From: Parcubacteria group bacterium GW2011_GWA2_48_9
Lineage (GTDB): Bacteria; Patescibacteriota; Patescibacteriia; UBA10025
Reading direction: 5' to 3'
Assembly: GCA_001003705.1 (NCBI GenBank)
Contig: LCPQ01000001.1
Coordinates: 58,008-122,007, forward strand
Length of the DNA: 64,000 nucleotides
In this document: one piece after another, positions 1 to 64,000 of the stretch
Layout: the number at the start of each line of letters is the position of its first letter
How positions within the stretch are numbered: the stretch's first letter is position 1
Translations under genes and position numbers: made by a program
Notes under the pieces: model-generated
Seen by the model: the letters and a program-made list of their open reading frames with translations, nothing else
The model's database searches: none
What the model was told of the DNA's origin: nothing

Positions 1-503
1 GAAAGGAAATGGATTTTATCGGAGAAAAAACATTTGATGCGGTACCGGCAAAAGTTATCGGAAAAAACGTTTTTCCAGCTCCGCCATCTCTTCTAGTAAA
101 CAGGGGAGCGAGTGTAGGTATTTCTAGTGGCTCCGCTGTTATTACTGATGACGGTGTAATCATTGGTCGCGTCACAGATGTAACCTCCACAACTTCCTTA
201 ATCAGTCTTATTACCGATCCACAGAGTGAATTTGCGGCAAAAGTACAAAATGAAACCCTGAGCACTGGGATACTTCTTGGCTCACACGGTTTAGGCCTTC
301 AAATAATCAGAATTCCTTACGACCACTCACTGCTTACCGACCAACGTGTAGTAACAGCGGGTACCGAGGAAGGAATCCCACCGGACCTGTACGTAGGCAC
401 AATAGAATCTATACAGTACACGGAGGGGGAGCTTTTTCAATCGGCTGTCGTCGAGCCAGCAATTGATTTTGAAAATGTCAGTATTGTAGCAATAATACGC
501 TAG
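1..503 (+). CDS. mreC: Rod shape-determining protein MreC, C-terminal portion (the gene starts upstream of the window)
   Basis: ORF 9..503 is open to the window edge. The translation has the MreC C-terminal beta-barrel pattern (…VVTAGTEEGIPPDLYVGTIES…) and sits immediately upstream of mreD-like and PBP2 genes. Confidence 0.6.
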   Translation, partial: KEMDFIGEKTFDAVPAKVIGKNVFPAPPSLLVNRGASVGISSGSAVITDDGVIIGRVTDVTSTTSLISLITDPQSEFAAKVQNETLSTGILLGSHGLGLQIIRIPYDHSLLTDQRVVTAGTEEGIPPDLYVGTIESIQYTEGELFQSAVVEPAIDFENVSIVAIIR

Positions 504-518
504 CTCACAAAAAAAGTA

Positions 519-1049
519 ATGCGAACCGTAATATTTGTTGCAATCTTCGCTGCAATTGTAGCAATCACGCAGATAAGCTTTGTGTCCCAGAGCTCTTTCT
601 TAAGTACCTACACTCATCTTGCCTTGCTGACTTCCACGCTAGTAACAATATTTCTCAACCCAAAAGTTTCTGTGCCGTTCGTAGTTCTAGTGGGTATATT
701 TCTCGATGGGGTCACCACATTACCCATGGGTACTATGACTATTGCTCTTTCTGCATCAACTATAATCATTTGTTTCATTTTAAAGCCCTTGCTCCGAAAC
801 AAGTACATTCTTGTCTTGGTCACCACGGTTGTTGGGCCTAGCATACTTACGTTAGTTGCTTGGCTATTTGATAAGCTTTTTGCATGGTTTGGTGGTGCGG
901 GTACCCATCTCATCATGGGACAACAATTACTGCACCAGCTTTTATCAATTACGTCTGGTAACCTCGTTCTTTCAATTATTGTGCTGTTGGTAGGGAAGGT
1001 ATCGAGTGAATACATATCAAAGCGCTTTATTAAAGTTCAATCGCAGTGA
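519..1049 (+). CDS. mreD: MreD-like polytopic membrane protein
   Basis: 176-aa hydrophobic protein with 5–6 predicted TM segments. It lies between mreC and mrdA, and its stop overlaps the mrdA start, as in the conserved mreCD-mrdA arrangement. Confidence 0.5.
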   Translation: MRTVIFVAIFAAIVAITQISFVSQSSFLSTYTHLALLTSTLVTIFLNPKVSVPFVVLVGIFLDGVTTLPMGTMTIALSASTIIICFILKPLLRNKYILVLVTTVVGPSILTLVAWLFDKLFAWFGGAGTHLIMGQQLLHQLLSITSGNLVLSIIVLLVGKVSSEYISKRFIKVQSQ

Positions 1050-2989
1050 AGAACCCATTTATCATCGATGCAGATAGACAAAAGTCCATTAAGCACCGCG
1101 AAGTTGCTAGCTTCAGCCGTGATCGCGTTATAGGTACGGAAGTTCCCTGGATATTTCCAGAAACAGATTCAATCCGTATGCATACCGACGAAAAAAGAGT
1201 TCATTGGCTTTTTTTTCTCGGTATAGTAGTATTCAGTATACTCTTGTACCGCACAGCCTCGCTTCAAATTGCTTCTGGCGACCAGTACAGACTTTGGGCG
1301 GAGCAGAATCGAATTCGTATTCAGTCTGTCATAGCTCCCCGCGGGATAATTTTTGATAGGATGAATAAAGAACTGGTTAAGAACATCCCAAATTTTCAAC
1401 TCTTGTTAATCCCCGCAGACCTTCCTCGAGGTGCTGATCAATTAGCCGATGTTATTAATAACCTCACCCCCTACAGCGGACTGTCGTCCGATGATTTAGA
1501 AAACCTCATTGGCAATGCCGATAGTTCATCATACCAGCCGCTGCTCATTCGAGAGCACGTCCCGCATGACGAGGCAGTCGTTATTGAAATCGCGACACGC
1601 GACATTCCGGGAGTACACACGGAGATTACGGCATCGAGAGAGTATGTATACGATGACCAGCTAGCGCACGTACTTGGATATACCGGTAAGCTTACTGAAA
1701 AGGAGTATGAAAGTGTTCTCTCGGAAGGTGCGCAATATGAACTAAATGAAGTAACCGGTAAAAGCGGCATCGAAAAGTCATATGAGAATATACTCAGGGG
1801 AATAAATGGAAAACGTGAAGTTGAGGTAGATGCCCTTGGAAAAGTGCAAAGACTTATTACTGATTCACCCCCTACTCCTGGAAATAATCTCACACTTACC
1901 ATTGATGCTGCCCTACAATCTGAGTTATCACGGCGCATATCAGAGCAACTTGCACATCTTCCAAACTCCACAGGTGCTGCCGCTGTAGTACTCGACCCTC
2001 GTTCAGGTTCGATACTGGCCCTCGCTTCGCAGCCGAGTTATTCCTCAAACGCATTTATCACGGGCCAATCGGATGAGGAATACCAGGATCTTATTAATGA
2101 TCCCAAGAATCCACTTTTTTTTCGCACTATCAGCGGCGAATACCCTTCCGGTTCGGTCATTAAGCCAATTATTGCAGCGGCAGCACTCGAGGAGGGTATC
2201 GTTAATTCCAAAACTACTTTTTTAAGTACTGGCGGCGTTTCTGTTGGGCCTTGGTTTTTTCCAGATTGGAAAGCTGGTGGCCACGGAGTTACCGATGTTA
2301 AAAAGGCTATCGCAGAATCCGTCAATACCTTTTTTTACCTTGTTGGTGGCGGCGATAATGTAACAACGACCGGCCTTGGTGTTGAACGAATTCGAGAATA
2401 CGGAGAACGATTCGGCTTGTCGCACCCGTTGGGAATCGATTTACTCGGCGAGGCGTCTGGTTTTTTGCCCTCGAAACAGTGGAAAGAGGACACAAAAGGT
2501 GAGCCATGGTATATTGGCGATACGTATCATCTTTCAATCGGTCAAGGTGATCTTCTCGTCACACCCTTACAGGTCGCAAGCTACACGGCAACTATCGCAA
2601 ACGGTGGAACCCTGTACCAGCCATATCTCGTTAACGAAGTAAAAGATTCAACAGGAAGAATAATCTCACAACACGCAAAGAAGATACTTTCTTCGGGCTT
2701 TGTAAGCCCCGCAAATATTCAAATTGTACGAGAGGGCATGCGATCAGGGGTAACTTCAGGAAGTTCACAACAACTAGCATCCCTACCTTTTACAACGGCG
2801 GGCAAAACAGGCACTGCGCAGTTTGGTGCAGACTCAAAAACTCACGCGTGGTTTACTGCATTTGCGCCGTATGAGAACCCAGAAATCGTTATCACGGTAC
2901 TTGTGGAGGCGGGTGGAGAGGGCCATGCAGCAGCGCTGCCAATAGCTAAGGAAATCCTTTCATGGTGGTATGAAAATGCTCGCTTGTAA
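1046..2989 (+). CDS. mrdA: Penicillin-binding protein 2 (peptidoglycan D,D-transpeptidase)
   Basis: 647 aa with an N-terminal TM anchor, a PBP dimerisation domain and a transpeptidase domain carrying SxxK (…SVIKP…), SxN and KTG(T) motifs (…AGKTGTAQF…). Confidence 0.9.
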   Translation: MKNPFIIDADRQKSIKHREVASFSRDRVIGTEVPWIFPETDSIRMHTDEKRVHWLFFLGIVVFSILLYRTASLQIASGDQYRLWAEQNRIRIQSVIAPRGIIFDRMNKELVKNIPNFQLLLIPADLPRGADQLADVINNLTPYSGLSSDDLENLIGNADSSSYQPLLIREHVPHDEAVVIEIATRDIPGVHTEITASREYVYDDQLAHVLGYTGKLTEKEYESVLSEGAQYELNEVTGKSGIEKSYENILRGINGKREVEVDALGKVQRLITDSPPTPGNNLTLTIDAALQSELSRRISEQLAHLPNSTGAAAVVLDPRSGSILALASQPSYSSNAFITGQSDEEYQDLINDPKNPLFFRTISGEYPSGSVIKPIIAAAALEEGIVNSKTTFLSTGGVSVGPWFFPDWKAGGHGVTDVKKAIAESVNTFFYLVGGGDNVTTTGLGVERIREYGERFGLSHPLGIDLLGEASGFLPSKQWKEDTKGEPWYIGDTYHLSIGQGDLLVTPLQVASYTATIANGGTLYQPYLVNEVKDSTGRIISQHAKKILSSGFVSPANIQIVREGMRSGVTSGSSQQLASLPFTTAGKTGTAQFGADSKTHAWFTAFAPYENPEIVITVLVEAGGEGHAAALPIAKEILSWWYENARL

Positions 2990-3005
2990 TGTGTGGATAA
3001 CTCTC

Positions 3006-3034
3006 TTGACACTACGGCCACGCGCGACTATCAT
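3006..3034 (+). promoter_or_regulatory. Sigma70-like promoter: TTGACA, 17-nt spacer, TATCAT, upstream of greA
   Basis: Read directly: TTGACA at 3006-3011, a 17-nt spacer, TATCAT at 3029-3034. It lies about 80 nt upstream of the greA start. Confidence 0.5.
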
Positions 3035-3112
3035 CGATTAAGTAAGTTTTCGAAATTCAAACTAAAACTCTATCACCGAGATCCGTACTATAAATAGGAT
3101 CATCGGCTTAGA

Positions 3113-3589
3113 ATGGTACTTATGGATAAAAAAACCTATTTAACAGGCGAGGGCTTCAAGAAAGTCATACGTGAGCTCGATGAACTGAAGAATGTAAAAA
3201 GGAAGGTTATTGCTGAACGAATACAGGACGCAAAAGAACTCGGAGATTTATCGGAAAACGCAGAATACGCTGAAGCAAAGAATGAGCAGTCTTTTACTGA
3301 GGGGCGGATAGCTGAACTTGAAACAATAGTAAAAAATGCTGAGATTATAGACAGTTCTAAACTTACAGCTGTTTCTGTTGAGGTTGGCAATACAGTGAAA
3401 CTGAAAGCGGAAGAAAATATCAGCCGTGAGTTTTCAATTGTTGGATCCAATGAAGCCGATCCGAATACAGGGCGCATCTCTAATGAATCACCACTTGGAC
3501 AAGCAATGCTTGGGAAAAGAGTTGGTGAGGAGGTAGTGATTTTTACCCCCGGTGGAAGAATCTCATACACCATCGAGTCGATTATTTGA
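3113..3589 (+). CDS. greA: Transcription elongation factor GreA
   Basis: 158 aa with an N-terminal coiled coil (…KELGDLSENAEYAEAKNEQ…) and a C-terminal FKBP-like domain, typical of GreA/GreB. Confidence 0.9.
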   Translation: MVLMDKKTYLTGEGFKKVIRELDELKNVKRKVIAERIQDAKELGDLSENAEYAEAKNEQSFTEGRIAELETIVKNAEIIDSSKLTAVSVEVGNTVKLKAEENISREFSIVGSNEADPNTGRISNESPLGQAMLGKRVGEEVVIFTPGGRISYTIESII

Positions 3590-3655
3590 ATTAATAACTT
3601 GATGACGCTCATAGAAGAAAGTAGCGGTTTTTTGTATTGCCAGTAAGTCATTCAG

Positions 3656-5158
3656 GTGGTACTATATTGTAAAGAAGTTAACCCTATGATTGAACACCGG
3701 ACAGAGCGCGCCACCAGAGAGCAAAGAAGGAAAGCTCTCATTGAAAGAGGTTATAATCCGTATCCTGCTAGAGTTGCTCGTACGCATCAGTGCCGTGAGG
3801 TCGAAGTTAACTTTGATGCATTGGAGTCAAGTGCAGAACGAATCAGTATTACTGGCCGAATAAGATCATTGCGAAAACACGGCGGGTCATGTTTTCTTGA
3901 TCTTGAAGACCAGAGTGGACGACTTCAGGTTTTTGTAAAAAAAGATTCAGTCGGTGATTCTACCTATTCTCTCCTAGTAGATTTCACTGACGTTGGCGAC
4001 TTTGCAGAAATTTCCGGTACGGCATATCGCACCCAGCGTGGTGAAAAATCACTTCTTGCGCAAACCTACAGAATTATCAGTAAATCCCTTGAACCGCTTC
4101 CTGAAAAATGGCACGGGCTTTCAGACGTTGAAGTACGTTATCGGAAAAGGTATTTAGATCTACTGGCCAATTCTGAGATAAAAACAGTTTTTAAAAAACG
4201 CGATCTCATAATGAGGGCAGTGAGAAAATTTTTGGAAGCAGAGCAATGCATGGAAGTCGAAACTCCAGTGTTGCAGCCGATTCCCGGAGGCGCGCTGGCG
4301 CGCCCATTTACTACTCACCATAACGCGCTTGGCAGTGATTTCTATCTTCGTGTGGCTCCAGAGTTGTACCTTAAACGGCTTATTGTCGGAGGTTTTGAAA
4401 AAGTATACGAAGTAGCCCGCTGTTTTAGGAATGAAGGTGTCGACCATTCCCACAATCCTGAATTCACTCAAGTAGAATGCTATATCGCCTATATGGACTA
4501 TGAGAAATTAATGGAATTTATTGAGCAGTTGATAGCGAGTACAGTTACTGCTGTTACCGGAGAACTTAAAACTGAGTTTGAGGGACACATGATAGAATTC
4601 TTTGCACCTTTTCAACGGATTACATTTCGAGACGCATTACAAAAATACGCGAAAATTGATATTGATAAGTTCCCAGAAACCTCCTCACTCCACAAAGAAC
4701 TTTTACGAAGGGATTTCCGGGTTGAACCAGGGTGGCAAAGGGCTGAAATGATGGATGAGCTCTTAAAAGACTTTGTGCGTCCCGCGCTCATTCAGCCAAC
4801 ATTCATCTATCGATACCCGGTTGAATTATCACCACTTTCAAAAAAAACTGAGGATGATCAGCGTTACGTCGAGCGATTTCAGCTTTTCTGTGCAGGAAAA
4901 GAAATAGTTAATGCATTTTCAGAAATAAACGATGCTATCGACCAGCGTGAACGATTTACGGACCAGGATAGGCGGCGAGCACAGGGTAATGAAGAACTGC
5001 ACAGAATTGATGAAGAATTCCTTGATGCACTTGCACACGGCATGCCGCCGACAGCAGGATTCGGGCTGGGGATAGACAGACTAACAAACATTTTAACAAA
5101 TACACACTCAATTAAAGAAGTGATTTTCTTTCCTACGTTAAAGCCGAGTGCGCAATGA
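3656..5158 (+). CDS. lysS: Lysine--tRNA ligase (class II)
   Basis: 500 aa with an N-terminal OB anticodon-binding domain and class II motifs (…FRNEGVDHSHNPEFT…, …GLGIDRL…). Confidence 0.9.
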   Translation: MVLYCKEVNPMIEHRTERATREQRRKALIERGYNPYPARVARTHQCREVEVNFDALESSAERISITGRIRSLRKHGGSCFLDLEDQSGRLQVFVKKDSVGDSTYSLLVDFTDVGDFAEISGTAYRTQRGEKSLLAQTYRIISKSLEPLPEKWHGLSDVEVRYRKRYLDLLANSEIKTVFKKRDLIMRAVRKFLEAEQCMEVETPVLQPIPGGALARPFTTHHNALGSDFYLRVAPELYLKRLIVGGFEKVYEVARCFRNEGVDHSHNPEFTQVECYIAYMDYEKLMEFIEQLIASTVTAVTGELKTEFEGHMIEFFAPFQRITFRDALQKYAKIDIDKFPETSSLHKELLRRDFRVEPGWQRAEMMDELLKDFVRPALIQPTFIYRYPVELSPLSKKTEDDQRYVERFQLFCAGKEIVNAFSEINDAIDQRERFTDQDRRRAQGNEELHRIDEEFLDALAHGMPPTAGFGLGIDRLTNILTNTHSIKEVIFFPTLKPSAQ

Positions 5159-5712
5159 CCCCTTCCCGTAGTGAGGCATGGAAACTACTAAATGAGTTTA
5201 CAAAATCGCCAAGTCTTATTAAGCATATGATTGCCGTGGAGGCGGCTATGCGTGCATATGCGAAAAAATTTAATGCAGACCAGGACTGGTGGGGGATAGT
5301 CGGACTACTGCACGACTTTGACTACGAGCGCTACCCTGACCTGAAGGATCATCCGTTTCAAGGTGCGGAAGTTTTAAGAAAGCATAAATACCCTGAGGGC
5401 ATTATTCACGCTATTCTTGCGCATGCACCACATACAGGGGAGCCGAGAGACTCGCTTGCGAAGAAGGCCATCTACGCTGTCGATGAATTATGCGGGTTTA
5501 TAGTCGCAGTTACATTGGTTCGTCCGTCAAAACATTTGAGTGACGTGAGCGTCGAGTCTGTTAAAAAGAAAATGAAGGACAAGGCATTTGCGCGCCAGGT
5601 CAGCCGTGAAGACATTGTTCAGGGAGCCGAAGAACTCGAGATGCCGCTGAATGATCACATAGCTACGGTACTATTATCGATGCAAGGTGTAGCCAGTGAA
5701 CTGGGGTTATGA
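5155..5712 (+). CDS. HD-domain phosphohydrolase
   Basis: 185 aa with an H…HD motif (…GLLHDFDYE…) and a later …HAILAH… His cluster. There is a 4-nt overlap with the lysS stop. Confidence 0.75.
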   Translation: MTPSRSEAWKLLNEFTKSPSLIKHMIAVEAAMRAYAKKFNADQDWWGIVGLLHDFDYERYPDLKDHPFQGAEVLRKHKYPEGIIHAILAHAPHTGEPRDSLAKKAIYAVDELCGFIVAVTLVRPSKHLSDVSVESVKKKMKDKAFARQVSREDIVQGAEELEMPLNDHIATVLLSMQGVASELGL

Positions 5713-5829
5713 GAAACAGGTAGTAGCCCCATATCCTTTGCCCATGCGGTATTCTAGTACGAGTCAAAAAAATACACGGGCAGGTTCGGAAGACTGCGAA
5801 GCGAAATCCAATAAGCAAGTAATATACAT

Positions 5830-7104
5830 ATGCTCGATATTAAATACATAAGACAGCAGCGAGCCGAAGTGATACAGAGTTTGGCTACAAGAAAAGTACG
5901 CGCTGATAGAATCGAATTAGTCATGCAGTTAGATGAGAATCATCGGCAGCTCCTCCAGAAGCTTGAGGATATTCGCGCCGAAAAAAATACCATTTCTAAG
6001 TCGATTACGTCATTAAGCCCTAAGGAAAAATCTCGCGTGCTTCAACGCATGGCAGACCGTTCGAAAGAAGAAAAAAAACTGGAGCAAAACACTGCTGAAA
6101 TTGAATCCAAGCGAATAGAAGCGCTTGGTGCATTACCAAACCTCCCTCATCAGAGTGTTCCCGTCGGAAATGACCAATCTCAAAATAAAGTCGTAAAAAC
6201 TGTTGGAAACAAACCTGACCTTGGATTCACCCCACTTGACTACATTACACTGAGTGAACGCCATGGACTTATTGACATTGTTCGCGCTGCAAAAATAAGT
6301 GGTTCACGATTCGGATATCTTACTGGCAATGGCGCACAACTTTGGTTCGCGCTCATGCAATACACTTTTGACATACTCCGTTCGAACGGCTTTTCATTTT
6401 TTTTCCCCCCCGTACTGGTAAAAAAACAAATAATGGAAAATACCGGTTACGATTCATATATTGAGGGCCAGGAGGCATACTACATCGAAAAAGATGATTT
6501 ATTTCTCATAGGGACGGGTGAACATGCGCTTGTGCCGTATCACAGCGGAGAAACATTGCCATCAGAGACCCTCCCGCGCCTTTATGCGGCATACTCGACG
6601 TGCTTTCGGAGAGAGGCGGGAAGCTACGGTAAGGACACAAAAGGTATTATGCGTGTACACCAGTTCGATAAAATTGAAATGGTTATTATCACGGATCCAG
6701 ACACCTCTTGGGACCAATTCGATAAGCTAGTAGAAATACAGGAACGCATAGTCACGGGACTCAAACTACCATATCATTTACTGGAGGTATGTACTGGTGA
6801 TCTTCCAAAACCGTCAGCAAAAGTTATTGACCTCGAGTGTTGGGTTCCATCTGAAGGACGCTATCGAGAAACCCATTCGGCTTCAAATTGCACCGATTAC
6901 CAGGCGCGTCGCAACATGATTAGATGTAAGGAGTCGGATCAACCAACGTCATTCGTTCACATTCTGAATGCTACGGCGATCACCCCGCGTACGCTTGTTG
7001 CCATCATTGAAAATTATCAGCTTGCTGACGGTTCAATACAGATACCACAAGCACTCCAACCGTACTTTGCGGGAAAATTAGTACTCACCCCTTCGACAAA
7101 ATAA
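5830..7104 (+). CDS. serS: Serine--tRNA ligase
   Basis: 424 aa with an N-terminal coiled-coil arm and class II core motifs (…FRREAGSYGKDTKGIMRVHQF…). Confidence 0.9.
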   Translation: MLDIKYIRQQRAEVIQSLATRKVRADRIELVMQLDENHRQLLQKLEDIRAEKNTISKSITSLSPKEKSRVLQRMADRSKEEKKLEQNTAEIESKRIEALGALPNLPHQSVPVGNDQSQNKVVKTVGNKPDLGFTPLDYITLSERHGLIDIVRAAKISGSRFGYLTGNGAQLWFALMQYTFDILRSNGFSFFFPPVLVKKQIMENTGYDSYIEGQEAYYIEKDDLFLIGTGEHALVPYHSGETLPSETLPRLYAAYSTCFRREAGSYGKDTKGIMRVHQFDKIEMVIITDPDTSWDQFDKLVEIQERIVTGLKLPYHLLEVCTGDLPKPSAKVIDLECWVPSEGRYRETHSASNCTDYQARRNMIRCKESDQPTSFVHILNATAITPRTLVAIIENYQLADGSIQIPQALQPYFAGKLVLTPSTK

Positions 7105-7110
7105 ATTTGC

Positions 7111-8256
7111 TTGTGCATGGCTACGAATACTACTTGGGTTGAAATTTCTCGACAGGCACTTAAGCACAACGTACAACTTTTTCAGGCTATGCTACGTCGA
7201 TCAGGATCGACGCTCATGGCAGTGGTGAAGTCAAACGCCTACGGCCATGGAATATCCGAGACTGCTCGAATTACTCAAGCATTGGGAGTTCGATGGTTTG
7301 GTGTTGCTGACACGAAAGAAGCGTTATTCCTAAGGAAAGAAGGGATTAGGTCGCGAATCCTCGTTTTGAGCTTCATCCAGCGAGATCTTGTTGCACATGC
7401 ACTTAAATCAAATATATCTTTACCGGTACACGATTATTCTATGGCGCTGATAATTTCTCGCATAGCTGTACGTACAAGGCATAAAGCGAATATTCATATT
7501 AAGATTGACACTGGCACTCATAGACTGGGAATAGCTGCCACCGACGCACTACATATTGTGCAGCGAATCTTGAAATTGCCCAACATTAACTTGGAGGGCT
7601 TTTTCACTCACTTCGCTGATTCAGAAAATCCGGACCAGCAATTTACAAACAAACAAACTGCCATTTTCAATAGTACCATCCAAGAAATGAAACGTAACGG
7701 AATTATAAGTAAAATGTGCCATGCTGCCTGCAGTGCTTCTACGCTCCTCAATAGGTCCTCACATATGAATCTTGCGAGAGTGGGTCTATCACTCTACGGC
7801 CTTTCTCCTCTGGAAAAAGAGCACCTTTCAATATCTCATAAGTTACGGCCCGTGCTTTCATGGAAAACAAGAATTATACAGGTTAAAACGGTTGTGAAGG
7901 GCGATACCATCGGTTATGGAAGAACGTTTCGTGTAAAGCACAAAATGCGCATAGCAACGATCGCTGTTGGTTACTGGGATGGTTATGACCGTAAGCTCTC
8001 AAATACCGGGAGGGTACTAGTACATGGGGCATACGCACCACTCATTGGAAGGGTGTGTATGAATGTATCCATGGTCGACGTCACTAACATTACTTCCTGT
8101 AAAGCTGGCGATGAGGTAGTCTTACTTGGCTCCCCTCGTAGAAGTAAATACGCGAGTAGGGGAGTCACTGCGGGGGAATTAGCTAGGAAGATAGGAACTA
8201 TCAACTACGAGGTAGTGACGCGGATTAACCCGCTGCTTCCGAGAATAATTGTGTAA
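7111..8256 (+). CDS. alr: Alanine racemase
   Basis: 381 aa with the PLP-lysine motif AVVKSNAYGHG and the C-terminal beta-domain. It is adjacent to ddl. Confidence 0.9.
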   Translation: MCMATNTTWVEISRQALKHNVQLFQAMLRRSGSTLMAVVKSNAYGHGISETARITQALGVRWFGVADTKEALFLRKEGIRSRILVLSFIQRDLVAHALKSNISLPVHDYSMALIISRIAVRTRHKANIHIKIDTGTHRLGIAATDALHIVQRILKLPNINLEGFFTHFADSENPDQQFTNKQTAIFNSTIQEMKRNGIISKMCHAACSASTLLNRSSHMNLARVGLSLYGLSPLEKEHLSISHKLRPVLSWKTRIIQVKTVVKGDTIGYGRTFRVKHKMRIATIAVGYWDGYDRKLSNTGRVLVHGAYAPLIGRVCMNVSMVDVTNITSCKAGDEVVLLGSPRRSKYASRGVTAGELARKIGTINYEVVTRINPLLPRIIV

Positions 8257-8267
8257 TAACCACATCC

Positions 8268-9395
8268 ATGCCAACAAAGAAATTACGAACCATTGCAGTC
8301 ATCTTCGGTGGACGGACTCCCGAACATGAAGTATCCATCGTATCAGCGCGTTCAGTAATAGAAGGACTCAAAATTACAGGCAATACGGTCGTACCCATTG
8401 GCATAACAAAAGAAGGACAGTGGCTTTTGGGAAGTGAAGCCCAAAAACTCCTCGAGGGAGCTGCACCGGACATGGAACACGCAACTGAGGGTACTATTCT
8501 TCCAGTCCCTATTGATGGGACATTCGCTTCTTCGGTCGCCCCGCGCATAAGAACACTAAAATCGCTTGATGTTGTTTTCCCAGTTATTCATGGCCCACTG
8601 GGAGAAGATGGATCGCTCCAAGGACTTTTTGAACTTGCAAACTTACCCTACGTAGGTGCTAACGTCCTTGGATCAGCAGTCGGCATGGACAAGGCAGTGA
8701 TGAAACGGCTCTTTATTGTTGCTGGCCTTCCAGTAGCAGAGTTCATAACCTTCGTAAAAGGGGAGTGGCTGAGAGACCGGAGAACAATCCTGAAAGAACT
8801 CTCGCAACTTACGTATCCTCTGTTTGTAAAGCCAGCAAATATGGGGTCATCAGTAGGTATATCGAAAGTACATGACCATAAACAACTCGCAAAAGCAATT
8901 GCACTAGCTCTAACGTACGATAGAAAAGTCCTTGTTGAAAAAGCCTTAAAGGGAGCGCGTGACATTGAATGCTCGGTCGTTGGCAATGATTTCCCTAAGT
9001 CGTCAATTCCGGGTGAAGTAGTCTCATCAAACGAATTTTATGATTATGACGCAAAATACGTTGACGGAAAGTCTCAAGCAATAATTCCTGCCCGGCTTCC
9101 TAAGGCAATGATGCGGAAAATTCAAGATATGGCGATTCAAGCGTTCCAGGCAATAGACCTGTGCGGTATGGCTCGCGTTGACTTTCTTGTTCACGGAAAA
9201 ACAATTTGGGTCAATGAAGTGAACACTATCCCTGGCTTCACCCCCATCAGTATGTACCCAAAACTTTGGGATGCGTCAGGAATTTCATACCCGCGACTAC
9301 TCGATGAGCTTGTCACGCTTGCAATCGAGCGACACAAAGAAAAGCAAGGGCTCAGCAGAACGTACGCGCCAAAAGTTGCGTGGCATAAAAAGTAA
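8268..9395 (+). CDS. ddl: D-alanine--D-alanine ligase
   Basis: 375 aa with the ATP-grasp fold and the typical N-terminal motif (…IAVIFGGRTPEHEVS…) and C-terminal motif (…ARVDFLV…NEVNTIPG…). Confidence 0.9.
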   Translation: MPTKKLRTIAVIFGGRTPEHEVSIVSARSVIEGLKITGNTVVPIGITKEGQWLLGSEAQKLLEGAAPDMEHATEGTILPVPIDGTFASSVAPRIRTLKSLDVVFPVIHGPLGEDGSLQGLFELANLPYVGANVLGSAVGMDKAVMKRLFIVAGLPVAEFITFVKGEWLRDRRTILKELSQLTYPLFVKPANMGSSVGISKVHDHKQLAKAIALALTYDRKVLVEKALKGARDIECSVVGNDFPKSSIPGEVVSSNEFYDYDAKYVDGKSQAIIPARLPKAMMRKIQDMAIQAFQAIDLCGMARVDFLVHGKTIWVNEVNTIPGFTPISMYPKLWDASGISYPRLLDELVTLAIERHKEKQGLSRTYAPKVAWHKK

Positions 9396-9414
9396 ACTAT
9401 CCTTTCTGTAACTA

Positions 9415-10263
9415 ATGCGTTGGTCTTACCGATATAGAAAAAACCCAATATCAGCCCGGAAAGCGGATACGGTGGGGGATACTCGCCGTGCTCACGGTCA
9501 AAAACAACTTTTTGGGAAAAAGTTAGGCTCGTATTCGTTAATGCTGGTACTCGATGCAGCGCTTCTTATTGTGTACGTATTTCTTTATTCTCCCTTGCTT
9601 GTCATAGACCAACTGCACATATCCGGTGGCGAAAATGTGTCAGAAGCAGTGATCCAAACACTAGTACGTGATTACAATAAAACACTACGATTCGGGATTA
9701 TTCCACAAACAAACCTACTGGCATTTTCTGCTTCTAGTTTTAAAGATTACGTCTCGGAACAATTTGACTTTGAGGAAATCTCCGTGCAAAAAAAACTTTT
9801 TCATACGCTGACTATCAATGTAAAGGAGAAGTCGCCTTTCGCACTTTTTTATTCGGTAGATAGGAAATTTCTTATAGAAAAAAACGGATTTATAGCAGGG
9901 GAGTACACGGGAGATATTGGAAATGAACAAGCGTTTCAAAAAATAGTGGAGGAGGTTGCACTTGGCGAACCAAAAGTAGCCGATCAGCTTGTTTCACCCG
10001 ATACAGCACTCTTTATGCAGGGTTTCCCCGCAAAACTGTCCGGTGATGCAGGACTGACGTTTTCCGAGTGGACTATACCGTCGCGTGATTCTCAACGCCT
10101 ACATGCGCGCGTCTCTGACGGGTGGTATATAGTTTTTCAAATGCAAAAGGATCTTACGCAACAATATCAGAATTTTCTGACTATTTGGAACGAGAAGCTT
10201 GCTGTTAATCCACCAAGTGAGTACGTCGATGTTCGCATAACCGATAGGGTATTCTTTAAATAA
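9415..10263 (+). CDS. ftsQ: FtsQ/DivIB-like cell division protein (single TM plus POTRA-like domain)
   Basis: 282 aa with a basic N-terminus, one TM segment and a periplasmic POTRA-like region. It sits directly downstream of ddl, as in dcw clusters. Confidence 0.55.
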   Translation: MRWSYRYRKNPISARKADTVGDTRRAHGQKQLFGKKLGSYSLMLVLDAALLIVYVFLYSPLLVIDQLHISGGENVSEAVIQTLVRDYNKTLRFGIIPQTNLLAFSASSFKDYVSEQFDFEEISVQKKLFHTLTINVKEKSPFALFYSVDRKFLIEKNGFIAGEYTGDIGNEQAFQKIVEEVALGEPKVADQLVSPDTALFMQGFPAKLSGDAGLTFSEWTIPSRDSQRLHARVSDGWYIVFQMQKDLTQQYQNFLTIWNEKLAVNPPSEYVDVRITDRVFFK

Positions 10264-10272
10264 GCACGCCAC

Positions 10273-10722
10273 ATGCTTTTACTTGCACACATTGTTGCTG
10301 GCTCATCTATCGGGGTACTGGCAAAAAACGGCGGGGAAGCGTTCGCTCTGGGCATGATCTCACATTTTGTAATGGATACGCTTCCTCACTGGAACTATAT
10401 CCTACGCGTCCCAATTACTCTCAAAAAGATTGTTGCCTACAGTCCTGACGTACTTACTCCATTGATCGTATTTTGGTGCTTTGTGACAGCCTTTCCAGAG
10501 CAGTCGGGGATAATTACACTCGCTACGCTAGGAGCCGTATTTCCAGACATAATCTCAATGATAGCTTTAGTATCAAAAACCTTAAGGGCTACGGTAGTAA
10601 TTCGTGTATTTCAAAAATTTCACAGTTCGATTCAATGGGAAATCGGTATATTGCCCGGCATGACAGTACAAGTGTTCGCTACTGCTGCCATACTACTTGC
10701 CACGAGGGTTTGGTACCCATAA
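10273..10722 (+). CDS. YdjM-like (DUF457) membrane-bound putative metal-dependent hydrolase
   Basis: 149-aa hydrophobic protein. The N-terminus (MLLLAHIVAGSSIGVLAKN) and the …SHFVMDTLPH… motif resemble the YdjM family. Family assignment is tentative. Confidence 0.4.
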   Translation: MLLLAHIVAGSSIGVLAKNGGEAFALGMISHFVMDTLPHWNYILRVPITLKKIVAYSPDVLTPLIVFWCFVTAFPEQSGIITLATLGAVFPDIISMIALVSKTLRATVVIRVFQKFHSSIQWEIGILPGMTVQVFATAAILLATRVWYP

Positions 10723-10814
10723 TACTCGAAATGATTGTGTCTTGGTTCGTCTAAGATATATTGTGCGACGCATGATACTGTAAATATAAGAAGCGCTATA
10801 TTGATCCCCTTGCG

Positions 10815-12077
10815 CTAAGGGAGATAGTCCAGTGGGTTAACTGGTATGCCGCTGAGACGCACTTCAAAATGAAGATGTGGGCCTGTAGTGAGGCGTCCGG
10901 CGCCAGGTGTGCCCGGCATACCGCCAGAGAGGCCTATCTGCTGTCCCCTAACGACGTACTGCTCTTCAGAAACGTCTATTCTACTGACATGACCAAACAC
11001 GGTTGAAAGCTCGTTTCCATGGACAATCATTATAAAACTATACCCCATTCCAGCGTTTCTAGCTCGAGCTACATATCCATCGGCAGGCGCATAGAGAGCA
11101 GTACCTTGTGGAACTCGAATATCAATGGCTGGATGTTCAAAATACTTTCTGTATGGGTATGTCGGATCCTGGAAGTACGCGGAAATGCCGTTGTGTGACA
11201 TTACGGGCCATGACAACGTAGCGTTGCTATCTAAGAGATCATCCCCACCCTCTCTAAGCTTATCGCGCACATTCTGCTCGATAGTATAGATCTCAGAGTT
11301 AATCTGTTTTTGATCGAGTTGAGCTTCTTCGAGCAGGTCCTCAAATACTTCCTGGCTTTCTTTTGTCTGGTCAAGCAGAGTGAGTTTGTACGTTTGCTGG
11401 CTCTCCAAATCTCCAATGGAAAGAGTAAGCTTGCCCTCCAGGCTAGAAAGCTCTTCTTTCTTTTTCGACTGGACGTTCTGTTCTTCTTCGAGTTCCTGCT
11501 TAGCATCCTTCAGCGAAGTCAGATTTTTTGAAATAGTTGTTTCGATATCCTCAAGAGACTTAACGTAATCAAAGTATCCTGATATCGATGAATTCGTAAG
11601 AAAAACAGCAAGCATGTCGTGGCTGTCGGATATATTGAGCTGGCGAATATACTCAGAAAGTTGCCCCTTGAGCATCCCGAGCATCTCACGGCTTTTCTCT
11701 ATGTCAAGAGTGAGTCGTTCAATCTCTAGCCGTGCACGATCTGACTCAAGTTTAATACGCTCAATGTCGGCGTTAGTTTGAGTTATTTGAGAATCAAGTA
11801 ATGTCAGCTGGCCCTGTATTGATAGAGCCTCTTGGCGTTTGATATCCAGACTTTCTTCATATTGTTCAATCTTCTGATTAATCTCGTCAATGAGCAACTT
11901 TTTCTCCTCAATCTGTTTATTGAGTTCTTGGTACTCTTCCGTTGTCGCATTGTCGCTTGCCTGGGCCGCCAACTCACTGCCGCCGTGCACAAAGTAAAAA
12001 ACCGCCAGTACGAGTATTCCGAGTACCAGTGGAAAAGCGCGCATTAAATGGTTTTGTTTCTGTTTGAAATATACCAT
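10815..12077 (-). CDS. M23 (LytM-type) peptidase with a long N-terminal coiled coil (EnvC-like)
   Basis: 420 aa with a signal/TM segment and about 250 aa of heptad-rich coiled coil. The C-terminal M23 domain carries HxxxD and HxH motifs (…GPHLHFEV…). Confidence 0.85.
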   Translation of the reverse strand: MVYFKQKQNHLMRAFPLVLGILVLAVFYFVHGGSELAAQASDNATTEEYQELNKQIEEKKLLIDEINQKIEQYEESLDIKRQEALSIQGQLTLLDSQITQTNADIERIKLESDRARLEIERLTLDIEKSREMLGMLKGQLSEYIRQLNISDSHDMLAVFLTNSSISGYFDYVKSLEDIETTISKNLTSLKDAKQELEEEQNVQSKKKEELSSLEGKLTLSIGDLESQQTYKLTLLDQTKESQEVFEDLLEEAQLDQKQINSEIYTIEQNVRDKLREGGDDLLDSNATLSWPVMSHNGISAYFQDPTYPYRKYFEHPAIDIRVPQGTALYAPADGYVARARNAGMGYSFIMIVHGNELSTVFGHVSRIDVSEEQYVVRGQQIGLSGGMPGTPGAGRLTTGPHLHFEVRLSGIPVNPLDYLP

Positions 12078-12111
12078 ATCAGCGTTATTGCAGGCACATC
12101 ATAGCACAGAT

Positions 12112-13593
12112 TTAGGCTTTTTTCAAGCCCTGGGCAAGAATGAGGGCCGTAGCTACTCGTTGAGTAATTACCTCTCTTCCAAGTACCGCCATCATGGCAA
12201 ATACATCAGGACTGGCTTTTTTGCCGGATATGGCAACCCGGAGTGGCCAAAGTATTTCGCCATTCTTCTTGCCACTTGATTTTATCCGATTTACAAAAAG
12301 GTCGCGAAGTACGGGCTCAGTAAAGTCTTCGTCATTCATCTTTTCTAATACCTCGGAAACAAAAATAAGTGCGACAAGCGCAGTTTCCTTCGTACCGGGT
12401 GCCGGAATCAATAATGCCGGGTCGTAGGCAATGTCTTTTTGAAAAAAGTAACTCCCCCATTCCCCTATTTCTTCTAAGGTCTCGATGCGATCACGAATGG
12501 AGACGAGAAGATTGGCGAGTTTCTCATCAGAAATTTCTTTGTCGGTAACGAACTTTCGTGCAAAAGGGGCGAGTCTGTTCGGCTCCATCGTACGTAGGTA
12601 CGATGCGTTTGTCCATCGCATTTTCTGAATATCAAAAATTGATGGTGCCTTATTAACTTTTTCAATAGAAAATCCATTTGTAAGCTGATTGAGAGTGAAA
12701 AATTCTCGATCGCCCCCTGGATTCCACCCAAGTAACGCGATGTAGTTAATGACCGCTTGAGGGAGAAATCCGCGCTGCCTGTATTCAAGCGCTGGTTCTG
12801 CGCCGTGTCGTTTAGAGAGTTTGGTTCTGTCACTGCCGAGGATCATCGGCAAGTGTGCAAAAAATGGCGGTGTCCATTCAAGGGCTTTGTAAAGAAGTAT
12901 ATGCTTGGGTGTCGAAGGGAGCCATTCTTCGGCACGTATGACATGAGATATGTTCATTAAGTGGTCGTCTACAACATTTGCGAGATGATACGTAGGAAAT
13001 CCATCAGACTTAAGCAACACCTGGTCGTCGATAGTCGCACACTCAAACGTTACCTCTCCTCTAATCATGTCTCGAAATGTTAAGCTACCTTCGGTTGGAA
13101 CACGTAAGCGTATTGTATGGGATGTGCCAGAGACGAGTCGTGACTTCACCTCAGATGGGTTTAGAGCGCGACACAGACCATCATAGCGCGGAGTTTGTTT
13201 TTCACTAGCTTGTTTTTTCCGCAAGGAGTCTAGTCGCTCCGTAGTGCAAAAACACGGGTAGGCAGCACTTCGTTCAAGTAATTCACTAACGTGTGTTTGA
13301 TAGATCTTTTTTCGTTTTGATTGAATGTAGGGACCGGCATCGCCGATTGACTTTTCAAATGGATCCAATGGATCCGGACCTTCGTCCCATATGAGTCCGT
13401 ACCACTGCAACGCTTCTATAATATTTGCAAGCGATTCTGGGACGTATCTCGCCGCATCAGTGTCTTCAATTCGTAAAATAAAGGTGCCACCGTGTTTTTT
13501 TGCAAAAAGGTAATTAAATAAGGCTGTTCGCAGGCCTCCAATATGCAGAAAACCAGTCGGTGATGGTGCGAATCGCACCCGTACGTTCTTCAT
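12112..13593 (-). CDS. gltX: Glutamate--tRNA ligase
   Basis: The start was moved to the internal MKNVRVRFAPSPTGFLHIGG (HIGH motif). The KMSKS-type motif is …KLSKRHG…. The ATG overlaps the stop of the upstream transporter gene (ATGA). Confidence 0.9.
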   Translation of the reverse strand: MKNVRVRFAPSPTGFLHIGGLRTALFNYLFAKKHGGTFILRIEDTDAARYVPESLANIIEALQWYGLIWDEGPDPLDPFEKSIGDAGPYIQSKRKKIYQTHVSELLERSAAYPCFCTTERLDSLRKKQASEKQTPRYDGLCRALNPSEVKSRLVSGTSHTIRLRVPTEGSLTFRDMIRGEVTFECATIDDQVLLKSDGFPTYHLANVVDDHLMNISHVIRAEEWLPSTPKHILLYKALEWTPPFFAHLPMILGSDRTKLSKRHGAEPALEYRQRGFLPQAVINYIALLGWNPGGDREFFTLNQLTNGFSIEKVNKAPSIFDIQKMRWTNASYLRTMEPNRLAPFARKFVTDKEISDEKLANLLVSIRDRIETLEEIGEWGSYFFQKDIAYDPALLIPAPGTKETALVALIFVSEVLEKMNDEDFTEPVLRDLFVNRIKSSGKKNGEILWPLRVAISGKKASPDVFAMMAVLGREVITQRVATALILAQGLKKA

Positions 13594-14663
13594 ATAATAT
13601 CCTTGATAAAGTAATAGATCTCTGCGAGAACGCCAACACCAAAAAGTGTGCCGACCAGTATAATCCACAAGGGCGAGCGTGCTTTTTCCGGCTCGAACTT
13701 TTTCTTAGCCTTGCGATACATTGCGAGGATGAGTAACCCTTCAAATCCAAGGAGAATGCCGCCAATGAGTGAAATAACCCAAATAAAATCGTTGAGGCCA
13801 AAAAAGTACAGTGCAAGTGGCACAACGCAAGCAAGAAGCCATGCGTAGAATTTCCTCACGCCAAAATCGTATCGATAGGTATTTGTGATGCTTAAACCAA
13901 GGGCCAAAAAAGAGGTAAAGGTAGTAATAAATCCAAAGACGTAGCCGAGTGTTATGACACCGTCACCGAGTGATGACGTGAGTCCGGATATTGCCTCGAT
14001 TGAGGTATCGGAGCCCGTGATACCCAGAACGAGAAAAACGAACAGAAGGTATATTGTTAAACTGACGAAAAGACCAGCTACAAGTACTCGCGAAAATACT
14101 CGGCCTGAAACACCGACGATATCGCGAATCTCTGGAATAACCGAGCTGCCCCAAAATGAAAACATGACGGCGCCAAATGGCAATAAAAGATTTTCAGGAT
14201 AAAAAGTGTTTAAATTTGAAAATTCAATTTTCTTCCAACCTGCTATAACAAGCCCTGTGACAATAATAATGAAAATAGCTAGAAAAAAAAGTTCTGTGGA
14301 AGCGATAGATTTCCTTCCTCTGAGAACTAATGTCGCACCAATACTAAAAAAAATGAGGACCCCAAAAATATCGGGTAGTGGGAATAACGTGCTTGAGAAA
14401 AGATCGGACAGAAACCCCCCGCCAACGATAAGGTATGCGAGCAAGCTTCCCGTAAAACCAATAACCACCACGTATGCATATGCACTATGTATGAAGTATA
14501 CGATTCCTCCAAGTACGACGCAGTATACCAACGTAGGAATAAAGCCGACTCGACTGGCAATGTAGGGCAAGCCAAAAATACCTACCCCTATGACCGTACC
14601 GGAAAGCACCGCTAGCCCAAGAAAGAATTTTTTCCATTCCATGAGGTAAGTATACCACCACAA
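13590..14663 (-). CDS. Polytopic membrane transporter, possibly an amino-acid permease
   Basis: 357 aa with about 10 TM segments. The N-terminal …GTVIGVGIFGLPY… resembles amino-acid transporter signatures. Confidence 0.5.
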   Translation of the reverse strand: MWWYTYLMEWKKFFLGLAVLSGTVIGVGIFGLPYIASRVGFIPTLVYCVVLGGIVYFIHSAYAYVVVIGFTGSLLAYLIVGGGFLSDLFSSTLFPLPDIFGVLIFFSIGATLVLRGRKSIASTELFFLAIFIIIVTGLVIAGWKKIEFSNLNTFYPENLLLPFGAVMFSFWGSSVIPEIRDIVGVSGRVFSRVLVAGLFVSLTIYLLFVFLVLGITGSDTSIEAISGLTSSLGDGVITLGYVFGFITTFTSFLALGLSITNTYRYDFGVRKFYAWLLACVVPLALYFFGLNDFIWVISLIGGILLGFEGLLILAMYRKAKKKFEPEKARSPLWIILVGTLFGVGVLAEIYYFIKDII

Positions 14664-14688
14664 GACCTTTTTTTAAAGGTTTTTTTAT

Positions 14689-15848
14689 TTACTCATCCTG
14701 AAGTACCAAGTCCTGTTCCGTGCCAGTTTTAAGCATCAAATCTGATCGGGGGGTAGATGTACTCACCGTTTTTCGGAAGCCGATTCGGTCAGGCGCGTGC
14801 ACAGGGGCAAGACGATGTAAAGTGCCCCAATGCACCGTTTCTTCCCCAAAGCGGTCATTCAAGACATCCATGGCGGCATAGACCGCGTCTTTTCGCGGCT
14901 GTGCCCAAAAACATCCTTGGTGCGATAACGTCCTCAGTCGAAAGACGCCGATGGCGAACGACTGCGCAGTATACGAACCAATCAGGCGTTCCAGGATACG
15001 CCAACCAAGCCGAAATATCTCGTCACCCCCCGTAAGAGAGCGGCTGAGAGTAACGTTTTTCCCATAGTAGCCACCTTCGCGAAGACCGACCGAAACGAAA
15101 AGCCCCTGTGCTTCCAGTCCGCGTGTACGCACATCCCTGCCAGTACGTTCCGCAAGCCGCATGAGTACTGACTGATAAAACCTCCGGTCAGTCGTACGGG
15201 TACGCAAAACATGTGAGTGCCCGATGGATTTCGGCTGTTCGACTGGCGTGGCCAGACGCGCCGGGGCGAGTTCGATACCATTGACATTCGCCCAAAGTTC
15301 ATGTCCTCTGATGCCGAGCAAACGCTTCAAGGCGTGCGGCTCGCACATCATGAGTTCGTCGAGCGTCCGAATGCCCAAAAGATGGAGACGGGCGGCAGTG
15401 CGATCAGCGATGCCCCACGCTTCTATCAGGTCGCGCCCCTTGAGATACCCCAAAAGGTTGTTGCGACTCAAAACCACTATCCCTCCTTTTTCACACGTGT
15501 CAGAACCGAATTTGGCCAGCCATCGAGTCGGCGCGATGCCTATGGAGTTCGTACATCCGAATACTGCCTGATGATAGAAAAGATTTTTTCAGTCGTCGAA
15601 CGGTACTTCGACGGATCGACTTCTACTAATATGATATCTGGGTATAAAAACTTTGCCTCGTCGGCACGACAACCGGTCTTAATGCCCACCGCCTTCGCTT
15701 CCTTCGATGAAGCGAGAATACACCCGTGCGGTGTCATGGTGGCGACAACTCCCAAGGGTTTCCCGCGTAGCGTAGGATTCGCCTGCTGCTCAACGCTGGC
15801 AAAGTACGAATTCATGTCCAGATGCATAATGATGCGCTTCGCTGGCAT
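14689..15848 (-). pseudogene. dinB: DNA polymerase IV (Y-family, DinB) disrupted by an internal deletion of about 130 nt plus a frameshift
   Basis: ORF 15540..15848 encodes DinB residues about 1–100 (…HLDMNSYFASVEQ…). ORF 14689..15477 and its upstream extension encode residues about 145–360 (…GIAPTRWLAKFGSD…YLKGRDLIEAWGIADRTAARL…). The segment holding the catalytic SIDEAxLD motif is absent. Translating both frames across 15530-15590 shows the two halves abut in different frames. Confidence 0.6.
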
Positions 15849-15862
15849 ATATGACAGTATCG

Positions 15863-16111
15863 CTATTCAATTTGTATCTCACTCAATACCCATATCAGGC
15901 GCTCAGGGTCATACTCCAGTCCATACGTGTTTCCTCCGTCTGAAACGGCAAAACACCATACATAGCGGGAACCTACCCGTTTCCGATATACCAAGTTCAC
16001 CCTTTCCACATCATATCGCTTTCCTGCCCGTAAAAAGGCTAAAGGACGGACTTTCACGCCGTCAAAGTCCACAACCACCCGTATGGGCTCCCGCATGCGT
16101 TCTACGAGCAT
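15863..16111 (-). CDS. Small hypothetical protein (82 aa) immediately upstream of dinB and co-oriented with it
   Basis: ORF with a 14-nt gap to dinB. No family recognised. Confidence 0.35.
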   Translation of the reverse strand: MLVERMREPIRVVVDFDGVKVRPLAFLRAGKRYDVERVNLVYRKRVGSRYVWCFAVSDGGNTYGLEYDPERLIWVLSEIQIE

Positions 16112-16299
16112 ATAATGCGTCTGAGAGGGTCCTTATTTATGGGTAATCCCCTTCTAAACCCTCTGCATTCATTATACCGAAGAAAAACCGAACATGCAAG
16201 CCCCACGTGACGCTCGTCCTGAAGCTACGCGATAGTGAAGCAGAAGGACCTCATTGAGCGACGCTGGCCAGATAACACCTTCTGTCCTAGCGGGAGCAC

Positions 16300-17253
16300 T
16301 TATACATTTTTTACTTCCACTGGTGATGTGCTGGTAAAAGCAGTGTCAACAGTAGGCCGAGGAGGTTCGATGTATTTTCTTCCAGACCTCTGCACCATGT
16401 AAATCGATCCCACAAGAATGATGCCACCAATGACTTGAGTTGTTACCAAAGCTTGATCAAGAAAAATCCAGTTGAGCGCTACCGCTGAAAACGGAAAAAC
16501 CAGCTCAGCAATTGTTGCTACGGAAGCTTTAGTTGATTTGAGGCCGTAGTAATAAATGAGTAGGGCTCCTGTACCCGTAAAAACTGTGATGAGTAGCAGA
16601 CGAGTAATATCTGTGCCAGACAATCCTCCCAGAAGGTGGAGGGTTCGCTGTGTGACGATAAAAAACAACATAAAGAGTAATGCAACGCTCAAACGGAGTG
16701 ATGTCAAGGCTGGATATGTTAACTTACGAAGCACATACCTACCCATCACTGTTGACCCGCCCCAAAAGAAAGCAGCCAAGAGCGCATACCATACCCCTTT
16801 CATACTCGTGAGCGAAAGGTTTCCTATCCCGTCCGGGAATGAAACGAAGTATGCGCCTCCAAGCGCCAAAAGCGTCCAGATCCAAAACGATGTGGCGAGA
16901 CGTTCTTTGAGGAGAAGCGCCGCTAATACTAATGCGATTATCGGCTGAGTTTTTTGCAATAAGATCGCTACGGTTGGCGAAACATATGTAAATGCAGACG
17001 TGAAAAAATACGTCGCCAGAGCCGAACCCCCGACGGCGATAAACAGCACTGCCCACAACTCCTTCCGATTCAATGCCTCAAACTGTTTTCTACTCTTCCA
17101 AAGAATTGGAAGAAGTAAAATAGCCCCAAAAAGATGCTCATAAAAAACAATCGTCGAGCTCGAGATACCCTCCGTTAACGGCTGACGAAGTAATGAATCA
17201 GCACTCCAAAGTAGAGCCGCTATCATTATGAAAAATGCACCGTACTTCCGCAT
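16300..17253 (-). CDS. EamA/DMT-family transporter
   Basis: 317 aa with 10 TM segments and two EamA-like repeats. Confidence 0.75.
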   Translation of the reverse strand: MRKYGAFFIMIAALLWSADSLLRQPLTEGISSSTIVFYEHLFGAILLLPILWKSRKQFEALNRKELWAVLFIAVGGSALATYFFTSAFTYVSPTVAILLQKTQPIIALVLAALLLKERLATSFWIWTLLALGGAYFVSFPDGIGNLSLTSMKGVWYALLAAFFWGGSTVMGRYVLRKLTYPALTSLRLSVALLFMLFFIVTQRTLHLLGGLSGTDITRLLLITVFTGTGALLIYYYGLKSTKASVATIAELVFPFSAVALNWIFLDQALVTTQVIGGIILVGSIYMVQRSGRKYIEPPRPTVDTAFTSTSPVEVKNV

Positions 17254-17335
17254 ATTGGAGCTAAGAGTACACCCCCCTATGTATCGGTGTCAATATTCCT
17301 TCGCAGGACTTATTCTTAATTTGTATCTTTTCCTT

Positions 17336-19279
17336 TTACAATTCCTCCCACGTCTCATCCAAAGCTCTCCAAATTCCACCTGGCCCTGAAGTAAATGATG
17401 TACTGGCAAGACCTGACTCGTACGTGACCTCCACATTATTATCGAGCTGTAACAAATACCCAGTCGCCTCATTCAACTCAGCGTTATTACTTATTTCAAG
17501 CATCCCTTGGCTCGTGAAGAAAATAGCGCCGCTGACATTATTTTGGATATGTATTGCAGGGTCTGTAAGAGCAGTTATACCCTTGTTTGTAGATGCAACC
17601 ATGACATAGCTATCAGCTGCGCCGGACCCCTGAATGTCACCATTATTGTTTATAACTACTTTTCCTTGTGTTTGTTGGTATGAAGGGTCGTCAACGATAA
17701 TAACTGAACTTTGGGATCCAAAGGATGGGGACAGTTTGATATCAGCGTTGTTATCTATGGTAAGATTGCCTTTGACCCAAATAATACCATTCATTGTTAC
17801 TTGGGCGCTGTTAGTTATGAAAAGGTTTCCATCTATCTTCACGGGACCAAGAGTGGTTCCATTTGGCACTGTATATGTAGTTCCCACCCCTCCTGGCGGA
17901 GTAACGACTCCTCCTATTTCAGCATCAATTTCCCACTGCTTAATCTGTGCATTTGAAATCGGCATGTTCTCTGGAGGCGCGTCAACAGGAGGATCAACTG
18001 CGGTTGGGCAGGTTTTTACTCCGGATACCGTGTTGCTGCTCTCAGTTTCACACGTGAGATTGCCACTGATCACTGAGTTCGTCACATTCTCGGCGGTTAC
18101 ATTCCCGGCAATGGTACCTTGGTTGATTGACCCGCATTCCACATCACCAGCTACGGTCGTGCTTTCCATGATCTGACATTCGACATTGGCGGAGATATTT
18201 GAAGTTTGAATAGTATTGGCATGAACAAATCCTCCGGCTGTCGCCGGCACTCGCAAACCAGTAATGGAGGTCGGGACCCCACCCATGAAGACTTTAAAAC
18301 CGAAATCGGCGTTTGCGCTCTGCCATGGGTCGCTACCCCAGTCTTTGGAAAACATACCGATCCCGTTCCCGTAACCCGCGTTATCGTGAGCCCCCCATAT
18401 CCAATACTTACTGGCATTTTTACTACCTACGTCAAAAATTATCCAGTACGTAGATCCTTTTATGAGAGGTGGGGTGGTGTTAAAAGTAATATCTATCCAA
18501 CCATATGTAGTGGTCACCAGTGTTGCATTCAGTGTCCCGGAGGCAAGTTCTGTAGTTCCGGGTAATCCAGCATTATCTGTCACTATATGCATCGTAGCGT
18601 TCGATGGGCTGCCGACTTTTTTTATATATAAGCTGATTTTATTCATGACATTTGTTTCTCCTGCTTTGAAGCTCTGTGCAGCATCAGTTTCATTGGTTGT
18701 CCTTCCGACATCATATTCAGAGCTCTGGACTATCTGGCTTTGGTCAGGTGTAAGGGCGGTCCCCCCGGCGACAATGACACTTCCTTGTATTTCAGCGTTG
18801 TTACCGGCGGTGATACTGCCATTCGAGTAGACATTCCCTTTCACAATCGCATTATTGTCCATATTAAGCCCCCCTTCACCTACTTGAACACCGTAATAAA
18901 AGGATGCCTCACTTGTTGCGGGTTCGTCTGTTGCTGTTACCCGTATAGTTCGTTGCACATTGCCTGTGGTTCCGACGGATGTAACCTCCTTGTTGTCACC
19001 AACAACAGCTACTGAAACAGAAAAGGAACCCGCGCCCAGTTGAGTAGTTTCTCCGATGTATGGATTACCACATACGGCAGGCTTGTTAAGACACCAGAGT
19101 GCCCGATCAATTCCTGCTTCAGCAAGCTGAAAAGCAAGTGTCCGACGCGTCTCTTTGCGCAACACAAAAGAGTTATAGGCAGTGGTCGAGGTAATCGCGA
19201 GGACGATTACAATGGCAGAACTCACCATGATCAGTGCCAGTATGAGTGCCTGTCCTTTATTTGTTCCTGAGACGTGCAT
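17336..19279 (-). CDS. Large type IV pilin-like protein (prepilin-type N-terminal helix plus about 600 aa Thr/Ser/Asn/Gly-rich beta-rich domain)
   Basis: The N-terminus (…NKGQALILALIMVSSAIVIVLAITS…) resembles a class III signal peptide with a hydrophobic helix. The remainder is low-complexity and repeat-like. It lies adjacent to two pseudopilin genes. Confidence 0.5.
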   Translation of the reverse strand: MHVSGTNKGQALILALIMVSSAIVIVLAITSTTAYNSFVLRKETRRTLAFQLAEAGIDRALWCLNKPAVCGNPYIGETTQLGAGSFSVSVAVVGDNKEVTSVGTTGNVQRTIRVTATDEPATSEASFYYGVQVGEGGLNMDNNAIVKGNVYSNGSITAGNNAEIQGSVIVAGGTALTPDQSQIVQSSEYDVGRTTNETDAAQSFKAGETNVMNKISLYIKKVGSPSNATMHIVTDNAGLPGTTELASGTLNATLVTTTYGWIDITFNTTPPLIKGSTYWIIFDVGSKNASKYWIWGAHDNAGYGNGIGMFSKDWGSDPWQSANADFGFKVFMGGVPTSITGLRVPATAGGFVHANTIQTSNISANVECQIMESTTVAGDVECGSINQGTIAGNVTAENVTNSVISGNLTCETESSNTVSGVKTCPTAVDPPVDAPPENMPISNAQIKQWEIDAEIGGVVTPPGGVGTTYTVPNGTTLGPVKIDGNLFITNSAQVTMNGIIWVKGNLTIDNNADIKLSPSFGSQSSVIIVDDPSYQQTQGKVVINNNGDIQGSGAADSYVMVASTNKGITALTDPAIHIQNNVSGAIFFTSQGMLEISNNAELNEATGYLLQLDNNVEVTYESGLASTSFTSGPGGIWRALDETWEEL

Positions 19280-19847
19280 GTGTTTGTAATGTGTGAGTTA
19301 GTGTGCGCTGACCAGCTATGGTAGATATGGTAAACGTACTTGCGACATCGTAACTATTCTCCGGATCGGTATCGGTATAAGTAAACGTGAGATCTTCTAT
19401 GTGAGATCCGAGAACTTCCGTTCTGTCTGTGCGCGAACTCGTATCATCTGCATCGGTAACGCGAAGCATTTTTGTAGTATCGAGAGGATCCAAGGTGAGA
19501 ACCATGTAATCGTATGTATTCGGAATAATAGATCCGTCACCATCAATGGCAAGCGCCTCAAGAATTACTGTAGTTGAACCTGTGAGGTATGGCTGAGAAA
19601 GGATACTCTTCGATTGGACGATCCTTGATGAAGGAAGTACTGTGTCACTAATGCGCTTTGCTATTGTCGACGCTTCAAATAGTAACTCCTGCTTTACGCG
19701 AGAATCACGAGCTGTCCGTGAAAAATTAATAAAGAGCGGACCAAGTAGTGTGACTAAAGTGACAAGCACCCCGATAGTAATGAGCATATCAACAAGAGTG
19801 AATGCTCCTCTAGGTTTCGTTGTGTTCCTTAAGAATCGTACAGGCAT
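19257..19847 (-). CDS. Prepilin-type (pseudopilin / minor pilin) protein
   Basis: N-terminus …KPRGAFTLVDMLITIGVLVTLVTLL… matches the G-F-T-L-(I/V)-E-like prepilin cleavage and methylation motif. Confidence 0.6.
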   Translation of the reverse strand: MPVRFLRNTTKPRGAFTLVDMLITIGVLVTLVTLLGPLFINFSRTARDSRVKQELLFEASTIAKRISDTVLPSSRIVQSKSILSQPYLTGSTTVILEALAIDGDGSIIPNTYDYMVLTLDPLDTTKMLRVTDADDTSSRTDRTEVLGSHIEDLTFTYTDTDPENSYDVASTFTISTIAGQRTLTHTLQTHARLRNK

Positions 19848-19860
19848 TAAGGTAAAACAC

Positions 19861-20760
19861 TCAGTCTATTAATATAGATGGTGTTAGAGAGCGACTGAAG
19901 CGTTGCCACCCGGAAGCAACCTGATCTACTGTTTCTGTAACTGCTGGAAAACTCCAGAAGTTACTTGTTATATTTGATACAAAAACATCATCAAAGTCGG
20001 CGGTAACACCGTCGAGTGCCGCGAGCGCATAGAGCCCTTGATCAAATGTGTTGTCATTGATGGGTGCACCGGTTTCATAGCTCCCATTAATGGAGATAGT
20101 AAACGCTCCGCCAGTCGCCGTTACCCGCATCGAATACCACACATCTTTCGAAAATGCTTTCGCCTTTGTCCAGAGTTGAGTCTGCACTCCTTCTACCACA
20201 CGAACCATTGTTATCTGAGCCGCAGATACACTAATAAGGTAGTAATTCTGCGTGTCATGATAGCGTATGTACATCCCGGTGCGCCAGCTAGCTTGGGATT
20301 CGTTTCGTGCACGGAAATATAACTCCATGGTAGCATCTCCAATGCGCCCGACAGGGACAATCTGCCTACTTGGATTTGCACTGCCAGTAGCACTGCCAGC
20401 TGCATAGACATAGGGTGAAGACCTTGGGTTCACAGGGTCTTGAATTGACCAATTTCCGCTGTTGTAGCCAACTTCAATGAAAGATGTCGCGGTTCGATTT
20501 CCTAAATCAGCAAAAGACGCGCTACGCAAAGCCTCCACCTCCTCGATCAGTAATTGGCGCGCAAGTGTTAGGTATTGGCTATGTCGCTGTAGCCTCTGGG
20601 TGTTACTGAATCCTGCAACAACAATCACGAGAATAGTCACTACACCAATTGCTATGACTGTCTCAATGAGGCCTACTCCGCTTCGCCCTGCAAAAGATTG
20701 GCGTGCACTCGCCGTACGTATATCCTCCATGTGTGGGTGTATTATACCATATTTATACAA
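19861..20760 (-). CDS. Prepilin-type (pseudopilin) protein
   Basis: N-terminus …GRSGVGLIETVIAIGVVTILVIV… shows the prepilin motif with Glu at +5. Confidence 0.55.
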   Translation of the reverse strand: MYKYGIIHPHMEDIRTASARQSFAGRSGVGLIETVIAIGVVTILVIVVAGFSNTQRLQRHSQYLTLARQLLIEEVEALRSASFADLGNRTATSFIEVGYNSGNWSIQDPVNPRSSPYVYAAGSATGSANPSRQIVPVGRIGDATMELYFRARNESQASWRTGMYIRYHDTQNYYLISVSAAQITMVRVVEGVQTQLWTKAKAFSKDVWYSMRVTATGGAFTISINGSYETGAPINDNTFDQGLYALAALDGVTADFDDVFVSNITSNFWSFPAVTETVDQVASGWQRFSRSLTPSILID

Positions 20761-20796
20761 AAAATCAACCCACTTGTGAAACTGTCAGTTTTTTAA

Positions 20797-21375
20797 TTAT
20801 TGAGTTCTTACCGAAAATCGAATATCTTCGACTCGGTGTAAATTTCTTTTTGCGTCGTCAAACTTCTGTCGCAAATAGCCAGTAAGATTGCAACGAAGAA
20901 GTTCTTCGACAACATGTTCAACAACAGCATGTACGGTGTCTACACGTGCCTTATCGCCTTGTGTCGCAGCGGCAACTGATAATCTCACTAATTCACCAGT
21001 AACATCGGCGAGTGCGCCGATAGTTTCATCATACTCGGGCTCAAATGGTGTGGTGATCTCAATAGTCCCTTTGGTAACAAATGTATAATACATCAGTGCT
21101 TCAAGGTACTCTTCCATAGCTGCACGAATTGAACCTTCATATCGTAGCTTAGACTCTCGCTTCCACATGGAACGCAGTTTTTTCAAATCTCGTTCCGCCT
21201 CACGAATTTCCCTACGCGCTTCTTTGACATTGTCACGATGCAGCGAAAAAATTGCACGTTTCGAGTGTTGAAGCGCGCCTTGGGAGTACGCAAACGATTT
21301 TGAACGTGACTGACTGAAGGCTTGGGCAGCTGATAGTAGCGATCGAAAAAAGCGTGATTCAGACATTGTCTTCAT
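20797..21375 (-). CDS. Translin-like helical protein (tentative)
   Basis: 192-aa all-helical protein. The C-terminal half (…EEYLEALMYYTF…YDETIGALADVTGELVRLSV…) resembles the translin (E)Y…GLxDLTGELxR signature. Recognised by eye only. Confidence 0.45.
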   Translation of the reverse strand: MKTMSESRFFRSLLSAAQAFSQSRSKSFAYSQGALQHSKRAIFSLHRDNVKEARREIREAERDLKKLRSMWKRESKLRYEGSIRAAMEEYLEALMYYTFVTKGTIEITTPFEPEYDETIGALADVTGELVRLSVAAATQGDKARVDTVHAVVEHVVEELLRCNLTGYLRQKFDDAKRNLHRVEDIRFSVRTQ

Positions 21376-21622
21376 TCTCTATCCGAGCATTTTCAGCAAT
21401 TTCAGGAAAACTGGATTGAAGGTTTTCGCGCAGTACAACCGAATCTTCATCCTCCGTCATGCGCCCATCTTCTATAAACTCACTAATAACCTCGTCAATG
21501 AGTGACTCGAACTCTTCGTACGTTAATGAAGGGTTCTCCATCTTCTTCTGAATATTTTTGATTATCTCGGTGGTTAGTTCTGGTGCTTCCATGGTCTTAT
21601 GCGTTATCTCCGTTTTGTTCAA
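21359..21622 (-). CDS. Small acidic hypothetical protein (87 aa)
   Basis: ORF overlapping the neighbouring genes by a few codons. Very Glu/Asp-rich. No family recognised. Confidence 0.3.
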   Translation of the reverse strand: MNKTEITHKTMEAPELTTEIIKNIQKKMENPSLTYEEFESLIDEVISEFIEDGRMTEDEDSVVLRENLQSSFPEIAENARIENEDNV

Positions 21623-21815
21623 ACTTTTTCTTGATATTTTCGATCTTATTTTCCACTTCTTTAAGCTTTGTCTTTAGTTTTTGAGCAATCGCTAAACCTT
21701 CTTCAAATTTTTTCAACCCCTCATCAATTTCAATATCGCCGCGTTCAAATTCAGTGGCAATTTTTTCCAGGTCATCAAAGAGCTTCCCGAAACTTGTTGC
21801 TAGCTGTTTTGGCAT
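21597..21815 (-). CDS. xseB: Exodeoxyribonuclease VII small subunit
   Basis: 72 aa (…SFGKLFDDLEKIATEFERGDIEIDEGLKKFEEGLAIAQKLKTKL…) matches XseB. It lies directly downstream of xseA. Confidence 0.85.
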   Translation of the reverse strand: MPKQLATSFGKLFDDLEKIATEFERGDIEIDEGLKKFEEGLAIAQKLKTKLKEVENKIENIKKKFEQNGDNA

Positions 21816-21817
21816 AA

Positions 21818-22987
21818 CTAGGTTACTTGTGAAATTACTTCACCCTTAGCAAGGCGTGTAGACAGTATATCACCCTTTACAGTATCCTGAGAACCCTTCA
21901 GGACTTTACCACCTTTTCGGGTAACACTGTACCCCCTGTCGAGAGTGGACTGCGGAGACAGTGTCCTCACAAGACGCTCGAGATGCTGAACTTTCTCATA
22001 CTTTTTACGAATAGCATAATCGAATTCCCGGAACGAAGTAATGAATCGCTGGTACACATTTTGTGCTTTTTCCGTTTGCGAGCGCATCATAGTTTCGAGA
22101 AGTCCTAATGAACGCTGTGCCCGATCCTGGTATCTTTCGATCGTTTCTCGAAGGCCATCCTCTAGCGAAGCTGCGAGTGTTTCGATTTGAAAAAGGATTT
22201 CCCTTCTGTCAGGGACCACCCGTTCTGCGGCATTCGATGGTGTGGACGCACGGACATCAGCGACCAAATCAGCGATTGTCCAGTCGCGTTCGTGCCCAAC
22301 ACCACACACAACGGGAACTCGCGAACCAAATATGGCCCGAGCAAGATCCTCGGAGTTAAACGACTGGAGATCCTCCAGAGACCCACCTCCACGCGTTAAT
22401 ATTATTGCGTCCACTTCTTTTACGCTACTGAGATATCTCAGCGCCTTTACAATCGATGAGATAGAGCCAGGGCCTTGAACCCCTACGGGCGCGAACTGAA
22501 TAGTCACTCCGCTCCAACGATTGTTCATGACACGAACTACATCTGTGTATGCTGCTGCGTCAGGCGACGTAATAAGTCCTACTATATGAGGAAAACGGGG
22601 CAACGCCCGTTTGCGCTCCTCCGCGAATAGTCCTTCTTTTTCGAGCTTGTCTTTCAACATGAGCAGCGCCTTATTCAGGGCGCCTTTTCCGACCAATTCA
22701 ATTTCTCGTACGCGCACATGGAATCCGCCACTTTTTTTAAAGAGTGATGCGTTTCCATGAACTCGAATTTCCATGCCGTCCTCGAGGATAGTATGGAGAT
22801 CATATTTCATCATGAAACAGACTACCCTTGAAGATTCGTCTTTTAGTTCGAAAAAAATGAGTCGTTCTTGTGCGAGGCGGTACCCTGTCACTTCCCCTTG
22901 GATAGACACGTTGCCTAATCCATCCTCCAGGTACTCCTTGATCGCGGAGACAAACTCCGACACAGAATAGACCTTGTTTGCACTCAT
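21818..22987 (-). CDS. xseA: Exodeoxyribonuclease VII large subunit
   Basis: 389 aa with an N-terminal OB fold (…VSIQGEVTGYRLAQERLIFFELKDESSRVVCFMMKY…) and a catalytic core (…RGGGSLEDL…). Confidence 0.9.
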   Translation of the reverse strand: MSANKVYSVSEFVSAIKEYLEDGLGNVSIQGEVTGYRLAQERLIFFELKDESSRVVCFMMKYDLHTILEDGMEIRVHGNASLFKKSGGFHVRVREIELVGKGALNKALLMLKDKLEKEGLFAEERKRALPRFPHIVGLITSPDAAAYTDVVRVMNNRWSGVTIQFAPVGVQGPGSISSIVKALRYLSSVKEVDAIILTRGGGSLEDLQSFNSEDLARAIFGSRVPVVCGVGHERDWTIADLVADVRASTPSNAAERVVPDRREILFQIETLAASLEDGLRETIERYQDRAQRSLGLLETMMRSQTEKAQNVYQRFITSFREFDYAIRKKYEKVQHLERLVRTLSPQSTLDRGYSVTRKGGKVLKGSQDTVKGDILSTRLAKGEVISQVT

Positions 22988-23106
22988 ACCTATAGGGTAC
23001 CAAAAAGTGCGCTCCGTGTCATTGACAGTAACACTACTACATGGTACAAACGATCCAATCGCTCTGTATTCAACTTAAAAGGAGGAGGTGCGTGGAAACT
23101 ATCAGA

Positions 23107-23571
23107 ATGACCGTGTGCTTCCCTCTTACGGGAACGCACATTTGGCTTGGTAAAAAGAAACGCAGTTTCGGCAGCGGACTCTGGAACGGATTTGGCGGAC
23201 GCCAAAAACTCGGTGAAACGATCCGGGAAACTGCGAAACGTGAGTCGCACGAAGAGGCAGGTATTATGCTTATCCGCATGAAACGGGTAGCTGTAATTCG
23301 CTTTGTCTTTCGGCAAACACGGATTGCGTGCGAGGTCCACTATCACCTCTCTACTCAGTGGAGAGGTGTACCCGTCGAGACGGAAGAAATGTTTCCAGCC
23401 ATATTCGAAATCGACGACATCCCTTACGGGACTATGTGGCCAGCGGACAAATTGTATCTGCCTGTCGTGCTATCCGGAGGACTCTGGGTCGGGACATGCA
23501 TCTACAGCGACCCCGTAAAACGGCGACTCATTCGCCTTGATCTTTCAGAAACCAAGAGGCTTCCATACTGA
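23107..23571 (+). CDS. Nudix hydrolase (MutT-like)
   Basis: Nudix box GGRQKLGETIRETAKRESHEEAGI. The start was moved to an internal Met (MTVCFPL…). Confidence 0.8.
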   Translation: MTVCFPLTGTHIWLGKKKRSFGSGLWNGFGGRQKLGETIRETAKRESHEEAGIMLIRMKRVAVIRFVFRQTRIACEVHYHLSTQWRGVPVETEEMFPAIFEIDDIPYGTMWPADKLYLPVVLSGGLWVGTCIYSDPVKRRLIRLDLSETKRLPY

Positions 23572-23580
23572 CAGACGTCT

Positions 23581-23614
23581 GAGGCCCCGCATCAACTGTT
23601 GGGGTCTTTTTCTT
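23581..23614 (+). terminator. Rho-independent terminator downstream of the Nudix gene
   Basis: GAGGCCCC…GGGGTCTT stem (8 bp including G-U pairs) followed by TTTTTCTT. Confidence 0.5.
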
Positions 23615-24431
23615 ATTCCGGAGCGTTTTCTCCACTTCTCACTCTTTCTTTCTGTCTTAAGGAAATAATATACACTACAAAAAATATTGGCGTCATAATC
23701 GCCAAAAAAGGAATAAGAAACTCATCAGATGTAAGAAAGTAACCCGTAATGATTAAACCGACTGTTTGCGCAACTACGAGAATCATCGCAGAAACCTTCC
23801 CAAAATCTCGAAACAAAATAAGGGTGAAAAGAACAAGAAACATGAAGTCACCGCTTCCTAAGCTGATATTTCCAACTGACACGGATGGGAAAAGAAAATT
23901 TGGCCTCGTTGTCTGGACAGGAACGGTAAAGGTTGGTAATACAAATTCAGTCAAAATTATGTCGTAGGCCGTCCATAGAATTGCTATAGCACATAGTACC
24001 TTAGTGCGGAGGTAGTCCATGCGGATGAGCAGTGTCGCCGCGCCAAACGTTACGAGAATGACTATCACACCCAAAAGCCAAAAAGATGGAAATAGAAGAT
24101 ACGATCCAAAAATGACCCCCGAGCCGACAAGTCCAGCAAGAATTGAGAGAAAGTTCGATTGCAGCCATCTCATTGCGAACAGGAAAAAGGATTCAAAAAG
24201 CAGCAATGCAAAAAGCGTCATGAAAATACGGGAAGGACCTGGAATACCTCCCGAAGTAGAAATGAGGTACCAGACCACGACGCCAATCACCAGAGCGAGA
24301 AAGACTGAGGGAAGACTGACTTTATTTGGAAGTCGACGTTTCAATTCTTCCTTCGTTGGCACCTCGCGGTAATACCAAATCGCGAGAAAACCCGCCAGGA
24401 GAAAAATTGCGGCGAGAATTACGAAGTCCAC
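23613..24431 (-). CDS. Polytopic membrane protein with YD and GxGD motifs, candidate GxGD intramembrane aspartyl protease (prepilin-peptidase or presenilin-like)
   Basis: 272 aa with about 8 TM segments. …WTAYDIILTEF… and …ISLGSGDFMFLVL… sit within TM helices, as in A24/A22 GxGD proteases. No PilD-type gene is otherwise visible in the window. Confidence 0.4.
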   Translation of the reverse strand: MDFVILAAIFLLAGFLAIWYYREVPTKEELKRRLPNKVSLPSVFLALVIGVVVWYLISTSGGIPGPSRIFMTLFALLLFESFFLFAMRWLQSNFLSILAGLVGSGVIFGSYLLFPSFWLLGVIVILVTFGAATLLIRMDYLRTKVLCAIAILWTAYDIILTEFVLPTFTVPVQTTRPNFLFPSVSVGNISLGSGDFMFLVLFTLILFRDFGKVSAMILVVAQTVGLIITGYFLTSDEFLIPFLAIMTPIFFVVYIISLRQKERVRSGENAPE

Positions 24432-24501
24432 AAATTTAGAGAATCTTTTTAACCACCATTGTTAATACGTGGGATACAGTATACGACACACTCGTAGAAG
24501 C

Positions 24502-25206
24502 TCAAAATGAGGATAAAGACTTCAAGATTAATTCAAACCAAAGTCGATGGCCTTCGGGATTCGGATGATATTTATCTGGAGCGAAAATATGCATTCCCGG
24601 AGGAGCATAGGGAATTATATGGGTAACATTTGAATATTTCTCGCATGTTTCAGCCAAAATCGTAGCATACCGATGTTCACGGAAACGCATAATCATCCGG
24701 TGTCCACCAATGAGCGCGGGTAACTCAGACATTTTTGCAGGACCAGCGATGACCACCTGTTTGGCAACAGCAGAGTATGCATCAAGCACTTCGCGTGTGG
24801 CCAGGGCAAATCTACGCAGGGGAGTAAACTTATACACATCGTTCGAAGATACGATAAGAACCACCAGGTCGTACCTTTCATCTGGTGCGCCCTGGTTAGC
24901 GAGGTCGATCATTCGTACGCCCGGTTTCCCCTTGTTTACAACAGTTACATAATGAGTGGTACTGAAATGCTGAGCAAGCAACCCTGCTATTGTTTGCTCT
25001 GGAGTGTAAGCTCCGACACCAGCGGCAACACTGTCTCCATGGACAAGTATTTTCATCTGTGAATTTGATAGGTCGCCCATGACTATAGTTCCACGGTGAG
25101 TAAGGCGCGAAACCCCCCATATCCGAAACAAATAATAACCAGAAGATGCTACCCGTATACACAGGTAGAACAGGATGCCAAACCCAAGATAAGTTACAAC
25201 CTCCAT
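24502..25206 (-). CDS. SGNH/GDSL-family hydrolase
   Basis: N-terminal TM segment, then …ILVHGDSVAAG… (GDS block). A second motif (…PDKYHPNPEGHRL…) is consistent with the SGNH catalytic His block. Confidence 0.7.
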   Translation of the reverse strand: MEVVTYLGFGILFYLCIRVASSGYYLFRIWGVSRLTHRGTIVMGDLSNSQMKILVHGDSVAAGVGAYTPEQTIAGLLAQHFSTTHYVTVVNKGKPGVRMIDLANQGAPDERYDLVVLIVSSNDVYKFTPLRRFALATREVLDAYSAVAKQVVIAGPAKMSELPALIGGHRMIMRFREHRYATILAETCEKYSNVTHIIPYAPPGMHIFAPDKYHPNPEGHRLWFELILKSLSSF

Positions 25207-25239
25207 ATGATTGCTATAACGAAAAAAAATAAACGCGTC

Positions 25240-25926
25240 CTACTGTATGGAAGTTCTGAGTTTGTTCAAGAGCTTACTTCCATTCGCACAGAGGAATCGA
25301 TGATCGGTATCAACGACCCGTCGACCATCGAAATCACAGAAACGCGCACCCGCCTCTTTCGAGCCATGGCGAGTCAGCCTGGAAATGATATCATGATTAC
25401 GTGGTCCTGATGAACGATAACTTGCCATGAAAGCGATCGTCGAGTGCGAAAGTTCGCGCACCTTATTTACATGGAGGCGACGATTGCCTACATACGCACC
25501 TTGTCCTCGAATTGCAGAGTACGTCGTATGTAGTAATGGATGGTAGATTACTGAAGCGAGAAGCATTTTCCTATAGAGCAGCGCTATCGGTACTGTAAAG
25601 TTCGGAATACCGATAACAAAATTATACGTTCCATCGAGGGGATCAACTACCACAGTAAAATCGGAGTGCCTGCTCAACATCCCGGCTTCTTCTGAAATAA
25701 TGTTATATTTTGGAAATTTCCGAGTAAGTACGCTTAAAATTGCCGATTCCGACCCGAGGTCCGCTCGTGTGACGAAATCGCTCTCGTGTGTTTTCTTTTT
25801 TTGTCGAAGCTCTTCGCCAAAGTAACCACGCACTACTCTTCCGCCAGCTTCGGCAGCGCTCACCATGACCCGGAGAGACCGCCTCACAGTTTGCAGTGAT
25901 ATTTCGGCTGAAAAAATAGTACTCAT
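25240..25926 (-). CDS. Inositol monophosphatase-family phosphatase
   Basis: …ISEEAG… and …VVDPLDGTYNF… are metal-binding motifs of the IMPase/FBPase superfamily. Confidence 0.8.
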   Translation of the reverse strand: MSTIFSAEISLQTVRRSLRVMVSAAEAGGRVVRGYFGEELRQKKKTHESDFVTRADLGSESAILSVLTRKFPKYNIISEEAGMLSRHSDFTVVVDPLDGTYNFVIGIPNFTVPIALLYRKMLLASVIYHPLLHTTYSAIRGQGAYVGNRRLHVNKVRELSHSTIAFMASYRSSGPRNHDIISRLTRHGSKEAGARFCDFDGRRVVDTDHRFLCANGSKLLNKLRTSIQ

Positions 25927-25966
25927 AACAACTTGAGTAGACTAGGAAAGTTGAATCTTCATGAAT

Positions 25967-27691
25967 CTACCAGCTCCCTCCGCCGCCGCCGCCGAAACCA
26001 CCGCCAGAAAATCCGCCGCCGCCGAAACCGGATGATCCGCCCCCGGCACTCGATGGATGTGATGACATTGTGGAATTCAGATTTGAGGACATGTCAGACA
26101 TTACAGAGGCGAAGATTACTGCATTAAAAACACCAGCGCCCGATCCCTCATACCACTCAGGCTGCGCTTTGTAAATATCTGCAAACTGACCCGCCCATTG
26201 CTTTTCCACTCCTAGCGACATGGCATAGGGAAGGAAGTGTTCGAACTGTTCTGGCGTTCTGCCTGGAGGATTATAAAACTTTAAACGCTCCTTCTCCGTG
26301 ACTGACAGGAACCATTTAAAACCCTGGATGTGCTCTTTTACTTCGGCGCCAAAAAGTGTCTTAGCAGGCATGATCCATCCATAGAAACAGACAAGAGCGC
26401 CAGTGATCACCCCAACTACCACCATCCAGCCTGAAAAGCCTGGCAGTAAAAACAACGAAATCCCTAAGATTACCAACCCGACTGTTAGATAACGCTTTCT
26501 AATCGCATCAGGATTATGTAGGTAGTATTTTTTTTGCACCAAACTCTCATACATAGCCTTCTTGATATCAGGCAAATGCTTGTAAAATTTATTCTTTAAG
26601 TCGCTCATCTCAACACTCTCCCCCACCTTCCTGTTACCAAACAGCGATTCAAATATCTCTTTTTCGGCAGCATCGAGACCCACATCTTCTTCTTTCAGTT
26701 TAGTAAATGCAAAATCCTTTTTGCCCTTCTGTGCAATTTTTACGTACCCTTTCACTGCCATACCTACAATTGCCGCTGAAATATCTTTCAGGTCAGCTCG
26801 CTCATCCCACAGTGAACCCAGCACCGCCGTACTCATGTTTTCTGGGGGTTCATACATGGGGATTACTGGCTGTCGCGCTTTCGGATCACGTCCCTTGAGG
26901 TACCAATGTCGGTGAAGTAATGCCCAAACAATGAGCGGAATAAACGCATACCAATTGTCATAAAGAAAATCGGCTACACTTTGTAAAATCGGAGGCTTCT
27001 TAATCACTCCTTTCGGCAGTCCGACAACGATAGTAAGTCCCTCTCCTGCATTAAACGCGCTGTCTGATTGAAAACTAACTACGCCAGCCGTAGAGACATC
27101 ATAACTGCAATCAGAAGCTGCTGATCCATTCGGACCAGTGTAGCAGGCATGTCGTATGTCAGTCGCGGGTATGCTCTGGGGTAAAAAGACCACCGCAGAC
27201 GATTGTTTTATCGAAACAAGCCATTCGTTCCCAGTGACGTTCCAATACAACTCATCATGATCGTCAAAAAAGTTTACCCCCCGACGAATTTTGTAAACGA
27301 TTTTGTAGTGGCGAACTCCATCTACAAAAACATTCGGATCACCTATCTTAATCGAAACCTTTCCTCCTGACCGAGAAGTTGAAAACTGCTGTTCAGCACC
27401 GAGCCCATCTGTCACAGAGAGCACGTCCAGCCGAAGAGAATACTTAGCTCCATTGCGCGTGTACTGGTACGGAATGTCGCGAAAAATGCCGTGACGTTCG
27501 AGTACGCCGAAATCATACGTGATTTCCTCTGTAACTACCAGTGAGCTGTCTTTGTGAATAACAATTGAGGCCGAAAAATCACTCACATGCTCCTCACTAG
27601 TTTGCGCGTTCGCGGTAAACGGTACAAGCATGCCACAGAAGACGACCAATACAGCTGTCAGCAAGATCTTCTTTGTAGCTATGTATTCCAT
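25967..27691 (-). CDS. DUF2207-like membrane protein with a C-terminal poly-Gly tail
   Basis: 574 aa with a signal peptide, a roughly 230-aa ectodomain, TM segments and a cytoplasmic region ending …GGGSSGFGGGGFSGGGFGGGGGGSW. Confidence 0.6.
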   Translation of the reverse strand: MEYIATKKILLTAVLVVFCGMLVPFTANAQTSEEHVSDFSASIVIHKDSSLVVTEEITYDFGVLERHGIFRDIPYQYTRNGAKYSLRLDVLSVTDGLGAEQQFSTSRSGGKVSIKIGDPNVFVDGVRHYKIVYKIRRGVNFFDDHDELYWNVTGNEWLVSIKQSSAVVFLPQSIPATDIRHACYTGPNGSAASDCSYDVSTAGVVSFQSDSAFNAGEGLTIVVGLPKGVIKKPPILQSVADFLYDNWYAFIPLIVWALLHRHWYLKGRDPKARQPVIPMYEPPENMSTAVLGSLWDERADLKDISAAIVGMAVKGYVKIAQKGKKDFAFTKLKEEDVGLDAAEKEIFESLFGNRKVGESVEMSDLKNKFYKHLPDIKKAMYESLVQKKYYLHNPDAIRKRYLTVGLVILGISLFLLPGFSGWMVVVGVITGALVCFYGWIMPAKTLFGAEVKEHIQGFKWFLSVTEKERLKFYNPPGRTPEQFEHFLPYAMSLGVEKQWAGQFADIYKAQPEWYEGSGAGVFNAVIFASVMSDMSSNLNSTMSSHPSSAGGGSSGFGGGGFSGGGFGGGGGGSW

Positions 27692-27945
27692 ACAAGCAGT
27701 ATATCACTTTTTGAGATGTTAGCACATAAATGGTTCGTGAATAGAGGGAAAAAACATTGCCAGATTAGGACACTTTCAGCCCCTTGACAAGAAGTATGGG
27801 CATGGGAGTAGACTAACGATGCCAGTAATATGGCACATTGACAGACCGAGAGAAACCCGGTTGGGTTTTGTTTTGCAGGGTTGACACCCTGCAGTAATAC
27901 CTACAGGTACCTAAACCAGTTTCCTTCAGTAAGGGGTGATGATGT

Positions 27946-28365
27946 ATGCAAAACGGATCAAGAATAACATGGACAAAGGTGGATACTTTGTTCGTGTTCC
28001 TGTCCGTATGGACTGTCGTGCAGTTTACGATGTGTCTGATGGAATTCCTCCACTGGGACAACTACGCTGTTCCATTGGAGATGCCACTCAGTTACTTCCT
28101 TCTCGTCATGATCTATGTGCTCCGAAAGGAAGTGGATCGGTGGCTCAAAAAGTCTTTGCGGAAACGCAAGGGCGAGTATTTCCTCCTGGGGTGGTGGCTT
28201 GCAATGCTCGTGATGTTTGTCATCGAGTTTATGACGCTAGGCCGCTACTCCGTACCTTCACGGATGGTCGAGACGTGCATCTGGGTCCTTATCCCATACT
28301 GCTTGTCTGCGCTCTCGAAAATCCTGCACACGTATTCATCAACGCGTAACGGACCACAACGGTAG
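27946..28365 (+). CDS. Small membrane protein (hypothetical)
   Basis: 139 aa with 3–4 TM segments. A strong terminator lies downstream. Confidence 0.3.
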   Translation: MQNGSRITWTKVDTLFVFLSVWTVVQFTMCLMEFLHWDNYAVPLEMPLSYFLLVMIYVLRKEVDRWLKKSLRKRKGEYFLLGWWLAMLVMFVIEFMTLGRYSVPSRMVETCIWVLIPYCLSALSKILHTYSSTRNGPQR

Positions 28366-28442
28366 TATCACACAGCGAGGGTTGAAAATGCACACAACCT
28401 CACCATGTCTGAGCCCCAACCAGTTTCATCGGTTTTTCAAAT

Positions 28443-28500
28443 GGCAGGAAGGATCTCGGCGTGTCTCCGAGTATCTTTCCTGCCAGTCAATGTTTTTGAT
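28443..28500 (+). terminator. Long imperfect hairpin followed by a T-run (rho-independent terminator)
   Basis: GGCAGGAAGGAT-CTCGG-cgtgtct-CCGAG-tATCTTTCCTGCC, followed by agtcaatgttttt. Confidence 0.5.
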
Positions 28501-28519
28501 ACTAATTTGAGGAAGACGA

Positions 28520-29302
28520 TCAGGTGTTACCTGGTCGTTTTAGTGTGCTGCGTTCACGCAATACCGCAATAGAAAATTTGACTGTTGCCGTGAGGATTCG
28601 CGGAAATCTCCATGGCTGCTTGAGAAGTCGAAAAAACCACTCAAGACCAAGGGCGCGCACCCAACTAGGTGCCCTACGTATCGAGCCGGATACGTAGTCA
28701 AAAACACCACCGACACCCACGGCAATTTTTACCGTTGGTAGTCGAGAAAGTGCAGCAGCAATCCATTTCTCCTGTTTCGGATGGCCAAAGGCAACAAAAA
28801 TAACATCCGGCTTGACTTCGTTGATATAGCTTAATAGAAATGCTTGCTCATCAGCATCGATAACTATACGCGTGTCTTCGAGCAGTATATGCGGGCCGCT
28901 TGCAGCTCCAGCCACACGCAATAAGGGAAACTGCACTTTTAGCCGCTGTGCAGCCCTGTATGCTACGTGCTGATCTTTTCCACCAAGAAAGAAAACAGAC
29001 TTGCTATCCCGTTCGGCAATAAACAATAAATCGTGAAAAAGATCATACCCAGTGTAGCGCGAAGGGCGAGTCCCACTGATGAGACGTGTGGCGAGAACAA
29101 GCCCTGCGCCATCCACCGTAGTGAGTGATGAATTATTGATGAGCGCAAGAAATTCGGAGTCCTTTTGCGCCCACATAACCATCTCGGGGTTAAGGGTGAC
29201 AATATGGTGCTGGCCGCCTTTCAATAACCATGATTCAAGAAGATGGCGCACATCCTGCTTTGAAAAAGTATCAACTCGAGTGGAAAGAATATGCAGGCTC
29301 AT
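28520..29302 (-). CDS. WecB/TagA/CpsF-family glycosyltransferase (N-acetylmannosaminyltransferase-like)
   Basis: 260 aa. …IVTLNPEMVM…, …VFFLGG… and …GVGGVFDY…EWFFRL… are characteristic of this family. Confidence 0.8.
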   Translation of the reverse strand: MSLHILSTRVDTFSKQDVRHLLESWLLKGGQHHIVTLNPEMVMWAQKDSEFLALINNSSLTTVDGAGLVLATRLISGTRPSRYTGYDLFHDLLFIAERDSKSVFFLGGKDQHVAYRAAQRLKVQFPLLRVAGAASGPHILLEDTRIVIDADEQAFLLSYINEVKPDVIFVAFGHPKQEKWIAAALSRLPTVKIAVGVGGVFDYVSGSIRRAPSWVRALGLEWFFRLLKQPWRFPRILTATVKFSIAVLRERSTLKRPGNT

Positions 29303-29868
29303 ATGAATATTTGCTTTACAAGCGTGTACACGGGGCCGTCAGTTGTAAGAGTGCTTTTCATAATGTCGATTGTATGTACCGGGCATGTTGCAGAAAAGTG
29401 TATCAATGAATACTGCACGGCATTCAGAACACCCGCGCGCGTACGCCCAATAGTCACATGGGGCCTGAATGGCTGCACATCAAGCGGTACCAATCCGAAT
29501 GCTTCTAGTCGTGTCGATAGTGCCGCAGTAAGTGAGTCGAGTAATACATTTTCCATGACAGAAAGTGCAACTACACGAGCTCTCTTTGCACTTGGCAAAA
29601 ACTCAAATTCCTGAATTTCGAGCTTAAAGGGACGAACGTCAGCTGTACATTTCGAAACAATATCTGATAGAGCTATAAGTTCGCTTTTTTCCACTTCACC
29701 GATAAATCGAAGGGTTACGTGGGCTTGTCTGGGATCCACCCAATGGACACCGGCCATCTTCACCTTTAAAACTCCGATCAGATCGCGGAGCTGCCTACGT
29801 ACAACTTCGGTAAGTGGGATGGAAATAAATACCCTTTTCACGTTAAAATAGTATACCATGAGCACCAA
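29299..29868 (-). CDS. thpR: RNA 2',3'-cyclic phosphodiesterase (2H phosphoesterase, LigT/ThpR)
   Basis: Two H-x-T-x motifs (…HVTLRF… and …HVTIGR…) in a 189-aa protein. Confidence 0.8.
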   Translation of the reverse strand: MVLMVYYFNVKRVFISIPLTEVVRRQLRDLIGVLKVKMAGVHWVDPRQAHVTLRFIGEVEKSELIALSDIVSKCTADVRPFKLEIQEFEFLPSAKRARVVALSVMENVLLDSLTAALSTRLEAFGLVPLDVQPFRPHVTIGRTRAGVLNAVQYSLIHFSATCPVHTIDIMKSTLTTDGPVYTLVKQIFI

Positions 29869-29949
29869 ATATCAGTCACCCATTCTACATCGACAAAAGG
29901 GGTTTTCCGTGATATACTCCTTGATGCGAAAAAATCACCTGATCGAAGC

Positions 29950-31332
29950 ATGAAGGCTTTTATTAAAAATATTATAGCTTGCTCCTTAGCTCTCGTACTT
30001 CTGGCACCGTCTGCTTCAGAAGCAATTTTTAATCCAAACTTTATACTAGGAGACCGTGATCTCGTTGATAGTACTTCCATGTCTGTCGATCGTGTTCAAA
30101 GCTTCCTACAATCGCAAGGGAGCGGTCTTGCATCATACGTTACAGACGCACCAGGAGGATTGCGGAAAACAGCTGCTCAAGTGATCTATGAAGCTGGTCG
30201 TTATTGGGGCATCAACCAACGTTACTTGATGGTGCGAATGCAAGTCGAACAAAGTTTAGTGACCGATAGCACTCCGAGCGAGCGGCAGTTAAACTGGGCG
30301 ACAGGGTACGCTGTCTGTGATTCGTGTTCGACAAGCGACCCCGCAATACAGCAATACCGTGGATTTTTTAACCAAGTCAACTGGGCCGCGAGAAGAATTC
30401 GAGAAAGATACCTTCCTGACCTCGCACAAAACGGGGTCACTTTCACCGGCTGGGGTCCTGGCAAAACGAAAAAGACGGGCGACGGATACTTCGTTACCCC
30501 CGAAAATAATGCGACATCGGTTATGTATACGTACACTCCCTATGTGTATAATGCAAATTACAATGTATGGCGTTTTTGGAACACTTGGTTTATCCGCCAT
30601 TATCCGGACGGTTCACTTCTGCAAGATAGCGCTTCTGGAGGAATCTGGAAAATTGAAAATGGGAAGCGACGCCCATTCCAATCACGGTCCGCTTTCTTCT
30701 CACGATATGATGCAAACCAAGCTATACCTGTTTCAAAGACTGACTTAGAGGCTTATACTATTGGCGCCCCTATAAAATTTCCAAACTATGCACTCGTGCT
30801 TTCCTCGAACGGCAAAGTATATTTGCTTGACGGGGATTCTAAACGGTGGATAGTCTCGCCTGAAGTTTTTAGGGCTATAGGGTTTAATCCGGAAGAAATT
30901 ATTACTGTATCAGACAGCGACTTGGCAACATATACCAATGGCGAACCAGTTTCTTTACAGAGCGCATATCCTTCGGGGGTATTGTTTCAATCGTTGCAAA
31001 CCGGCGGAATTTCATTTATTAAAGATGGTGTACGACACTCCGTGTGGTCACGGGAAATCCTTAATTCGCAATTCAAAAACCGCTCTGTGGCAACCGTCAA
31101 CGATGAAGTCATACAGCGATTTGCAAAGGGCGACCCGATTCTTTTCCGTGACAGCGAACTGGTCACTTCACCAGGCAACCGAAGCGTATTCTTTATCTCA
31201 AACGGCATAAAACGACCTATCGCATCTAAGGAAGCGTTTGACGCATTGGGCTTTCGGTGGGAAAATATTATCAGGACGTCGGACAAAGCTTTAGAAATCC
31301 ACCCGACAGGTTCACAAATCAAGCTCGAATAA
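29950..31332 (+). CDS. Secreted protein with four tandem repeats of about 50 aa
   Basis: Signal peptide MKAFIKNIIACSLALVLLAPSASEA. The C-terminal half holds four repeats of the pattern KRxIxSxExFxxxGFxxxxIxxVSDxxLxxYxxGxPI. Confidence 0.5.
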   Translation: MKAFIKNIIACSLALVLLAPSASEAIFNPNFILGDRDLVDSTSMSVDRVQSFLQSQGSGLASYVTDAPGGLRKTAAQVIYEAGRYWGINQRYLMVRMQVEQSLVTDSTPSERQLNWATGYAVCDSCSTSDPAIQQYRGFFNQVNWAARRIRERYLPDLAQNGVTFTGWGPGKTKKTGDGYFVTPENNATSVMYTYTPYVYNANYNVWRFWNTWFIRHYPDGSLLQDSASGGIWKIENGKRRPFQSRSAFFSRYDANQAIPVSKTDLEAYTIGAPIKFPNYALVLSSNGKVYLLDGDSKRWIVSPEVFRAIGFNPEEIITVSDSDLATYTNGEPVSLQSAYPSGVLFQSLQTGGISFIKDGVRHSVWSREILNSQFKNRSVATVNDEVIQRFAKGDPILFRDSELVTSPGNRSVFFISNGIKRPIASKEAFDALGFRWENIIRTSDKALEIHPTGSQIKLE

Positions 31333-31337
31333 ACCCT

Positions 31338-32135
31338 ATGCTCGTATTCGCCGCAATTACTCCACATCCTCCAATAGTCATTCCAACGATTGGCAAGGAT
31401 AACATGAAGTTTGTAACAAAGACGGTAAATGCCTACCGAGAGCTTGGGGAAGATATGTACGCAGCCCGGCCTGACACGATTATCGTGATTTCACCCCATG
31501 GCCCAATGTTACAGAATGCCTTCGCAATAAACCTCATGCCGCGTTTCGGGGCAAACTTTGAGGAATTTGGCGATCTGGTCACCTGGTTTACTATCCCCGG
31601 AGATGTCGGCTTCACCCACCAATTGAAGGAACATATTGAGACCCGTTACCCCGTCGTTCTTATGTCACAGGAAAAACTCGACCACGGTGTCGGTGTTCCC
31701 CTTTACTTCCTGACACAGAACCTTAACCGCAACAATGTTAAACTTATTCCGATGTCCTTCTCGCTGCTCGATTATGAAAGCCACTTCGAATTCGGGCGTG
31801 CGCTCCAAGAAGAAATTATCAACGATAATCGTCGTATTGCAGTAGTGGCCTCCGGCGACCTTTCGCATAAATTAACTGAGCACTCACCCGCAGGATATAA
31901 CCCGAAGGCAAAGGAATTCGACGAACACCTTATCCAACTCATAAAAAAGAATGACGTAGCAGGAATCCTCCACCTGAACCGCGAACTCGTAGAGGAGGCC
32001 GCTGAATGCGGACTGAGATCAATTATTATCCTCCTGGGTATATTGAATAGCATGCGCGTGAAGCCGAATATTATGAGTTACGAAGCCCCGTTTGGTGTCG
32101 GCTATCTTACTGCGTCATTCACATTAGGAAATTAG
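31338..32135 (+). CDS. Class III extradiol dioxygenase / MEMO1-like (LigB superfamily) protein
   Basis: …AAITPHPPIVIP…, …ISPHGP…, …LDHGVGVPL… and …ASGDLSHKL… resemble LigB/MEMO1-family metal-binding motifs. The start was moved to the internal ATG at 31338. Confidence 0.6.
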   Translation: MLVFAAITPHPPIVIPTIGKDNMKFVTKTVNAYRELGEDMYAARPDTIIVISPHGPMLQNAFAINLMPRFGANFEEFGDLVTWFTIPGDVGFTHQLKEHIETRYPVVLMSQEKLDHGVGVPLYFLTQNLNRNNVKLIPMSFSLLDYESHFEFGRALQEEIINDNRRIAVVASGDLSHKLTEHSPAGYNPKAKEFDEHLIQLIKKNDVAGILHLNRELVEEAAECGLRSIIILLGILNSMRVKPNIMSYEAPFGVGYLTASFTLGN

Positions 32136-32146
32136 ACTTTTTTTCG

Positions 32147-32902
32147 ATGCGTGTTATACCGATCCGAACTCCCCTCATCAAGCCGGGTGAGGATGTGATT
32201 GACGTGCTTCTTGTACATTTAAAGCACATGCGCGTACATAATGGCGATGTGGTAAGCATATCTTCAAAAGTCGCAGGCCTCGCGGAAGGAAGGATTGTAA
32301 AGCTTCATTCGATACTTCCACGTAGTCACGCCCGTTTAATGGCACGTACATACCACCTACTCCCCTCATTTGCACAAGTGGTTATCGACCATGCCGACAG
32401 GGTTATTGGCGGAGTGCCTGGAACGCTTATTACTCTAAAAAATGGCATTATTGTACCAAATGCCGGTGCAGATCAGTCAAACGCTCCACCGGGGTTTGCG
32501 ATTTTGTGGCCGAAATCGCCAGAAGTACTTGCTGAAAAGATACGAAAAGCCATAAGAAAAGAACTTCACAGAAATATCGGCGTGATAATCACCGACTCTG
32601 GATTCATTCCTGGGAGGCGAGGCACTGTCGGTATCGCCATTTCAGTGGCGGGCTTCGATCCTGTTCGTGATGAACGTGGAAAACCGGACCTCTTCAGACG
32701 GAAAATGCGATTGACAAGGGTTAATGTGGCTGATAGTCTGGCAACAGCCGCTCAAGTAGTGAGCGGTGAACGAAATGAATGTATCCCGTTCGTACTTATA
32801 AAAGAAAGTTACGTTCCTCTCACGTCAATACCGGCAAAAAAACTTACCCGCCGCTTGATAATGAGAAGATCGCAGGACCTTTTTAAGCACCATCTGACAT
32901 AA
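32147..32902 (+). CDS. CofE-like protein (F420-0:gamma-glutamyl ligase family fold)
   Basis: …IPIRTPLIKPGEDVIDVL… and …ITDSGFIPGRRGTVGIAISVAGF… are typical of CofE/FbiB-N family proteins. Confidence 0.7.
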   Translation: MRVIPIRTPLIKPGEDVIDVLLVHLKHMRVHNGDVVSISSKVAGLAEGRIVKLHSILPRSHARLMARTYHLLPSFAQVVIDHADRVIGGVPGTLITLKNGIIVPNAGADQSNAPPGFAILWPKSPEVLAEKIRKAIRKELHRNIGVIITDSGFIPGRRGTVGIAISVAGFDPVRDERGKPDLFRRKMRLTRVNVADSLATAAQVVSGERNECIPFVLIKESYVPLTSIPAKKLTRRLIMRRSQDLFKHHLT

Positions 32903-32910
32903 TTCATAAT

Positions 32911-33597
32911 ATGAAAAAAACGCTTGTCATTGTCCTCGGCCTCACTATCTCATTATTCGCACTTCAAATCCCGTTTTCGGTGCTTATTGGAGGTTCAAAT
33001 CAGCAATTTTCAATGTTCGATTTTATTGCCCCGTCTCTAGGCGGATTTTTTGGTTCAATCATAGGTGCAATAACCATCGTGGCGGCAAAAGCATTCAATA
33101 CGTTCGCGCATGAAGAACCATTTAACATGATCAATGTTATACGACTATTTCCACTTGCATTTGGCGCATTGTACTTTGGGTTACGAAAATTCCCTTTTGT
33201 AAAGGCATTTATTCCACTACTTTGTATGGTGCTTTTTAACCTGCATCCAGAGGGTCGCGGTGCATGGTATTACTCTCTCTACTGGCTAATTCCAGTTGTG
33301 GCACTTCTCACACCACACAGCCTCATCTTCAAGAGCCTTGGTGCAACGTTTACAGCCCACGCAGTCGGTGGCGTTGCTTTCTTGTATGCATTTAACCTGC
33401 CCGCAGAGGTCTGGATTGCGCTCATACCAATCGTGTTTATCGAACGCATGCTCTTTACCGCAGGGATCGCCGCATCTTATCTCGCCACGAACTCAGTTCT
33501 CGCATTTATAAGCTCGCATCCTAAATTTGCATTTATGGCTCGACTAGTCGATGTCCAGTATGTGTTCTCCAGGTCATTTCTGAAGAAATTCGTCTGA
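32911..33597 (+). CDS. Polytopic membrane protein (hypothetical; ECF S-component-like size and topology)
   Basis: 228 aa with about 6 TM segments. It lies immediately downstream of the CofE-like gene. Confidence 0.4.
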   Translation: MKKTLVIVLGLTISLFALQIPFSVLIGGSNQQFSMFDFIAPSLGGFFGSIIGAITIVAAKAFNTFAHEEPFNMINVIRLFPLAFGALYFGLRKFPFVKAFIPLLCMVLFNLHPEGRGAWYYSLYWLIPVVALLTPHSLIFKSLGATFTAHAVGGVAFLYAFNLPAEVWIALIPIVFIERMLFTAGIAASYLATNSVLAFISSHPKFAFMARLVDVQYVFSRSFLKKFV

Positions 33598-33729
33598 ATT
33601 TCTTCATCGAATTGCATCCTAGATCAGCGAACCATATATAGTTACTCTGATATCTCGCCCAATTGACACTCTCATTCATGAATGTGGCGGCTTTTTCTAG
33701 CTACAAATACTTGATACAATGAATGAGCT

Positions 33730-35565
33730 ATGTACGCAGAAGTAATACTTTCTCGACGTTTTCCGAAATCAATGGGGGTTTTTGACTACAAAGTTCCTGA
33801 GTCGCTTTTGGGTCGTATCAGAGTGGGACACCTTGTATCAATCCCTTTCAGAAAAAGTGTGGCCGAAGGGGTTGTTGTCCGTCTGAAAGAAAACCCCTTT
33901 CCCGGAGTTTCAATAAAGACACTGACAGGGATCACTGATGATCCTCCACTGTTAACTGACCAGCAACTCCAGTTCGCTCAGTGGATGTCCGACTACTATG
34001 CCGTATCAATCGGCACGGTCATTAAATCAATGATTCCCGGCATCCCGAAGCGTACCCGCGTTCGAGCAATTATGGAATGGCCAAAAATAACGCCAACGAC
34101 ACCAACAAACATTACGCGCAGCGAACAGCCGGTTTTGGTGTGGATCGAAAGCGTAGGGTTGCGACAAGACTGGTATGCGACTTTTTTTAGTACGTTAAAA
34201 AAACAAACATTGGTTGTCCTCCCTGAGGTTGCAAAAGTCCATTTTTTCCTAGCTCTCGTACCCCCAGATCTTAGGAAACATACCGTGGTAGTTCATAGCA
34301 AACTCGGAATAGCAGAATTCTACGATGCGTGGAAAAAAATACGAAACGGGTCAGCGCGGCTCATCGTTGGAACTAAAATGTCGGTGTTCTTGCCATTTTC
34401 TTCGCTTGATAGCATCCTCGTTGATGATGAGCACGACGAAGACCATAAGCAATATGATCAAAATCCACGTTTTGACGTGCGAACGTCGGTTCTAACGCTT
34501 AAAAAACTTTTTTCGTGTGGACTATGGTTTGTTTCGCCAGCTCCGACAGTCGAGCGATACTTTCAGGCCGCTGCGGGACATATGACACTTCAAAAAGAGA
34601 CAAGCAAAGTACGTCCAGCTATCTCAATAGTTGACATGAAGGAGGAGCGGGTAAAAAAGAATTTTTCACTTATATCTGACGCGCTTCATGACACATTGCA
34701 AGCTTCCTTAAGCAAAAAAAGCAGGGTTTTTCTTTTTCTTAATAGACGCGGTGAAGCTTCAACCGTCGTATGTAAAGAATGCGGTCATACGGTCTTTTGT
34801 CCGGATTGTAAGCGCCCTCTCGCCATACATACTCAAAAGCGGCAAACGGAGCTAGTATGCCATGCGTGCAACGCGCGCCATGAACTCATACGATGCGGAC
34901 ACTGCTCGTCAGTATCCTTCAAATACATCGGCGGAGGTACACAGCGCCTAGAAAGAGAGGTTATAAATGCTTTTCCGGGCACAGCGGTATCACGTCTAGA
35001 TGCGGATACTACGCTATATAACGCTACGGCAGAGATTGTCATCGGTACCGAACTCGCGAGAAAAAGGATTGTGCTCACAGAATTCCTGTGTATCGGCGTT
35101 ATTGCGGCGGATATCATGTTTCAAAGACCCGATTTTCGCTCCTCGGAGAAAGCGTTTCAATCGCTTACTGAACTTCTCACAGAATCGTCTCATAGCGCAT
35201 CAATTATCATCCAAAGCTACTCTCCACATCATCCGGCCATCACCCATCTACTATCAAACGACCTGGAAGCTTTTTACAGAAATGAACTTACTGAAAGAAA
35301 GGAACACTTATACCCCCCGTATTCGCAAATTGTAAAACTCATGAATACACATTACAACGACCCCGAAGCATCAATACGACTTATTCAAAAGTTTAAGGCA
35401 GATAAGCTCTCCGCCTATGAACTCCCCCACCAGGGAGGTCAACATAACAGACCTACTGTCATTCTCAAGCTTCCGCTTGAAACCACCATGCGACAATGGA
35501 AGGTCATTGTGAGCCGCATACCTGACACCTGGCTGATAGACCGTGACCCCGTCTCATTGTCGTAG
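33730..35565 (+). CDS. priA: Primosomal protein N' (PriA)-like protein with a degenerate Walker A motif
   Basis: It has a 3'-DNA-binding N-terminal domain, a DExH box (…VDDEHDEDHKQ…) and a Cys4-type zinc ribbon (CKECGHTVFCPDCK…CHACN…CGHC). Where GxTGSGKT(E) is expected the sequence reads …WIESVGLRQDWYAT…. Confidence 0.8.
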   Translation: MYAEVILSRRFPKSMGVFDYKVPESLLGRIRVGHLVSIPFRKSVAEGVVVRLKENPFPGVSIKTLTGITDDPPLLTDQQLQFAQWMSDYYAVSIGTVIKSMIPGIPKRTRVRAIMEWPKITPTTPTNITRSEQPVLVWIESVGLRQDWYATFFSTLKKQTLVVLPEVAKVHFFLALVPPDLRKHTVVVHSKLGIAEFYDAWKKIRNGSARLIVGTKMSVFLPFSSLDSILVDDEHDEDHKQYDQNPRFDVRTSVLTLKKLFSCGLWFVSPAPTVERYFQAAAGHMTLQKETSKVRPAISIVDMKEERVKKNFSLISDALHDTLQASLSKKSRVFLFLNRRGEASTVVCKECGHTVFCPDCKRPLAIHTQKRQTELVCHACNARHELIRCGHCSSVSFKYIGGGTQRLEREVINAFPGTAVSRLDADTTLYNATAEIVIGTELARKRIVLTEFLCIGVIAADIMFQRPDFRSSEKAFQSLTELLTESSHSASIIIQSYSPHHPAITHLLSNDLEAFYRNELTERKEHLYPPYSQIVKLMNTHYNDPEASIRLIQKFKADKLSAYELPHQGGQHNRPTVILKLPLETTMRQWKVIVSRIPDTWLIDRDPVSLS

Positions 35566-35607
35566 CTACCGCTAGACGAAAGAATATCCTCACGGTACTA
35601 TGCGCCT

Positions 35608-36903
35608 ATGAGTGTACTCACAGTAACTTACCACCCGAACAGCCTCCTCCGAGCAACATTACTACCCGTGGAACTCGGCGCGCTTCAATCACCAGGAATA
35701 CAAAAAATGATCGATACAATGGTTGAGACGATGTTCGCCAAGAACGGTATTGGTATTGCAGCAAACCAAGTTGGTAAGAATCACCAGATTGCTATCCTTA
35801 ATACGGCGGAAGGTCCGGTGATAATTATTAATCCTCGGATTACGAAACTATCAATCCTGAAGGAGAACGGCGAAGAAGGCTGTCTCTCTGTTCCTGGCCT
35901 TTTCGGCATGGTAAGAAGACACCGGTCACTTACGTTGAGTGCATATGACCGCCACGGAAAATCATTTACCATGAAGGCGCGGGGCCTACTGGCTAGAGTC
36001 ATACAGCATGAAGTTGACCATCTCAATGGTATTCTCTTTCAATCAATTGACGTGGTCGGCGTTTTGACGCAACCAGACAAACCAGCCGGCAGGGGGTACC
36101 ATCTAATTGAGTCCCCTATTAAGAGACTTGCGCGGCGATATAAACTTCCTATCTACCAGCCCTTAACAGTGACCGATCCGTCTAGTATCGAGTTACTATC
36201 GGGACTCTCTCTCGACGTTGTCGTACTCGCTGCGTATGGTGAGTTGATCCCTAAAAAACTCTTGTCATTGCCTCGATGTGGCTGGTTGAACGTGCATGCA
36301 TCACTTTTGCCGAGACTGCGTGGCGCATCCCCCATCCAGCACGCACTTTTGGAGGGATACACAGAAACCGGCATTACCCTGATGAAAATGGTGGAAAAAC
36401 TTGACGCGGGCCCGGTGATCGCCAAATCTGTAATACTAGTTGATAAAGATGATACAGCCGGCTCACTCCATGACAAACTCGCCTTGCTAGGCGCGAAGTG
36501 CATTGAGGAGTATCTCATTGCTTACCTTACTGATCGGCGGCCAATAACCGAACAAGACCATGAGCAAGCGACATATTGCAAAAAAATTCGCAGTAGTGAC
36601 GCCCGTATCGATTGGCACGCATCTGCCGATGAGATTAATAGGCTTGTTCGCGCAATGAATCCAGCGCCTGGCGCCTTTACCCAATTTAATGGTAATCAAG
36701 TTAAGATTTTTGCCATTGAAACTTTTCAACATGAAGTTATTGGGCCTCCAGGAACTGTGGGAGGTGTTGGCGCGCATTTAGTGGTGTCGTCAGGTACTAG
36801 ACCATTACATATTCTTTCGCTTCAACTTCCAGGCAAGAAAAAAGTGACCGGTGCGGAATTCATCAACGGCCATAGGAATATACTCCCTTTTTCATTCGTA
36901 TAG
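35608..36903 (+). CDS. Peptide deformylase – methionyl-tRNA formyltransferase fusion protein
   Basis: The N-terminal about 150 aa carry all three Def motifs (GIGIAANQ, EEGCLSVPG, QHEVDHLNG). The Fmt core follows directly, starting at …DVVGVLTQPDKPAGRG… with …NVHASLLPRLRGASPIQ…. The Def C-terminal helix and the first roughly 27 Fmt residues are missing. Confidence 0.85.
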   Translation: MSVLTVTYHPNSLLRATLLPVELGALQSPGIQKMIDTMVETMFAKNGIGIAANQVGKNHQIAILNTAEGPVIIINPRITKLSILKENGEEGCLSVPGLFGMVRRHRSLTLSAYDRHGKSFTMKARGLLARVIQHEVDHLNGILFQSIDVVGVLTQPDKPAGRGYHLIESPIKRLARRYKLPIYQPLTVTDPSSIELLSGLSLDVVVLAAYGELIPKKLLSLPRCGWLNVHASLLPRLRGASPIQHALLEGYTETGITLMKMVEKLDAGPVIAKSVILVDKDDTAGSLHDKLALLGAKCIEEYLIAYLTDRRPITEQDHEQATYCKKIRSSDARIDWHASADEINRLVRAMNPAPGAFTQFNGNQVKIFAIETFQHEVIGPPGTVGGVGAHLVVSSGTRPLHILSLQLPGKKKVTGAEFINGHRNILPFSFV

Positions 36904-37085
36904 TCATACCCTGCATCATACTGCGCAAAATGCTCATAACTGCGCGTGATGTTGTGTACGACATTGGGTGTATCGATGAACATAGGGCACCCGTACAGTA
37001 GGCTTCGAACTCTCACCGCTTGCCTATGGTAAAGCGCGATTAAATATATGGCAGTGAAATGCAAACATTCGCGTATTACATAAAG

Positions 37086-37132
37086 ACTTCAGAAAGGCAG
37101 ATCTCACTGAAGCTGCCGTGGTGTTTTTTTGT
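37086..37132 (+). terminator. Hairpin plus T-run (rho-independent terminator) about 190 nt downstream of def–fmt
   Basis: CTTCAG/GGCAG…CTGAAG/CTGCC stem followed by GTGGTGTTTTTTTG. Confidence 0.45.
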
Positions 37133-37284
37133 TACAGGCGTTATGAGTGACATTTGTCGTTTTCTCGCAAGCAGATGCCGCCCAAACACATTGGTCATTT
37201 CTTACGGCTTTACAATTCCAGGCTGGAAACCGCAAGAAATCATCCACACAAATCAAATGCGCAAATTCTTATACGTCTACCGAA

Positions 37285-38793
37285 CTATTCAACCGTAGTG
37301 GCGCTATGCTTTATGCGCTTTCGAAGCTTTCGGGTAACATCAAAACCAAGATACTTCCCTAGCATCAGACGTGTTACTGCATCAGTAGCAGGAATAGAGC
37401 CAAAAAATATCAACGTGACGGGCAAAAGTGCCCACTGAAATATCATGATAAGGTACCGCCACTTACTTGCTTGTGGCGGTTTTGGTGGTAAAAGTGTCGC
37501 ACCGAGAATTGCAGAAAGAAAAATTCCCAGCATTGCTGCGCTCATGAGCCAGGAGAGGATATTCGGCGCATTCTGAGCTATTGCATCAACAGTTTTTTGC
37601 TGTTGTGCGATCCAAAGCGGGAGCCGTCCTACAATAAAGATGACAATGGGTGCGGTAGCCCATGAGTACACTCCTTCGAGCTGGTTGAAAACGTAACGAA
37701 ACTTTACGACAAATGGCATACGTGCATTTATGCCAAAATTCCAAATCATCCATGGAAAGTTTTCGACACCATACGCCCATCTGCGCTGCTGTTTGTACTG
37801 GCTCTTTACGGTTTGCCAAAACGTTCTGCCACTCACGATATCCATTGAAAGAGGGATGTAGAGTGGCTCGATCCGATAATCGCCATCATAGTGCATCAGG
37901 CCCTGCAGCCCAATGCGTGAATCTTCTGTAACTATGTCTCGTTGCCAAAACCCGACATCAACCAGGGCCTGAAAGCTCATGCTATGTGATGAAAAGGTGT
38001 ACATCCTTTCAGGACGTAGCTGTTCTGACATGAGCCAAAACGTCGTACTGTATGAAACAACGCGACTGAACGCGTGCGTTTCCCACACGTTGTTGTTAAA
38101 AAGCGGCACAGGCTGAAAGCTAGCATGCGTCGGATTTGGATGAGTAAAATAACGGTACGTAAGATATGAAAAATACTGCGAGTGGACAACGGTGTCAGCA
38201 TCAAAAGATGAAACAATCACTTTATCGTAATGCACACCCAACGTGTCAATAAGCTTCTTCGCCTCATTGCCAGCCCATGCAATATTTGACCCCTTTCCCG
38301 GCAAGTCGCCAGGGGCGTTTTGCGGGTGCACAGTTATAAGAAAATCAAAAAAGACTTTTCCAAATTCTGACCGCAATGTGTTAGCAATACGGAGAAAATC
38401 ATTCGCATCTTTTTCTTCGCCAGCAAGGACCACGATAAACCGATCTAAAGGAAATGACGATCTTGTGAGCCCGTTAAAAGTGTCACGTAGCACTTCATAG
38501 GGTTCTTTATATGTCGGTATGAAGATTAAATGATATACCGTGCGCCAATCAGTCAATTGTTCACACTTCTCTAGCCAGTCAACAGACGATTCTTTCCTGA
38601 AACGGCTATACCCCAAATACACATACACCATCATGTAACTGATCCTCACGAGCCAGTATAGATCAAATACAATGATAAAATATATAGCCCAAATTGGGCG
38701 GAAGACAGACAGTCCGAGCGCAATCGCAAACGTAGCCCAAACCATGAGGCCGGGAACCATCTCAAGAAGACGATATTTTCGGTAATCAGTCAT
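37285..38793 (-). CDS. Processive family-2 glycosyltransferase (cellulose/hyaluronan-synthase-like membrane GT2)
   Basis: 502 aa with TM segments flanking a GT2 domain. It carries D, DxD-like (…SFDADTV…) and Q(Q)xRW (…QQRRWAYG…) motifs. Confidence 0.8.
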   Translation of the reverse strand: MTDYRKYRLLEMVPGLMVWATFAIALGLSVFRPIWAIYFIIVFDLYWLVRISYMMVYVYLGYSRFRKESSVDWLEKCEQLTDWRTVYHLIFIPTYKEPYEVLRDTFNGLTRSSFPLDRFIVVLAGEEKDANDFLRIANTLRSEFGKVFFDFLITVHPQNAPGDLPGKGSNIAWAGNEAKKLIDTLGVHYDKVIVSSFDADTVVHSQYFSYLTYRYFTHPNPTHASFQPVPLFNNNVWETHAFSRVVSYSTTFWLMSEQLRPERMYTFSSHSMSFQALVDVGFWQRDIVTEDSRIGLQGLMHYDGDYRIEPLYIPLSMDIVSGRTFWQTVKSQYKQQRRWAYGVENFPWMIWNFGINARMPFVVKFRYVFNQLEGVYSWATAPIVIFIVGRLPLWIAQQQKTVDAIAQNAPNILSWLMSAAMLGIFLSAILGATLLPPKPPQASKWRYLIMIFQWALLPVTLIFFGSIPATDAVTRLMLGKYLGFDVTRKLRKRIKHSATTVE

Positions 38794-38857
38794 GTGGCTG
38801 TTCTTTCTGAATAAAATTCATTATACTGCAAAGTGGTATTCCTGAAAACTGCCACTT

Positions 38858-39274
38858 ATGGAGCCAAAACTATTTGTCGCTACGAAAGCGTTTATTATCT
38901 ATCGGGAAAAGGTTCTTATTGTCCGAGAATCACACTCGTATGCTGATGGAACAAACGCAGGCAAGTTCGATGTCGTTGGCGGACGAATGCACCCAGGTAC
39001 ACGATTTGATGAAAATCTTAAACGTGAAGTTAAGGAGGAAACGGGGTTGGATATCGCTGTCGGTCTGCCGTTTTTTGTCAACGAATGGTATCCTAAGGTG
39101 AGAGGAGAGCAATGGCAAATAATTGGCATGTTCTTTTCATGTCGAGCTCAAGGGGCAAAGGTACTATTGAGTAGTGACCACGTTGATTACTTGTGGATTC
39201 AACCGACGGACTACGCCAAGTATCCACTTATAGAGAATCTTGTACCCGCCTTTAAAGCGTTTATCGAACTCTAG
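38858..39274 (+). CDS. Nudix hydrolase
   Basis: Nudix box GGRMHPGTRFDENLKREVKEETGL. Confidence 0.75.
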   Translation: MEPKLFVATKAFIIYREKVLIVRESHSYADGTNAGKFDVVGGRMHPGTRFDENLKREVKEETGLDIAVGLPFFVNEWYPKVRGEQWQIIGMFFSCRAQGAKVLLSSDHVDYLWIQPTDYAKYPLIENLVPAFKAFIEL

Positions 39275-39276
39275 AT

Positions 39277-39966
39277 ATGCTTAAGATTGGTCATCGTGGC
39301 GCCGCTGGACACGAGCCGGAAAATACGATGATATCTTTTCAGCGTGCAATTGATATGGGGGCAGACGCCATCGAGCTGGATGTGCAAACGACAAAAGACG
39401 GTGAAGTCATTGCCATGCATGATGCAACTGTCAATAGAACAACTAACGGAGGTGGACGGGTATCACATTTATTATCAGTAGATATACGACGTTTGCGAAC
39501 CAAAAAAAGGAACCAGCCAATCCCAGCATTACGTGAAATCCTCGATGTTTACCAAAACAACCGAGCAATATTTATTGAGATTAAAGACCTTAATAGTGTT
39601 AAATACGTTGCTGACCTGCTACTAAAGCGAGACCACTTTCATAACATTGTTGTCATTTCACTGAACAGACAAGTACTCAAGTCTTTCAATGCACATGCAC
39701 CAAATATTAACACCGGATCATCGTTTATAATACCACCATTTCCGCTGCCGTTTGTCGCGCAGCACTTCATTATCCCTCGTGCACGAATACTAAACGCGCA
39801 GTGGATAAATCTTTTTCATCCTATGATCACTCAATCCCTCGTTATAAGCCTTCACAAAAATGGTTTCAAGGTTAATGCATGGACAGTTGATACGCCAAGT
39901 GCCATAGAACGAATGAGACGATACGGTGTAGATGGCATTATTTCTAACTTCCCGGATCGCCTATGA
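39277..39966 (+). CDS. Glycerophosphodiester phosphodiesterase
   Basis: …IGHRGAAGHEPENT…ELDVQTTKDGEVIAMHD… is the GDPD signature. Confidence 0.85.
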   Translation: MLKIGHRGAAGHEPENTMISFQRAIDMGADAIELDVQTTKDGEVIAMHDATVNRTTNGGGRVSHLLSVDIRRLRTKKRNQPIPALREILDVYQNNRAIFIEIKDLNSVKYVADLLLKRDHFHNIVVISLNRQVLKSFNAHAPNINTGSSFIIPPFPLPFVAQHFIIPRARILNAQWINLFHPMITQSLVISLHKNGFKVNAWTVDTPSAIERMRRYGVDGIISNFPDRL

Positions 39967-40829
39967 TTACTGTTATCCTAACGAGTTCTACGGAACATTT
40001 TAGAAAACGACTTGAATCCGCTGGCGATATCCAGGTCATGGATTCTGATGTAAATAATGACGGAAAAAGGGTCTTCCCTGATGGTGAGGCCTATGCGAGA
40101 CTTTCTCATGCTGATGAACTTGCGGGTAGGGTCATCATCCTCCATTCAGGTGCACCGTACCCTAACCGCGGGTTGCTTGAGCTGGAGATGCTGATCGAAA
40201 TTGTCAGGAATTCCCCATCTGGTGTTCCTGAGATATTTTTTACATATTTTCCGTATGGGATGCAGGACGCGCAATTTCAAATAGGCGAGATAAATGTAGC
40301 AGATAACATTTTTAGAAAGCTCACATCATACTACGGCATAAAGAAAATTTACACTGTCGACCTCCACTGCGCTGGCAAACTATGGATGGTGAAATATCCA
40401 GTAGTCAACGTCTCCGCACTCGAACTACTGAGAGGCGTGGCATCACAAGAATACCCAGATGCGGTATTTGTCACTCCTGACAGCGGACATGAGCGCCGCA
40501 CCGGTATCAAAGGGGCTAAAAAGACGCGCATACATTCTTATCACTCTGAACTGCATTTTGATGATACCATGAAAAGCCTTGTGGTCGGGAAAACCGTTGC
40601 GGTCGTCGACGACATCCTCGAAACAGGCGGTACATTAGATCATTTTTACGATGAATGTAAAAAATATGGCGCAAAAGAGCTACTTGCACTCATCGCGCAT
40701 GGCATCCTCCGCGATGGGATTAATCGTATAACGAATAAATACAAACAGCTGTATCTCACGAATTCGGTAAACCATCCTGAAACGAACGTAGACATCACCC
40801 CACTCATTATTCAAACACTCAATACTTGA
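39963..40829 (+). CDS. prs: Ribose-phosphate pyrophosphokinase-like phosphoribosyltransferase
   Basis: The N-terminal Prs-like domain is followed by the PRPP-binding loop …VAVVDDILETGGTL…. Confidence 0.7.
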   Translation: MITVILTSSTEHFRKRLESAGDIQVMDSDVNNDGKRVFPDGEAYARLSHADELAGRVIILHSGAPYPNRGLLELEMLIEIVRNSPSGVPEIFFTYFPYGMQDAQFQIGEINVADNIFRKLTSYYGIKKIYTVDLHCAGKLWMVKYPVVNVSALELLRGVASQEYPDAVFVTPDSGHERRTGIKGAKKTRIHSYHSELHFDDTMKSLVVGKTVAVVDDILETGGTLDHFYDECKKYGAKELLALIAHGILRDGINRITNKYKQLYLTNSVNHPETNVDITPLIIQTLNT

Positions 40830-40830
40830 T

Positions 40831-42147
40831 ATGCTCCAATCTGATTTCCCATACTACAATACCATTGACCAAATCTACCATACACGGTGGGTTACCGATA
40901 AGCTCGCTAGAATTGAGCGACTACGAGGTATCATTGCCGATCTATGGCCGGCAGGTCATCCGACGCGCTTTATTCATGTCGCTGGTACGAGTGGTAAGGG
41001 CTCTGTATGCAAATTTCTTGAAGCTGGATTTCGAACGATTGGTTCAGCTGGTTCACTTACTGGTCCACATCTTTTCGATTACTGCGAGCGCTTCAGTATT
41101 GGGACGAATGATGTGACACACGCGGATGTTACAGATGCGTGGGAAAACACTGTGCGTCCACTATCGGTAGCCATGGCACGAACTACAGATAAAGAAGGAC
41201 TGGGATTTGGAGAAGTTACTATGCTCATAGCGCTTGTCCTTTTTGAGAGGTACAAATTGCAATGGGCCGCAATCGAGGGATTTGTTGGGGGCAGATATGA
41301 CTACCCAATGGCACTCAATGTTGATGCAACTATTCTTACAAATGTAGGAAACGACCACGCCCATCTGCTAGGCCAAAATAAGTGGCAACGCACATTAGAT
41401 AAAGCTGGTATCTCACGAAAAGGTATCCCACTGATCCTGGGAACCAGCGACCTCGACGTTGTCTCGATAGTTGATTCGGTATGTTCTCACGTTGGTGCCG
41501 AGTTGCTCCCCACCCGGCCTCAAAATACGCAGTATTGCGATGACTACGTCCGCAATCATTCACAGGAAATGCCATCTGATGCCCTCCTCCATGCTACACA
41601 CCAGGTGGTGAATGCTGCTACTGCACTCACAGCATTACAACGGCTCATTCCCCATCCTGATGTGCAGAAAATTATTGGAACGATGGCATCACTTACCATG
41701 CCAGGACGTCTACAACAGATTGAGGAAGGTATTTATATCGATGTTGCACACAACCCCGATAAAATTCTTCGACTTGTCGATGAAGTCAAAAAACGATTTG
41801 TGAACCGAAAGAAGCTTTTTCTCGTTGGATTGTCAAAGAAGCGCTCAGGGAATGAAGTACTCACTCCCATTATGGATATAGCTGACACTGTTATAGTCTC
41901 ATTGCCATCCCACCAAGGTGTCGACCCAATGGAGGTTGGTAAGGAACTTGCGTCCTATAATAAAGGCACGAGGCTAGAAGTGATTCAGAATCCCCAAAAG
42001 GCTATCGCGAAATTGAGGCATCTCCGCAATCACGGCGATGCTATCATCATCACTGGTTCAACATATCTTATAGATGATGCCATCAATCCTGACAGGCTAC
42101 TTCAGCATATTGGCGCCTCTGCCGGATGGAGATCAACTACTGTATAA
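40831..42147 (+). CDS. folC: Folylpolyglutamate synthase / Mur-ligase-family protein
   Basis: P-loop …HVAGTSGKGSV… and Mur ligase middle and C-terminal domains. 438 aa. Confidence 0.75.
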   Translation: MLQSDFPYYNTIDQIYHTRWVTDKLARIERLRGIIADLWPAGHPTRFIHVAGTSGKGSVCKFLEAGFRTIGSAGSLTGPHLFDYCERFSIGTNDVTHADVTDAWENTVRPLSVAMARTTDKEGLGFGEVTMLIALVLFERYKLQWAAIEGFVGGRYDYPMALNVDATILTNVGNDHAHLLGQNKWQRTLDKAGISRKGIPLILGTSDLDVVSIVDSVCSHVGAELLPTRPQNTQYCDDYVRNHSQEMPSDALLHATHQVVNAATALTALQRLIPHPDVQKIIGTMASLTMPGRLQQIEEGIYIDVAHNPDKILRLVDEVKKRFVNRKKLFLVGLSKKRSGNEVLTPIMDIADTVIVSLPSHQGVDPMEVGKELASYNKGTRLEVIQNPQKAIAKLRHLRNHGDAIIITGSTYLIDDAINPDRLLQHIGASAGWRSTTV

Positions 42148-42157
42148 AGAAAGCTTT

Positions 42158-42286
42158 CTAAAACGCCTCTTCTCCATTTTGCGTCTCTGTTACTTCAAAG
42201 CCGGCATGGTGCAAACTGGCATGAAGAACTCCACGAACTGCTTTTTCGTCTTCAACTATTAAGATTTTTCTTTGTTGCTCTGCCAT
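42158..42286 (-). pseudogene. Response-regulator receiver-domain remnant (about 42 aa)
   Basis: MAEQQRKILIVEDEKAVRGVLHASLHHAGFEVTETQNGEEAF matches the first roughly 40 residues of a CheY-like REC domain and then stops. There is no downstream continuation in any frame. Confidence 0.45.
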
Positions 42287-42332
42287 AAGCCTATGATGTA
42301 TAAGTTGTAGGTACTGGTATCTTACAATGCCC

Positions 42333-43145
42333 TTACCTGGCGAGCCAAGAGCGCAAATCGCTGTATGACATAAGGTTGAGGATATTTCCAGGCTTGATGC
42401 CACGGCTAAAAAGACGATTAACCCCAAGGGTCAATTGACTATGCTGACGCGCAGTAAGTTTCCCGGTTTCTCCATCAACGTCAGGATGGATATCAGTCCC
42501 TAGAGAAACCATGGCCCCTACTTCCCCAATTAAATCAATAAAGTTCTCGTCATATTGCCATGAGGTATTGTATTCTACCGCAATGTTATTTTTTTTCGCG
42601 ACGGTAAGTACTTCCCTCCAATTGTCTAATGTAAGCGGAAAAACATACCTCGTCGGGTGGCTAAGAATATGGACTCGCGAAGACTCGAGAGAAGAACGGA
42701 AATCCCGCATTATCACTTGGGGATCTTTTTCATTTAAGCCTCCGTGTCGAGCAATTATCACAATATCAAGTTGTGAAAGTATATAGTCAGGAACCTCTAA
42801 TTTTCCATTGGGCATGATGCTCATCTCCACACCTATCAGAACATGAAAATCCTTTAACTTCCCTTCTGATTGAAGATCATCCATCCGCTGCTGATTTTCG
42901 AGAAGCTCCTTTGCGCGCCGTGCGTCTATGGTATGCGGAGAGACAGGGTTAGTCGGGTGTTGCACTATTGCAACATACTCCATTCCAATATCATTTTTTG
43001 TCATTTCAACCATGTCAAAAAGCGACTGCGGACCGCATGAAACAGGGTCGCCTCGTATCTCACCGGCATGGTGGGTGGAACACTCCGTATGGTGACTATG
43101 GACATGAAGATCCCCCCGCAGACGATACGTTGGTGAGCTGTTCAT
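42333..43145 (-). CDS. PHP-domain metal-dependent phosphoesterase
   Basis: …DLHVHSHHTECSTHHAGE… and distal His/Asp motifs of the PHP fold. 270 aa. Confidence 0.7.
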   Translation of the reverse strand: MNSSPTYRLRGDLHVHSHHTECSTHHAGEIRGDPVSCGPQSLFDMVEMTKNDIGMEYVAIVQHPTNPVSPHTIDARRAKELLENQQRMDDLQSEGKLKDFHVLIGVEMSIMPNGKLEVPDYILSQLDIVIIARHGGLNEKDPQVIMRDFRSSLESSRVHILSHPTRYVFPLTLDNWREVLTVAKKNNIAVEYNTSWQYDENFIDLIGEVGAMVSLGTDIHPDVDGETGKLTARQHSQLTLGVNRLFSRGIKPGNILNLMSYSDLRSWLAR

Positions 43146-43154
43146 ATGTTCTAC

Positions 43155-44004
43155 TCAATATTTTTCTACTTTGATGTGCATCCACTTCTTTCCCTGCGGA
43201 AGTGCCCGTAGAATCAGCCCATGCTTGGCGCCAATTTGTTGAACAACTGACGCCGAATTGATCGATGCCAGTCTGAGCGCGTAGTCAATGTCGCCCGGAC
43301 GTTTAATCAAACCTGCAACAAACCCGGAGCCGTATGCATCACCAGCACCCGTCGTATCGACTGCCTTCACCGGGTTGATCACTACCTTTCTCACTGTCAT
43401 GCCATCGCATACCCATGAACCTTTTTTACCTTCAGTGATCACGGCAATGCCGTCACATACGCGATCCATTCCTCTCACAAAGTGCAACGTGGGTTCTATA
43501 CTTCCTTGCCATAGACAGAGCTTTCTTTAACAGCGGAATGTTCCCTGCTAGCGAAGAGATATAAAACCACCGTGTGCGGGCTTTCGACCAAGAAACGTCG
43601 TTAGGCTGAAGTGTATGACTGACACCACGGTATACGAGAATAGTGCGTTCACCGCTAGAGGTCAAAAAAATAGTCGAATACCCAGTCCGGCCTTCCGGAT
43701 CTGTAATGACAAAAGGGAGATATATGCCATACGACATTAAGAGACGTTTAACTGACTCGCCAGCGGGATCTAAGCCGACTCTCGTTACGACAGCTGTACG
43801 CAGGCCTTGGCGTGAAAAGGTTACAGCAGTATTCGTCGCTCCGCCCCCAACTTCAAAGAGCACATCGTCGAGCTCAACTTTTGTCCCAAACGCGAAACAC
43901 TCCGCCTGCCCAGTAATAAAGCGTTTATCGCGGATAATGCGGAATCGTTTGCTTACCAGGTAGACATCCTGAGTTGCCTGGCCGATAGAAATTACGTCGT
44001 ACAT
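43155..44004 (-). pseudogene. PfkB-family carbohydrate kinase (ribokinase-like) split by a frameshift, possibly with a small internal deletion
   Basis: ORF 43453..44004 carries the N-terminal GG motif (…FEVGGGATNTAV…). ORF 43155..43487 carries the C-terminal DTTGAGDAY motif. The two are in different frames, overlapping by about 35 nt. Confidence 0.55.
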
Positions 44005-44005
44005 A

Positions 44006-44986
44006 TTAGCGTTTCCTTCTCAATACAGTATACACCGCTTTAGTGATGTCAGCAGCAGCAAGATGGTATTTTTTCATAAGCTCAGAAGGTTTTCCAGACT
44101 CACCAAAAGTATCCCCTACTCCTATACGTTGAATTGGCACGGGTAGTGCCTCACTCAGGAGCTCCGCTACCGCAGCACCCATCCCTCCAGTAATTTGATG
44201 TTCTTCGGCAGTTACTATCGCACCTGTCTTCTTGGCAGAATGTATAATTGTTCGCCGATCAGCTGGTTTGATGGTGTGATTATTTACTACTTCCACGTGA
44301 ATTCCTTTTGTACGCAAGTTTTTGGCCACCATAAGCGCTTCATACACTAGCGCGCCGCAGGCTATGATAGTAACATCGGTTCCAGGATGATAGATTTCTG
44401 CCTTGCCGATCGCAAAGGGTGTTCTGGGCGTGGTAACCACCGGCACCGCTTCACGCCCCATGCGTATATACACCGGTCCTTTGACCTTCACAGCGGCCAA
44501 TACGGCCTTCTCGGCCTCTAGCGCGTCTACAGGAGCAATAACCGTCATGTTTGGTAGTACGCGCATTATTGCAATGTCTTCGAGTGCTTGATGCGTTGCA
44601 CCGTCAGGCCCCACTGAGATCCCCGCATGTGCCCCAATGATTTTTACATTAGCTTTACTGTAACAGATTGATACGCGAATTTGATCCCAATTCCTCCCTG
44701 GGGAGAAAACTGCATATGAAACAATAAACGGAATTTTTCCTGCTAGTGCAAGACCGGCACTGATTCCCGCCATATTTTGCTCGGCCACACCTATTTCGAA
44801 GAATCTTTCTGGGAACGAATTCCGAAATACGAGCGATCTTGTCGATTCAGTTAAATCGGCACACAAAACCACCACGTTCCGGTTTTTCTTTCCAGCCTTT
44901 ACAACGCCCGTACCGTACCCATCACGCATCGGCACCAATTTTACTCCCCGTGAAAATACACTTGGTGATAGATATAACTTATTCAT
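44006..44986 (-). CDS. tkt: Transketolase, C-terminal (pyrimidine-binding) subunit
   Basis: 326 aa with the Pyr and C-terminal transketolase domains (…GVAEQNMAGISAGLAL…). Confidence 0.85.
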   Translation of the reverse strand: MNKLYLSPSVFSRGVKLVPMRDGYGTGVVKAGKKNRNVVVLCADLTESTRSLVFRNSFPERFFEIGVAEQNMAGISAGLALAGKIPFIVSYAVFSPGRNWDQIRVSICYSKANVKIIGAHAGISVGPDGATHQALEDIAIMRVLPNMTVIAPVDALEAEKAVLAAVKVKGPVYIRMGREAVPVVTTPRTPFAIGKAEIYHPGTDVTIIACGALVYEALMVAKNLRTKGIHVEVVNNHTIKPADRRTIIHSAKKTGAIVTAEEHQITGGMGAAVAELLSEALPVPIQRIGVGDTFGESGKPSELMKKYHLAAADITKAVYTVLRRKR

Positions 44987-45715
44987 GCTCCGAAGTGATT
45001 TTACCTTTGAGCGTCCTCAATGAATTTAGATCCTTCATTGCGCGTACTGCTTCTTGACCTTCCGGCGGTTTCCCATGCCAGTGAAAGTCAAACTCCATAA
45101 AACCAACACCTTTGCCTGGAATTGTATGACAGATAATTGCTACCGGTTTATCCCAAATTGCACGCGCCGTATGGCAGGCATCAATGATCTGTTGGATATT
45201 GTGACCATCTACCTCAAGTACGTGCCAATTGAATGACTCGTATTTTTTTCTGAGGGGCTCGATAGGCATGATGTCCTCCACTGGCCCATCTATTTGGATG
45301 CGAGTCTGCCCGCAAGCGCCATGCCAATAGATTGTGAGAGTCCCTGACCTAGCGGGCCGCTAGTATTTTCAATTCCTGGCAATGAACGATTGTGTGGATG
45401 ACCTTGGAGGCGCGAGTTAATTTTTCGAAGTGTATGGAGCTCTTTTACTGGAAAATAGCCTGCGTGCGCAAGCACTGCATACAGCACCGGAGCGAGATGG
45501 CCTGCGGAAAGTACCAGGCGATCTCGGTCGGGCCACTCGGGGCGCCGAGTATCATACCGCAAAACGCAAAAATAGAGTGCAGTAAATACGTCCGCCATAT
45601 CGAGCGGCCCGGCAGAGTGACCGGAGCCGGCGCTAACGAGCATTTTGATAATATCTTTCCGTATGTGGTTCGCTATCGACTCCAGTTCTGCGATTGAATA
45701 CGAACGTTTCTTCAT
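44979..45715 (-). pseudogene. tkt: Transketolase N-terminal (TPP-binding) subunit disrupted by an internal deletion of about 150 nt plus a frameshift
   Basis: ORF 45290..45715 ends …GPLGQGLSQSIGMALAGRLASK*. The next frame resumes at …IQIDGPVEDIMPIEPLRKKYESFNWHV…. The intervening GDGE…N TPP-binding segment (about 45–50 aa) is missing, and the halves are in different frames. Confidence 0.6.
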
Positions 45716-45727
45716 AGCGTCAGTATA

Positions 45728-46366
45728 TCACAGGCCAACACTGCGTCGCACTTCGCGAAGTGCTTCAAGTGGGTCCTGCGCCGAAAAAAGGTAGGAGTTC
45801 ACCGCAAATGAAGTAGCGCCGGCGGCACGCGCTTTTTTCGCCGTATCAGGGGTAACGCCGCCATCCAGCTCGATTGGTAAAAACGGCACCGCAACTCGTA
45901 TCTGCGCTATACGGTCAAGCATTTCTGTATGAAATTCTCCCCCTTCAAATCCCGGCGTGACGCCCAGTACCAGCACTCTATCAACGACCGTAAAGTACGG
46001 CCCGATGCGTTCAAGCGGAGTGGCGGGCGCAATACCGATACCCACTTCCAGCCCTAGTTTTTTCGCTACGGCGATATGGGCGGCAATGTCACCAGACGAC
46101 TCTATGTGAATGATGATTCGTTTTGCACCAGCTTGGTACCAGTCCTGTATATACATAGTGGGATCCTCGACCATGAGCTGCGCTTCAACAGAAAACTTTG
46201 CAAGCTCGGATGGAAATGCTGCTGCCTCTAAAGTAGTGTTACGCGCAAACACACCGTCGACGACATCTATCTGAATCCACGCCGTATGAGCATCGAGTAA
46301 ACTCAGACGTTCATGTGCCACATCTGCCGATTTTACTAGCAGTGTAGGAAGAACTTCTATTTTCAT
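45728..46366 (-). CDS. rpe: Ribulose-phosphate 3-epimerase
   Basis: 212-aa TIM barrel (…IQIDVVDGVFARN…, …IHIES…, …LVLGVTPGFEGGEF…). Confidence 0.85.
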   Translation of the reverse strand: MKIEVLPTLLVKSADVAHERLSLLDAHTAWIQIDVVDGVFARNTTLEAAAFPSELAKFSVEAQLMVEDPTMYIQDWYQAGAKRIIIHIESSGDIAAHIAVAKKLGLEVGIGIAPATPLERIGPYFTVVDRVLVLGVTPGFEGGEFHTEMLDRIAQIRVAVPFLPIELDGGVTPDTAKKARAAGATSFAVNSYLFSAQDPLEALREVRRSVGL

Positions 46367-46812
46367 CGTTCCAGTTTGGCAATTTTACGTTTTCTGCGCT
46401 GATATCGATCGACGGGTAAAAACGACGAGTGTAACCAGCGAATAACTATTCGTTTCGCAACCCCGAAGGTAACGTAATCTGCTGGAAGACACAGTACATT
46501 CACATCATCCTCTCGTCTACTCCTTGCCGCTACTGACTCTTGCCAGACGGTGCCGGCACGGACCCCGTGAAACTTATTTGCCGCTATGTCCATGCCAATA
46601 CCAGTCGAACAAACGAGAATTCCGAGATTCGCCCTTTTTCCAATTTTTTTCGCGACCAATTTGGCAACATCTGGGTAATCCGCTATTCTCGAGTCGTGTG
46701 TTCCGACATCATGTACGGTATACCCTTGTGTATGTAGAAAAGCGGCTAAACGGTTTTTTAATTTATAACCGCGGTGATCAGCGCCGAGATAGATAATTTG
46801 CTTCAGAATCAT
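46363..46812 (-). CDS. rpiB: Ribose-5-phosphate isomerase B
   Basis: 149 aa (…IYLGADHRGYKLK…GILVCSTGIGMDIAANK…) is the RpiB/LacAB signature. Confidence 0.9.
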   Translation of the reverse strand: MILKQIIYLGADHRGYKLKNRLAAFLHTQGYTVHDVGTHDSRIADYPDVAKLVAKKIGKRANLGILVCSTGIGMDIAANKFHGVRAGTVWQESVAARSRREDDVNVLCLPADYVTFGVAKRIVIRWLHSSFLPVDRYQRRKRKIAKLER

Positions 46813-46818
46813 GGCTAT

Positions 46819-47193
46819 CTACGTGAAATCAACAGGCCGAAAACCTTGCGCGGTAATACTGCATTCTTGCCGCACACGCACCCCGCGCTCTTCAAGATAC
46901 GTTAGCAAAGGTTCGCTCGCCGTACCGGGATTGAGAAACACCTCTTTTACACCCTTGTCAATGATTTGGGGGGCTATGGTGAGCCCCACGTCGGACCTGA
47001 CATAGACACTGGCTACATCTACAGTGCCAGGGATTTCATTCAAGGATTTGTAAGCTTTCAAACCTTCGATGAATTGTTCGTGTAAATTGACAGGATACAC
47101 TTCATACCCGGCGAGCCGAAAAGCGCGTACAGCTTTGTTCCCGAATTTACTACGATCTGCAGACGCGCCAATGATGGCAGCAGTTTTTGTCAT
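46819..47193 (-). CDS. CoA-binding-domain protein (YccU-like)
   Basis: 124 aa (…AAIIGASADRSKFGNKAVRAFRLAGYEVYPVN…) is a Rossmann-type CoA-binding fold. Confidence 0.75.
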   Translation of the reverse strand: MTKTAAIIGASADRSKFGNKAVRAFRLAGYEVYPVNLHEQFIEGLKAYKSLNEIPGTVDVASVYVRSDVGLTIAPQIIDKGVKEVFLNPGTASEPLLTYLEERGVRVRQECSITAQGFRPVDFT

Positions 47194-47255
47194 TGATAGT
47201 GAGGGTTAGTATATATGCAACGGCGTAATCGAATGATTATGGGGTGTACGTGTAA

Positions 47256-48644
47256 CTATTTCTTGCTTTCAGCAAGCGGCAAAAGAACTGTTACCTGTGT
47301 TCCAACACGTTCAATACTATCGACGTATATTTCGCCTTTCATAAGACGTATCAATTCTTTGGTAATCCATAAACCTAACCCCGTACCTGTGACAGAGTTC
47401 GTTTCGCGATTTTGAATCCGATAAAACTTTTCAAATAGCCGCTCTCGATCTTTTCCAGACATCCCTATACCAGTGTCAATAATTTTTACTTCAGCCATAT
47501 GCTCCTTTTGGACAAGCGTTACACGCACAGAACCCTTCAGGGTATACTTAATCGCGTTCCCGATGAGATTAACCAGAACCTGCCGTAAACGGTCCGGGTC
47601 GCACAAGATTTCAGGAAAGGGTTTCTTTGGTTCTTCGAAGCTTACTGTAAGACCATCAGCTTTGGCTTGAGCTTCGAGTTGAATAATCACATTTCTAACG
47701 GCGGCTAACAGGTCATGAGGGGCAATAGACATTTTCAGTCTTCCCTGCTCAATTCGTGACACATTGAGAAGATCTTCAACAAGTTCTGCGAGCTGCTTCG
47801 AAGCGGTTTGAATGAGAAGGAGTTTTTCAAGTACCACTCCTTCCACTGGGCCAAATTGGTTCGTTGTCAACATCTGAAGATACCCTTGAATTCCAGTAAT
47901 TGGCGTCCGAAGTTCATGCGATGCCATAGAAATAAAATCATCCTTCATCTGATCCACTTCCTTGAGTTTACGGAAGAGCATCGCATATTCAAAGAGCCTG
48001 GTATTGGTAATGAGCAGCAGCACGATGATGACAATGGTGATGACGAGGACTAGGACTGAGCGGTTAATATTCTGTTCAGTGAGATCGTCAATGATTTTTG
48101 AAGATATTTTCATCGAAACTAGCGCAACCTTTTCTCCAGCTGAATCTTTCACAGGACTCGTTACTACCCAAAATCGTTCACTGCCCCGATCAGCTTTCGT
48201 ACCTTCAAATGCCGTAGAGATACCAGAAGATTGGGTAGTATATGCGATACTTTCATGCGTTTTCCACGCAATTGTATAGTTAAGAAATGATGTCACCGTC
48301 CCAACAGCAGACGGGTCAACGCTGACAATAACTCGAAAATCCTCGCCGTTAGGTACGAGTACGTCGAGTCCGTAAATTTCATCACTTGCAGAGGTTATTC
48401 GATCAACGTATGACTGTACCTTTTGCAGTTGATCAATATCATCCTGCACTAGTGAGCTGAATAAGCTCGTTGCTAAATACGCTTTTCGCTCGAGTTCCAC
48501 ATCTATAACCTTTTGTGAATTTTGTATCAAGAATACAGAGTTCAGTACCACAGCAATTGGAATCAGTAAAAGCAAAATAACTGCATAGGTAACCTGGAAA
48601 TACTTCCGCAGAAATAAATTTGTGTCCCCGGAAAAAAGACGCAT
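47256..48644 (-). CDS. Sensor histidine kinase (two TM segments flanking an extracytoplasmic sensor domain; HisKA plus HATPase_c)
   Basis: H-box …SHELRTPITGI… with N, G1 and G2 boxes in the C-terminal ATPase. No cognate response regulator is adjacent. Confidence 0.85.
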   Translation of the reverse strand: MRLFSGDTNLFLRKYFQVTYAVILLLLIPIAVVLNSVFLIQNSQKVIDVELERKAYLATSLFSSLVQDDIDQLQKVQSYVDRITSASDEIYGLDVLVPNGEDFRVIVSVDPSAVGTVTSFLNYTIAWKTHESIAYTTQSSGISTAFEGTKADRGSERFWVVTSPVKDSAGEKVALVSMKISSKIIDDLTEQNINRSVLVLVITIVIIVLLLITNTRLFEYAMLFRKLKEVDQMKDDFISMASHELRTPITGIQGYLQMLTTNQFGPVEGVVLEKLLLIQTASKQLAELVEDLLNVSRIEQGRLKMSIAPHDLLAAVRNVIIQLEAQAKADGLTVSFEEPKKPFPEILCDPDRLRQVLVNLIGNAIKYTLKGSVRVTLVQKEHMAEVKIIDTGIGMSGKDRERLFEKFYRIQNRETNSVTGTGLGLWITKELIRLMKGEIYVDSIERVGTQVTVLLPLAESKK

Positions 48645-48660
48645 ACCTAGCTGTTTAGCA

Positions 48661-50685
48661 TTAAGCCCGTTTCATTCGGACTAATCTGATGAGTACGTAA
48701 ATAAAGAATCCTCCAAGTACTAGGAGAATGGCAATAATTATGTATTCTCGAACTAGTTCTGAAGACGTTGATTCAACATTAGTATACCCGCGCAGGTATT
48801 CTTCCTCATTAACGGCGCGTGCGCTGCGGACAAAGAAAGAGAAGGATGAGCTTTTTTTATCAATCTTTCCTGTTTCGTCGGTGATGGTCGCATAAACCTC
48901 GTGCTTACCGTCAAGAATTTCTTTATCAAGTACATAGCTGAAATTTCCATTCGCGTCAGTCTTTGTTACGACAACTATTGGTGAGCTATAGATAAAGATT
49001 GTAATTGTGGAATATGGGGGGCCAATCCCACTAATAACAATGCTGTTCCCTTGGTCTACAATTGTAGAATTGAATACTGTTATAATCTGCAAGTCTTCAG
49101 AGGTGATTCCTGATGTGATCGGGTTATCTACTGGCAAACCTTTTACAAAGGTGTTGAACTCTTCGGCACCTTGGGATCCAATGCCATCCTCAAGGGATCC
49201 CGATCCGCCAGGGTTTTCTCCAGCTAATACCTCCTCTGCGTCGAGACGTCCGTCACTATCACTGTCAAGAGTATTCGGATTAAGGCCATACTGTTCTTCA
49301 ACTGTATTAGGAATACCGTCGCCATCGTCATCGGCAGGCATGGGCGAATATTCCACAGGTGTAGTTGCAGTCGACGTGTTTGAAATATGCAATTGAACGG
49401 GCTTACTTGCATAGAGATCGCCCGATAGCATTTCCACTCGGGCTATTATTTCATAGGTAGCATTCTCAGTGCCACTAGTGTCCCACTGTGTTTTCCATAC
49501 GTCACCTTCATTATTACCTACACCAATGAAAATATTACTCCGTGAACCGTTTAAATAAAAAGATGTGAGCTTAATGTTCGATCCACTAACTTTTGCTGAA
49601 AGTTCGACAGTGCCCTGAACCGTGGCTCCAGAACTCGGTGAAATGATATTTATAATGGGCGGCGCAGCTTGTTCATCCCCCGAGGTATTGGTAGACGAGT
49701 TAGTAGTATTTGTGTTGTTATTCGAATTGGACGCATCGCTGCTAGGCTGACTAACACATTCACGGGATGTTTCCGGTTTCCCCGCATCAGTATTGCATGC
49801 GTGAGAATCAACACAATTTCGCGTCTGACTTTTACTGATACAAACCGACCAAGTGCCACACTCCCATTGTACGGCACAGAGTGGTGCATTTGAGACTTCA
49901 ATCCAGCGGGTGTATACAGATTCTAAAAAGACACCTGGGCGGGTCTTTATGTTTAACCTGACTTCATAATTTCCATCCGGCACCGATGTGGTGTCCCAGG
50001 TACTTGACCATACTGAAAGCGATGGCGATGACTGCGCTCTCGTTGCGGCTTGACTGACGGTGACTGGCCCGGATTCGCGAATATGAACTTCCGCAGCTTC
50101 GCCAGGGAGGGTGGCCGTAATCGTCACCACGCCAGAAGCTTTTTGTTGGTCGCCTGAAAAAGAAAGCTGGTAAGTATTGTGGATGTAGATTGGTCCGAAT
50201 ACTGGAGGCAGTCCAGCACTATTGGAAAGTTGAAGAGGTGACCCGGCAGTATCCTTTGCAAATACGTTTACAGAATACGAACCATTGGGAATATGCATAG
50301 TTTCGCAACGAAGACGCCATATCCCTGTAGTATCGTGCGATATAGTCTCGCAATGGCCATCAGCTATTATATTTCCCTGCTGAAGATATGTAATGCCTAC
50401 AGCCGCAGTTATTCCATCCGGCACAAAGCGTATATGAAATTCCGATTGCCCTTGCAGGACAGGTGGTTGCACTGATGATGTGTCGGGCGAAATTATATAT
50501 ACGATTGAAACAGTCCCCGAGCCCGGGATCGTTACCTGATCACTTGGAGGGTTCACCTGCGCAGATACATGGAAAGAAACCCCAAATACTACAGATGAAA
50601 TAGCATACGTACAAACTACAACTCCTGCCAGGGTTGCGAGTGTCTGTTTCAAAGTATATGAAAAATGTATTTTCTTTGCCTCCAT
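48661..50685 (-). CDS. Large cell-surface protein with an N-terminal signal/anchor, Ig-like beta regions, a Cys-rich module, acidic DxDxDG calcium-binding-like motifs and a C-terminal TM anchor
   Basis: 674 aa with an N-terminal hydrophobic segment. It has a Cys-rich stretch (CAVQWECGTWSVCISKSQTRNCVDSHACN), a poly-N/S/T linker, …ADDDGDGIPN… and …DSDSDGRLDAEE…. The C-terminal TM is …IIIAILLVLGGFFIYVLIRLVRMKRA. Confidence 0.5.
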   Translation of the reverse strand: MEAKKIHFSYTLKQTLATLAGVVVCTYAISSVVFGVSFHVSAQVNPPSDQVTIPGSGTVSIVYIISPDTSSVQPPVLQGQSEFHIRFVPDGITAAVGITYLQQGNIIADGHCETISHDTTGIWRLRCETMHIPNGSYSVNVFAKDTAGSPLQLSNSAGLPPVFGPIYIHNTYQLSFSGDQQKASGVVTITATLPGEAAEVHIRESGPVTVSQAATRAQSSPSLSVWSSTWDTTSVPDGNYEVRLNIKTRPGVFLESVYTRWIEVSNAPLCAVQWECGTWSVCISKSQTRNCVDSHACNTDAGKPETSRECVSQPSSDASNSNNNTNTTNSSTNTSGDEQAAPPIINIISPSSGATVQGTVELSAKVSGSNIKLTSFYLNGSRSNIFIGVGNNEGDVWKTQWDTSGTENATYEIIARVEMLSGDLYASKPVQLHISNTSTATTPVEYSPMPADDDGDGIPNTVEEQYGLNPNTLDSDSDGRLDAEEVLAGENPGGSGSLEDGIGSQGAEEFNTFVKGLPVDNPITSGITSEDLQIITVFNSTIVDQGNSIVISGIGPPYSTITIFIYSSPIVVVTKTDANGNFSYVLDKEILDGKHEVYATITDETGKIDKKSSSFSFFVRSARAVNEEEYLRGYTNVESTSSELVREYIIIAILLVLGGFFIYVLIRLVRMKRA

Positions 50686-50724
50686 AGCTTACAACGATGT
50701 TATTATGATACCATTTTTTTGCCT

Positions 50725-50768
50725 TTTTGTCAAAGAAAAAACCCCTCGCCGTTTGCTGTGACGAGGGG
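50725..50768 (-). terminator. Rho-independent terminator (minus strand) downstream of the CDP-alcohol phosphatidyltransferase gene
   Basis: CCCCTCG…CGAGGGG stem with a 13-nt loop, followed on the minus strand by TTTTTTCTTT. Confidence 0.5.
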
Positions 50769-50788
50769 GTGATCGCTCCTCCACCCAC

Positions 50789-51478
50789 TTACGAAGTATC
50801 AAGTGCGGAGAAAATCTTATACGCCTCAATCATTCGTTTGACGAGGACGTACACAGTCAGTGCGCAGACAGTGAACAAGCTTACCCAGAAGAATACCGTC
50901 AGCTCATCATACTGCACATACCGCGTGCACAGGCAGACTACAATGACAGCGACGTGAAATCCTGCTCGAGTAAGCGGCCTCTGTTGCTTCTTAAACGTGT
51001 GACCATGCTTTTCAAGGGTTGCGCGCAGGTAGCTCGAAATAATATGAGATCCCAGCGCAATCACGAGCCCGAAGACCAGCACTCGTTCTTCGAAGCCGTC
51101 AGCAGGATACATGCGGATCGTCCTCATGATGAGGCCAGTAAAAATAAAAAGATCCGCAATCCTGTCAATGAGTCCGTCGAGGATATAGCCCATCTGTTTG
51201 AGGTACATCTTCCTCGATCCTGAGGCGTCGAGCAGTCGGGCAAGCTCTCCGTCGACGACATCGCAGATGCCATTTGCTGCAAGAAGTAGGACAGCTGCCC
51301 ACCATGATCCCATCCAGAGTGCATACCCGACACCCAGGGCAAATACAGCGCTGAACCCTGTTACCCAGTTCGGATCGATCCGAAGACGCTCGAGAACTGT
51401 GACGACTGGATGCAAAATCCATGCCGCACCGCGATGGAGAACTGTAGATCGCAATACAACCTTCGTAGATTGTGTCAT
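50789..51478 (-). CDS. CDP-alcohol phosphatidyltransferase-family protein
   Basis: …DVVDGELAR…G…LDGLIDRIAD… matches the D-G-x2-A-R…G-x3-D-x3-D signature. Polytopic membrane protein. Confidence 0.8.
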   Translation of the reverse strand: MTQSTKVVLRSTVLHRGAAWILHPVVTVLERLRIDPNWVTGFSAVFALGVGYALWMGSWWAAVLLLAANGICDVVDGELARLLDASGSRKMYLKQMGYILDGLIDRIADLFIFTGLIMRTIRMYPADGFEERVLVFGLVIALGSHIISSYLRATLEKHGHTFKKQQRPLTRAGFHVAVIVVCLCTRYVQYDELTVFFWVSLFTVCALTVYVLVKRMIEAYKIFSALDTS

Positions 51479-51577
51479 GACTACTACCCCCTAGTAAAGT
51501 GTGCTGTTTCAGTTATTTATAACACCCTACACCATACCCAAAAAACGCACAAGCGAGGTTGCCCGCCATTGTATCAG

Positions 51578-52363
51578 CTAAGTAAGCGATTCTATTAACT
51601 TACCGATAAAGAAAGCTACCGATGACGCTATAACGCCGACGAGGAGCATCTCTGCGCCAGACCGTAACCACGACTTCTGGTTTAATCTTGACCGGAATGC
51701 ACCTGCCACAAAGAGGGTTGCCCCAGATAAAACAATTGAGAGAGTAAATTTGCCGTCCTTGACTAGCGGAAAAATAAACGGTATGAGTGGAGCCAGCCCG
51801 GCAATAAGGAACGAAATGAACGTCGCCAGGGCATGTCGTGCCGGTGAACCGTCCCCCTCATCAACGATCCCCAAATGCTCTCGCATCATGAGCCTCAACC
51901 ATCCTTGCTGATTCGAGCTCACTACTTCAACTGCCCTCTCGAGATCCGCGCCGCTAAAGCCGTATTTGGAGAGAATTTCGTTTGTCTCATCAATTTCCCG
52001 TTCACGGTGGTGCCTCAGCTCCCACGCTTCGCGTTCCTTCTGCGCATTTTGGTAGCCCTGCTCCGACTTTTTACCGAGATAGTTTCCCAGCGCCATCGAA
52101 ACACCGTCAGCCATCAGGTTTGCAAACCCTAGAATTAGAACTATCGTTGGCGAAAGGCCACCCCCGATCGATCCAGCAACTATGGCAAACGTAGTAACAA
52201 TGCCGTCACTTGCGCCAAAAACAGCGTCACCAATATACCTACCTCCGGTACGTTGATGAAAAGATTCTTCCAGTTCCTGCATGGAAAATCTCCCCTTGCG
52301 ACGAAGGTCCTGTTCTGTTTTCGCGTACTCACGCGATAGCACTTTTTCTTGCTCGAAATCCAT
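51578..52363 (-). CDS. VIT1/CCC1-family putative iron/manganese transporter
   Basis: An N-terminal cytoplasmic helical region precedes the VIT membrane domain (…GASDGIVTTFAIVAGSIGG…). The start was moved to the internal MDFEQEK…. Confidence 0.7.
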   Translation of the reverse strand: MDFEQEKVLSREYAKTEQDLRRKGRFSMQELEESFHQRTGGRYIGDAVFGASDGIVTTFAIVAGSIGGGLSPTIVLILGFANLMADGVSMALGNYLGKKSEQGYQNAQKEREAWELRHHREREIDETNEILSKYGFSGADLERAVEVVSSNQQGWLRLMMREHLGIVDEGDGSPARHALATFISFLIAGLAPLIPFIFPLVKDGKFTLSIVLSGATLFVAGAFRSRLNQKSWLRSGAEMLLVGVIASSVAFFIGKLIESLT

Positions 52364-52367
52364 TTTG

Positions 52368-53159
52368 TTAAGATGAAAGAAACTTATAAATACGGCTGTA
52401 GTGTCGTGTAAGAAATTCAGTGGACATGAGTGAATGTTCCTTGCCGCGCAACAGAACATAGGTGCAACCAATCTTTTTTGCGAAATGTTTGCCCGGCAGA
52501 TACGGCACGATCGGGTCATTTTTTTCATGCATGATCATGACCTTTTTTCCAGCTACCTTTGACGCATGCGCTACGGGATTATAAAACACTCCATTATACA
52601 GTTTTTTCACGTCGTGTTTCGAACAGCGATACCCTTCCCCGAAACTTTCTTTCGTAAGGCGGTAGAGCCAGTTAGCGGGCTCAGACTTCTTTTGTGCATT
52701 CCAGTCTACCACAGGGGCGAGGGCAAGGACTTTTGTTACAGACGGGTGGGTTGATGCTAATAGAGCTGCCGGACCGCCGAAGCTCGTGCCAATAAGGTAC
52801 ACCGAGCGGGGTTTTATTCTATACCTCCTACCGCTTATGGTATCCTTAAAACCCTTTTTTATGCCCTTAATAACGTCGAGAATGTCTAGGTGTGGTGATT
52901 TCCTTAAAAATTCACCCTTGCTTTCCCATGTGCCACGGTAGCGTGGGTGAAACGCCCAATATCCCTTTTTTGAAAGGAACTCAAGCTCATCTCGCTTGTT
53001 TGGTACTGTGGGCATACCTTGGCAAAGAATGATCACCTTATGTGACCTTCTTACTGGCGGTAAAAATTCTGCAACAATATCTTTTGCGAACCGCGTACGA
53101 AGTGGCCTCATAGATGTAGTATAATAAAAAAAGTGGTCACTGAGAACGTTTTGTGACAA
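52368..53159 (-). CDS. Alpha/beta-fold hydrolase
   Basis: Nucleophile elbow …LIGTSFGGPAA… and a C-terminal …MIMHEKNDPIVPY… acid/His region. Confidence 0.7.
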   Translation of the reverse strand: MSQNVLSDHFFYYTTSMRPLRTRFAKDIVAEFLPPVRRSHKVIILCQGMPTVPNKRDELEFLSKKGYWAFHPRYRGTWESKGEFLRKSPHLDILDVIKGIKKGFKDTISGRRYRIKPRSVYLIGTSFGGPAALLASTHPSVTKVLALAPVVDWNAQKKSEPANWLYRLTKESFGEGYRCSKHDVKKLYNGVFYNPVAHASKVAGKKVMIMHEKNDPIVPYLPGKHFAKKIGCTYVLLRGKEHSLMSTEFLTRHYSRIYKFLSS

Positions 53160-53874
53160 TAAACTTCGGTAGAGTCACTGCGATGATTACAGCAAACATG
53201 GCAACGGCAAGATATATCAGCCTTACTCCTTCACTTACCTCGAGCAACTTCTGACCGTATGTCGTGAGTATCAAGCCAGTGGATAAAAAGCCAATAGAAA
53301 TGATCTTCAGAAACCTACGAAACGAAATTGTTGAAAGTCCGATAGCGAAGCTTGCAACGTCGACTGGAAAAGCCGGAAGGAGGTACACCAGCCACATCAT
53401 CAGTTCGTTTCTTCCGAGAAAAGCGTCATAGAGGGAGAGTTGCTCCTTTTTTACTAAACGTCCGACTATGGGGCGGCCAAATTTACGTGATATCCAAAAG
53501 GCGAGAGTTGATCCGATCATATTTCCAACCCACGCATAGAGTATACCCGGCCAAACGCCATAGAGAATCCCTAAGGCGATAACTACTACCCCGCCAGGTA
53601 TCGGTGCAATAACCGTTTCGGCGATAATGATGGCCATAACGACAAACGGACCACCGCCCCCGAACTGTGATGTCCAGGTCTCAACTTCATCCCTCCCAGG
53701 AAAGTATTTACCAAAAAAGGCAAAGGCGACCATCATAAGAAGAAAGAACCCTATGATGGCAACATCCGTACGCCAAAGTGCACGGTTACGTTTAAATGCG
53801 TTAGCAAAATTATGTAAAACACCCATGTGTCTATTGTAGCATGAGTCACCGTTCTTGAGATTAAGCAAAAGCAC
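53137..53874 (-). CDS. DedA/TVP38-family membrane protein
   Basis: 245 aa with about 5–6 TM segments and the DedA-like re-entrant region. The true start is probably the internal Met near 53826. Confidence 0.7.
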   Translation of the reverse strand: MLLLNLKNGDSCYNRHMGVLHNFANAFKRNRALWRTDVAIIGFFLLMMVAFAFFGKYFPGRDEVETWTSQFGGGGPFVVMAIIIAETVIAPIPGGVVVIALGILYGVWPGILYAWVGNMIGSTLAFWISRKFGRPIVGRLVKKEQLSLYDAFLGRNELMMWLVYLLPAFPVDVASFAIGLSTISFRRFLKIISIGFLSTGLILTTYGQKLLEVSEGVRLIYLAVAMFAVIIAVTLPKFIVTKRSQ

Positions 53875-53946
53875 AAGGGGGCGCCACCTATCGGTGACAC
53901 CCCCACGTACGCGTGCAAGGTTGTAGTAAGATTACTTCTTCAGCTA

Positions 53947-54738
53947 CTACTTTGCCAGCTCAGCATCAATAACCGAGGCAAACTGTTCGTACGGTACCGC
54001 TCCTGAGACGAGCGTCCCATTGACGAAGGTCGCGGGTGTTCCCTGTACGCCGTATTGGGTTCCTTGAGTTGTGTCGTCCTGTACTTTTGACTGGTATTTG
54101 CCTGAGTCGAGACAACCATCAAACTGGCTCTGGTTCAACCCGAGGCCCCCGGCAGCACTCTTAAAGTTTTCTATGCTTAACGTGCCGGCCGCATTCATCT
54201 CAAAAAGCTTATCATGCATCTCCCAAAACTTACCTTGCTCTGCCGCGCATTCAGAGGCCTCTGCAGCCTTCTGCGCCAAGGGATGAAGTGATGTCAAGGG
54301 AAAGTGCCGATAGATAAGCCGTACATCATCTCCATATGTGTCGAGAATCCGCTGCGTAGTTGGATTAACCTGTTCACAGAATGGGCACTGAAAATCTGAA
54401 TATTCCACTAATGTGACTTTCGCGTTTTCACCGCCGCGAATATAATCATCGTCGCGAATAGGAATGTCGACCACTGTTGGAGCAGCTGTGGGCGCAGCGG
54501 CAGTCGGGGCAGTATTTGTTGGGGCAACAGTGTTTGTAGTCGTCCCTGCAACTTTCCCGGTGTTTGAATTCTTAGAACCTACGCTGCCTCCCGTCCGAAG
54601 CATGGAGAAAGTCAGCATAAAACCTATGAAACTGATTGCGGCTATCCCTGAAACAAGTCCGAAGTAGAAGGTCATTTTCGATGAACCCTGGAATAAACCT
54701 TGTTCCGATTCTTGTGGCTGCGTACGTTCATGGTCCAT
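53947..54738 (-). CDS. DsbA-like thioredoxin-fold oxidoreductase with N-terminal TM anchor and a Thr/Ala-rich linker
   Basis: CxxC active site …DFQCPFCEQ… in a DsbA-type domain. It has its own promoter carrying a TACTAC-N5-GTAGTA operator. Confidence 0.8.
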   Translation of the reverse strand: MDHERTQPQESEQGLFQGSSKMTFYFGLVSGIAAISFIGFMLTFSMLRTGGSVGSKNSNTGKVAGTTTNTVAPTNTAPTAAAPTAAPTVVDIPIRDDDYIRGGENAKVTLVEYSDFQCPFCEQVNPTTQRILDTYGDDVRLIYRHFPLTSLHPLAQKAAEASECAAEQGKFWEMHDKLFEMNAAGTLSIENFKSAAGGLGLNQSQFDGCLDSGKYQSKVQDDTTQGTQYGVQGTPATFVNGTLVSGAVPYEQFASVIDAELAK

Positions 54739-54787
54739 ATTGGCATGCCTGAGGTTAATGGGTAAGATTAGGTAAATACTAAATATC

Positions 54788-54823
54788 TACTACACATTGT
54801 AGTAGAACTGTAGGATCAGTCAA
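54788..54823 (-). promoter_or_regulatory. Promoter of the DsbA-like gene with overlapping BlaI/CopY-type operator
   Basis: Minus strand reads TTGACT, a 16-nt spacer, then TACAAT. The perfect inverted repeat TACTAC-acatt-GTAGTA at 54788-54804 overlaps the -10. The core TACAnnnTGTA resembles BlaI/MecI/CopY boxes. Confidence 0.55.
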
Positions 54824-54845
54824 GAAAGTTATACACACCCTAAAA

Positions 54846-57053
54846 TTATTTCCATCTCTTAAGAAGAAGGGAGTTTGCGACCACGGATACACTTGAGAGA
54901 GCCATAGCCGCACCGGCAATCTCAGGACGGAGTTGCCATCCAAAAATAGGGTAGAAAATTCCGGCAGCAATGGGAATCCCGGCAATATTGTAGATGAGCG
55001 CCCAAAAAAGGTTCTGAACTATCTTTCGGAAGGTTCTTCGTGAAAGTGTGATGGCATGGACAACGTCGCGAAGATCGTTCTTGACCAGCACGATTTGCCC
55101 GGTCTCGAGGGCCACATCTGTCCCCGACCCAATGGCGATCCCAAGATCTGCTGTCGCAAGCGCCGGAGCGTCGTTGATGCCATCGCCGACGAAAGCAACT
55201 CTTTTTCCCCGTCCCTGCAGCTTCTTCACTTCATTTGCTTTGTCTTCCGGGAGGACTTCCGCGAGAATATAGCTGATGCCGATTTGTCCGGCTACCGCAT
55301 TGGCGGTGCGCTGGTTATCTCCTGTAATCATGGCAGTATGAATACCGAGCTTTTCAAGACTGCTGATCGCATCCGAAGCGTTGTCTTTCACCGTGTCGGC
55401 CACAGCAATCAATCCTGCCGCAGCATTTCCGATCCCGATGATCATGACGGTCTTGCCTTCATGCTCGAGACGTTCGAGGTCAGCATCAAGCTGCATAATA
55501 TCGATATGCTCTCGATCGAAGAGTCGCCGGTTTCCTAGCATCACCCTCTGGCCGTCAATGTTGCCGACTACCCCATGGCCCGGTACTGCAGTAAAGTACT
55601 CGACCTCAGATAGGGTAAGCGCATCCTGTGCGGCGCGTGTAACGATCGCTTCTGCCAAAGGATGTTCTGATCGCTTCTCGACTGATGCAGCATACATCAA
55701 TAGTGTGTGTTCATCTACCCCAGATGCCGTCACAATATTAGTCACGACTGGCTTGCCATTCGTCAATGTACCGGTCTTGTCGAACATAACAATATCGATC
55801 CTCCGCGCAGCTTCAAGCGCCTCGCCTCCTTTAATTAAAATACCCTTGGAGGCGCCTATGCCCGTGCCGGTGATGATTGCAGTGGGTGTAGCAAGGCCAA
55901 GGGCACAGGGGCAGGCGATAACCAAAACTGCGACAAATGCGAGCAAGCTTGGGACAAAAGGTTGGAGCGCAATAAAGTACCACGCAATAAACGTGATAAG
56001 TGCAATAGCAATGACGGCGGGAACAAAGTACGCCGAAACTCTGTCAGCAAACCGTTGAATGGGCGCTTTAGACGCTTGAGCATCTTCGACAAGTTTAATG
56101 ATGCCTGCAAGTAACGTGTCTTTACCAACTTTTGTGGCCTTAAAAATGAATGTTCCGTGTTTGTTGATCGTCCCGCCTATGACAACAGATTCAACGATCT
56201 TTTCGGTGGGGATGCTCTCACCTGTTACCATTGATTCATCAACTGATGAGGCTCCTTCTTCGACGACGCCGTCAACGGGGATTTTTGTACCAGGCTTGAC
56301 GCGAATTCGGTCACCGACGACAACATCGTTCAGGGAAATCTCAATCTCGCTGTTCCCACGAACCACGATAGCTGTCTTCGGGGCCAAGCCCATCAGCTTT
56401 TTGATCGCTTCTCCTGTTTTGCCCTTTGCCCGCGCTTCGAGCCATTTACCCAACAGAACAAACGCGATGAGAATACTGCCGATCTCAAAGTATACTTCTC
56501 CCGCCACAAGGCCGAGGACTACGATGATCGAATACACATACGCAGTTGATGTACCAATCGCAATGAGAGAATCCATGTTAGCCGTTCGGGCTTTCAGAGC
56601 GCCCCAGAAACCCCGATAAAATTGCCATCCCGCCCAAAACTGTATTGGCGTAGCAAAGAGAAACTGCAGCCATTCGCGATACGGAACGCTTTCAATAACT
56701 GGAAAAACTCGCATGCCCATGCTCAATACAAGGACAGGAAGTGAGAGCGCCACGCTTATGGCGAATTTACTTTTCAACTTTCGTATTTCATTCCTCCGGC
56801 TTTCTTCCTCACTTTGGCGAGATTCGTCGTTTTCCTTCAGCTCTTTCGCCCCATAGCCTACGGCTTCGACTCCTTTTACAAGGGCGCTGATGTTGGTAAT
56901 GGAAGAATCATACACCACATGCGCTCGTTCCGTACCGTAATTCACTGAGGTTTGCTGGACACCACTGACACGTTTCAACCCACGTTCAATTAGCTGAGCG
57001 CAGCTTGCGCAATGCATTCCAGATACTGACAATAGTACGTTCTGATCGGCCAT
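54846..57053 (-). CDS. copA: Copper-translocating P1B-type ATPase
   Basis: N-terminal HMA domain (…GMHCASCAQLIE…), TM CPC motif (…IACPCALGLATP…), DKTGTLT phosphorylation site and GDGINDAP hinge. Confidence 0.95.
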   Translation of the reverse strand: MADQNVLLSVSGMHCASCAQLIERGLKRVSGVQQTSVNYGTERAHVVYDSSITNISALVKGVEAVGYGAKELKENDESRQSEEESRRNEIRKLKSKFAISVALSLPVLVLSMGMRVFPVIESVPYREWLQFLFATPIQFWAGWQFYRGFWGALKARTANMDSLIAIGTSTAYVYSIIVVLGLVAGEVYFEIGSILIAFVLLGKWLEARAKGKTGEAIKKLMGLAPKTAIVVRGNSEIEISLNDVVVGDRIRVKPGTKIPVDGVVEEGASSVDESMVTGESIPTEKIVESVVIGGTINKHGTFIFKATKVGKDTLLAGIIKLVEDAQASKAPIQRFADRVSAYFVPAVIAIALITFIAWYFIALQPFVPSLLAFVAVLVIACPCALGLATPTAIITGTGIGASKGILIKGGEALEAARRIDIVMFDKTGTLTNGKPVVTNIVTASGVDEHTLLMYAASVEKRSEHPLAEAIVTRAAQDALTLSEVEYFTAVPGHGVVGNIDGQRVMLGNRRLFDREHIDIMQLDADLERLEHEGKTVMIIGIGNAAAGLIAVADTVKDNASDAISSLEKLGIHTAMITGDNQRTANAVAGQIGISYILAEVLPEDKANEVKKLQGRGKRVAFVGDGINDAPALATADLGIAIGSGTDVALETGQIVLVKNDLRDVVHAITLSRRTFRKIVQNLFWALIYNIAGIPIAAGIFYPIFGWQLRPEIAGAAMALSSVSVVANSLLLKRWK

Positions 57054-57077
57054 AAAGAATATGCAGTAAGCTAATCG

Positions 57078-57449
57078 TTATTCGACCACAATCTTCCCCT
57101 GATACATCCCCATATCGCATGTAAAAGGGATTTCCCCTGTTTCGGTAGGAGTAAACTCAACATCAGTCATGCCAAATGCCTTGAGATCCTTCCGAATCTT
57201 CATCCCCTCAAAGGTAACATACCGCGAACAATCCGCATGTTCTTGGCGGTTAAAGTGAAGGCGTACGGGAATCCCCGCTTTTACCGTAATGATGTTTGGA
57301 TCGTATGCCCCTTTTACTAAGATGGTGATTTCTTGTACACCGCTATTCATTTCCGCTTTTTCCTGCTTCCTTTGGAACCGGAGCCAAAGAAAAAAAATTC
57401 CGAAAATACCCGCTGTAAGGACGATGCCGATAACTTGACGTGAATCCAT
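57078..57449 (-). CDS. Small membrane-anchored cupredoxin-like protein
   Basis: 123 aa with an N-terminal TM segment. The C-terminal domain ends …FTCDMGMYQGKIVVE, a Cupredoxin_1-like CxxGMxxGxI motif. It is a paralogue of the next gene. Confidence 0.55.
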   Translation of the reverse strand: MDSRQVIGIVLTAGIFGIFFLWLRFQRKQEKAEMNSGVQEITILVKGAYDPNIITVKAGIPVRLHFNRQEHADCSRYVTFEGMKIRKDLKAFGMTDVEFTPTETGEIPFTCDMGMYQGKIVVE

Positions 57450-57492
57450 GGCCGTCTTATGAAACTATAATCAACCTTCGCATGTTCAGGTG

Positions 57493-57930
57493 TTAAATGA
57501 CATTAATCGTACCCCGAAACATCCCCATAGAGCATTGAAAAACAATGGAACCCTTCTCCTGTGCAACGAATTCAACCGTATCTTCTCCTGTTGTTTGTAG
57601 ATTCTTAGTTATTCCAAGCTTTGGAATTGTGAACGACCGCGCGCATCCGTAGGTATTGTTTGTCACTAATTTCATTCGTACCCTCTGTCCTTGCTTAACA
57701 GTCACTTGGGAGGGAGAATATCCATTTGAAGCAACGTTGATGGTTACAGAGTCGGAAACGACGTCAACATCTTGATCTGTATCCCCCTGGTCTACGGTGG
57801 CATCTGCATTCAGGCCGCTCCCTAACCTCCACGCTATTCCGCCGCCGATGACGATGACCAGGCCGACAATAATCATTATATTAGTAAAAGACTTACTATC
57901 ATCCGACTGTTTGCTATTTTGTCGTTTCAT
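57493..57930 (-). CDS. Small membrane-anchored cupredoxin-like protein (paralogue)
   Basis: 145 aa with an N-terminal TM segment, ending …FQCSMGMFRGTINVI. It has the same architecture as 57078..57449. Confidence 0.55.
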   Translation of the reverse strand: MKRQNSKQSDDSKSFTNIMIIVGLVIVIGGGIAWRLGSGLNADATVDQGDTDQDVDVVSDSVTINVASNGYSPSQVTVKQGQRVRMKLVTNNTYGCARSFTIPKLGITKNLQTTGEDTVEFVAQEKGSIVFQCSMGMFRGTINVI

Positions 57931-57952
57931 ACTATAAGTACAAAATTAATTA

Positions 57953-58708
57953 TTACTTACTAAACCAGGATTCCGGCTGAAAATCATTGAGCGCACGGTT
58001 GATATACACATTTGTCAAATACAGTTGATTCGTTATCATGAGAACTCCAATCAGCATCAAGAGTGCTGCGCTGACCATCGTGACCATTCTATGGTGCTTT
58101 TTAATAAACTGAGTGGCTTCGATTATTCTGCTGTAAAAAAGGGTAAACGTGAGAAGGGCAACTGCAAGACCAAGCGAGTAGAGGCTGAAATACGCGATAC
58201 CGCTGCCAATATTCCCTGTCTGACTTACCAGCGCTACGACACCGAGGAGAAAGGGACCGATGCATGGAGTCCAGACAAAAGCGAACGTGGCACCAAAAAA
58301 CAGGTTTCCGATAAACGTGCGCTGGTGTGGCTTCCAGTGAATCCGAGCTTCGCCGTTCATCCAGCGGAGAAATGATAGCGGATAAACAAAATTGAGTCCA
58401 AGGAGAAATACTACAGCCCCAGCAACTACTGCTATGATCTCCCGTGCGCTACCAATCGCCTCCGCAGCAACACCGATAAGCGCACCCAATGGAATAAAGA
58501 TAAGAAAAAATCCGAGAACGAAACCAGTGGCATTTGAAAGAATTTGGCGGCGGAAAGTATGACTGTCATCGGTAGTTCGCAATTCCTCGGTACTCAACCC
58601 AGTAATGGTGGTGAGATACGCGGGGAGCAAAACGACGACGCAGGGAGAAATGATTGAAAGAACACCGTAGAAAAACGAAAAGAAAAATGGTATAGTGCTA
58701 ATATCCAT
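57953..58708 (-). CDS. ccdA: CcdA/DsbD-family thiol-disulfide transporter (membrane electron-transfer protein)
   Basis: 251 aa with 6+ TM segments and conserved Cys in TM1 (…LSIISPCVVVLLPAYL…) and TM4 (…WTPCIGPFL…). Confidence 0.8.
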   Translation of the reverse strand: MDISTIPFFFSFFYGVLSIISPCVVVLLPAYLTTITGLSTEELRTTDDSHTFRRQILSNATGFVLGFFLIFIPLGALIGVAAEAIGSAREIIAVVAGAVVFLLGLNFVYPLSFLRWMNGEARIHWKPHQRTFIGNLFFGATFAFVWTPCIGPFLLGVVALVSQTGNIGSGIAYFSLYSLGLAVALLTFTLFYSRIIEATQFIKKHHRMVTMVSAALLMLIGVLMITNQLYLTNVYINRALNDFQPESWFSK

Positions 58709-58711
58709 GCG

Positions 58712-58960
58712 CTAGGAAACTAGTTCACGTGCCTCATATCCTGTCTTTCTGATTTGGTCAAAAATCTTCTCTCTCGTAATCTTTCCGGGGTCGAAGACAA
58801 TCTCGCCAGTGTTGTGCTGTTCGTTGATTTTCACCACTACGCCAATATCCTCGAGGTCCATGGTTATGAGCCGGCTACAAGATGCACAATGCATACCTGA
58901 AATAGTAATGTTCATTGTCTCCATATCATCTATTGCAAAAACACCGATCTCGGTCCCCAA
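58712..58960 (-). CDS. copZ: Heavy-metal-associated copper chaperone (CopZ-like)
   Basis: 82 aa with GMHCASC metal-binding motif and an HMA ferredoxin-like fold. Confidence 0.8.
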   Translation of the reverse strand: MGTEIGVFAIDDMETMNITISGMHCASCSRLITMDLEDIGVVVKINEQHNTGEIVFDPGKITREKIFDQIRKTGYEARELVS

Positions 58961-59883
58961 ACCATAAGGAGTATCCCGGCAAGCACGACAGCAAAATTCA
59001 GTAAAGTATACGGCCAGAATCCATACGGGCGTACTTCCTGGCGCCCGTGTTTATGTTCCTTATATACCAGATAACTCATCCCAGCCAAAATCATCAGCGT
59101 CGCGACAAAAAAGATAGGCAGAAATATGGTGAGACGATCGGAGAACATCATCACCGCTGTCATTGCCCCCATAGTACCCCCCATCAAACCAGCCATCATA
59201 CCTTCCATGATACCCATAATTCCACAGCAGGCACCTACCCATCCGCCTACGCCCATACCTATGATCATGCCAAAAACCGATCCAACAAACATGCCATTAG
59301 TAGTTCCAATGACAATACCAAGGAGTAATCCGGAAATCATTCCGATAGTCATACCGATCATCATACCTGTCATACAAGACACGGCTCCGCGAAAAGCGCG
59401 CAAGTGCCTGATTGCCCCGCCGGTAGCCACCACGGCAATTATGAGATAACCGATATACTGACCGTAGTTTCCCCAGAATGATTCAACATTCCAGAAGAAA
59501 ACGAAGTAAGTAAAATATGCGAGAGCTGCGACAACCACAAGTGTCCCCAGAGTGGATTTAATCACATTCTTTTCAAATGTGTACGCGGCTGGATCTTTGA
59601 AAAAAGATTGTTTGACGCGTCGCACTCGCTCGGACAATGATTCCCCACTGTCCCGGTCTTGCACAGACGTCTCAGACGCACTATAACCGACATTGGCGAT
59701 AGCTTCACGTACCTTTGAGAAGGGTACAATTGCCGGGTCATAACGAAGCTCAACGCGCTCACTTGTATACCGAATATCCTCCACCTCAACACCTATCCGC
59801 CCGAGAGCTTTTGTAATAGTTTTCTCACATGCATCGCAATGCATCCCCTGTATCCAAATGTCTTTGACGATTGTTTCGGTCAT
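58930..59883 (-). CDS. HMA-domain protein fused to a Met/Gly-rich polytopic membrane domain
   Basis: N-terminal HMA domain (…IQGMHCDACEKTI…), then several TM helices packed with MxxxM/GxxxG patterns (…MIGMTIGMISGLLLGIVIG…FGMIIGMGVGGWVGACCGIMGIMEGMMAGLMGG…). Confidence 0.6.
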   Translation of the reverse strand: MTETIVKDIWIQGMHCDACEKTITKALGRIGVEVEDIRYTSERVELRYDPAIVPFSKVREAIANVGYSASETSVQDRDSGESLSERVRRVKQSFFKDPAAYTFEKNVIKSTLGTLVVVAALAYFTYFVFFWNVESFWGNYGQYIGYLIIAVVATGGAIRHLRAFRGAVSCMTGMMIGMTIGMISGLLLGIVIGTTNGMFVGSVFGMIIGMGVGGWVGACCGIMGIMEGMMAGLMGGTMGAMTAVMMFSDRLTIFLPIFFVATLMILAGMSYLVYKEHKHGRQEVRPYGFWPYTLLNFAVVLAGILLMVWGPRSVFLQ

Positions 59884-59894
59884 AGTTATTAAGT

Positions 59895-60938
59895 TTATTG
59901 AGCTTTTGACTGCACTTCCTCGCAGGTCGTCGCATGCCCCGAGGGGTCTGTTATGCATGTCTTATTTTCGGGCATATTTAAAAGAAGCTGCGGAATAATC
60001 CCTGGACATACGGTCGACTGGGACATAAGATGCGCCGCCGTACCATCGACCGGCATTTGTGGGGCAGCAGAGATGGAGTGGGAAAAAACTATTGAACCCA
60101 TAAAAAACAACAGAGCTACAAGTGGGATAATGACAGCGACCCGCGTATGTGGGTAAAACTGTCTATTAATAATTCGCTCAATACGGTCATTAATAGCGGA
60201 AAAAGCGGGGATGGTGGCTGGAATCATTGTTTCACGGACTTTCAACGCCTTTACGAGCGCCCTACCCAGAAAATGATCCGTGCCCTGTTGTCGAATAGCT
60301 GCTTCATCAGCAGAAATTTCCAATAACGTTTTAATATATTCAGCGAACTTCGCGATCCCAGGGATAAACCAGAATACCTTTGTAAAAAAATGTACAATGA
60401 GAAGTCGGCTAGTGTCCCGCTTTATGCAATGGTGTTCTTCATGCAGAAGAACTCCGAGAAGTTCGCCATCGTTGAGCATTTCTATCATACCCCTACTGAT
60501 ATAGATAGTCGGGTGCGAAAAACCGGCACTTACAACGTAAGAACGGGAATCATCAATTTCAAGGACTGGAAATCCTACCCGTTCAGTAATTTTCTGAAGT
60601 CTCATGCTCATGTTCTTACTAGTTTTAGAGCGGAGTGAACGAATATAATTTGCAGTCCGGATAAACGTCACAGCTAGTAAAATAACCGCCACGAAGAAAA
60701 ACACACTTACTGCACCCAACAGGGCAATATTGATTGAGCTCAATACGACGTCTTTGCCCGTCAATCCCGCTATAAGCTGGCTGCAGGCATGAACGAATTC
60801 AGCAAGTACAACACCAACAAACCCTGAAATATGAGGGATAAGGTTAAGTGCGAGCACGAGAGCGCCTAAGACAAGCCCAAGGCCGCTTAATGCAAAAAGA
60901 GAGAACTGCCGACCGCTTGTTTGATCAGATACGTTCAT
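59895..60938 (-). CDS. M56-family (BlaR1/MecR1-like) membrane zinc metalloprotease signal transducer lacking a PBP sensor domain
   Basis: N-terminal polytopic domain with HExxH (…LLHEEHHCIKRD…). The C-terminal roughly 100 aa is extracytoplasmic and His/Met/Cys-containing (…HLMSQSTVCPGIIP…KTCITDPSGHATTCEEV…), with no transpeptidase-like motifs. Confidence 0.8.
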   Translation of the reverse strand: MNVSDQTSGRQFSLFALSGLGLVLGALVLALNLIPHISGFVGVVLAEFVHACSQLIAGLTGKDVVLSSINIALLGAVSVFFFVAVILLAVTFIRTANYIRSLRSKTSKNMSMRLQKITERVGFPVLEIDDSRSYVVSAGFSHPTIYISRGMIEMLNDGELLGVLLHEEHHCIKRDTSRLLIVHFFTKVFWFIPGIAKFAEYIKTLLEISADEAAIRQQGTDHFLGRALVKALKVRETMIPATIPAFSAINDRIERIINRQFYPHTRVAVIIPLVALLFFMGSIVFSHSISAAPQMPVDGTAAHLMSQSTVCPGIIPQLLLNMPENKTCITDPSGHATTCEEVQSKAQ

Positions 60939-61317
60939 TGCTTTTCTCCCTAATTTTCTTTTCGAGAAGCTCGAGTTTTTTCGGGTCTACCTTATCAAGC
61001 GTCTTGACAAACTCAGCGATGGCCACATCACCACACTCGGATATAAGCTTCTTGATGATATCGCCGGAAGCACGAGAAAAAAAAGATTCGCGTTTTTGCG
61101 CCGCTGAGTACTCAAAAGCGCCAGTGTGATCCTTTCGATTCAAGAGTCGCTTCTCCGCGAGGCGGTACATAACCGTCATAACGGTGGTATATGCTATGTG
61201 TCGCTTCTTCCGAAGAATTTTCACAACATCGCGCACCGTAACGGTACCCCGCTCCCAGATAATTTCCATAATTTGTTTTTCAAGCTCTCCGAGTAGGTAG
61301 AATGAGTGTTTTGTCAT
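60925..61317 (-). CDS. BlaI/MecI/CopY-family winged-helix repressor (without C-terminal CxC metal cluster)
   Basis: 130 aa (…LGELEKQIMEIIWERGTVTVRDVV…AYTTVMTVMYRLAEKRLL…) is the penicillinase-repressor fold. The C-terminus is a coiled coil with no CxCxxxxCxC motif. Confidence 0.85.
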   Translation of the reverse strand: MTKHSFYLLGELEKQIMEIIWERGTVTVRDVVKILRKKRHIAYTTVMTVMYRLAEKRLLNRKDHTGAFEYSAAQKRESFFSRASGDIIKKLISECGDVAIAEFVKTLDKVDPKKLELLEKKIREKSNERI

Positions 61318-61336
61318 AACTAGGGTGGATAATCTC

Positions 61337-61373
61337 TACTACGAAATGTAGTATCTCTGAATAAAGGTGTCAA
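61337..61373 (-). promoter_or_regulatory. Promoter of the copY-like operon with overlapping BlaI/CopY-type operator
   Basis: Minus strand reads TTGACA, a 17-nt spacer, then TACATT. The inverted repeat TACTAC-gaaat-GTAGTA at 61337-61353 overlaps the -10. Arrangement and arms are the same as at 54788-54804. Confidence 0.55.
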
Positions 61374-61425
61374 GAGGTGCTTATCGATTTGGCTCAAGGG
61401 CGTCCTGCCTGTCGGCAGACAGGGA

Positions 61426-61881
61426 TCAGGTCCCTACCGGTTCATGCTGAATACGTCGATATGCTGTGACGTTCGTGATCAAGATGCCAAGATAAAAAAG
61501 CAACCCATATACGCAAGCGGGTAAACCGGTAAAGGTAAGTTTGAGAATCCAAACCTCGTACACAATTAGAGTTGATGAAAAAAGTGTTCCAACGACACCG
61601 AGAATAATTAGCGCTTTGATCATGCTCTTCTTCGGTTTTCCCGCTAATGCTGCGGCTGACAGGAGAAATACCGTGAAGAACATTGCAAAACCGTATACAC
61701 AGGTGGGTAAACCGAAAATAAGTACCTTAGCTGGACCGCCGCACGAAACTAACCAATTCAAAGGACCTTGGTGACAACTAGGACCGATAAGATTCCAATA
61801 AGTTAAATACCCCGAGAGTAAACTCCCGGCAAATGCAAAAGTGAGGCTGACGATAGCTAGTTTACGATTACTTGTCATCAT
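61426..61881 (-). CDS. Small polytopic membrane protein with internally duplicated GLPxCVYG motifs and a Cys-rich loop
   Basis: 151 aa with 4 TM segments. Loop …IGPSCHQGPLNWLVSCGGP…. Two halves each contain GLP(T/A)CVYG(F/L) at a helix start. It lies downstream of arsR–YHS in the same orientation. Confidence 0.4.
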   Translation of the reverse strand: MMTSNRKLAIVSLTFAFAGSLLSGYLTYWNLIGPSCHQGPLNWLVSCGGPAKVLIFGLPTCVYGFAMFFTVFLLSAAALAGKPKKSMIKALIILGVVGTLFSSTLIVYEVWILKLTFTGLPACVYGLLFYLGILITNVTAYRRIQHEPVGT

Positions 61882-61910
61882 AGACTCATGTGGTTAACAA
61901 GAACTTACTA

Positions 61911-62387
61911 CTAAATATACCGGACAGCCCGTTTTTCAAATGCAGTTTTACAGCCAGAGGCGCAAAAGTAATATTCGCTCCGCTTATACCAAGAAGATAG
62001 AACAGCAGTCTCAGGAGAGAGTTTCATGCCGCATACAGGATCAATAACGCGCGGTATAGCAGCTTTTTGGCTTATTCGGCTCCATGGTTGAGACTTTTTC
62101 TGGTCAACGAGAATTCCGTGGATGGCATCAAAGGCTTTTGCCACATTATGATGTGCCAGGCAGTACGTCATTTCACGTCCCTCTCGCTTAGGAAGAACCA
62201 GGCGTTCTTGCCGCAACACCTGCAAATGCTGGCTGACGTTTGATTGCGCCATTCCGGTCATTCGCTGTATATCGGTTACCGTCAACGAATGGCTGCGCAA
62301 AAGCTGTATAATTTCCAGGCGTTTGGGGTTGGCAAGCGCTTGAAAAATGCCGCTGTCTTGTTTAAATGCGTCGTTATACATATTCAA
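61911..62387 (-). CDS. ArsR/SmtB-family transcriptional regulator fused to a C-terminal YHS/TRASH metal-binding domain
   Basis: HTH …LANPKRLEIIQLLRSHSLTVTDIQRMTGMAQSNVSQHLQVLR…. C-terminal …DPVCGMKL…YYFCASGCKTAF… is the YHS/TRASH Cys signature. Confidence 0.75.
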   Translation of the reverse strand: MNMYNDAFKQDSGIFQALANPKRLEIIQLLRSHSLTVTDIQRMTGMAQSNVSQHLQVLRQERLVLPKREGREMTYCLAHHNVAKAFDAIHGILVDQKKSQPWSRISQKAAIPRVIDPVCGMKLSPETAVLSSWYKRSEYYFCASGCKTAFEKRAVRYI

Positions 62388-62394
62388 TAAGCTG

Positions 62395-62422
62395 AATATA
62401 TCAAATCAGTTTATTCTGTCAA
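62395..62422 (-). promoter_or_regulatory. Sigma70-like promoter of the arsR–YHS gene
   Basis: Minus strand reads TTGACA (62417-62422), a 16-nt spacer, then TATATT (62395-62400). The -10 ends only about 7 nt from the start codon, so the mRNA may be leaderless or carry a very short leader. Confidence 0.45.
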
Positions 62423-62629
62423 CACGCGGTTATCCACAGCTACATCAACAACAAAAACCGTATACATACGTACGGACGTCAATAAGTTTATTTAATGTAC
62501 CTCTTCCTCCAGAACTCGGATTCGGTTCTGGGCGCCACGCACGCTCGCGGCTTCGAATCCAAGCTGCGTTACCAAAAAACCTTATCATCTTGCACAATGT
62601 TTGCTTGATTAACCTCGTCTATTCCCTTT

Positions 62630-62700
62630 CTCCGGGACTTGGATTCGAACCAAGATACCAGGCTTCAAAGGCCTGTGTCCTACCATTAGACGATCCCGGA
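62630..62700 (-). tRNA. tRNA-Gln (anticodon UUG)
   Basis: Folded by hand. Acceptor UCCGGGA/UCCCGGA with the U1-A72 pair typical of bacterial tRNA-Gln. D-arm GUCU-AAUGGUA-GGAC. Anticodon arm CAGGC-CUUUGAA-GCCUG. T-arm CUUGG-UUCGAAU-CCAAG. Discriminator G. No encoded CCA. Confidence 0.8.
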
Positions 62701-62762
62701 ATACACTAAAACAACTGGCCTATGCACGCACAGTATACGGATTCAGCTATACAGTGTAAAGA

Positions 62763-63680
62763 CTATACTTTGAGATACTTCCCTACTGCGACTGCCGAAC
62801 TGATCACGCTTAACCCCATAGCTATGACAAGCTGTAGAAGCATGATTGAAAGCAAGTGCGACGTGAAATACTGCAAGAGATTGAAATCATAGCCCTCAAA
62901 GAGTGTAGCAATGTAAGGAGAGACTACATGCACAAAAGGATACAGAAGTGCCATGGAAAACAGTACTGCTATGAACGCGTAGAGAATACTTTCTAATACA
63001 AACGGGAATCGGATGAACCAGTTCGATGCGCCAACAAGTTTCATAATACCTATCTCCTCACGATGCGTGTAAATCGTAATACGAATAGTGTTGAATATAA
63101 TAAGTATACTGATTAAAACAAATACACCCGTTACGAGCATTCCGATACGCTGCACCCTCGAAGCGATATCTGAAAGCCGGTCGGTGATCACCTGATTATC
63201 ATCGAAATTACTGTTTTCAATTAACTCCGCATAATCAGGGTCTTCGAGCATTTCGAGAATCAACGGGTAGTCTTCGATATTTTTCGCCTTTATCACGAGT
63301 GTCGCACCGAGCGGGTTCTCCTCAAGTTCATCAAGTGACTGGATAATCTCCGGATCATTTACGTGCCGCTCGCGAAAACGACGTTCAGCCTCTTCTTTTG
63401 AAACAAGGGTTACATTGTCGACGCTTCGTAATGACTCGAAACGATATTGAATATTCTGGATCTCTTGCTGGTCGACATCAGGGTTAAAGTACACTGATAC
63501 GTCAATCTTATTTTCAATAGATGATACCACTTCGCGTGCAACGACATTTACTCCGCCAACCATGCTCACAGAGAATAAGGTGAGTACGAGAATGATCACC
63601 GTTACCACGGAAAGCCAAATGTTTCGCCAGAAACCCTGAAGGGCAAAATGGAAAGCTCGAATGAGTGAAGTTACAATCAT
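62763..63680 (-). CDS. ftsX: Cell-division ABC transporter permease FtsX
   Basis: 305 aa with a TM segment, a large periplasmic loop, three further TM segments and the conserved FtsX C-terminal region. It is directly downstream of ftsE. Confidence 0.85.
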   Translation of the reverse strand: MIVTSLIRAFHFALQGFWRNIWLSVVTVIILVLTLFSVSMVGGVNVVAREVVSSIENKIDVSVYFNPDVDQQEIQNIQYRFESLRSVDNVTLVSKEEAERRFRERHVNDPEIIQSLDELEENPLGATLVIKAKNIEDYPLILEMLEDPDYAELIENSNFDDNQVITDRLSDIASRVQRIGMLVTGVFVLISILIIFNTIRITIYTHREEIGIMKLVGASNWFIRFPFVLESILYAFIAVLFSMALLYPFVHVVSPYIATLFEGYDFNLLQYFTSHLLSIMLLQLVIAMGLSVISSAVAVGKYLKV

Positions 63681-63686
63681 ATGGTT

Positions 63687-64000
63687 TTACAAAAGGTATC
63701 TTCCGGTTTTCTGGTCGGAGATTACCATGCCCTGGTCTATCGTCACGACTCGCTTATGGAGCATATTCACAATTTCCCGGTTATGAGTTACGAGCACAAT
63801 TGTTGTTCCAAACTCGTTTATCTTCCGAAGAAGTTCGATAATATCATGGGCGTTGATTGCATCCAGATTACCTGTCGGTTCATCAGCGACGAGGATCTTT
63901 GGGCGATGAACGAGTGCTCTGGCGATGACCGCTCGTTGCTGCTCGCCGCCGGATACCTCACGCGGAAAACGGTCCATTTTTCCTTCGAGTCCGACTATCT
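63687..64000 (-). CDS. ftsE: Cell-division ABC transporter ATP-binding protein FtsE (C-terminal part; the gene continues beyond the window end)
   Basis: ABC signature and Walker B (…SGGEQQRAVIARALVHRPKILVADEPTGNLD…) plus the H-loop (…LVTHN…). The ORF is open to the window edge. Confidence 0.8.
   Translation of the reverse strand, partial: IVGLEGKMDRFPREVSGGEQQRAVIARALVHRPKILVADEPTGNLDAINAHDIIELLRKINEFGTTIVLVTHNREIVNMLHKRVVTIDQGMVISDQKTGRYLL

What the first reader, a model, noticed from the sequence alone, without database searches (positions are those of the whole stretch)
14689..45715. Recurrent pattern: several genes carry internal deletions of roughly 100–170 nt at conserved core motifs (dinB, tkt-N, def–fmt junction, possibly pfkB)
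Three or four independent loci show the same lesion type: a clean internal loss of about 40–55 codons rather than point frameshifts. Two of them remove catalytic motifs. A deletion of similar size would also explain the Def–Fmt junction. That junction is in-frame, but it lacks the Def C-terminal helix, the intergenic spacer and the first Fmt beta-strand. The cause may be biological (ongoing reductive decay, or short deletions between microhomologies) or technical (short-read assembly collapse). Either explanation affects how the rest of this genome should be read.
Basis: inference. Interest (0 to 1): 0.5.

Follow-up and report, generated by a model that had tools for sequence, protein, structure and literature searches.

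The report
Assembly-join gaps mimicking gene deletions
Seven clean 87–134-base "deletions" that break eight genes in this groundwater Parcubacteria/Kerfeldbacteria contig are errors of one deposited short-read assembly, not genome decay, because every other assembly of the same population has the genes intact.

Summary
The window lacks seven segments of 87, 127, 118, 123, 121, 134 and 130 nt, at 14464|5, 15553|4, 19899|900, 25356|7, 36037|8, 43480|1 and 45300|1. They disrupt a permease, dinB, a 333-aa gene, an inositol monophosphatase, def and fmt (fused), pfkB and tkt-N.

The lesion-specific proteins match GenBank entries KKW02379–KKW02413 exactly. All lie on one 148,973-bp contig of Parcubacteria bacterium GW2011_GWA2_48_9, so the lesions are in the deposited record.

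At each site, 4–11 other assemblies at ≥99.9% flank identity (NCBI, ENA, JGI) carry the full sequence and full-length Pfam domains.

The junctions have 0–1 nt of microhomology and no shared repeat. Only 2 of 7 are in frame. Outside one patch the window has just 4 private SNPs.

Contig ends, "NN" joins and an N-run in other assemblies sit on the low-coordinate edge of the missing segments. One UBA contig starts exactly at the dinB junction. Other UBA contigs retain parts of four "deleted" segments.

Verdict: butt-joined contig ends, the "scaffolding errors" described for these IDBA-UD assemblies. This is not reductive decay, microhomology deletion or repeat collapse. Biological interest is low. 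The practical value is a warning about this genome and about the artefactual 431-aa "Def–Fmt" protein.

The parts
14464..14465 (.). Junction 1. 87 nt are missing, in frame. They fall inside the Trp/Tyr-permease gene (window 13590-14642, minus strand). The gene gives 350 aa here and 379 aa in siblings.
   Evidence: Seven sibling contigs carry the 87 nt. The product equals GenBank KKW02379.1, found only in GW2011_GWA2_48_9. UBA contig L041 has an 'NN' join hiding a different, overlapping 91 nt at the same place.
15553..15554 (.). Junction 2. 127 nt are missing, causing a frameshift in dinB. The segment encodes the Y-family polymerase 'YSIDEAF' motif.
   Evidence: UBA contig DPZA01000072.1 (L041) begins exactly at window 15553.
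15540..15848 (-). dinB N-terminal fragment, 102 aa, IMS profile 1-88/148.
   Evidence: Equals KKW02381.1. The intact sibling DinB is 428 aa with IMS profile 1-147.
14689..15477 (-). dinB C-terminal fragment, 262 aa, containing IMS_C.
   Evidence: Equals KKW02380.1.
15425..15553 (-). Divergent 'H2' patch directly next to junction 2. There are 28 mismatches between 15425 and 15532, mostly at third codon positions, and the 13 nt at 15541-15553 match only 8/13. Among the assemblies compared, only the window and one UBA contig head have it. I interpret it as a dead-end branch that became a contig end.
19899..19900 (.). Junction 3. 118 nt are missing, causing a frameshift near the 3' end of a 333-aa gene annotated 'pectate lyase' (window 19861-20730, minus strand). 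The product here is 289 aa.
   Evidence: Eight sibling contigs carry the 118 nt. The product equals KKW02386.1.
25356..25357 (.). Junction 4. 123 nt are missing, in frame, in the inositol monophosphatase gene (window 25240-25926, minus strand). The product is 228 aa here and 269 aa in siblings.
   Evidence: Eleven sibling contigs carry the 123 nt. The product equals KKW02394.1. Contigs L020 and L021 start 7-8 nt before the low-coordinate boundary.
36037..36038 (.). Junction 5. 121 nt are missing. The loss removes the last 20 codons and the stop of def and the first 26 codons of fmt.
   Evidence: Contig L020 ends exactly at 36037. UBA contig L043 starts 8 nt before the boundary and contains the whole missing segment. 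An N-run in MHKE01000017.1 covers this boundary.
35608..36903 (+). Artefactual 431-aa Def-Fmt 'fusion' ORF.
   Evidence: Pfam: Pep_deformylase 3-146/156 joined to Formyl_trans_N 27-176/181. Equals KKW02404.1, a singleton on the 148,973-bp contig. Siblings have separate, overlapping def (163 aa) and fmt (314 aa) genes.
43480..43481 (.). Junction 6. 134 nt are missing, causing a frameshift in pfkB.
   Evidence: Nine sibling contigs carry the 134 nt. UBA contig L043 has an 'NN' join over positions -7 to +37 relative to the low-coordinate boundary and keeps the remaining 97 nt.
43453..44004 (-). pfkB N-terminal fragment, 183 aa.
   Evidence: Equals KKW02413.1, annotated 'PfkB family kinase, nonfunctional'. 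The intact sibling protein is 327 aa with PfkB profile 21-297.
43155..43487 (-). pfkB C-terminal fragment. The ORF is 110 aa. GenBank calls a 104-aa product, KKW02412.1.
45300..45301 (.). Junction 7. 130 nt are missing, causing a frameshift in tkt-N. The segment covers the thiamine-diphosphate-binding part of the profile.
   Evidence: Seven sibling contigs carry the 130 nt. Contigs L001 and L002 start at 45300/45301. UBA contig L011 has an 'NN' join there and keeps the last ~42 nt of the segment.
45290..45715 (-). tkt-N fragment 1, 141-aa ORF, Transketolase_N profile 4-129.
   Evidence: The intact sibling protein is 264/288 aa with a continuous profile match 19-272.
44979..45281 (-). tkt-N fragment 2, 100-aa ORF, Transketolase_N profile 197-273.

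Best explanation
The window is part of the 148,973-bp GenBank contig of Parcubacteria group bacterium GW2011_GWA2_48_9. This is a Candidatus Kerfeldbacteria population from Rifle aquifer groundwater.

The seven 'deletions' are local errors of that one short-read assembly. At each site two contig ends were joined directly, and the 87-134 nt that should lie between them were lost. No Ns mark the joins.

The breaks arose where this sample's assembly graph is interrupted, next to short strain-variable stretches or dead-end branches. In each case the contig on the high-coordinate side lacks its terminal ~120 nt.

What is shown:
- The lesions are private to one deposit.
- The junctions carry no homology.
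- The junctions coincide with contig ends, NN joins and an N-run in other assemblies.
- Another assembler's contig starts exactly at one junction.

What is inferred: the step that lost the sequence.

Consequence: the eight affected genes are intact in the organism, and the Def-Fmt 'fusion' does not exist.
For: 1. Source. Seven lesion-specific ORF products are exact matches to KKW02379.1, KKW02380.1, KKW02381.1, KKW02386.1, KKW02394.1, KKW02404.1 and KKW02413.1. Each is present on a single contig of 148,973 bp and nowhere else. The 104-aa KKW02412.1 (second PfkB fragment) lies on the same contig. The intact versions sit on 3-12 contigs in NCBI, JGI, ENA and Logan.

2. Siblings. 4-11 sibling contigs per site, 99.9-100% identical in the flanks, carry the missing segments. 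They include the same study's GW2011_GWC2_49_9, MHKE01000017.1, the raw ANAN16 scaffolds, MEGAHIT assemblies in ENA, JGI assemblies and UBA MAGs. Their proteins match Pfam profiles continuously.

3. Junction anatomy. Microhomology is 0-1 nt at each of the six junctions where it could be scored (up to 2 nt, ambiguous, at dinB). The missing segments are unrelated to each other and are not relocated elsewhere in the window.

4. No evolutionary signature. Length mod 3 is 0,1,1,0,1,2,1. def, fmt and tkt are hit. Outside the dinB patch there are only 4 window-private SNPs in 64 kb against 7 private deletions.

5. Coincidence with assembly breakpoints elsewhere.
- L020 ends exactly at 36037.
- L001 and L002 start at 45300/45301.
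- L020 and L021 start 7-8 nt before the 25356 boundary.
- L002, L003 and L006 end inside the 43480 segment.
- L030 ends 11 nt beyond the dinB segment.
- About 13 of 47 true contig ends lie within ~165 nt of a junction, against ~2 expected.
- The N-run in MHKE covers the 36037 boundary.

6. UBA assembly GCA_003535835.1, the only other assembly with the dinB H2 patch.
- Contig L041 starts exactly at window 15553. It has an NN join hiding a different but overlapping 91 nt at the 14464 site, and keeps 50 nt of the window's missing segment.
- L043 starts 8 nt before the 36037 boundary and contains that whole segment. It has an NN join at the 43480 boundary and keeps 97 nt of that segment.
- L011 has an NN join at 45301.

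7. Precedent in the same deposit series. LCQH01000002.1 has a clean, N-less 37-nt deletion where a UBA assembly has NN.

8. Literature. [quoted passage not shown] Local assembly errors are described as prominent in IDBA-UD output (PMC7111523).
Against: - No reads were available, so lack of read support at the junctions is not shown directly.
- I could not show that UBA GCA_003535835.1 was assembled from the same sample as GW2011_GWA2_48_9. This is inferred from the shared, otherwise private H2 patch. The two differ at window 13899.
- Two junctions (14464 and 19899) have no nearby strain variation and no sibling contig ends, apart from the UBA NN join at 14464.
- GATC lies 5-7 nt inside four of the seven segments (permutation p about 0.012). 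An assembly artefact does not predict this.
- The density, 7 lesions in 31 kb, is high compared with the 13 errors per 1.13 Mb reported for one curated CPR genome (PMC7111523).
Confidence: 0.9

Rival explanations
1. The deletions are real. A sub-population in the GWA2 sample suffered a burst of ~120-nt deletions, for example nuclease cuts near GATC followed by homology-independent end joining, or illegitimate joins at the ends of imported divergent DNA. On this view the deposit reports that sub-population faithfully.
For: - The lesions are in the deposited record, not made by windowing.
- GATC lies 5-7 nt inside 4 of 7 low-coordinate boundaries (p about 0.012).
- Variable tracts lie 0-135 nt to the low-coordinate side of 5 of 7 junctions, and a divergent patch abuts the dinB junction.
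- The first base of contig L002 matches the junction allele rather than the intact allele. This is 1 nt only.
Against: - Seven gene-killing events, including def, fmt and tkt, stand against 4 private SNPs.
- There is no frame bias.
- The deletion alleles are on no other contig in NCBI, ENA, JGI or Logan. The def-fmt junction 40-mer is absent from the genome and metagenome contig collections.
- Sibling contigs run through the high-coordinate boundary without a break. A real deletion allele would create a branch at both boundaries.
- The UBA assembly that shares the H2 patch keeps parts or all of four 'deleted' segments, and shows a different lesion at the 14464 site.
Confidence: 0.04
2. Short-read assembly collapse through a repeat or shared k-mer. 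The assembler jumped between two copies of a short repeat and dropped the sequence between them.
For: The size scale (87-134 nt) is close to the read length (150 nt) and the largest k (100) used for these assemblies.
Against: A de Bruijn-graph jump needs a shared word of about k-1 bases at both boundaries. Observed boundary homology is 0-1 nt. No repeat links the two boundaries of any segment, and the segments share nothing beyond chance 7-9-mers.
Confidence: 0.02
3. The lesions were introduced downstream of the deposit, for example by stripping N-runs or editing when the 64-kb window was prepared.
For: - The window has no Ns.
- The source contig is not retrievable with the contig tools.
- The window's own species is not visible in genome contigs.
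Against: GenBank's own protein records for GW2011_GWA2_48_9 are exactly the truncated or fused products: the 431-aa 'peptide deformylase', the 228-aa IMPase, the 350-aa permease, and the 102- and 262-aa DinB pieces. The deposited nucleotide record must therefore already translate across these junctions. An N-run inside the in-frame products would give X residues, and none are present.
Confidence: 0.01

Closest known systems
IDBA-UD 'scaffolding errors' or local assembly errors in genome-resolved metagenomics (Anantharaman et al. 2016, PMC5079060; Chen et al. 2020, PMC7111523)
   Same: - Short regions where two contigs were wrongly joined.
- Same laboratory pipeline, site and assembler settings.
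- They corrupt protein-coding genes in public databases.
- They occur at points where strain variants end contigs.
   Different: - Here the errors were neither repaired nor replaced by Ns.
- Their local density (7 in 31 kb) is higher than the example given in the literature.
- Each time, sequence is lost on the same side of the breakpoint.
'NN' scaffold joins in UBA MAGs of the same population (GCA_003535835.1, GCA_003527115.1)
   Same: - They hide 0-212 nt of real sequence with no junction homology.
- Five of them, or of the contig ends, coincide with the window's junctions.
   Different: They are flagged by two Ns, so gene callers and readers can see them. The window's joins are silent.
Genuine pseudogenisation in reduced symbiont genomes
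   Same: Truncated and split housekeeping genes in a small-genome, probably symbiotic bacterium.
   Different: Real decay is shared by close relatives, comes with point mutations and small frameshifts, and spares essential genes such as def and fmt. None of this holds here.

Membership tests
Scaffold-join or local assembly error of a short-read MAG | The lesion is private to one assembly. Independent assemblies of the same population have the full sequence. | tested here: met
   All seven segments are present in 4-11 sibling contigs at 99.9-100% flank identity. The lesion products are singletons of one GenBank contig.
Scaffold-join or local assembly error of a short-read MAG | The junction coincides with contig ends or flagged joins. 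| tested here: met
   L041 starts exactly at 15553. L020 ends at 36037. L001 and L002 start at 45300/45301. UBA NN joins lie at 14464, 43480 and 45301. An MHKE N-run covers 36037. There is no such evidence for 19899.
Scaffold-join or local assembly error of a short-read MAG | No perfectly mapped read or read pair supports the junction in the source sample. | not testable with these tools
Indirect evidence: a UBA assembly sharing the private H2 patch retains parts of four missing segments.
Microhomology-mediated or slipped-strand deletion | A short direct repeat (about 3 nt or more) is present at both boundaries, with one copy retained. | tested here: not met
   Boundary homology is 0 or 1 nt at each of the six junctions that could be scored. 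At dinB it is at most 2 nt and ambiguous.
Repeat or k-mer collapse misassembly | A sequence of roughly k-mer length is shared at the two boundaries. | tested here: not met
   There are no shared words at the boundaries, and the segments are unique in the window.
Reductive genome decay (pseudogenes) | Lesions are inherited by close relatives and accompanied by other mutations. Essential genes are spared. | tested here: not met
   Siblings are intact. There are only 4 private SNPs outside one patch. def, fmt and tkt are hit. Only 2 of 7 lesions are in frame.
Natural bifunctional Def-Fmt fusion protein | Both domains are complete, and the fusion recurs in related genomes. | tested here: not met
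   Def lacks profile positions 147-156 and Fmt lacks 1-26. The 431-aa protein is a singleton (KKW02404.1). All relatives have separate, overlapping def and fmt genes.

The most novel reading that the evidence does not exclude
A real, very recent burst of ~120-nt, homology-independent deletions in one sub-population of a CPR bacterium. The deletions would be seeded next to GATC sites and next to imported or variable DNA tracts, for example restriction-type cleavage followed by one-sided resection and end joining. That would be an unusual mutational process for a bacterium with no obvious end-joining system.
Probability: 0.03. Interest if true: 0.6.

Novelty: not a real feature. Interest (0 to 1): 0.1.

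Why it matters
There is nothing new biologically, but the result changes how this genome should be read.

- At least eight genes in this 64-kb stretch of GW2011_GWA2_48_9 look broken or fused only because of silent assembly joins. Any inference of missing DinB, transketolase, PfkB, deformylase or formyltransferase function, of pseudogene load, or of a Def–Fmt fusion from this record is unsound.
- The faulty products are already in public protein databases. KKW02404.1 is in nr, UniParc and MetaClust, annotated "peptide deformylase". KKW02413.1 is annotated "nonfunctional".
- If the same error rate holds genome-wide, other truncated genes in this deposit should first be checked against sibling genomes such as GCA_001818285.1 or GW2011_GWC2_49_9.

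Tried and rejected
**Source contig look-ups.**
- Looking up the source contig through lesion-specific proteins with the look-up of encoding contigs found nothing. The source record appears to be withheld from that tool. The exact-sequence cluster look-up found them.
- The def–fmt junction 40-mer gave no match in genome contigs or metagenome contigs.
- An H2-patch 36-mer gave no match in metagenome contigs.

**Collection and homologue searches.**
- A PriA search of genome contigs, meant to fetch the species representative, returned only a 29%-identical Ratteibacteria locus.
- A search for a sister species that could have donated the H2 patch failed. The next DinB is only 56% identical.

**Properties of the missing segments.**
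- They share no motif or structure, and they are not relocated elsewhere in the window.
- GATC association of assembly breakpoints in general is absent. Only the 4-of-7 signal at the junctions remains.

**Other checks.**
- tRNA and Rfam scans of the window found only tRNA-Gln at 62.6 kb.
- The Brown et al. 2015 paper itself is not held. The method description was taken from the follow-up papers.
Full report
**1. Observation**

- dinB is split into a 102-aa piece (IMS profile 1-88/148) and a 262-aa piece (IMS_C only).
- tkt-N is split into pieces matching Transketolase_N 4-129 and 197-273.
- pfkB is split into pieces matching profile 21-126 and 223-297.
- A 431-aa ORF joins Pep_deformylase (profile to 146/156) directly to Formyl_trans_N starting at profile position 27.

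The window contains no Ns.

**2. Exact anatomy from sibling assemblies**

Intact window proteins were used to fetch contigs that encode them. These came from NCBI, ENA, JGI and Logan and are 99.9-100% identical to the window. BLAST of these contigs against the window defines seven places where the window lacks sequence that every sibling has.

| Junction | Missing | Gene affected |
|---|---|---|
| 14464\|14465 | 87 nt | Trp/Tyr-type permease |
| 15553\|15554 | 127 nt | dinB |
| 19899\|19900 | 118 nt | 333-aa gene |
| 25356\|25357 | 123 nt | inositol monophosphatase |
| 36037\|36038 | 121 nt | end of def plus start of fmt |
| 43480\|43481 | 134 nt | pfkB |
| 45300\|45301 | 130 nt | tkt-N |

Three of these were not in the finding. 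No such lesion occurs in 1-14463 or 45302-64000.

The sibling proteins are full length with continuous Pfam matches:
- DinB 428 aa, IMS 1-147
- Tkt-N 264 aa, profile 19-272
- Def 163 aa
- Fmt 314 aa
- PfkB 327 aa
- IMPase 269 aa
- permease 379 aa

def and fmt overlap in different frames in the siblings. Loss of 121 nt happens to put them in one frame, and that is the whole basis of the 'fusion'.

**3. Properties of the junctions**

- Boundary homology is 0 or 1 nt at each of the six junctions that could be scored, and at most 2 nt (ambiguous) at dinB.
- The missing segments are ordinary coding sequence. They are unrelated to each other and are absent from the rest of the window.
- Lengths mod 3 are 0,1,1,0,1,2,1, so there is no preference for keeping the frame.
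- Apart from a 129-nt patch beside the dinB junction, the window has only four private SNPs in 64 kb: 13899, 24009, 24012 and 63879.

Seven private gene-breaking deletions against four private SNPs, with def, fmt and tkt among the victims, is not what evolution produces. The lack of boundary homology also rules out slipped-strand or microhomology deletion. It likewise rules out a de Bruijn-graph jump through a repeat.

**4. Source of the window**

A homology search with the DinB C-terminal piece, followed by exact-sequence cluster look-ups, identified the source. Seven lesion-specific products are identical to GenBank proteins of 'Parcubacteria group bacterium GW2011_GWA2_48_9':
- KKW02379.1: 350-aa permease
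- KKW02380.1 and KKW02381.1: the two DinB pieces
- KKW02386.1: 289 aa
- KKW02394.1: 228-aa IMPase
- KKW02404.1: 431-aa 'peptide deformylase'
- KKW02413.1: the 183-aa PfkB piece, annotated 'nonfunctional' (the 104-aa KKW02412.1 on the same contig covers the other piece)

Each occurs on one contig of 148,973 bp and nowhere else. The intact versions occur on 3-12 contigs, including the sister genome GW2011_GWC2_49_9 and Ca. Kerfeldbacteria RIFCSPLOWO2_01_FULL (MHKE01000017.1).

The lesions are therefore in the deposited record and were not made when the window was cut. The contig itself could not be fetched, and the species is not visible in genome contigs. The junction 40-mer is absent from the searchable genome and metagenome contig collections.

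**5. The junctions are assembly breakpoints**

True contig ends of sibling assemblies cluster at the low-coordinate boundary of the missing segments:
- L020 ends exactly at 36037.
- L001 and L002 start at 45300/45301.
- L020 and L021 start 7-8 nt before the 25356 boundary.
- L002, L006 and L003 end 32-69 nt inside the 43480 segment.
- L030 ends 11 nt past the dinB segment.

About 13 of 47 ends fall within ~165 nt of a junction, where ~2 are expected. MHKE01000017.1 has a 21-N run covering the 36037 boundary. Strain-variable stretches lie 0-135 nt to the low-coordinate side of five of the seven junctions.

**6. The UBA assembly GCA_003535835.1**

This is the most telling comparison. It is the only other assembly that carries the divergent dinB patch.
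- Its contig DPZA01000072.1 (L041) begins exactly at window 15553, so the window's dinB junction is a contig end.
- The same contig has an 'NN' join at the permease site. That join hides a different, overlapping 91 nt and keeps 50 nt of the window's missing 87.
- DPZA01000092.1 (L043) starts 8 nt before the 36037 boundary and contains that whole missing segment. It has an 'NN' over positions -7 to +37 of the 43480 boundary and keeps the other 97 nt.
- DPZA01000129.1 (L011) has an 'NN' at 45301 and keeps the last ~42 nt of that segment.

Two assemblers failing at the same five places, with different and mutually incompatible outcomes, points to a technical cause.

**7. Precedent and literature**

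- In the UBA MAGs of this population, 'NN' joins hide 0-212 nt.
- The sister 2015 deposit LCQH01000002.1 has a clean, N-less 37-nt deletion in a Translin-family gene, exactly where a UBA assembly has 'NN'.
- The follow-up paper from the same laboratory describes the pipeline: IDBA-UD, k 40-100, 150-nt reads, 500-nt inserts. [quoted passage not shown]
- Chen et al. 2020 describe local assembly errors as prominent in IDBA-UD output and as a source of wrong protein sequences in databases (PMC7111523).

**8. Mechanism and its limits**

Best explanation, confidence about 0.9: butt-joined contig ends with the intervening 87-134 nt lost.

I cannot tell which step lost the sequence.

Three things remain unexplained.
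- The loss is always on the high-coordinate side of the breakpoint.
- GATC lies 5-7 nt inside four of the seven segments (permutation p about 0.012). There is no general GATC association of contig ends.
- The H2 patch is about 25% divergent, mostly at synonymous sites. The closest non-conspecific DinB is only 56% identical, and the patch is absent from JGI metagenome contigs.

**9. Verdict**

- The biological readings are rejected.
- The technical reading is accepted in a corrected form.
- It is not a real biological feature, so interest is low.
- The practical message is that truncated or fused genes in GW2011_GWA2_48_9 must be checked against sibling genomes before any functional inference.

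Noticed in passing
window 15425-15553 (minus strand, dinB): A 129-nt stretch is about 25% divergent from all seven sibling contigs covering it. The differences are mostly at third codon positions, plus a few amino-acid changes (M->I, DHSNLSA->SRNNLLG). It occurs otherwise only at the head of UBA contig DPZA01000072.1. The nearest non-conspecific DinB is 56% identical, and the 36-mer is absent from JGI metagenome contigs. Its origin is unknown.
   Followed up: partly
junctions at window 19899, 36037, 43480, 45300: GATC starts 5-7 nt inside the missing segment, counted from its low-coordinate boundary, at 4 of 7 junctions (permutation p about 0.012). Contig ends of sibling assemblies in general show no GATC association.
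   Followed up: partly
all seven junctions: Breakpoints in other assemblies (contig ends, NN joins, an N-run) always sit at the low-coordinate boundary of the missing segment, never at the high-coordinate one. The contig on the high-coordinate side has lost its terminal 87-134 nt each time.
   Followed up: partly
window 20982-21025 (Translin-family gene, 20797-21375 minus strand): This is an error-prone or variable site. LCQH01000002.1 has a clean 37-nt deletion, UBA DPTA has 'NN' hiding 19 nt, and ANAN16 scaffold_455 has a 3-nt difference. A Translin-family (PF01997) gene in a CPR bacterium is also uncommon.
   Followed up: partly
L016 / MHKE01000017.1, at window 36004-36037 (and on into the missing segment), 39479-39494, 43318-43351, 44525-44563: The GenBank record of the sibling Kerfeldbacteria genome carries N-runs of 6-28 N. 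They replace 16-63 nt and remove its def, GDPD, pfkB and tkt-C gene calls.
   Followed up: yes
L033, L011, L041, L043 (GCA_003535835.1); L017, L028, L036 (GCA_003527115.1): The UBA MAGs of this population have an 'NN' join every few kb, each hiding 0-212 nt of real sequence.
   Followed up: yes
L042 159-370: ANAN16 scaffold_347235 (1,383 bp) has about 200 nt of unrelated AT-rich DNA plus 10 Ns inserted in the permease gene. It is a chimeric mini-scaffold.
   Followed up: no
window 54846-63680: A metal or copper-handling gene cluster: an HMA-domain P-type ATPase (735 aa), HMA proteins, two cupredoxin-like proteins, DsbD, a VKOR-like protein, an ArsR-type HTH+YHS regulator, and a BlaR1-like M56 peptidase with a Penicillinase_R repressor.
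   Followed up: no
window 13899, 24009, 24012, 63879: These are the only window-private single-base differences outside the dinB patch. 13899 lies 23-34 nt from a position (13922/13933) where contigs from five other assemblies end.
   Followed up: no
Genome-contig collection: A search with the window's PriA, which is 100% conserved in four NCBI genomes of this species, returned only a 29%-identical Ratteibacteria locus. The window's own species seems to be hidden or masked in that collection, so negative junction searches there carry little weight.
   Followed up: no

What the first reader, a model, noticed from the sequence alone, without database searches (positions are those of the whole stretch)
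20797..22987. Translin-like helical protein and an acidic mini-protein directly upstream of xseB-xseA (ExoVII)
The 192-aa protein carries a translin-like signature (…EEYLEA…YDETIGALADVTGELVRLS…), and translin family proteins are ssDNA/RNA-binding nucleases. It is followed by an 87-aa Glu/Asp-rich ORF, then xseB and xseA, all on one strand with overlaps of about 25–35 nt between the small genes. A translin-like protein operonic with the ssDNA exonuclease VII would suggest a joint nucleic-acid processing module. Translin homologues are uncommon in bacteria.
Basis: partly seen in the sequence, partly recalled or inferred. Interest (0 to 1): 0.5.

Follow-up and report, generated by a model that had tools for sequence, protein, structure and literature searches.

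The report
TRAX-like nuclease in ExoVII operon
A candidate-phyla-radiation bacterium carries a gene for a TRAX/C3PO-type nuclease, with its active site intact, as the last gene of its exonuclease VII operon, preceded by a tiny orphan acidic protein; this hints at shared single-stranded DNA clean-up, but the linkage holds in only a few lineages.

Summary
The four ORFs are real and sit at the stated coordinates. All are on the minus strand, so the transcription order is xseA > xseB > acidic mini-protein > translin-like gene. The translin-like gene is therefore downstream of xseAB, not upstream.

**Translin-like protein (192 aa).** It is a secure translin-superfamily member of the TRAX type.
- Pfam PF01997 scores 66.8 bits against a cutoff of 25.9.
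- The AlphaFold model (pLDDT 94.8) superposes on archaeal and human C3PO subunits at TM 0.86-0.88.
- The four catalytic residues (E89, E92, D124, E128) are invariant in 25 relatives.

**Acidic ORF.** It is a conserved gene of 77 aa starting at ATG 21592, not 87 aa. Its net charge is -16. It has no known family or fold and only 6 relatives among 1.84 billion representative proteins. Three of those relatives sit between xseB and the TRAX gene.

**Distribution and linkage.** The TRAX family is mainly found in Patescibacteria (252 species genomes matched). Linkage to xseAB appears in only 4 of 80 species loci, in two gene orders. The commonest neighbour is a UvrD-type helicase (21 of 80).

**Most likely function.** It is probably a metal-dependent barrel nuclease that acts on single-stranded DNA or on the oligonucleotides ExoVII and UvrD release. 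This step is inferred, not shown.

**Verdict.** A new member of a known kind in an unreported operon context, of moderate interest.

The parts
21818..22987 (-). xseA, exonuclease VII large subunit (389 aa); first gene of the string
   Evidence: TIGR00237 xseA equivalog 379.2 bits (cutoff 180), model positions 1-388 of 389. Pfam Exonuc_VII_L 3e-78 plus an N-terminal OB fold, tRNA_anti_2. The sequence contains RGGGS and GHERD...ADLVAD motifs. Mapping to the E. coli catalytic residues was not done here.
21597..21815 (-). xseB, exonuclease VII small subunit (72 aa); starts 2 nt after the xseA stop
   Evidence: TIGR01280 47.1 bits (cutoff 35); Pfam PF02609 2.4e-11. Spacing read.
21359..21592 (-). 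Net charge -16, pI 4.05. Predicted small helical bundle.
   Evidence: - Conserved at 42-47% identity in L001, L002, L085 and L081, always between xseB and the TRAX gene.
- Only 7 hits, including itself, in 1.84 billion representatives.
- No Pfam, PDB-sequence, PADLOC or PHROGs match.
- Not XseB-like: hhalign probability 0.4%.
- AF2 pLDDT 77.5 with four helices. Foldseek best E=2.6.
- Charge.
20797..21375 (-). TRAX/C3PO-type translin-superfamily nuclease (192 aa; alternative start ATG 21366). Last gene of the string; overlaps the acidic ORF by 17 or 8 nt.
   Evidence: - PF01997 66.8 bits, cutoff 25.9.
- PDB sequence hits: AfTRAX 4.5e-7 and NEQ131. A family profile scores about 1e-16 against TRAX chains and 1e-9 to 1e-11 against translin chains.
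- AF2 pLDDT 94.8. Foldseek TM 0.86-0.88 to 5jrc, 3zc1 and 3pja_J/K/L.
- E89, E92, D124 and E128 are invariant in 25 sequences. They align with NeC3PO Glu82, Glu85, Asp117 and Glu121.
20741..20768 (-). Promoter-like site (TTGATT-16 nt-TATAAT with TG) just after the TRAX stop codon. It marks the likely start of a separate transcript for the downstream prepilin-like genes, and so the end of the xseA-to-TRAX unit.
   Evidence: Consensus scan, 10 of 12 matches. This is a pattern match only, not proof of function.

Best explanation
**The locus.** In this Parcubacteria/Patescibacteria (CPR) genome, four genes on the minus strand form one tightly packed, probably co-transcribed unit: xseA, xseB, a 77-aa acidic mini-protein, and a 192-aa TRAX-like gene.

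**The last gene (shown).** It encodes a bacterial homologue of the catalytic subunit of C3PO (TRAX), closest to the single-gene archaeal C3POs of Archaeoglobus and Nanoarchaeum. It has the family fold and all four metal-binding catalytic residues.

**Its activity (inferred).** By analogy with the archaeal enzymes, it should assemble into a closed homo-oligomeric barrel. It should cut short single-stranded nucleic acids inside the barrel in a Mg2+/Mn2+-dependent way.

**Its role (inferred from gene neighbourhoods).** Here it works on DNA rather than RNA. ExoVII releases oligonucleotides rather than mononucleotides, and UvrD-type helicases peel off single strands. The barrel nuclease would chop these products further. 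This would complete repair-associated ssDNA clearance and feed nucleotide salvage in an organism of a group described as unable to make its own nucleotides.

**The acidic mini-protein (inferred).** Its gene overlaps the TRAX start, so it is probably translationally coupled. It is most likely a lineage-specific partner of the basic TRAX protein (pI 9.3), acting as a regulator, gatekeeper or adaptor.
For: **Family and active site (shown)**
- PF01997 is above its cutoff.
- The family profile hits TRAX chains at about 1e-16 and translin chains more weakly.
- The model has pLDDT 94.8. TM is 0.86-0.88 to NeC3PO, AfC3PO and human C3PO chains J/K/L. labels 3pja_J as translin-associated protein X.
- The motifs EEYxEA and D-x-TGEL are invariant in 25 relatives. 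Their spacing is the same as the NeC3PO tetrad Glu82/Glu85/Asp117/Glu121.
- NeC3PO cleaves ssDNA, ssRNA, dsDNA and dsRNA in vitro (PMC5100593).

**Operon (shown from sequence)**
- Gaps are 2 nt and 4 nt, followed by an 8-17-nt overlap.
- No terminator-like site lies at any gene junction: the two found fall inside xseA and are no more than the shuffles give. The only strong minus-strand promoter-like site lies after the TRAX stop.

**Linkage**
- The same four-gene cassette occurs in L001, L002 and L085, and partly in L081.
- A different order, TRAX > xseA > xseB, occurs in L008 (5-nt gap) and L024.
- In L024 the string continues with a PD-(D/E)XK nuclease and a PF13482 exonuclease-like protein.
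- A UvrD/PcrA-type helicase lies directly downstream on the same strand in 21 of 80 loci, with gaps as small as 3-55 nt.
- NUDIX genes are next to TRAX in several clades, and one is divergent from xseA in the window.

**Other support**
- ExoVII releases oligonucleotide products (PMC2566859).
- The mini-protein has net charge -16 and the TRAX protein has pI 9.3.
- A listed abstract describes CPR bacteria as unable to synthesise nucleotides.
Against: - The link to xseAB is present in only 4 of 80 species-level loci.
- Neighbourhoods elsewhere are heterogeneous: MltG, glycosyltransferases, MurD, an O-methyltransferase, RlmH, and a divergent YchF. In small CPR genomes unrelated genes are often packed together.
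- Counts are not phylogenetically independent. L008 shares a nearby EamA gene with the window lineage, so its arrangement may be a local shuffle rather than an independent origin.
- The neighbour-joining tree is crude and has no support values.
- Characterised C3PO enzymes act mainly on RNA in vivo, and archaeal TRAX genes are linked to SepRS, a tRNA enzyme (PMC5424206).
- No oligomer, activity or interaction was tested.
- Two distant relatives of the acidic protein are not shown to lie next to xseB or TRAX. One sits in front of secD. The other lies on contigs too short to show its neighbours, with no xseB in the 323 nt upstream.
Confidence: 0.5

Rival explanations
1. The TRAX-like protein is a housekeeping RNA nuclease. 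It might remove tRNA or rRNA leader fragments, or degrade short RNA, as C3PO does in eukaryotes. Its place behind xseAB would then be gene packing in a streamlined genome with no functional coupling.
For: - Known in vivo substrates of C3PO are RNAs, and NeC3PO has strong ssRNA activity (PMC5100593; abstracts).
- Archaeal TRAX genes are ancestrally linked to SepRS (PMC5424206).
- 76 of 80 loci lack xseAB.
- RNA-related genes (QueA, RlmH, YchF) recur within a few kb in several clades.
Against: - QueA, RlmH and YchF are usually not the direct same-strand neighbours. YchF is divergent, and QueA is 2-5 kb away.
- The direct same-strand neighbours that recur most are DNA enzymes: UvrD in 21 loci, xseAB in 4 loci with two gene orders, and a nuclease island in L024.
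- Archaeal C3PO also cuts ssDNA and dsDNA.
Confidence: 0.3
2. The acidic mini-protein and the TRAX nuclease form a toxin-antitoxin or nuclease-immunity pair. A small acidic neutraliser would be encoded just upstream of, and overlapping, a potentially toxic nuclease that happens to have inserted behind xseAB.
For: - The architecture fits: a 77-aa acidic protein (net -16) directly upstream of, and overlapping, a basic nuclease gene (pI 9.3).
- The pair co-occurs in five genomes.
Against: - The TRAX gene occurs without any detectable acidic partner in 78 of 80 species loci, so it is not an obligate pair.
- The TRAX gene behaves as a vertically inherited gene, with clade-specific conserved synteny.
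- There are no PADLOC or PHROGs matches.
- No mobile-element genes were seen among the annotated flanking genes of the window.
- In C3PO the active sites face a closed cavity, which already limits toxicity (PMC5100593).
Confidence: 0.07
3. The 192-aa protein is a non-catalytic, translin-like nucleic-acid-binding protein. It would act as a chaperone or scaffold for ssDNA or RNA, not as a nuclease.
For: - Eukaryotic translin lacks the catalytic residues and only binds nucleic acid (PMC5100593).
- The Pfam family covers both types.
Against: - All four catalytic acidic residues are present and invariant across 25 relatives, with the spacing seen in NeC3PO.
- The family profile scores TRAX chains better than translin chains.
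Confidence: 0.03

Closest known systems
Archaeal single-subunit C3PO (Archaeoglobus fulgidus AfTRAX, PDB 3ZC0/3ZC1; Nanoarchaeum equitans NeC3PO/NEQ131, PDB 5JR9/5JRC/5JRE)
   Same: - Similar length (about 185-200 aa) and the same all-helical fold (TM 0.86-0.90, rmsd about 2 A).
- The same catalytic tetrad with the same spacing.
- Only one translin-family gene was found in the 64-kb window, which would fit the archaeal homo-oligomer type; the rest of the genome was not searched.
   Different: - Bacterial (CPR) host.
- Sequence identity is only 18-21%.
- The invariant C-terminal motif LRQKFDDAKRNL is specific to this clade.
- The genomic context is DNA-repair genes (xseAB, UvrD), whereas archaeal genes are linked to SepRS.
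- Oligomeric state and activity were not tested.
Eukaryotic TRAX, the catalytic subunit of the translin-TRAX C3PO hetero-octamer (human 3PJA/3QB5, Drosophila 3AXJ/3RIU)
   Same: - Same family and fold. The ADLTGEL motif is nearly identical to that of human TRAX.
- A metal-dependent endonuclease tetrad is present.
- Eukaryotic TRAX also has reported DNA-repair links (PMC6294740, PMC9246224).
   Different: - No translin partner gene is present in the window.
- The protein is about 100 aa shorter and lacks the eukaryotic insertions.
- There is no RNAi pathway in bacteria.
Bacterial translin-superfamily proteins described in Chloroflexi (Gupta, Kale & Kumar 2012, J Mol Evol 75:155, as cited in PMC5100593 and PMC5424206)
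   Same: A single translin-superfamily gene in a bacterium, similar to the archaeal proteins.
   Different: - A different phylum. Most loci found here carry Patescibacteria-type labels.
- No paper found in the library links translin with CPR bacteria or with exonuclease VII.
- The Gupta paper itself was not read.
Canonical xseA/xseB exonuclease VII
   Same: Full-length equivalog matches for both subunits, which are adjacent and co-oriented.
   Different: - Two extra genes are appended in the same string.
- XseA is 389 aa, against about 456 aa in E. coli (that figure is from my own knowledge). A shorter helical region would fit the quantised length variation described in PMC10835039, but this was not measured here.
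Small acidic DNA-mimic or nuclease-inhibitor proteins and acidic antitoxins (general class; recalled from general knowledge, not tested)
   Same: The mini-protein is small and helical, 29% Asp+Glu, pI about 4, and is encoded immediately before a nucleic-acid enzyme.
   Different: - No sequence or fold similarity to any solved protein.
- No binding data exist.
- Acidity alone does not define a DNA mimic.

Membership tests
Translin superfamily (Pfam PF01997) | Match to the family HMM above the curated gathering score | tested here: met
   66.8 bits against a cutoff of 25.9, E=3.5e-18, covering residues 36-189. All 25 database relatives carry a precomputed PF01997 hit.
Translin superfamily (Pfam PF01997) | All-alpha fold of about seven helices, superposable on solved translin/TRAX subunits | tested here: met
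   AF2 pLDDT 94.8 with seven helices. Foldseek probability 1.00, TM 0.86-0.90 and rmsd 1.8-2.0 A to 5jrc, 5jr9 and 3zc0.
TRAX / C3PO catalytic subunit (as opposed to non-catalytic translin) | Four acidic metal-binding residues, E-x2-E ... D-x3-E (NeC3PO Glu82, Glu85, Asp117, Glu121) | tested here: met
   E89, E92, D124 and E128 are invariant in 25 sequences. They align column for column with the NeC3PO, AfTRAX, human and fly TRAX motifs. The residue list comes from PMC5100593.
TRAX / C3PO catalytic subunit | Closer to TRAX than to translin in sequence | tested here: met
   The family profile against PDB gives 1.4e-16 to 1.3e-14 for TRAX chains and 2.6e-11 to 9.3e-9 for translin chains.
TRAX / C3PO catalytic subunit | Assembly into a closed octameric (or hexameric) barrel with the active sites facing inward | not testable with these tools
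   Only monomer prediction is available.
TRAX / C3PO catalytic subunit | Mg2+/Mn2+-dependent endonuclease activity on single-stranded RNA or DNA | not testable with these tools
   This needs biochemistry.
Eukaryote-type C3PO heteromer | A separate translin partner subunit | tested here: not met
   tblastn of the protein against the whole 64-kb window finds only itself. The rest of the genome was not searched. The gene fits the archaeal single-gene type.
Exonuclease VII (XseA + XseB) | Both subunits match the equivalog models above cutoff and are adjacent | tested here: met
   xseA TIGR00237 scores 379.2 (cutoff 180). xseB TIGR01280 scores 47.1 (cutoff 35). The genes are 2 nt apart.
Exonuclease VII accessory subunit (is the acidic ORF a second XseB?) | Profile similarity to XseB | tested here: not met
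   hhalign of a 3-sequence acidic-ORF profile against a 5-sequence XseB profile gives probability 0.4% with 13 aligned columns. There is no PF02609 hit at E<=10.
Toxin-antitoxin / nuclease-immunity pair | Obligate co-occurrence of the two genes; membership in known defence or TA families | tested here: not met
   The acidic ORF was detected in 2 of 80 TRAX loci and has only 6 relatives in total. There are no PADLOC hits.
DNA-mimic protein | A surface charge pattern that imitates the DNA backbone, and binding to a DNA-binding protein | not testable with these tools
   Only the bulk properties are known: net charge -16 and pI 4.05. The model has moderate confidence, pLDDT 77.5, and has no structural neighbours.

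The most novel reading that the evidence does not exclude
CPR bacteria use a C3PO-like barrel nuclease as a dedicated finishing enzyme for single-stranded DNA. It would digest the oligonucleotides and displaced strands produced by ExoVII and UvrD-type helicases, serving repair and nucleotide recycling. In one lineage the barrel would be gated or docked to ExoVII by a new acidic mini-protein. That would mean the ancestral job of the TRAX nuclease was DNA clean-up, and its RNA-silencing role in eukaryotes came later.
Probability: 0.2. Interest if true: 0.65.

Novelty: new member of a known kind. Interest (0 to 1): 0.4.

Why it matters
- TRAX/C3PO is studied almost entirely as a eukaryotic RNA-silencing and tRNA-processing nuclease. 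The role of its prokaryotic relatives is unknown.
- A clade of bacterial TRAX genes with an intact active site gives a concrete, testable hypothesis for that role. These genes repeatedly sit in the same gene string as ssDNA-processing enzymes: ExoVII, UvrD-type helicase, and PD-(D/E)XK and exonuclease-like proteins.
- Eukaryotic TRAX also has poorly understood DNA-repair links, so the hypothesis connects to an open question there.
- The locus adds two unreported genes to the ExoVII operon. ExoVII's cellular partners are still poorly defined.
- The practical weight is limited. The linkage is confined to a few lineages, and nothing has been shown biochemically.

Tried and rejected
1. **Acidic ORF as a diverged second XseB.** By eye its T-Y-E-E-F-E-S-L-I-D-E-V motif resembles the XseB N-terminus. 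This is rejected: hhalign probability is 0.4% and there is no Pfam hit.
2. **Known family or fold for the acidic ORF.** Pfam, a PDB profile search, Foldseek against PDB, PADLOC and PHROGs all gave nothing.
3. **The 87-aa TTG start and the resulting overlap with xseB.** Rejected in favour of ATG 21592, based on homologue N-termini.
5. **A UvrD-type helicase, PF13482 protein or YchF inside the window.** None was found by tblastn.
6. **A second translin paralogue in the window.** None.
7. **Defence-system or phage origin for the pair.** No support.
8. **Literature linking translin with Patescibacteria/CPR or with exonuclease VII.** None found.
9. **The NCBIfam name.** The best hits (PRK14562 models) are named 'haloacid dehalogenase superfamily protein'. 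They score far below their cutoffs (71.9 against 228). The name does not fit the all-helical translin fold, so I did not use it.
Full report
**1. What is in the sequence**

Between 20797 and 22987 there are four ORFs, all on the minus strand:

| Gene | Coordinates (minus strand) | Length |
|---|---|---|
| First ORF (xseA) | 22987..21818 | 389 aa |
| Second ORF (xseB) | 21815..21597 | 72 aa |
| Acidic ORF | ends at 21359 | 77 aa (see below) |
| Translin-like ORF | 21375..20797 | 192 aa |

- The first two are exonuclease VII. xseA matches TIGR00237 at 379 bits (cutoff 180) over the full model. xseB matches TIGR01280 at 47.1 bits (cutoff 35).
- Transcription therefore runs xseA > xseB > acidic ORF > translin-like gene. 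Biologically the two extra genes are appended downstream of xseAB.
- Spacing, read:
  - The xseA stop and xseB start are 2 nt apart.
  - The xseB stop and the ATG at 21592 are 4 nt apart.
  - The acidic ORF overlaps the translin-like start by 17 nt (ATG 21375) or 8 nt (ATG 21366).
- The 87-aa version of the acidic ORF starts at TTG 21622 and would overlap xseB. It is probably wrong. Four relatives start at the Met matching 21592 (one has four extra N-terminal residues), and the L001 copy has no possible upstream start.
- No terminator-like site lies at any gene junction; the two found fall inside xseA and are no more than the shuffles give. The only strong minus-strand promoter-like site (TTGATT-16-TATAAT, 20768-20741) lies just after the last stop codon, in front of three prepilin-like genes.
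- A NUDIX gene (23041-23571, plus strand) is divergent from xseA.

**2. The host**

- The acidic ORF is 99% identical to a protein from a 'Parcubacteria group bacterium' MAG.
- Most loci holding relatives of the 192-aa protein are labelled Patescibacteria/CPR.
- Several MAG labels look unreliable, for example 'uncultured Gammaproteobacteria' and Acutalibacteraceae. Some of those loci (for example L066, L008, L024) carry the same neighbouring genes as the CPR-labelled ones.

**3. The 192-aa protein**

It is a translin-superfamily protein of the TRAX type.

*Sequence*
- Pfam PF01997 scores 66.8 bits (cutoff 25.9, E=3.5e-18).
- The best solved relatives are AfTRAX (3zc1, E=4.5e-7) and Nanoarchaeum NEQ131.
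- A 25-sequence family profile scores TRAX chains at 1e-16 to 1e-14 and translin chains at 1e-11 to 1e-9.

*Structure*
- AlphaFold gives a confident seven-helix model, pLDDT 94.8 and pTM 0.89.
- Foldseek places it on NeC3PO, AfC3PO and human C3PO chains J/K/L with TM 0.86-0.90 and rmsd about 2 A.

*Active site*
- NeC3PO has four catalytic residues, Glu82, Glu85, Asp117 and Glu121, which bind two metal ions (PMC5100593).
- In the alignment these columns correspond to E89, E92, D124 and E128 of the window protein. The spacing is identical, and all four are invariant in the 25 relatives.
- The motif around the last two residues (ADVTGEL, family consensus ADLTGEL) is almost the same as in human TRAX.
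- The invariant C-terminal stretch LRQKFDDAKRNL aligns with the NeC3PO helix that carries the substrate-stacking Phe160 and Arg164.

*Conclusion*
- The non-catalytic 'translin-only' reading can be set aside.
- No second paralogue is present in the window, as in the archaeal single-gene C3POs.
- Barrel assembly and nuclease activity are inferred from homology, not shown.

**4. The acidic mini-protein**

- It is a real gene. It is conserved at 42-47% identity in L001, L002, L085 and L081, always between xseB and the TRAX gene and overlapping the latter.
- It is 29% Asp+Glu, with net charge -16 and pI 4.05. The TRAX protein has pI 9.3.
- An exhaustive search of 1.84 billion representative proteins found seven hits including itself.
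  - Two distant hits are not shown to lie next to xseB or TRAX. P0033 sits in front of secD. P0032 lies on contigs too short to show its neighbours, with no xseB in the 323 nt upstream.
  - The seventh hit (P0034, 587 aa, E=7e-4) was not examined further.
- It matches no Pfam, PDB-sequence, PADLOC or PHROGs family.
- It is not a diverged XseB: hhalign probability is 0.4%.
- Its predicted four-helix model (pLDDT 77.5) has no structural neighbour; the best E-value is 2.6.
- Its function is open. Translational coupling with a basic nuclease makes a physical partner (regulator, gatekeeper or adaptor) the most economical guess.

**5. Is the link to ExoVII conserved?**

A scan of 185,579 species-representative genomes found 252 with a relative. 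That is a lower bound, because it depends on two clade-specific patterns. 80 loci were retrieved.

*xseAB linkage*
- xseAB lies next to the TRAX gene in 4 of the 80 loci.
- L001 and L002 have the window's order, including the acidic ORF.
- L008 and L024 have a different order, TRAX > xseA > xseB. The gap is 5 nt in L008.
- Two further metagenomic contigs, L085 and L081, carry the window's cassette.
- In L024 the string continues with a PD-(D/E)XK nuclease (PF12705) and a PF13482/PolB-exo-like protein.

*Other neighbours*
- The most frequent direct neighbour overall is a UvrD/PcrA-type helicase. It lies immediately downstream on the same strand in 21 of 80 loci, and 11 loci have a PF13482 protein about 3 kb downstream.
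- NUDIX genes adjoin the TRAX gene in three tree positions.
- Other clades show MltG, glycosyltransferases, MurD, an O-methyltransferase, RlmH, a divergent YchF, DUF192 and a metallophosphoesterase.

*Independence of the events*
- A crude neighbour-joining tree places the xseAB-linked sequences at three positions and the UvrD-linked ones at two. It has no support values.
- L008 shares a downstream EamA gene with the window lineage. At least some of these arrangements are therefore rearrangements of one ancestral neighbourhood.

*Reading*
- Linkage to xseAB is lineage-restricted, not a family trait.
- The direct same-strand partners are dominated by ssDNA-handling enzymes, more than I would expect by chance.
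- A rough estimate: a given gene has about a 0.2-0.4% chance of adjoining a specific gene in a genome of about 1000 genes. This figure is my inference, not a computed statistic.

**6. How it most likely works**

*Shown*
- An intact TRAX-type active site.
- A compact four-gene string.

*From the literature*
- ExoVII attacks ssDNA ends and releases oligonucleotides rather than mononucleotides (PMC2566859).
- Archaeal C3PO is a closed barrel that cleaves short ssRNA and ssDNA inside its cavity with Mg2+ or Mn2+ (PMC5100593).
- A listed abstract describes CPR bacteria as unable to synthesise nucleotides.

*Inferred*
- The barrel nuclease takes the oligonucleotides or displaced strands made by ExoVII (or by UvrD in other lineages) and cuts them further. 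This completes repair-associated ssDNA removal and feeds salvage.
- The acidic mini-protein modulates or docks the nuclease in this lineage.

*Confidence*

| Claim | Probability |
|---|---|
| Family and active-site assignment | about 0.9 |
| A DNA-side role coupled to ExoVII | about 0.45 |
| Acidic protein is a direct TRAX partner | about 0.3 |

**7. Rivals**

1. **Housekeeping RNA nuclease with incidental gene packing (0.3).** It is supported by the known RNA substrates of C3PO, the archaeal TRAX-SepRS linkage (PMC5424206), and the 76 of 80 loci without xseAB.
2. **Toxin-antitoxin-like pair (0.07).** It is disfavoured because the TRAX gene nearly always occurs without the acidic ORF and shows clade-wise vertical synteny.
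3. **Non-catalytic binder (0.03).** It is disfavoured by the invariant tetrad.

**8. Comparison with what is known, and novelty**

- The protein passes every sequence and structure test for the translin superfamily and for the TRAX subtype. Barrel assembly and activity could not be tested.
- Automated annotation already calls such CPR proteins 'predicted translin family RNA/ssDNA-binding protein', so the family assignment is not new.
- The literature I could search describes bacterial members only in Chloroflexi. It contains nothing on translin in CPR bacteria or next to ExoVII.
- I therefore rate it a new member of a known kind, in an unreported operon context, accompanied by an orphan mini-protein.
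- Eukaryotic TRAX has reported DNA-repair roles (PMC6294740, PMC9246224). This makes a DNA-side role in bacteria plausible and mildly interesting for the evolutionary history of the family.

**9. Verdict**

- The mechanism is a reasonable but untested inference.
- Interest is 0.4.

Noticed in passing
window 14689-15848 (minus strand): A DinB/Pol IV-like gene appears split. A 102-aa N-terminal piece (15848..15540, MPAKRIIMHLDMNSYFASVEQ...) is followed by a separate 262-aa ORF (15477..14689) carrying PF11799 IMS_C. This could be a frameshift, a pseudogene or an assembly error. The syntenic locus L085 has one intact 433-aa IMS gene.
   Followed up: partly
window 17336-20760 (minus strand): Three prepilin-like genes lie directly downstream of the TRAX gene. 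Each has an N-terminal hydrophobic segment that looks pilin-like by eye, and one has a weak, below-threshold LamG-like match. They have their own promoter-like site at 20768-20741. L001 has the same arrangement, with a sub-threshold N_methyl motif hit, and the L002 ORF at the same position starts with a similar N-terminal segment. This may be a type IV pilus or DNA-uptake apparatus sitting next to the ssDNA nucleases.
   Followed up: partly
window 23041-23571 (plus strand): A NUDIX hydrolase gene is divergent from xseA. NUDIX genes also sit within about 1 kb of the TRAX gene in L003, L005, L007, L063, L067 and L070 (directly after it in four of them), so the co-location recurs.
   Followed up: partly
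L024 5995-10149: A nuclease island on one strand: TRAX > xseA > xseB > PD-(D/E)XK nuclease (PF12705, Cas4-like) > PF13482/PolB-exo-like protein.
   Followed up: partly
L013, L014, L019, L021, L031, L034, L045, L047, L053, L064 and others: A conserved arrangement in Komeilibacteria-type loci: YchF (divergent), then TRAX > UvrD/PcrA-type helicase > small ORF > PF13482 RNase_H_2-like protein. It may be a helicase-nuclease repair module that includes the TRAX gene.
   Followed up: partly
L008, L011, L015, L017, L022, L024, L066 and others (record titles): Many MAGs holding this CPR-type gene are labelled 'uncultured Gammaproteobacteria', Acutalibacteraceae, Vicinamibacterales or Elusimicrobiota. 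In several of them (for example L066, L008, L024) the neighbouring genes match those of CPR-labelled loci. The labels are probably placeholder or mis-binned taxonomy.
   Followed up: no
window 20797-21375 (NCBIfam hits): The NCBIfam models that best match this translin-fold protein (PRK14562.1-x) are named 'haloacid dehalogenase superfamily protein'. This looks like a legacy misnomer that could spread into annotations.
   Followed up: no
window 16300-17253 and 28520-29868; L085: The window is syntenic with L085 over more than 10 kb: LigT, WecG ... xseA, xseB, acidic ORF, TRAX ... EamA, DinB, Trp/Tyr permease. The prepilin genes are absent from L085 at that position, which suggests an insertion or deletion of the pilin block.
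   Followed up: no

What the first reader, a model, noticed from the sequence alone, without database searches (positions are those of the whole stretch)
33730..35565. PriA-like primosomal protein whose Walker A P-loop is replaced (WIESVGLRQDWYAT) while DExH box and zinc ribbon are retained
Every other PriA landmark is present: the 3'-DNA-binding domain, the DEEHD-type motif II, the Cys4 zinc-binding region and the C-terminal domain. At the GxTGSGKT(E) position, however, there is no Gly-Lys-Thr. E. coli helicase-dead PriA (K230R) still assembles the primosome, so a naturally ATPase-dead PriA could remain functional as a restart scaffold. That would be an interesting minimal state.
Basis: partly seen in the sequence, partly recalled or inferred. 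Interest (0 to 1): 0.5.

Follow-up and report, generated by a model that had tools for sequence, protein, structure and literature searches.

The report
Naturally ATPase-dead PriA in CPR bacteria
This gene is the genuine replication-restart protein PriA of a tiny uncultivated (Candidate Phyla Radiation) bacterium that has lost its whole ATP-burning helicase site but kept its DNA-fork-recognition parts, and the same loss is shared by a very large group of related bacteria, which extends a phenomenon shown experimentally only in Deinococcus.

Summary
ORF 33730-35565 (611 aa) is the orthologous priA of a Candidatus Kerfeldbacteria (Parcubacteria/Patescibacteria) genome. It has IESVGLRQDWY where PriA has GVTGSGKTEVY (K230->R145, T231->Q146). 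This is not a frameshift, mis-called start, pseudogene or sequencing error: no GKT exists in any frame, the gene is 100% nucleotide-identical in six independent assemblies, and related degenerate genes show dN/dS of 0.07-0.19. The winged-helix domain is absent, motifs Ia, III, V (apart from its conserved Gly-Thr) and VI (arginine fingers) are degenerate, and the DDEH box is not conserved even in the nearest relatives. The 3'-end-binding domain and its pocket residues, the aromatic-rich loop, motif IV, all eight zinc cysteines and the C-terminal domain are conserved. The AlphaFold model (pLDDT 90) superposes on PriA structures at TM 0.74-0.78. The loss is lineage-wide: 113 of the top 150 cluster representatives lack motifs I and VI, while some CPR lineages keep an intact short PriA. 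Best reading: an ATP-independent fork-recognition and replisome-reloading scaffold, a more extreme and far more widespread analogue of the Deinococcus radiodurans PriA pseudohelicase. It is a new variant of a known kind, of moderate interest.

The parts
33730..35565 (+). priA orthologue, 611 aa plus stop: degenerate 'pseudohelicase' PriA of Candidatus Kerfeldbacteria
   Evidence: ORF; TIGR00595 296.6 bits, above cutoff; PDB PriA E~4e-55; identical protein and DNA in 6 independent assemblies; names given by sources
33730..34044 (+). 3'-DNA-end binding domain (aa 1-105). Pocket residues D19/Y20 (= E. coli D17/Y18) and K63 (= K61) are retained
   Evidence: Pfam PF17764 E=9.5e-22, aa 14-103; Y20 98% and K63 89% conserved in the degenerate clade; residue roles from PMC5778457
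34045..34131 (+). 29-aa linker (aa 106-134) in place of the winged-helix domain (E. coli residues ~109-181 are absent)
   Evidence: Alignment gap of ~100 columns; 32 residues between the 3'BD and motif I versus 119 in E. coli; second-best structural match is the engineered E. coli delta-WH PriA, 6dcr
34132..34599 (+). RecA-like lobe 1 (aa 135-290), fold retained but catalytic motifs degenerate
   Evidence: AF2 model with alternating strands and helices, pLDDT >90; Foldseek TM 0.74-0.78 to PriA
34144..34176 (+). Former motif I / Walker A: IESVGLRQDWY (aa 139-149); R145 = K230, Q146 = T231; Gly-rich loop lost
   Evidence: column conservation 0.21 in the degenerate clade versus 0.95 in canonical PriAs; the model starts the helix at V142
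34219..34245 (+). Former motif Ia: LPEVAKVHF (canonical VPEIxLTPQ); only the Pro (P165) stays conserved
   Evidence: conservation 0.38 versus 0.90, P165 97%
34423..34434 (+). Residual motif II: DDEH (canonical DEEH); catalytic Glu replaced by Asp; not conserved in relatives
   Evidence: DQEQ, DHEE, DSAS, ENES in relatives; conservation 0.55 versus 0.90
34441..34482 (+). Aromatic-rich loop region DHKQYDQNPRFDVR (aa 238-251), conserved. In E. coli this loop wedges into the fork junction
   Evidence: Conservation 0.66 versus 0.69; K240 90%, P246 99%, R247 91%; role in E. coli from PMC5175346 and PMC10175261
34531..34545 (+). Former motif III: VSPAP (canonical GSATP)
   Evidence: conservation 0.58 versus 0.93
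34729..34752 (+). Motif IV FLFLNRRG, retained
   Evidence: N338 91%, G341 98%
34765..34917 (+). Cysteine-rich region (aa 346-396) with two Cys4 zinc sites: C348, C351, C357, C360, C377, C380, C389, C392
   Evidence: All eight Cys invariant or 99-100% in both clades; weak Pfam Zn_ribbon_PriA hit, E=0.057
35038..35070 (+). Former motif V: VIGTELARKRI (canonical LIGTQMxAKGL); only G439 and T440 are kept
   Evidence: T440 100%, motif conservation 0.48 versus 0.87
35170..35193 (+). Former motif VI: ELLTESSH (canonical QVAGRAGR); both arginine fingers lost
   Evidence: conservation 0.23 versus 0.89
35230..35562 (+). C-terminal domain (aa 501-611), retained, including FYxxExxxRxxxxYPPF and the terminal WxIDRDP motif
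   Evidence: R523 100%, P529/P530 99-100%, D604 94%, P607 96%
35608..36903 (+). Downstream def and fmt, the conserved priA-def-fmt synteny. They are fused in this window by a 121-bp deletion after position 36037
   Evidence: Pfam; synteny in 56 of 80 loci; separate def and fmt in four other assemblies of the same population

Best explanation
The gene is the chromosomal orthologue of priA in a Candidatus Kerfeldbacteria (CPR) genome. It has evolved into a pseudohelicase. The two RecA-like lobes survive as a structural platform, but every ATP-binding or ATP-hydrolysis element is gone: the P-loop, the catalytic Glu of motif II, motif III, the Q/AKG part of motif V, and the arginine fingers of motif VI. 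The winged-helix domain has been deleted.

The parts that recognise an abandoned fork and organise later steps remain under purifying selection. These are the 3'BD pocket for the nascent leading-strand 3' end, the aromatic-rich loop that wedges at the fork junction, the DNA-contacting remnants of motifs Ia, IV and V, the two-zinc CRR, and the CTD.

Proposed mechanism (inferred): the protein binds forks or D-loops whose lagging-strand template is already single-stranded, without using ATP. It then recruits the replicative helicase DnaB, either directly, as reported for D. radiodurans PriA, or through a lineage-specific adaptor or loader.

Shown here: homology, orthologous locus, loss of motifs, fold retention, selection, lineage-wide distribution. 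Inferred: lack of ATPase and helicase activity, fork binding, the role in restart, and the partner.
For: Homology and orthology:
- TIGR00595 scores above its cutoff and PDB PriA chains match at E~4e-55.
- priA-def-fmt synteny is shared with Clostridia and Chloroflexi canonical PriAs in 56 of 80 loci.

ATP site destroyed:
- Motif table against E. coli.
- Per-column conservation falls from 0.95 to 0.21 (motif I), 0.89 to 0.23 (VI), 0.90 to 0.38 (Ia) and 0.87 to 0.48 (V). Motifs I, Ia and VI fall below the clade's mean of 0.43. The ARL (0.69 to 0.66), motif IV (0.88 to 0.71) and the CRR cysteines (~1.0) are kept.
- Some clade members even have deletions in the former P-loop, e.g. P0010, L056, L060.

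Not an artefact:
- No GKT in any frame.
- Zero nucleotide differences across 6 independent assemblies.

Selection: dN/dS is 0.07-0.19 for degenerate-clade pairs versus 0.06-0.08 for motif-intact short PriAs.

Fold: AF2 pLDDT 90, pTM 0.89. Best PDB matches are PriA 8fak, 6dcr (delta-WH) and 4nl4 at TM 0.74-0.78; the next family (Mfd) is at 0.35.

Lineage-wide: 113 of the top 150 50%-identity cluster representatives lack motifs I and VI. The window protein sits in a purely degenerate clade of 94 in a tree built without the motif columns.

Precedent for function without ATPase:
- E. coli K230R/K230A PriA supports restart and DnaB loading (PMC5778457, PMC10175261).
- D. radiodurans PriA has no ATPase or helicase activity but binds forks and DnaB (PMC4504706).
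Against: No biochemical data exist for any CPR PriA, so loss of ATPase is inferred from sequence only. I could not inspect the model's coordinates to examine the pocket. I could not search the rest of the genome for a second, canonical PriA, for another helicase that might substitute, or for DnaB, DciA or SSB partners; none lies in the 64-kb window.

In E. coli the helicase-independent route depends on PriB and DnaT, which are not expected outside some Proteobacteria, so the downstream pathway here is unknown. In E. coli, forks with a duplex lagging strand need PriA unwinding before the CRR switch (PMC13594977); how a dead PriA would handle such forks is unexplained. The dS values are near saturation, so the dN/dS figures are approximate.
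Confidence: 0.72

Rival explanations
1. Pseudogene, sequencing or assembly error, mis-called start or frameshift that hides a canonical GKT.
For: The window does contain one assembly-type anomaly nearby, the 121-bp deletion fusing def and fmt.
Against: The 611-aa ORF is intact and aligns full-length to PriA. No GK[ST] is present in any frame of the gene. The DNA is identical in six independent assemblies. The same motif loss is seen in more than 100 divergent cluster representatives of similar length. dN/dS is 0.07-0.19.
Confidence: 0.01
2. The protein still binds nucleotide, or hydrolyses it slowly, through a non-canonical site, and uses it as a conformational switch rather than as a motor. 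For example R145 and D232/D233 could form a degenerate pocket, or it could use the proposed second weak nucleotide site of PriA.
For: The window protein keeps a basic residue (R145) at the Lys position and an acidic DDEH box. [quoted passage not shown]
Against: R145 and DDEH are not conserved even in relatives at 47-49% identity (IHSNMKRFEWY/DQEQ; YQAENHRSAWY/DHEE). The Gly-rich loop, the motif VI arginines and motif III are all absent, and several clade members have deletions in the loop. Motif I and VI columns are less conserved than the protein average. K230R alone abolishes ATPase in E. coli.
Confidence: 0.05
3. Neofunctionalisation. The protein keeps PriA's DNA-structure recognition but no longer works in replisome reloading. 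It could act as a fork or D-loop protection or capping factor, a recombination regulator, or a structural partner of another helicase.
For: Loss of both the motor and the WH domain is more radical than in Deinococcus. CPR genomes are highly reduced and lack many canonical partners (general knowledge). The degenerate clade is slightly more divergent overall, with mean conservation 0.43 versus 0.55.
Against: The conserved surfaces are exactly those that E. coli PriA uses for fork recognition and for the CRR switch. The ancestral priA-def-fmt locus is retained. Motif-intact and degenerate short PriAs are interleaved within the same radiation, with no sign of a second PriA at the loci examined. 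Helicase-dead PriA suffices for restart in E. coli.
Confidence: 0.15
4. The degenerate gene is a redundant paralogue, and a separate canonical PriA elsewhere in the genome performs helicase-dependent restart.
For: Not excluded.
Against: The degenerate gene occupies the ancestral priA-def-fmt locus. CPR genomes are ~1 Mb and rarely keep paralogues (general knowledge). In the genome-contig scan no genome contributed both a degenerate and a canonical locus among the 80 returned, which is weak evidence because one representative genome per species and only the best 80 loci are shown. Strong purifying selection on the degenerate copy.
Confidence: 0.05

Closest known systems
Deinococcus radiodurans / Deinococcus-Thermus PriA pseudohelicase (Lopper, Boone & Morrow 2015, PMC4504706)
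   Same: [quoted passage not shown] The protein is retained in the genome and presumed to function in restart without ATPase or helicase activity. No PriB or DnaT is expected.
   Different: The Deinococcus case is described as degenerate in motifs I and II. Here motifs I, Ia, II, III, V and VI are all degenerate and the WH domain is deleted. The CPR clade is far larger, with at least 113 clusters at 50% identity among the top 150. At the former motif positions the residues are not conserved within the clade at all. For D. radiodurans, activity loss, fork binding and DnaB binding are experimentally shown; nothing is shown for CPR. Whether the two losses are independent was not tested here.
E. 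coli PriA K230R (priA300) / K230A / K230D engineered ATPase-dead variants
   Same: The same position is affected (K230 = R145). These variants show that PriA without ATPase, helicase or translocase activity still assembles the primosome and supports DnaB loading and near-wild-type growth (PMC5778457, PMC10175261).
   Different: They are single-residue laboratory mutants in an otherwise intact helicase. Their function depends on the PriB/DnaT pathway, and the helicase is still required for the PriC pathway, Mu transposition and other processes. The CPR protein is a product of long-term evolution with multi-motif decay.
E. coli PriA delta-WH engineered protein (PDB 6DCR)
   Same: The domain composition is the same as the CPR protein: 3'BD, helicase lobes, CRR and CTD, with no WH. 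It is the second-best structural match (TM 0.74).
   Different: It is an engineered deletion that retains all catalytic motifs. I could not retrieve its functional characterisation from the held papers.
Motif-intact short PriAs of other CPR lineages (loci labelled Saccharibacteria and Doudnabacteria: L009-L011, L013, L014, L016)
   Same: Same short WH-less architecture (~650-665 aa, 41-47-aa linker), same radiation, same priA-def-fmt locus.
   Different: They keep GVTGSGKT (GPTASGKT in L014), DEEH (DEAH in L014), SATP, GTQMxxxGW and GRTGR, so they are presumably active helicases. This shows that WH loss preceded, and is separable from, ATPase loss.
Canonical PriA DNA helicase (E. coli / K. pneumoniae; PDB 4NL4, 6DGD, 8FAK)
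   Same: Overall fold (TM 0.72-0.78), 3'BD pocket, aromatic-rich loop, CRR with two zinc sites, and CTD.
   Different: It has a WH domain and all SF2 motifs, is an active 3'-5' helicase, and partners with PriB, DnaT and DnaC.

Membership tests
PriA (primosomal protein N') orthologous group | Significant full-length sequence homology to PriA family models | tested here: met
   TIGR00595 296.6 bits, cutoff 230.35; phmmer to PDB PriA E~4e-55. The stricter PRK05580 and PRK14873 equivalog cutoffs are NOT reached (382.7 versus 813, etc.).
PriA (primosomal protein N') orthologous group | N-terminal 3'-DNA-end binding domain with pocket residues (E. coli D17, Y18, K61) | tested here: met
   PF17764 E=9.5e-22; D19, Y20 and K63 present; Y20 98% and K63 89% conserved in the clade.
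PriA (primosomal protein N') orthologous group | Cysteine-rich region with 2 x Cys4 zinc sites inserted in helicase lobe 2 | tested here: met
   C348/351/357/360/377/380/389/392 are invariant. The Pfam Zn_ribbon_PriA hit is sub-threshold (13.8 versus 26 bits).
PriA (primosomal protein N') orthologous group | Overall PriA fold: 3'BD + two RecA-like lobes + CRR + S10-like CTD | tested here: met
   AF2 pLDDT 90 / pTM 0.89; Foldseek TM 0.74-0.78 to 8fak, 6dcr and 4nl4, versus no more than 0.40 for any other family.
PriA (primosomal protein N') orthologous group | Winged-helix domain between the 3'BD and helicase lobe 1 | tested here: not met
   A 29-aa linker replaces it. The WH domain is also absent from motif-intact CPR PriAs, so it is not universal to the orthologous group.
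PriA (primosomal protein N') orthologous group | Conserved genomic position (priA-def-fmt) | tested here: met
   def and fmt lie immediately downstream in the window and in 56 of 80 related loci across phyla.
PriA DNA helicase (functional class: SF2 ATP-dependent 3'-5' helicase) | Motif I / Walker A GxGKT | tested here: not met
   IESVGLRQDWY; no GK[ST] in any frame.
PriA DNA helicase (functional class: SF2 ATP-dependent 3'-5' helicase) | Motif II DE(E/x)H with catalytic Glu | tested here: not met
   DDEH: the catalytic Glu is replaced by Asp, and the box is not conserved in relatives.
PriA DNA helicase (functional class: SF2 ATP-dependent 3'-5' helicase) | Motif VI arginine fingers (QxxGRAGR) and motifs III and V | tested here: not met
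   ELLTESSH; SPAP; GTELARKR; clade conservation 0.23, 0.58 and 0.48.
PriA DNA helicase (functional class: SF2 ATP-dependent 3'-5' helicase) | DNA-dependent ATPase and helicase activity | not testable with these tools
   Requires purified protein.
PriA pseudohelicase (as defined for Deinococcus-Thermus, PMC4504706) | PriA orthologue with departure from the consensus of motifs I and II, including loss of the Walker A lysine | tested here: met
   K230->R145 and T231->Q146; DEEH->DDEH. This is the same K->R change described for Deinococcus-Thermus.
PriA pseudohelicase (as defined for Deinococcus-Thermus, PMC4504706) | No ATP hydrolysis or duplex unwinding, but retained ssDNA and fork binding | not testable with these tools
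   Only indirect evidence: conservation of DNA-binding elements and decay of ATP-binding elements.
PriA pseudohelicase (as defined for Deinococcus-Thermus, PMC4504706) | Physical interaction with the cognate DnaB | not tested
   The cognate DnaB is not in the window and no complex prediction tool was available.
PriA pseudohelicase (as defined for Deinococcus-Thermus, PMC4504706) | Common descent with the Deinococcus-Thermus pseudohelicases (a single loss) | not tested
Independent loss seems likely, because motif-intact short PriAs occur inside the CPR.

The most novel reading that the evidence does not exclude
Across a large part of the Candidate Phyla Radiation, PriA has been stripped to an ATP-independent, WH-less fork sensor. 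That would mean these ultra-small bacteria restart, or perhaps even routinely load, their replicative helicase by a minimal pathway that needs no PriA motor. The conserved CRR and CTD surfaces would then contact DnaB or a so-far-unidentified CPR-specific adaptor directly. It would be a natural 'minimal primosome', and the repeated independent losses (CPR, Deinococcus-Thermus, a Zixibacteria genome) would show that the helicase activity of PriA is evolutionarily dispensable under certain lifestyles.
Probability: 0.3. Interest if true: 0.65.

Novelty: new variant of a known kind. Interest (0 to 1): 0.5.

Why it matters
[quoted passage not shown] This analysis shows a second clade of natural PriA pseudohelicases that is much larger and more radically degenerate. 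It covers much of the Parcubacteria/ABY1-type CPR, with at least 113 clusters at 50% identity among the first 150 examined. Motif-intact short PriAs occur in sister CPR lineages.

That gives a natural experiment for an old question: what is the PriA motor for, and which PriA surfaces are sufficient for replisome reloading? The residues that survive total motor decay are the 3'BD pocket, the aromatic-rich loop, motif IV, the Gly-Thr of motif V, the CRR and the CTD. Together they define a minimal 'restart core' that can be tested by mutagenesis in E. coli.

There is also a practical point for annotation. These proteins are labelled 'primosomal protein N' / replication restart helicase' although they almost certainly cannot be helicases.

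Tried and rejected
- Hidden Walker A in another frame, or a frameshift at homopolymers: rejected.
- Sequencing or assembly error: rejected, with 0 mismatches in six assemblies.
- 'DExH box retained' as a functional feature: rejected, because it is not conserved in the nearest relatives.
- def-fmt fusion as a biological feature of the locus: rejected as probably artefactual. The 121-bp deletion is seen only in the window, and another assembly has an N-gap at the same place.
- Promoter and terminator scan around the gene: counts equal the shuffled expectation, so it is uninformative.
- SSB C-terminal-tail pocket residues of PriA: I could not find the residue list in the held papers, so the pocket was not evaluated.
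- Literature on CPR/Patescibacteria PriA: four searches found nothing relevant. One Nature 2023 paper mentions priA only as a neighbour of a novel family in phylum UBP6.
- Actinobacterial PriAs: the PRK14873 models align across the whole N-terminal half of the query, and I recall a UniProt caution that mycobacterial PriA lacks detectable helicase domains. I could not retrieve such sequences, so this remains a recollection and not a result.
- dN/dS for the window gene against its nearest genome (L002): dS is saturated, so there is no estimate. Closer pairs inside the clade were used instead.
- The neighbour-joining tree of very divergent sequences gives at least 8 state changes. I do not trust the exact number, only that the window lies in a large, purely degenerate clade.
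Full report
WHAT IS THERE. It is clearly a PriA homologue. Pfam finds the PriA 3'-DNA-binding domain at aa 14-103 (E=9.5e-22). NCBIfam TIGR00595 'replication restart helicase PriA' scores 296.6 bits against a cutoff of 230, although none of the stricter PRK05580 or PRK14873 equivalog cutoffs is reached. All solved PriA structures match at E~4e-55. In every one of these alignments the large matched block starts at query residue ~157, just after the place where Walker A should be.

THE OBSERVATION. I aligned the protein with E. coli PriA (taken from NC_000913), two Firmicutes PriAs and ten relatives, and later with 80 genomic loci. Both alignments place IESVGLRQDWY (aa 139-149) opposite GVTGSGKTEVY. 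R145 aligns with K230 and Q146 with T231, and the glycine-rich loop is gone. No [AG]xxxxGK[ST], and no GK[ST] at all, occurs in the protein or in any alternative frame of the gene. The only GK[ST] strings in 33000-36000 lie outside it.

The exact 611-aa protein is recorded on 19 contigs. In six independent assemblies the gene has zero nucleotide differences from the window: three NCBI MAGs (GCA_001004025.1, GCA_001818285.1, GCA_003527115.1) and three ENA metagenome assemblies. So it is not a sequencing error. The sources name the organism Candidatus Kerfeldbacteria / Parcubacteria group bacterium GW2011_GWA2_48_9, which belongs to the Patescibacteria (CPR).

'Every other PriA landmark is present' does not hold.
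- The winged-helix domain is missing. Only 32 residues lie between E. coli-equivalent position 105 and motif I, versus 119 in E. coli.
- Motif VI (QVAGRAGR, the arginine fingers) is ELLTESSH.
- Motif V (GTQMLAKG) is GTELARKR.
- Motif III (SATP) is SPAP.
- Motif Ia (VPEIGLTPQ) is LPEVAKVHF.
- The 'retained DExH' is DDEH. The catalytic Glu is replaced by Asp, and the nearest relatives (47-49% identity) have DQEQ or DHEE there. It is therefore a remnant and not a maintained motif.

What is really retained is listed below, with conservation in the degenerate clade:
- the 3'BD with its 3'-end pocket residues (D19/Y20 = E. coli D17/Y18, K63 = K61; Y20 98% and K63 89% conserved);
- the aromatic-rich loop DHKQYDQNPRFDVR;
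- motif IV FLFLNRRG;
- the Gly-Thr of motif V (T440 100%);
- all eight CRR cysteines (99-100%);
- the C-terminal domain, including an FYxxExxxRxxxxYPPF block and the terminal WxIDRDP motif.

IS IT LINEAGE-WIDE? Yes. The closest database relatives (29-49% identity, 590-650 aa, labelled Patescibacteria or Falkowbacteria) mostly carry only the 3'BD Pfam domain and lack PF00270 and PF00271 (P0008 is an exception, with a PF00270 hit), whereas canonical PriAs in the same hit list carry both.

A scan of one genome per GTDB species returned 80 loci. In the motif table, the short WH-less PriAs of CPR genomes fall into two classes.
- Degenerate in all ATP motifs: the window, L002-L008, L012, L015, L017, L020, L021, L025, L026, L030, L056, L060, L067 and L072. 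Labelled genomes here include Falkowbacteria, Parcubacteria and Portnoybacteria.
- Fully intact (GVTGSGKT, DEEH, SATP, GTQM..KGW, GRTGR; L014 has GPTASGKT and DEAH): L009-L011, L013, L014 and L016, labelled Saccharibacteria and Doudnabacteria.

A Gracilibacteria locus (L039) is intermediate. A Zixibacteria PriA that still has its WH-length N-terminal region is also degenerate (L040).

I then ran a profile of the degenerate group against 1.84 billion cluster representatives. Of the best 150 (clusters at 50% identity), 104 lack motifs I, II and VI, 9 lack I and VI but keep a DE[EAQ][HQY]-like box, and 37 are intact. In a neighbour-joining tree built after removing the motif columns, the window protein lies in a purely degenerate clade of 94 sequences. 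Parsimony infers a canonical root and about 8 state changes. That number is soft because the sequences are very divergent.

IS IT STILL A WORKING GENE? Four lines of evidence say yes.
1. Locus. def and fmt follow priA immediately in the window and in 56 of 80 related loci, including Clostridia and Chloroflexi genomes with canonical PriA. This is therefore the ancestral priA locus and not a stray paralogue.
2. Selective decay. Within 114 degenerate versus 39 intact sequences, column conservation (1 minus normalised entropy) changes as follows.

| Region | Intact PriAs | Degenerate PriAs |
|---|---|---|
| Motif I | 0.95 | 0.21 |
| Motif VI | 0.89 | 0.23 |
| Motif Ia | 0.90 | 0.38 |
| Motif V | 0.87 | 0.48 |
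| Motif II | 0.90 | 0.55 |
| Motif III | 0.93 | 0.58 |
| Aromatic-rich loop | 0.69 | 0.66 |
| Motif IV | 0.88 | 0.71 |
| CRR | 0.56 | 0.47 |

The values for motifs I, Ia and VI are below the degenerate clade's mean of 0.43. So selection has been relaxed specifically on the ATP site.
3. Codon-level selection. dN/dS is 0.17 (L007/L008), 0.19 (L006/L007) and 0.07 (L003/L012) in degenerate pairs, versus 0.06-0.08 in intact short PriAs. dS is near saturation, so these values are approximate.
4. Fold. The AlphaFold2 model has mean pLDDT 90 and pTM 0.89. Its best PDB matches are PriA structures: 8fak_H at TM 0.78, the engineered E. coli delta-WH PriA 6dcr_A at 0.74, and 4nl4 at 0.76. The next family (Mfd and other SF2 proteins) is at no more than 0.40. 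In the model the helix after strand 1 already starts at V142, so the former P-loop is modelled as the helix N-terminus. This is consistent with loss of the phosphate-binding loop, but it is only a model, and I could not inspect the coordinates.

MECHANISM (inferred). In SF2 helicases, motifs I, II and VI bind and hydrolyse ATP and motif III couples hydrolysis to movement. Motifs Ia and IV and the Thr of motif V contact the nucleic-acid backbone (established knowledge). The pattern seen here, with the ATP elements erased and the DNA-contact elements kept, is what one expects if the two lobes are retained as a passive DNA-binding platform.

In E. coli:
- the 3'BD captures the nascent leading-strand 3' end;
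- the HD1 aromatic-rich loop wedges into the fork junction;
- the CRR, HD2 and CTD close around lagging-strand ssDNA and expose the docking site for the next factor (PMC10175261);
- K230R/K230A PriA lacks ATPase, helicase and translocase activity yet supports restart in vivo and DnaB loading in vitro (PMC5778457, PMC10175261).

D. radiodurans PriA, which carries the same K->R change, has no ATPase or helicase activity but binds ssDNA, forks and its cognate DnaB (PMC4504706).

I therefore propose that the Kerfeldbacteria protein is an ATP-independent fork or D-loop sensor that recruits DnaB directly or through a lineage-specific adaptor. It would be limited to substrates whose lagging-strand template is already single-stranded, or it would depend on another helicase to clear that strand. 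In E. coli a duplex lagging strand must first be unwound before the CRR switch occurs (PMC13594977).

The steps that are shown are homology, locus, motif loss, fold and selection. The steps that are inferred are lack of ATPase, fork binding, the partner, and the role in restart.

RIVALS. The pseudogene/artefact explanation is refuted. A cryptic nucleotide-binding switch is unlikely, because R145 and DDEH are not conserved even among close relatives and some clade members delete the loop. Neofunctionalisation away from restart cannot be excluded (about 0.15). A canonical PriA paralogue elsewhere in the genome could not be checked, because only the 64-kb window was available. The window holds ordinary housekeeping genes (MreC, PBP2, GreA, LysRS, SerRS, Alr, Ddl, GluRS, XseA and others) and no DnaB, SSB, loader or second PriA.

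COMPARISON WITH WHAT IS KNOWN, AND NOVELTY. The kind of thing, a natural PriA pseudohelicase, is known from Deinococcus-Thermus (PMC4504706). The 2018 review still lists Deinococcus as the single exception to conservation of the helicase. Four full-text searches found no paper that describes PriA degeneration in CPR/Patescibacteria. From memory, and not verified here, UniProt flags some actinobacterial PriAs as lacking detectable helicase domains, so the concept may be somewhat broader than the literature I could read.

The CPR case differs from Deinococcus in degree, since all ATP motifs plus the WH domain are gone. It differs in scale, with well over a hundred 50%-identity clusters. And it differs in offering intact and degenerate forms side by side within one radiation. 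I rate it a new variant of a known kind, of moderate interest (0.5). It is not surprising in principle to a replication-restart specialist. But it is a large and apparently unreported natural data set on which PriA surfaces suffice once the motor is gone.

SIDE OBSERVATION ON THE NEIGHBOUR. The single def-fmt ORF in the window (35608-36903) results from a 121-bp deletion after position 36037, flanked by a GTATTC direct repeat. Four other assemblies of the same population have separate, overlapping def (163 aa) and fmt (314 aa) genes there, and a fifth assembly has a run of Ns at exactly this spot. It is most likely an assembly or gap-closure artefact and has no bearing on priA.

Noticed in passing
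window 35608-36903 (junction after 36037): def and fmt form one fused ORF in the window because 121 bp are missing relative to four other assemblies of the same population, where def (163 aa) and fmt (314 aa) are separate and overlap. The deletion is flanked by a GTATTC direct repeat, and assembly GCA_001818285.1 has a run of Ns at the same spot. It is probably an assembly or gap-closure artefact or a rare variant. It removes the def C-terminus and about 26 N-terminal residues of fmt.
   Followed up: yes
L009-L011, L013, L014, L016 versus L002-L008 etc.: Within the CPR, short WH-less PriAs exist in both a motif-intact form (labelled Saccharibacteria, Doudnabacteria) and a fully degenerate form. 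WH-domain loss therefore preceded ATPase loss and is separable from it.
   Followed up: partly
L040 6001-8202 (Zixibacteria MAG JAUWYR010000007.1); also L019, L022, L023, L049, L039: More PriAs with degenerate ATP motifs occur outside the main CPR clade. A Zixibacteria PriA of 838 aa with a full-length N-terminal region reads GDRTSEKT / DDEH / QMIEKAKR. A Gracilibacteria PriA is intermediate (GPPASGKT / EEEQ / GRTRR). This suggests repeated independent decay of the PriA motor.
   Followed up: no
L004, L017 (titles 'uncultured Gammaproteobacteria', binchicken assemblies); L023 ('WOR-3'); L049 ('Planctomycetia'): These records carry CPR-type short degenerate PriAs, and for L017 CPR-like priA-def-fmt synteny too. 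Their taxonomic titles are probably wrong.
   Followed up: no
window 20797-21375 (-): A 192-aa protein matches the Translin family (PF01997, E=3.5e-18). This family is mainly eukaryotic and archaeal, so it is unusual in a bacterial genome.
   Followed up: no
window 14689-15477 (-), with an overlapping + strand ORF at 15217-16146 and a GC rise to 0.49 at 14-16 kb: The 262-aa ORF matches only the C-terminal 'little finger' domain of Y-family polymerases (IMS_C, E=1.8e-9). The catalytic N-terminal part is not in the same ORF, so this may be a split, truncated or mis-started dinB-like gene.
   Followed up: no
window 43453-44004 (-) and 44006-44986 (-): A 183-aa PfkB-family ORF covers only profile positions 21-126 of 302, so it may be a fragment. 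Next to it is a 326-aa ORF holding only the pyrimidine-binding and C-terminal transketolase domains, i.e. a split transketolase.
   Followed up: no
window 32147-32902 (+) and 31257-32135 (+), directly upstream of priA: An F420-0:gamma-glutamyl ligase (CofE)-family protein (E=6.8e-59) and a LigB/Memo-like protein lie in the same orientation as priA. A CofE-like enzyme is unexpected in a metabolically reduced CPR genome.
   Followed up: no
window 33598-33729: The 132-nt region upstream of priA shows no Shine-Dalgarno-like GGAGG. A TACAAT hexamer lies about 10 nt before the ATG, so a very short leader or leaderless transcript is possible. The consensus scan found nothing above the shuffled expectation.
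   Followed up: partly
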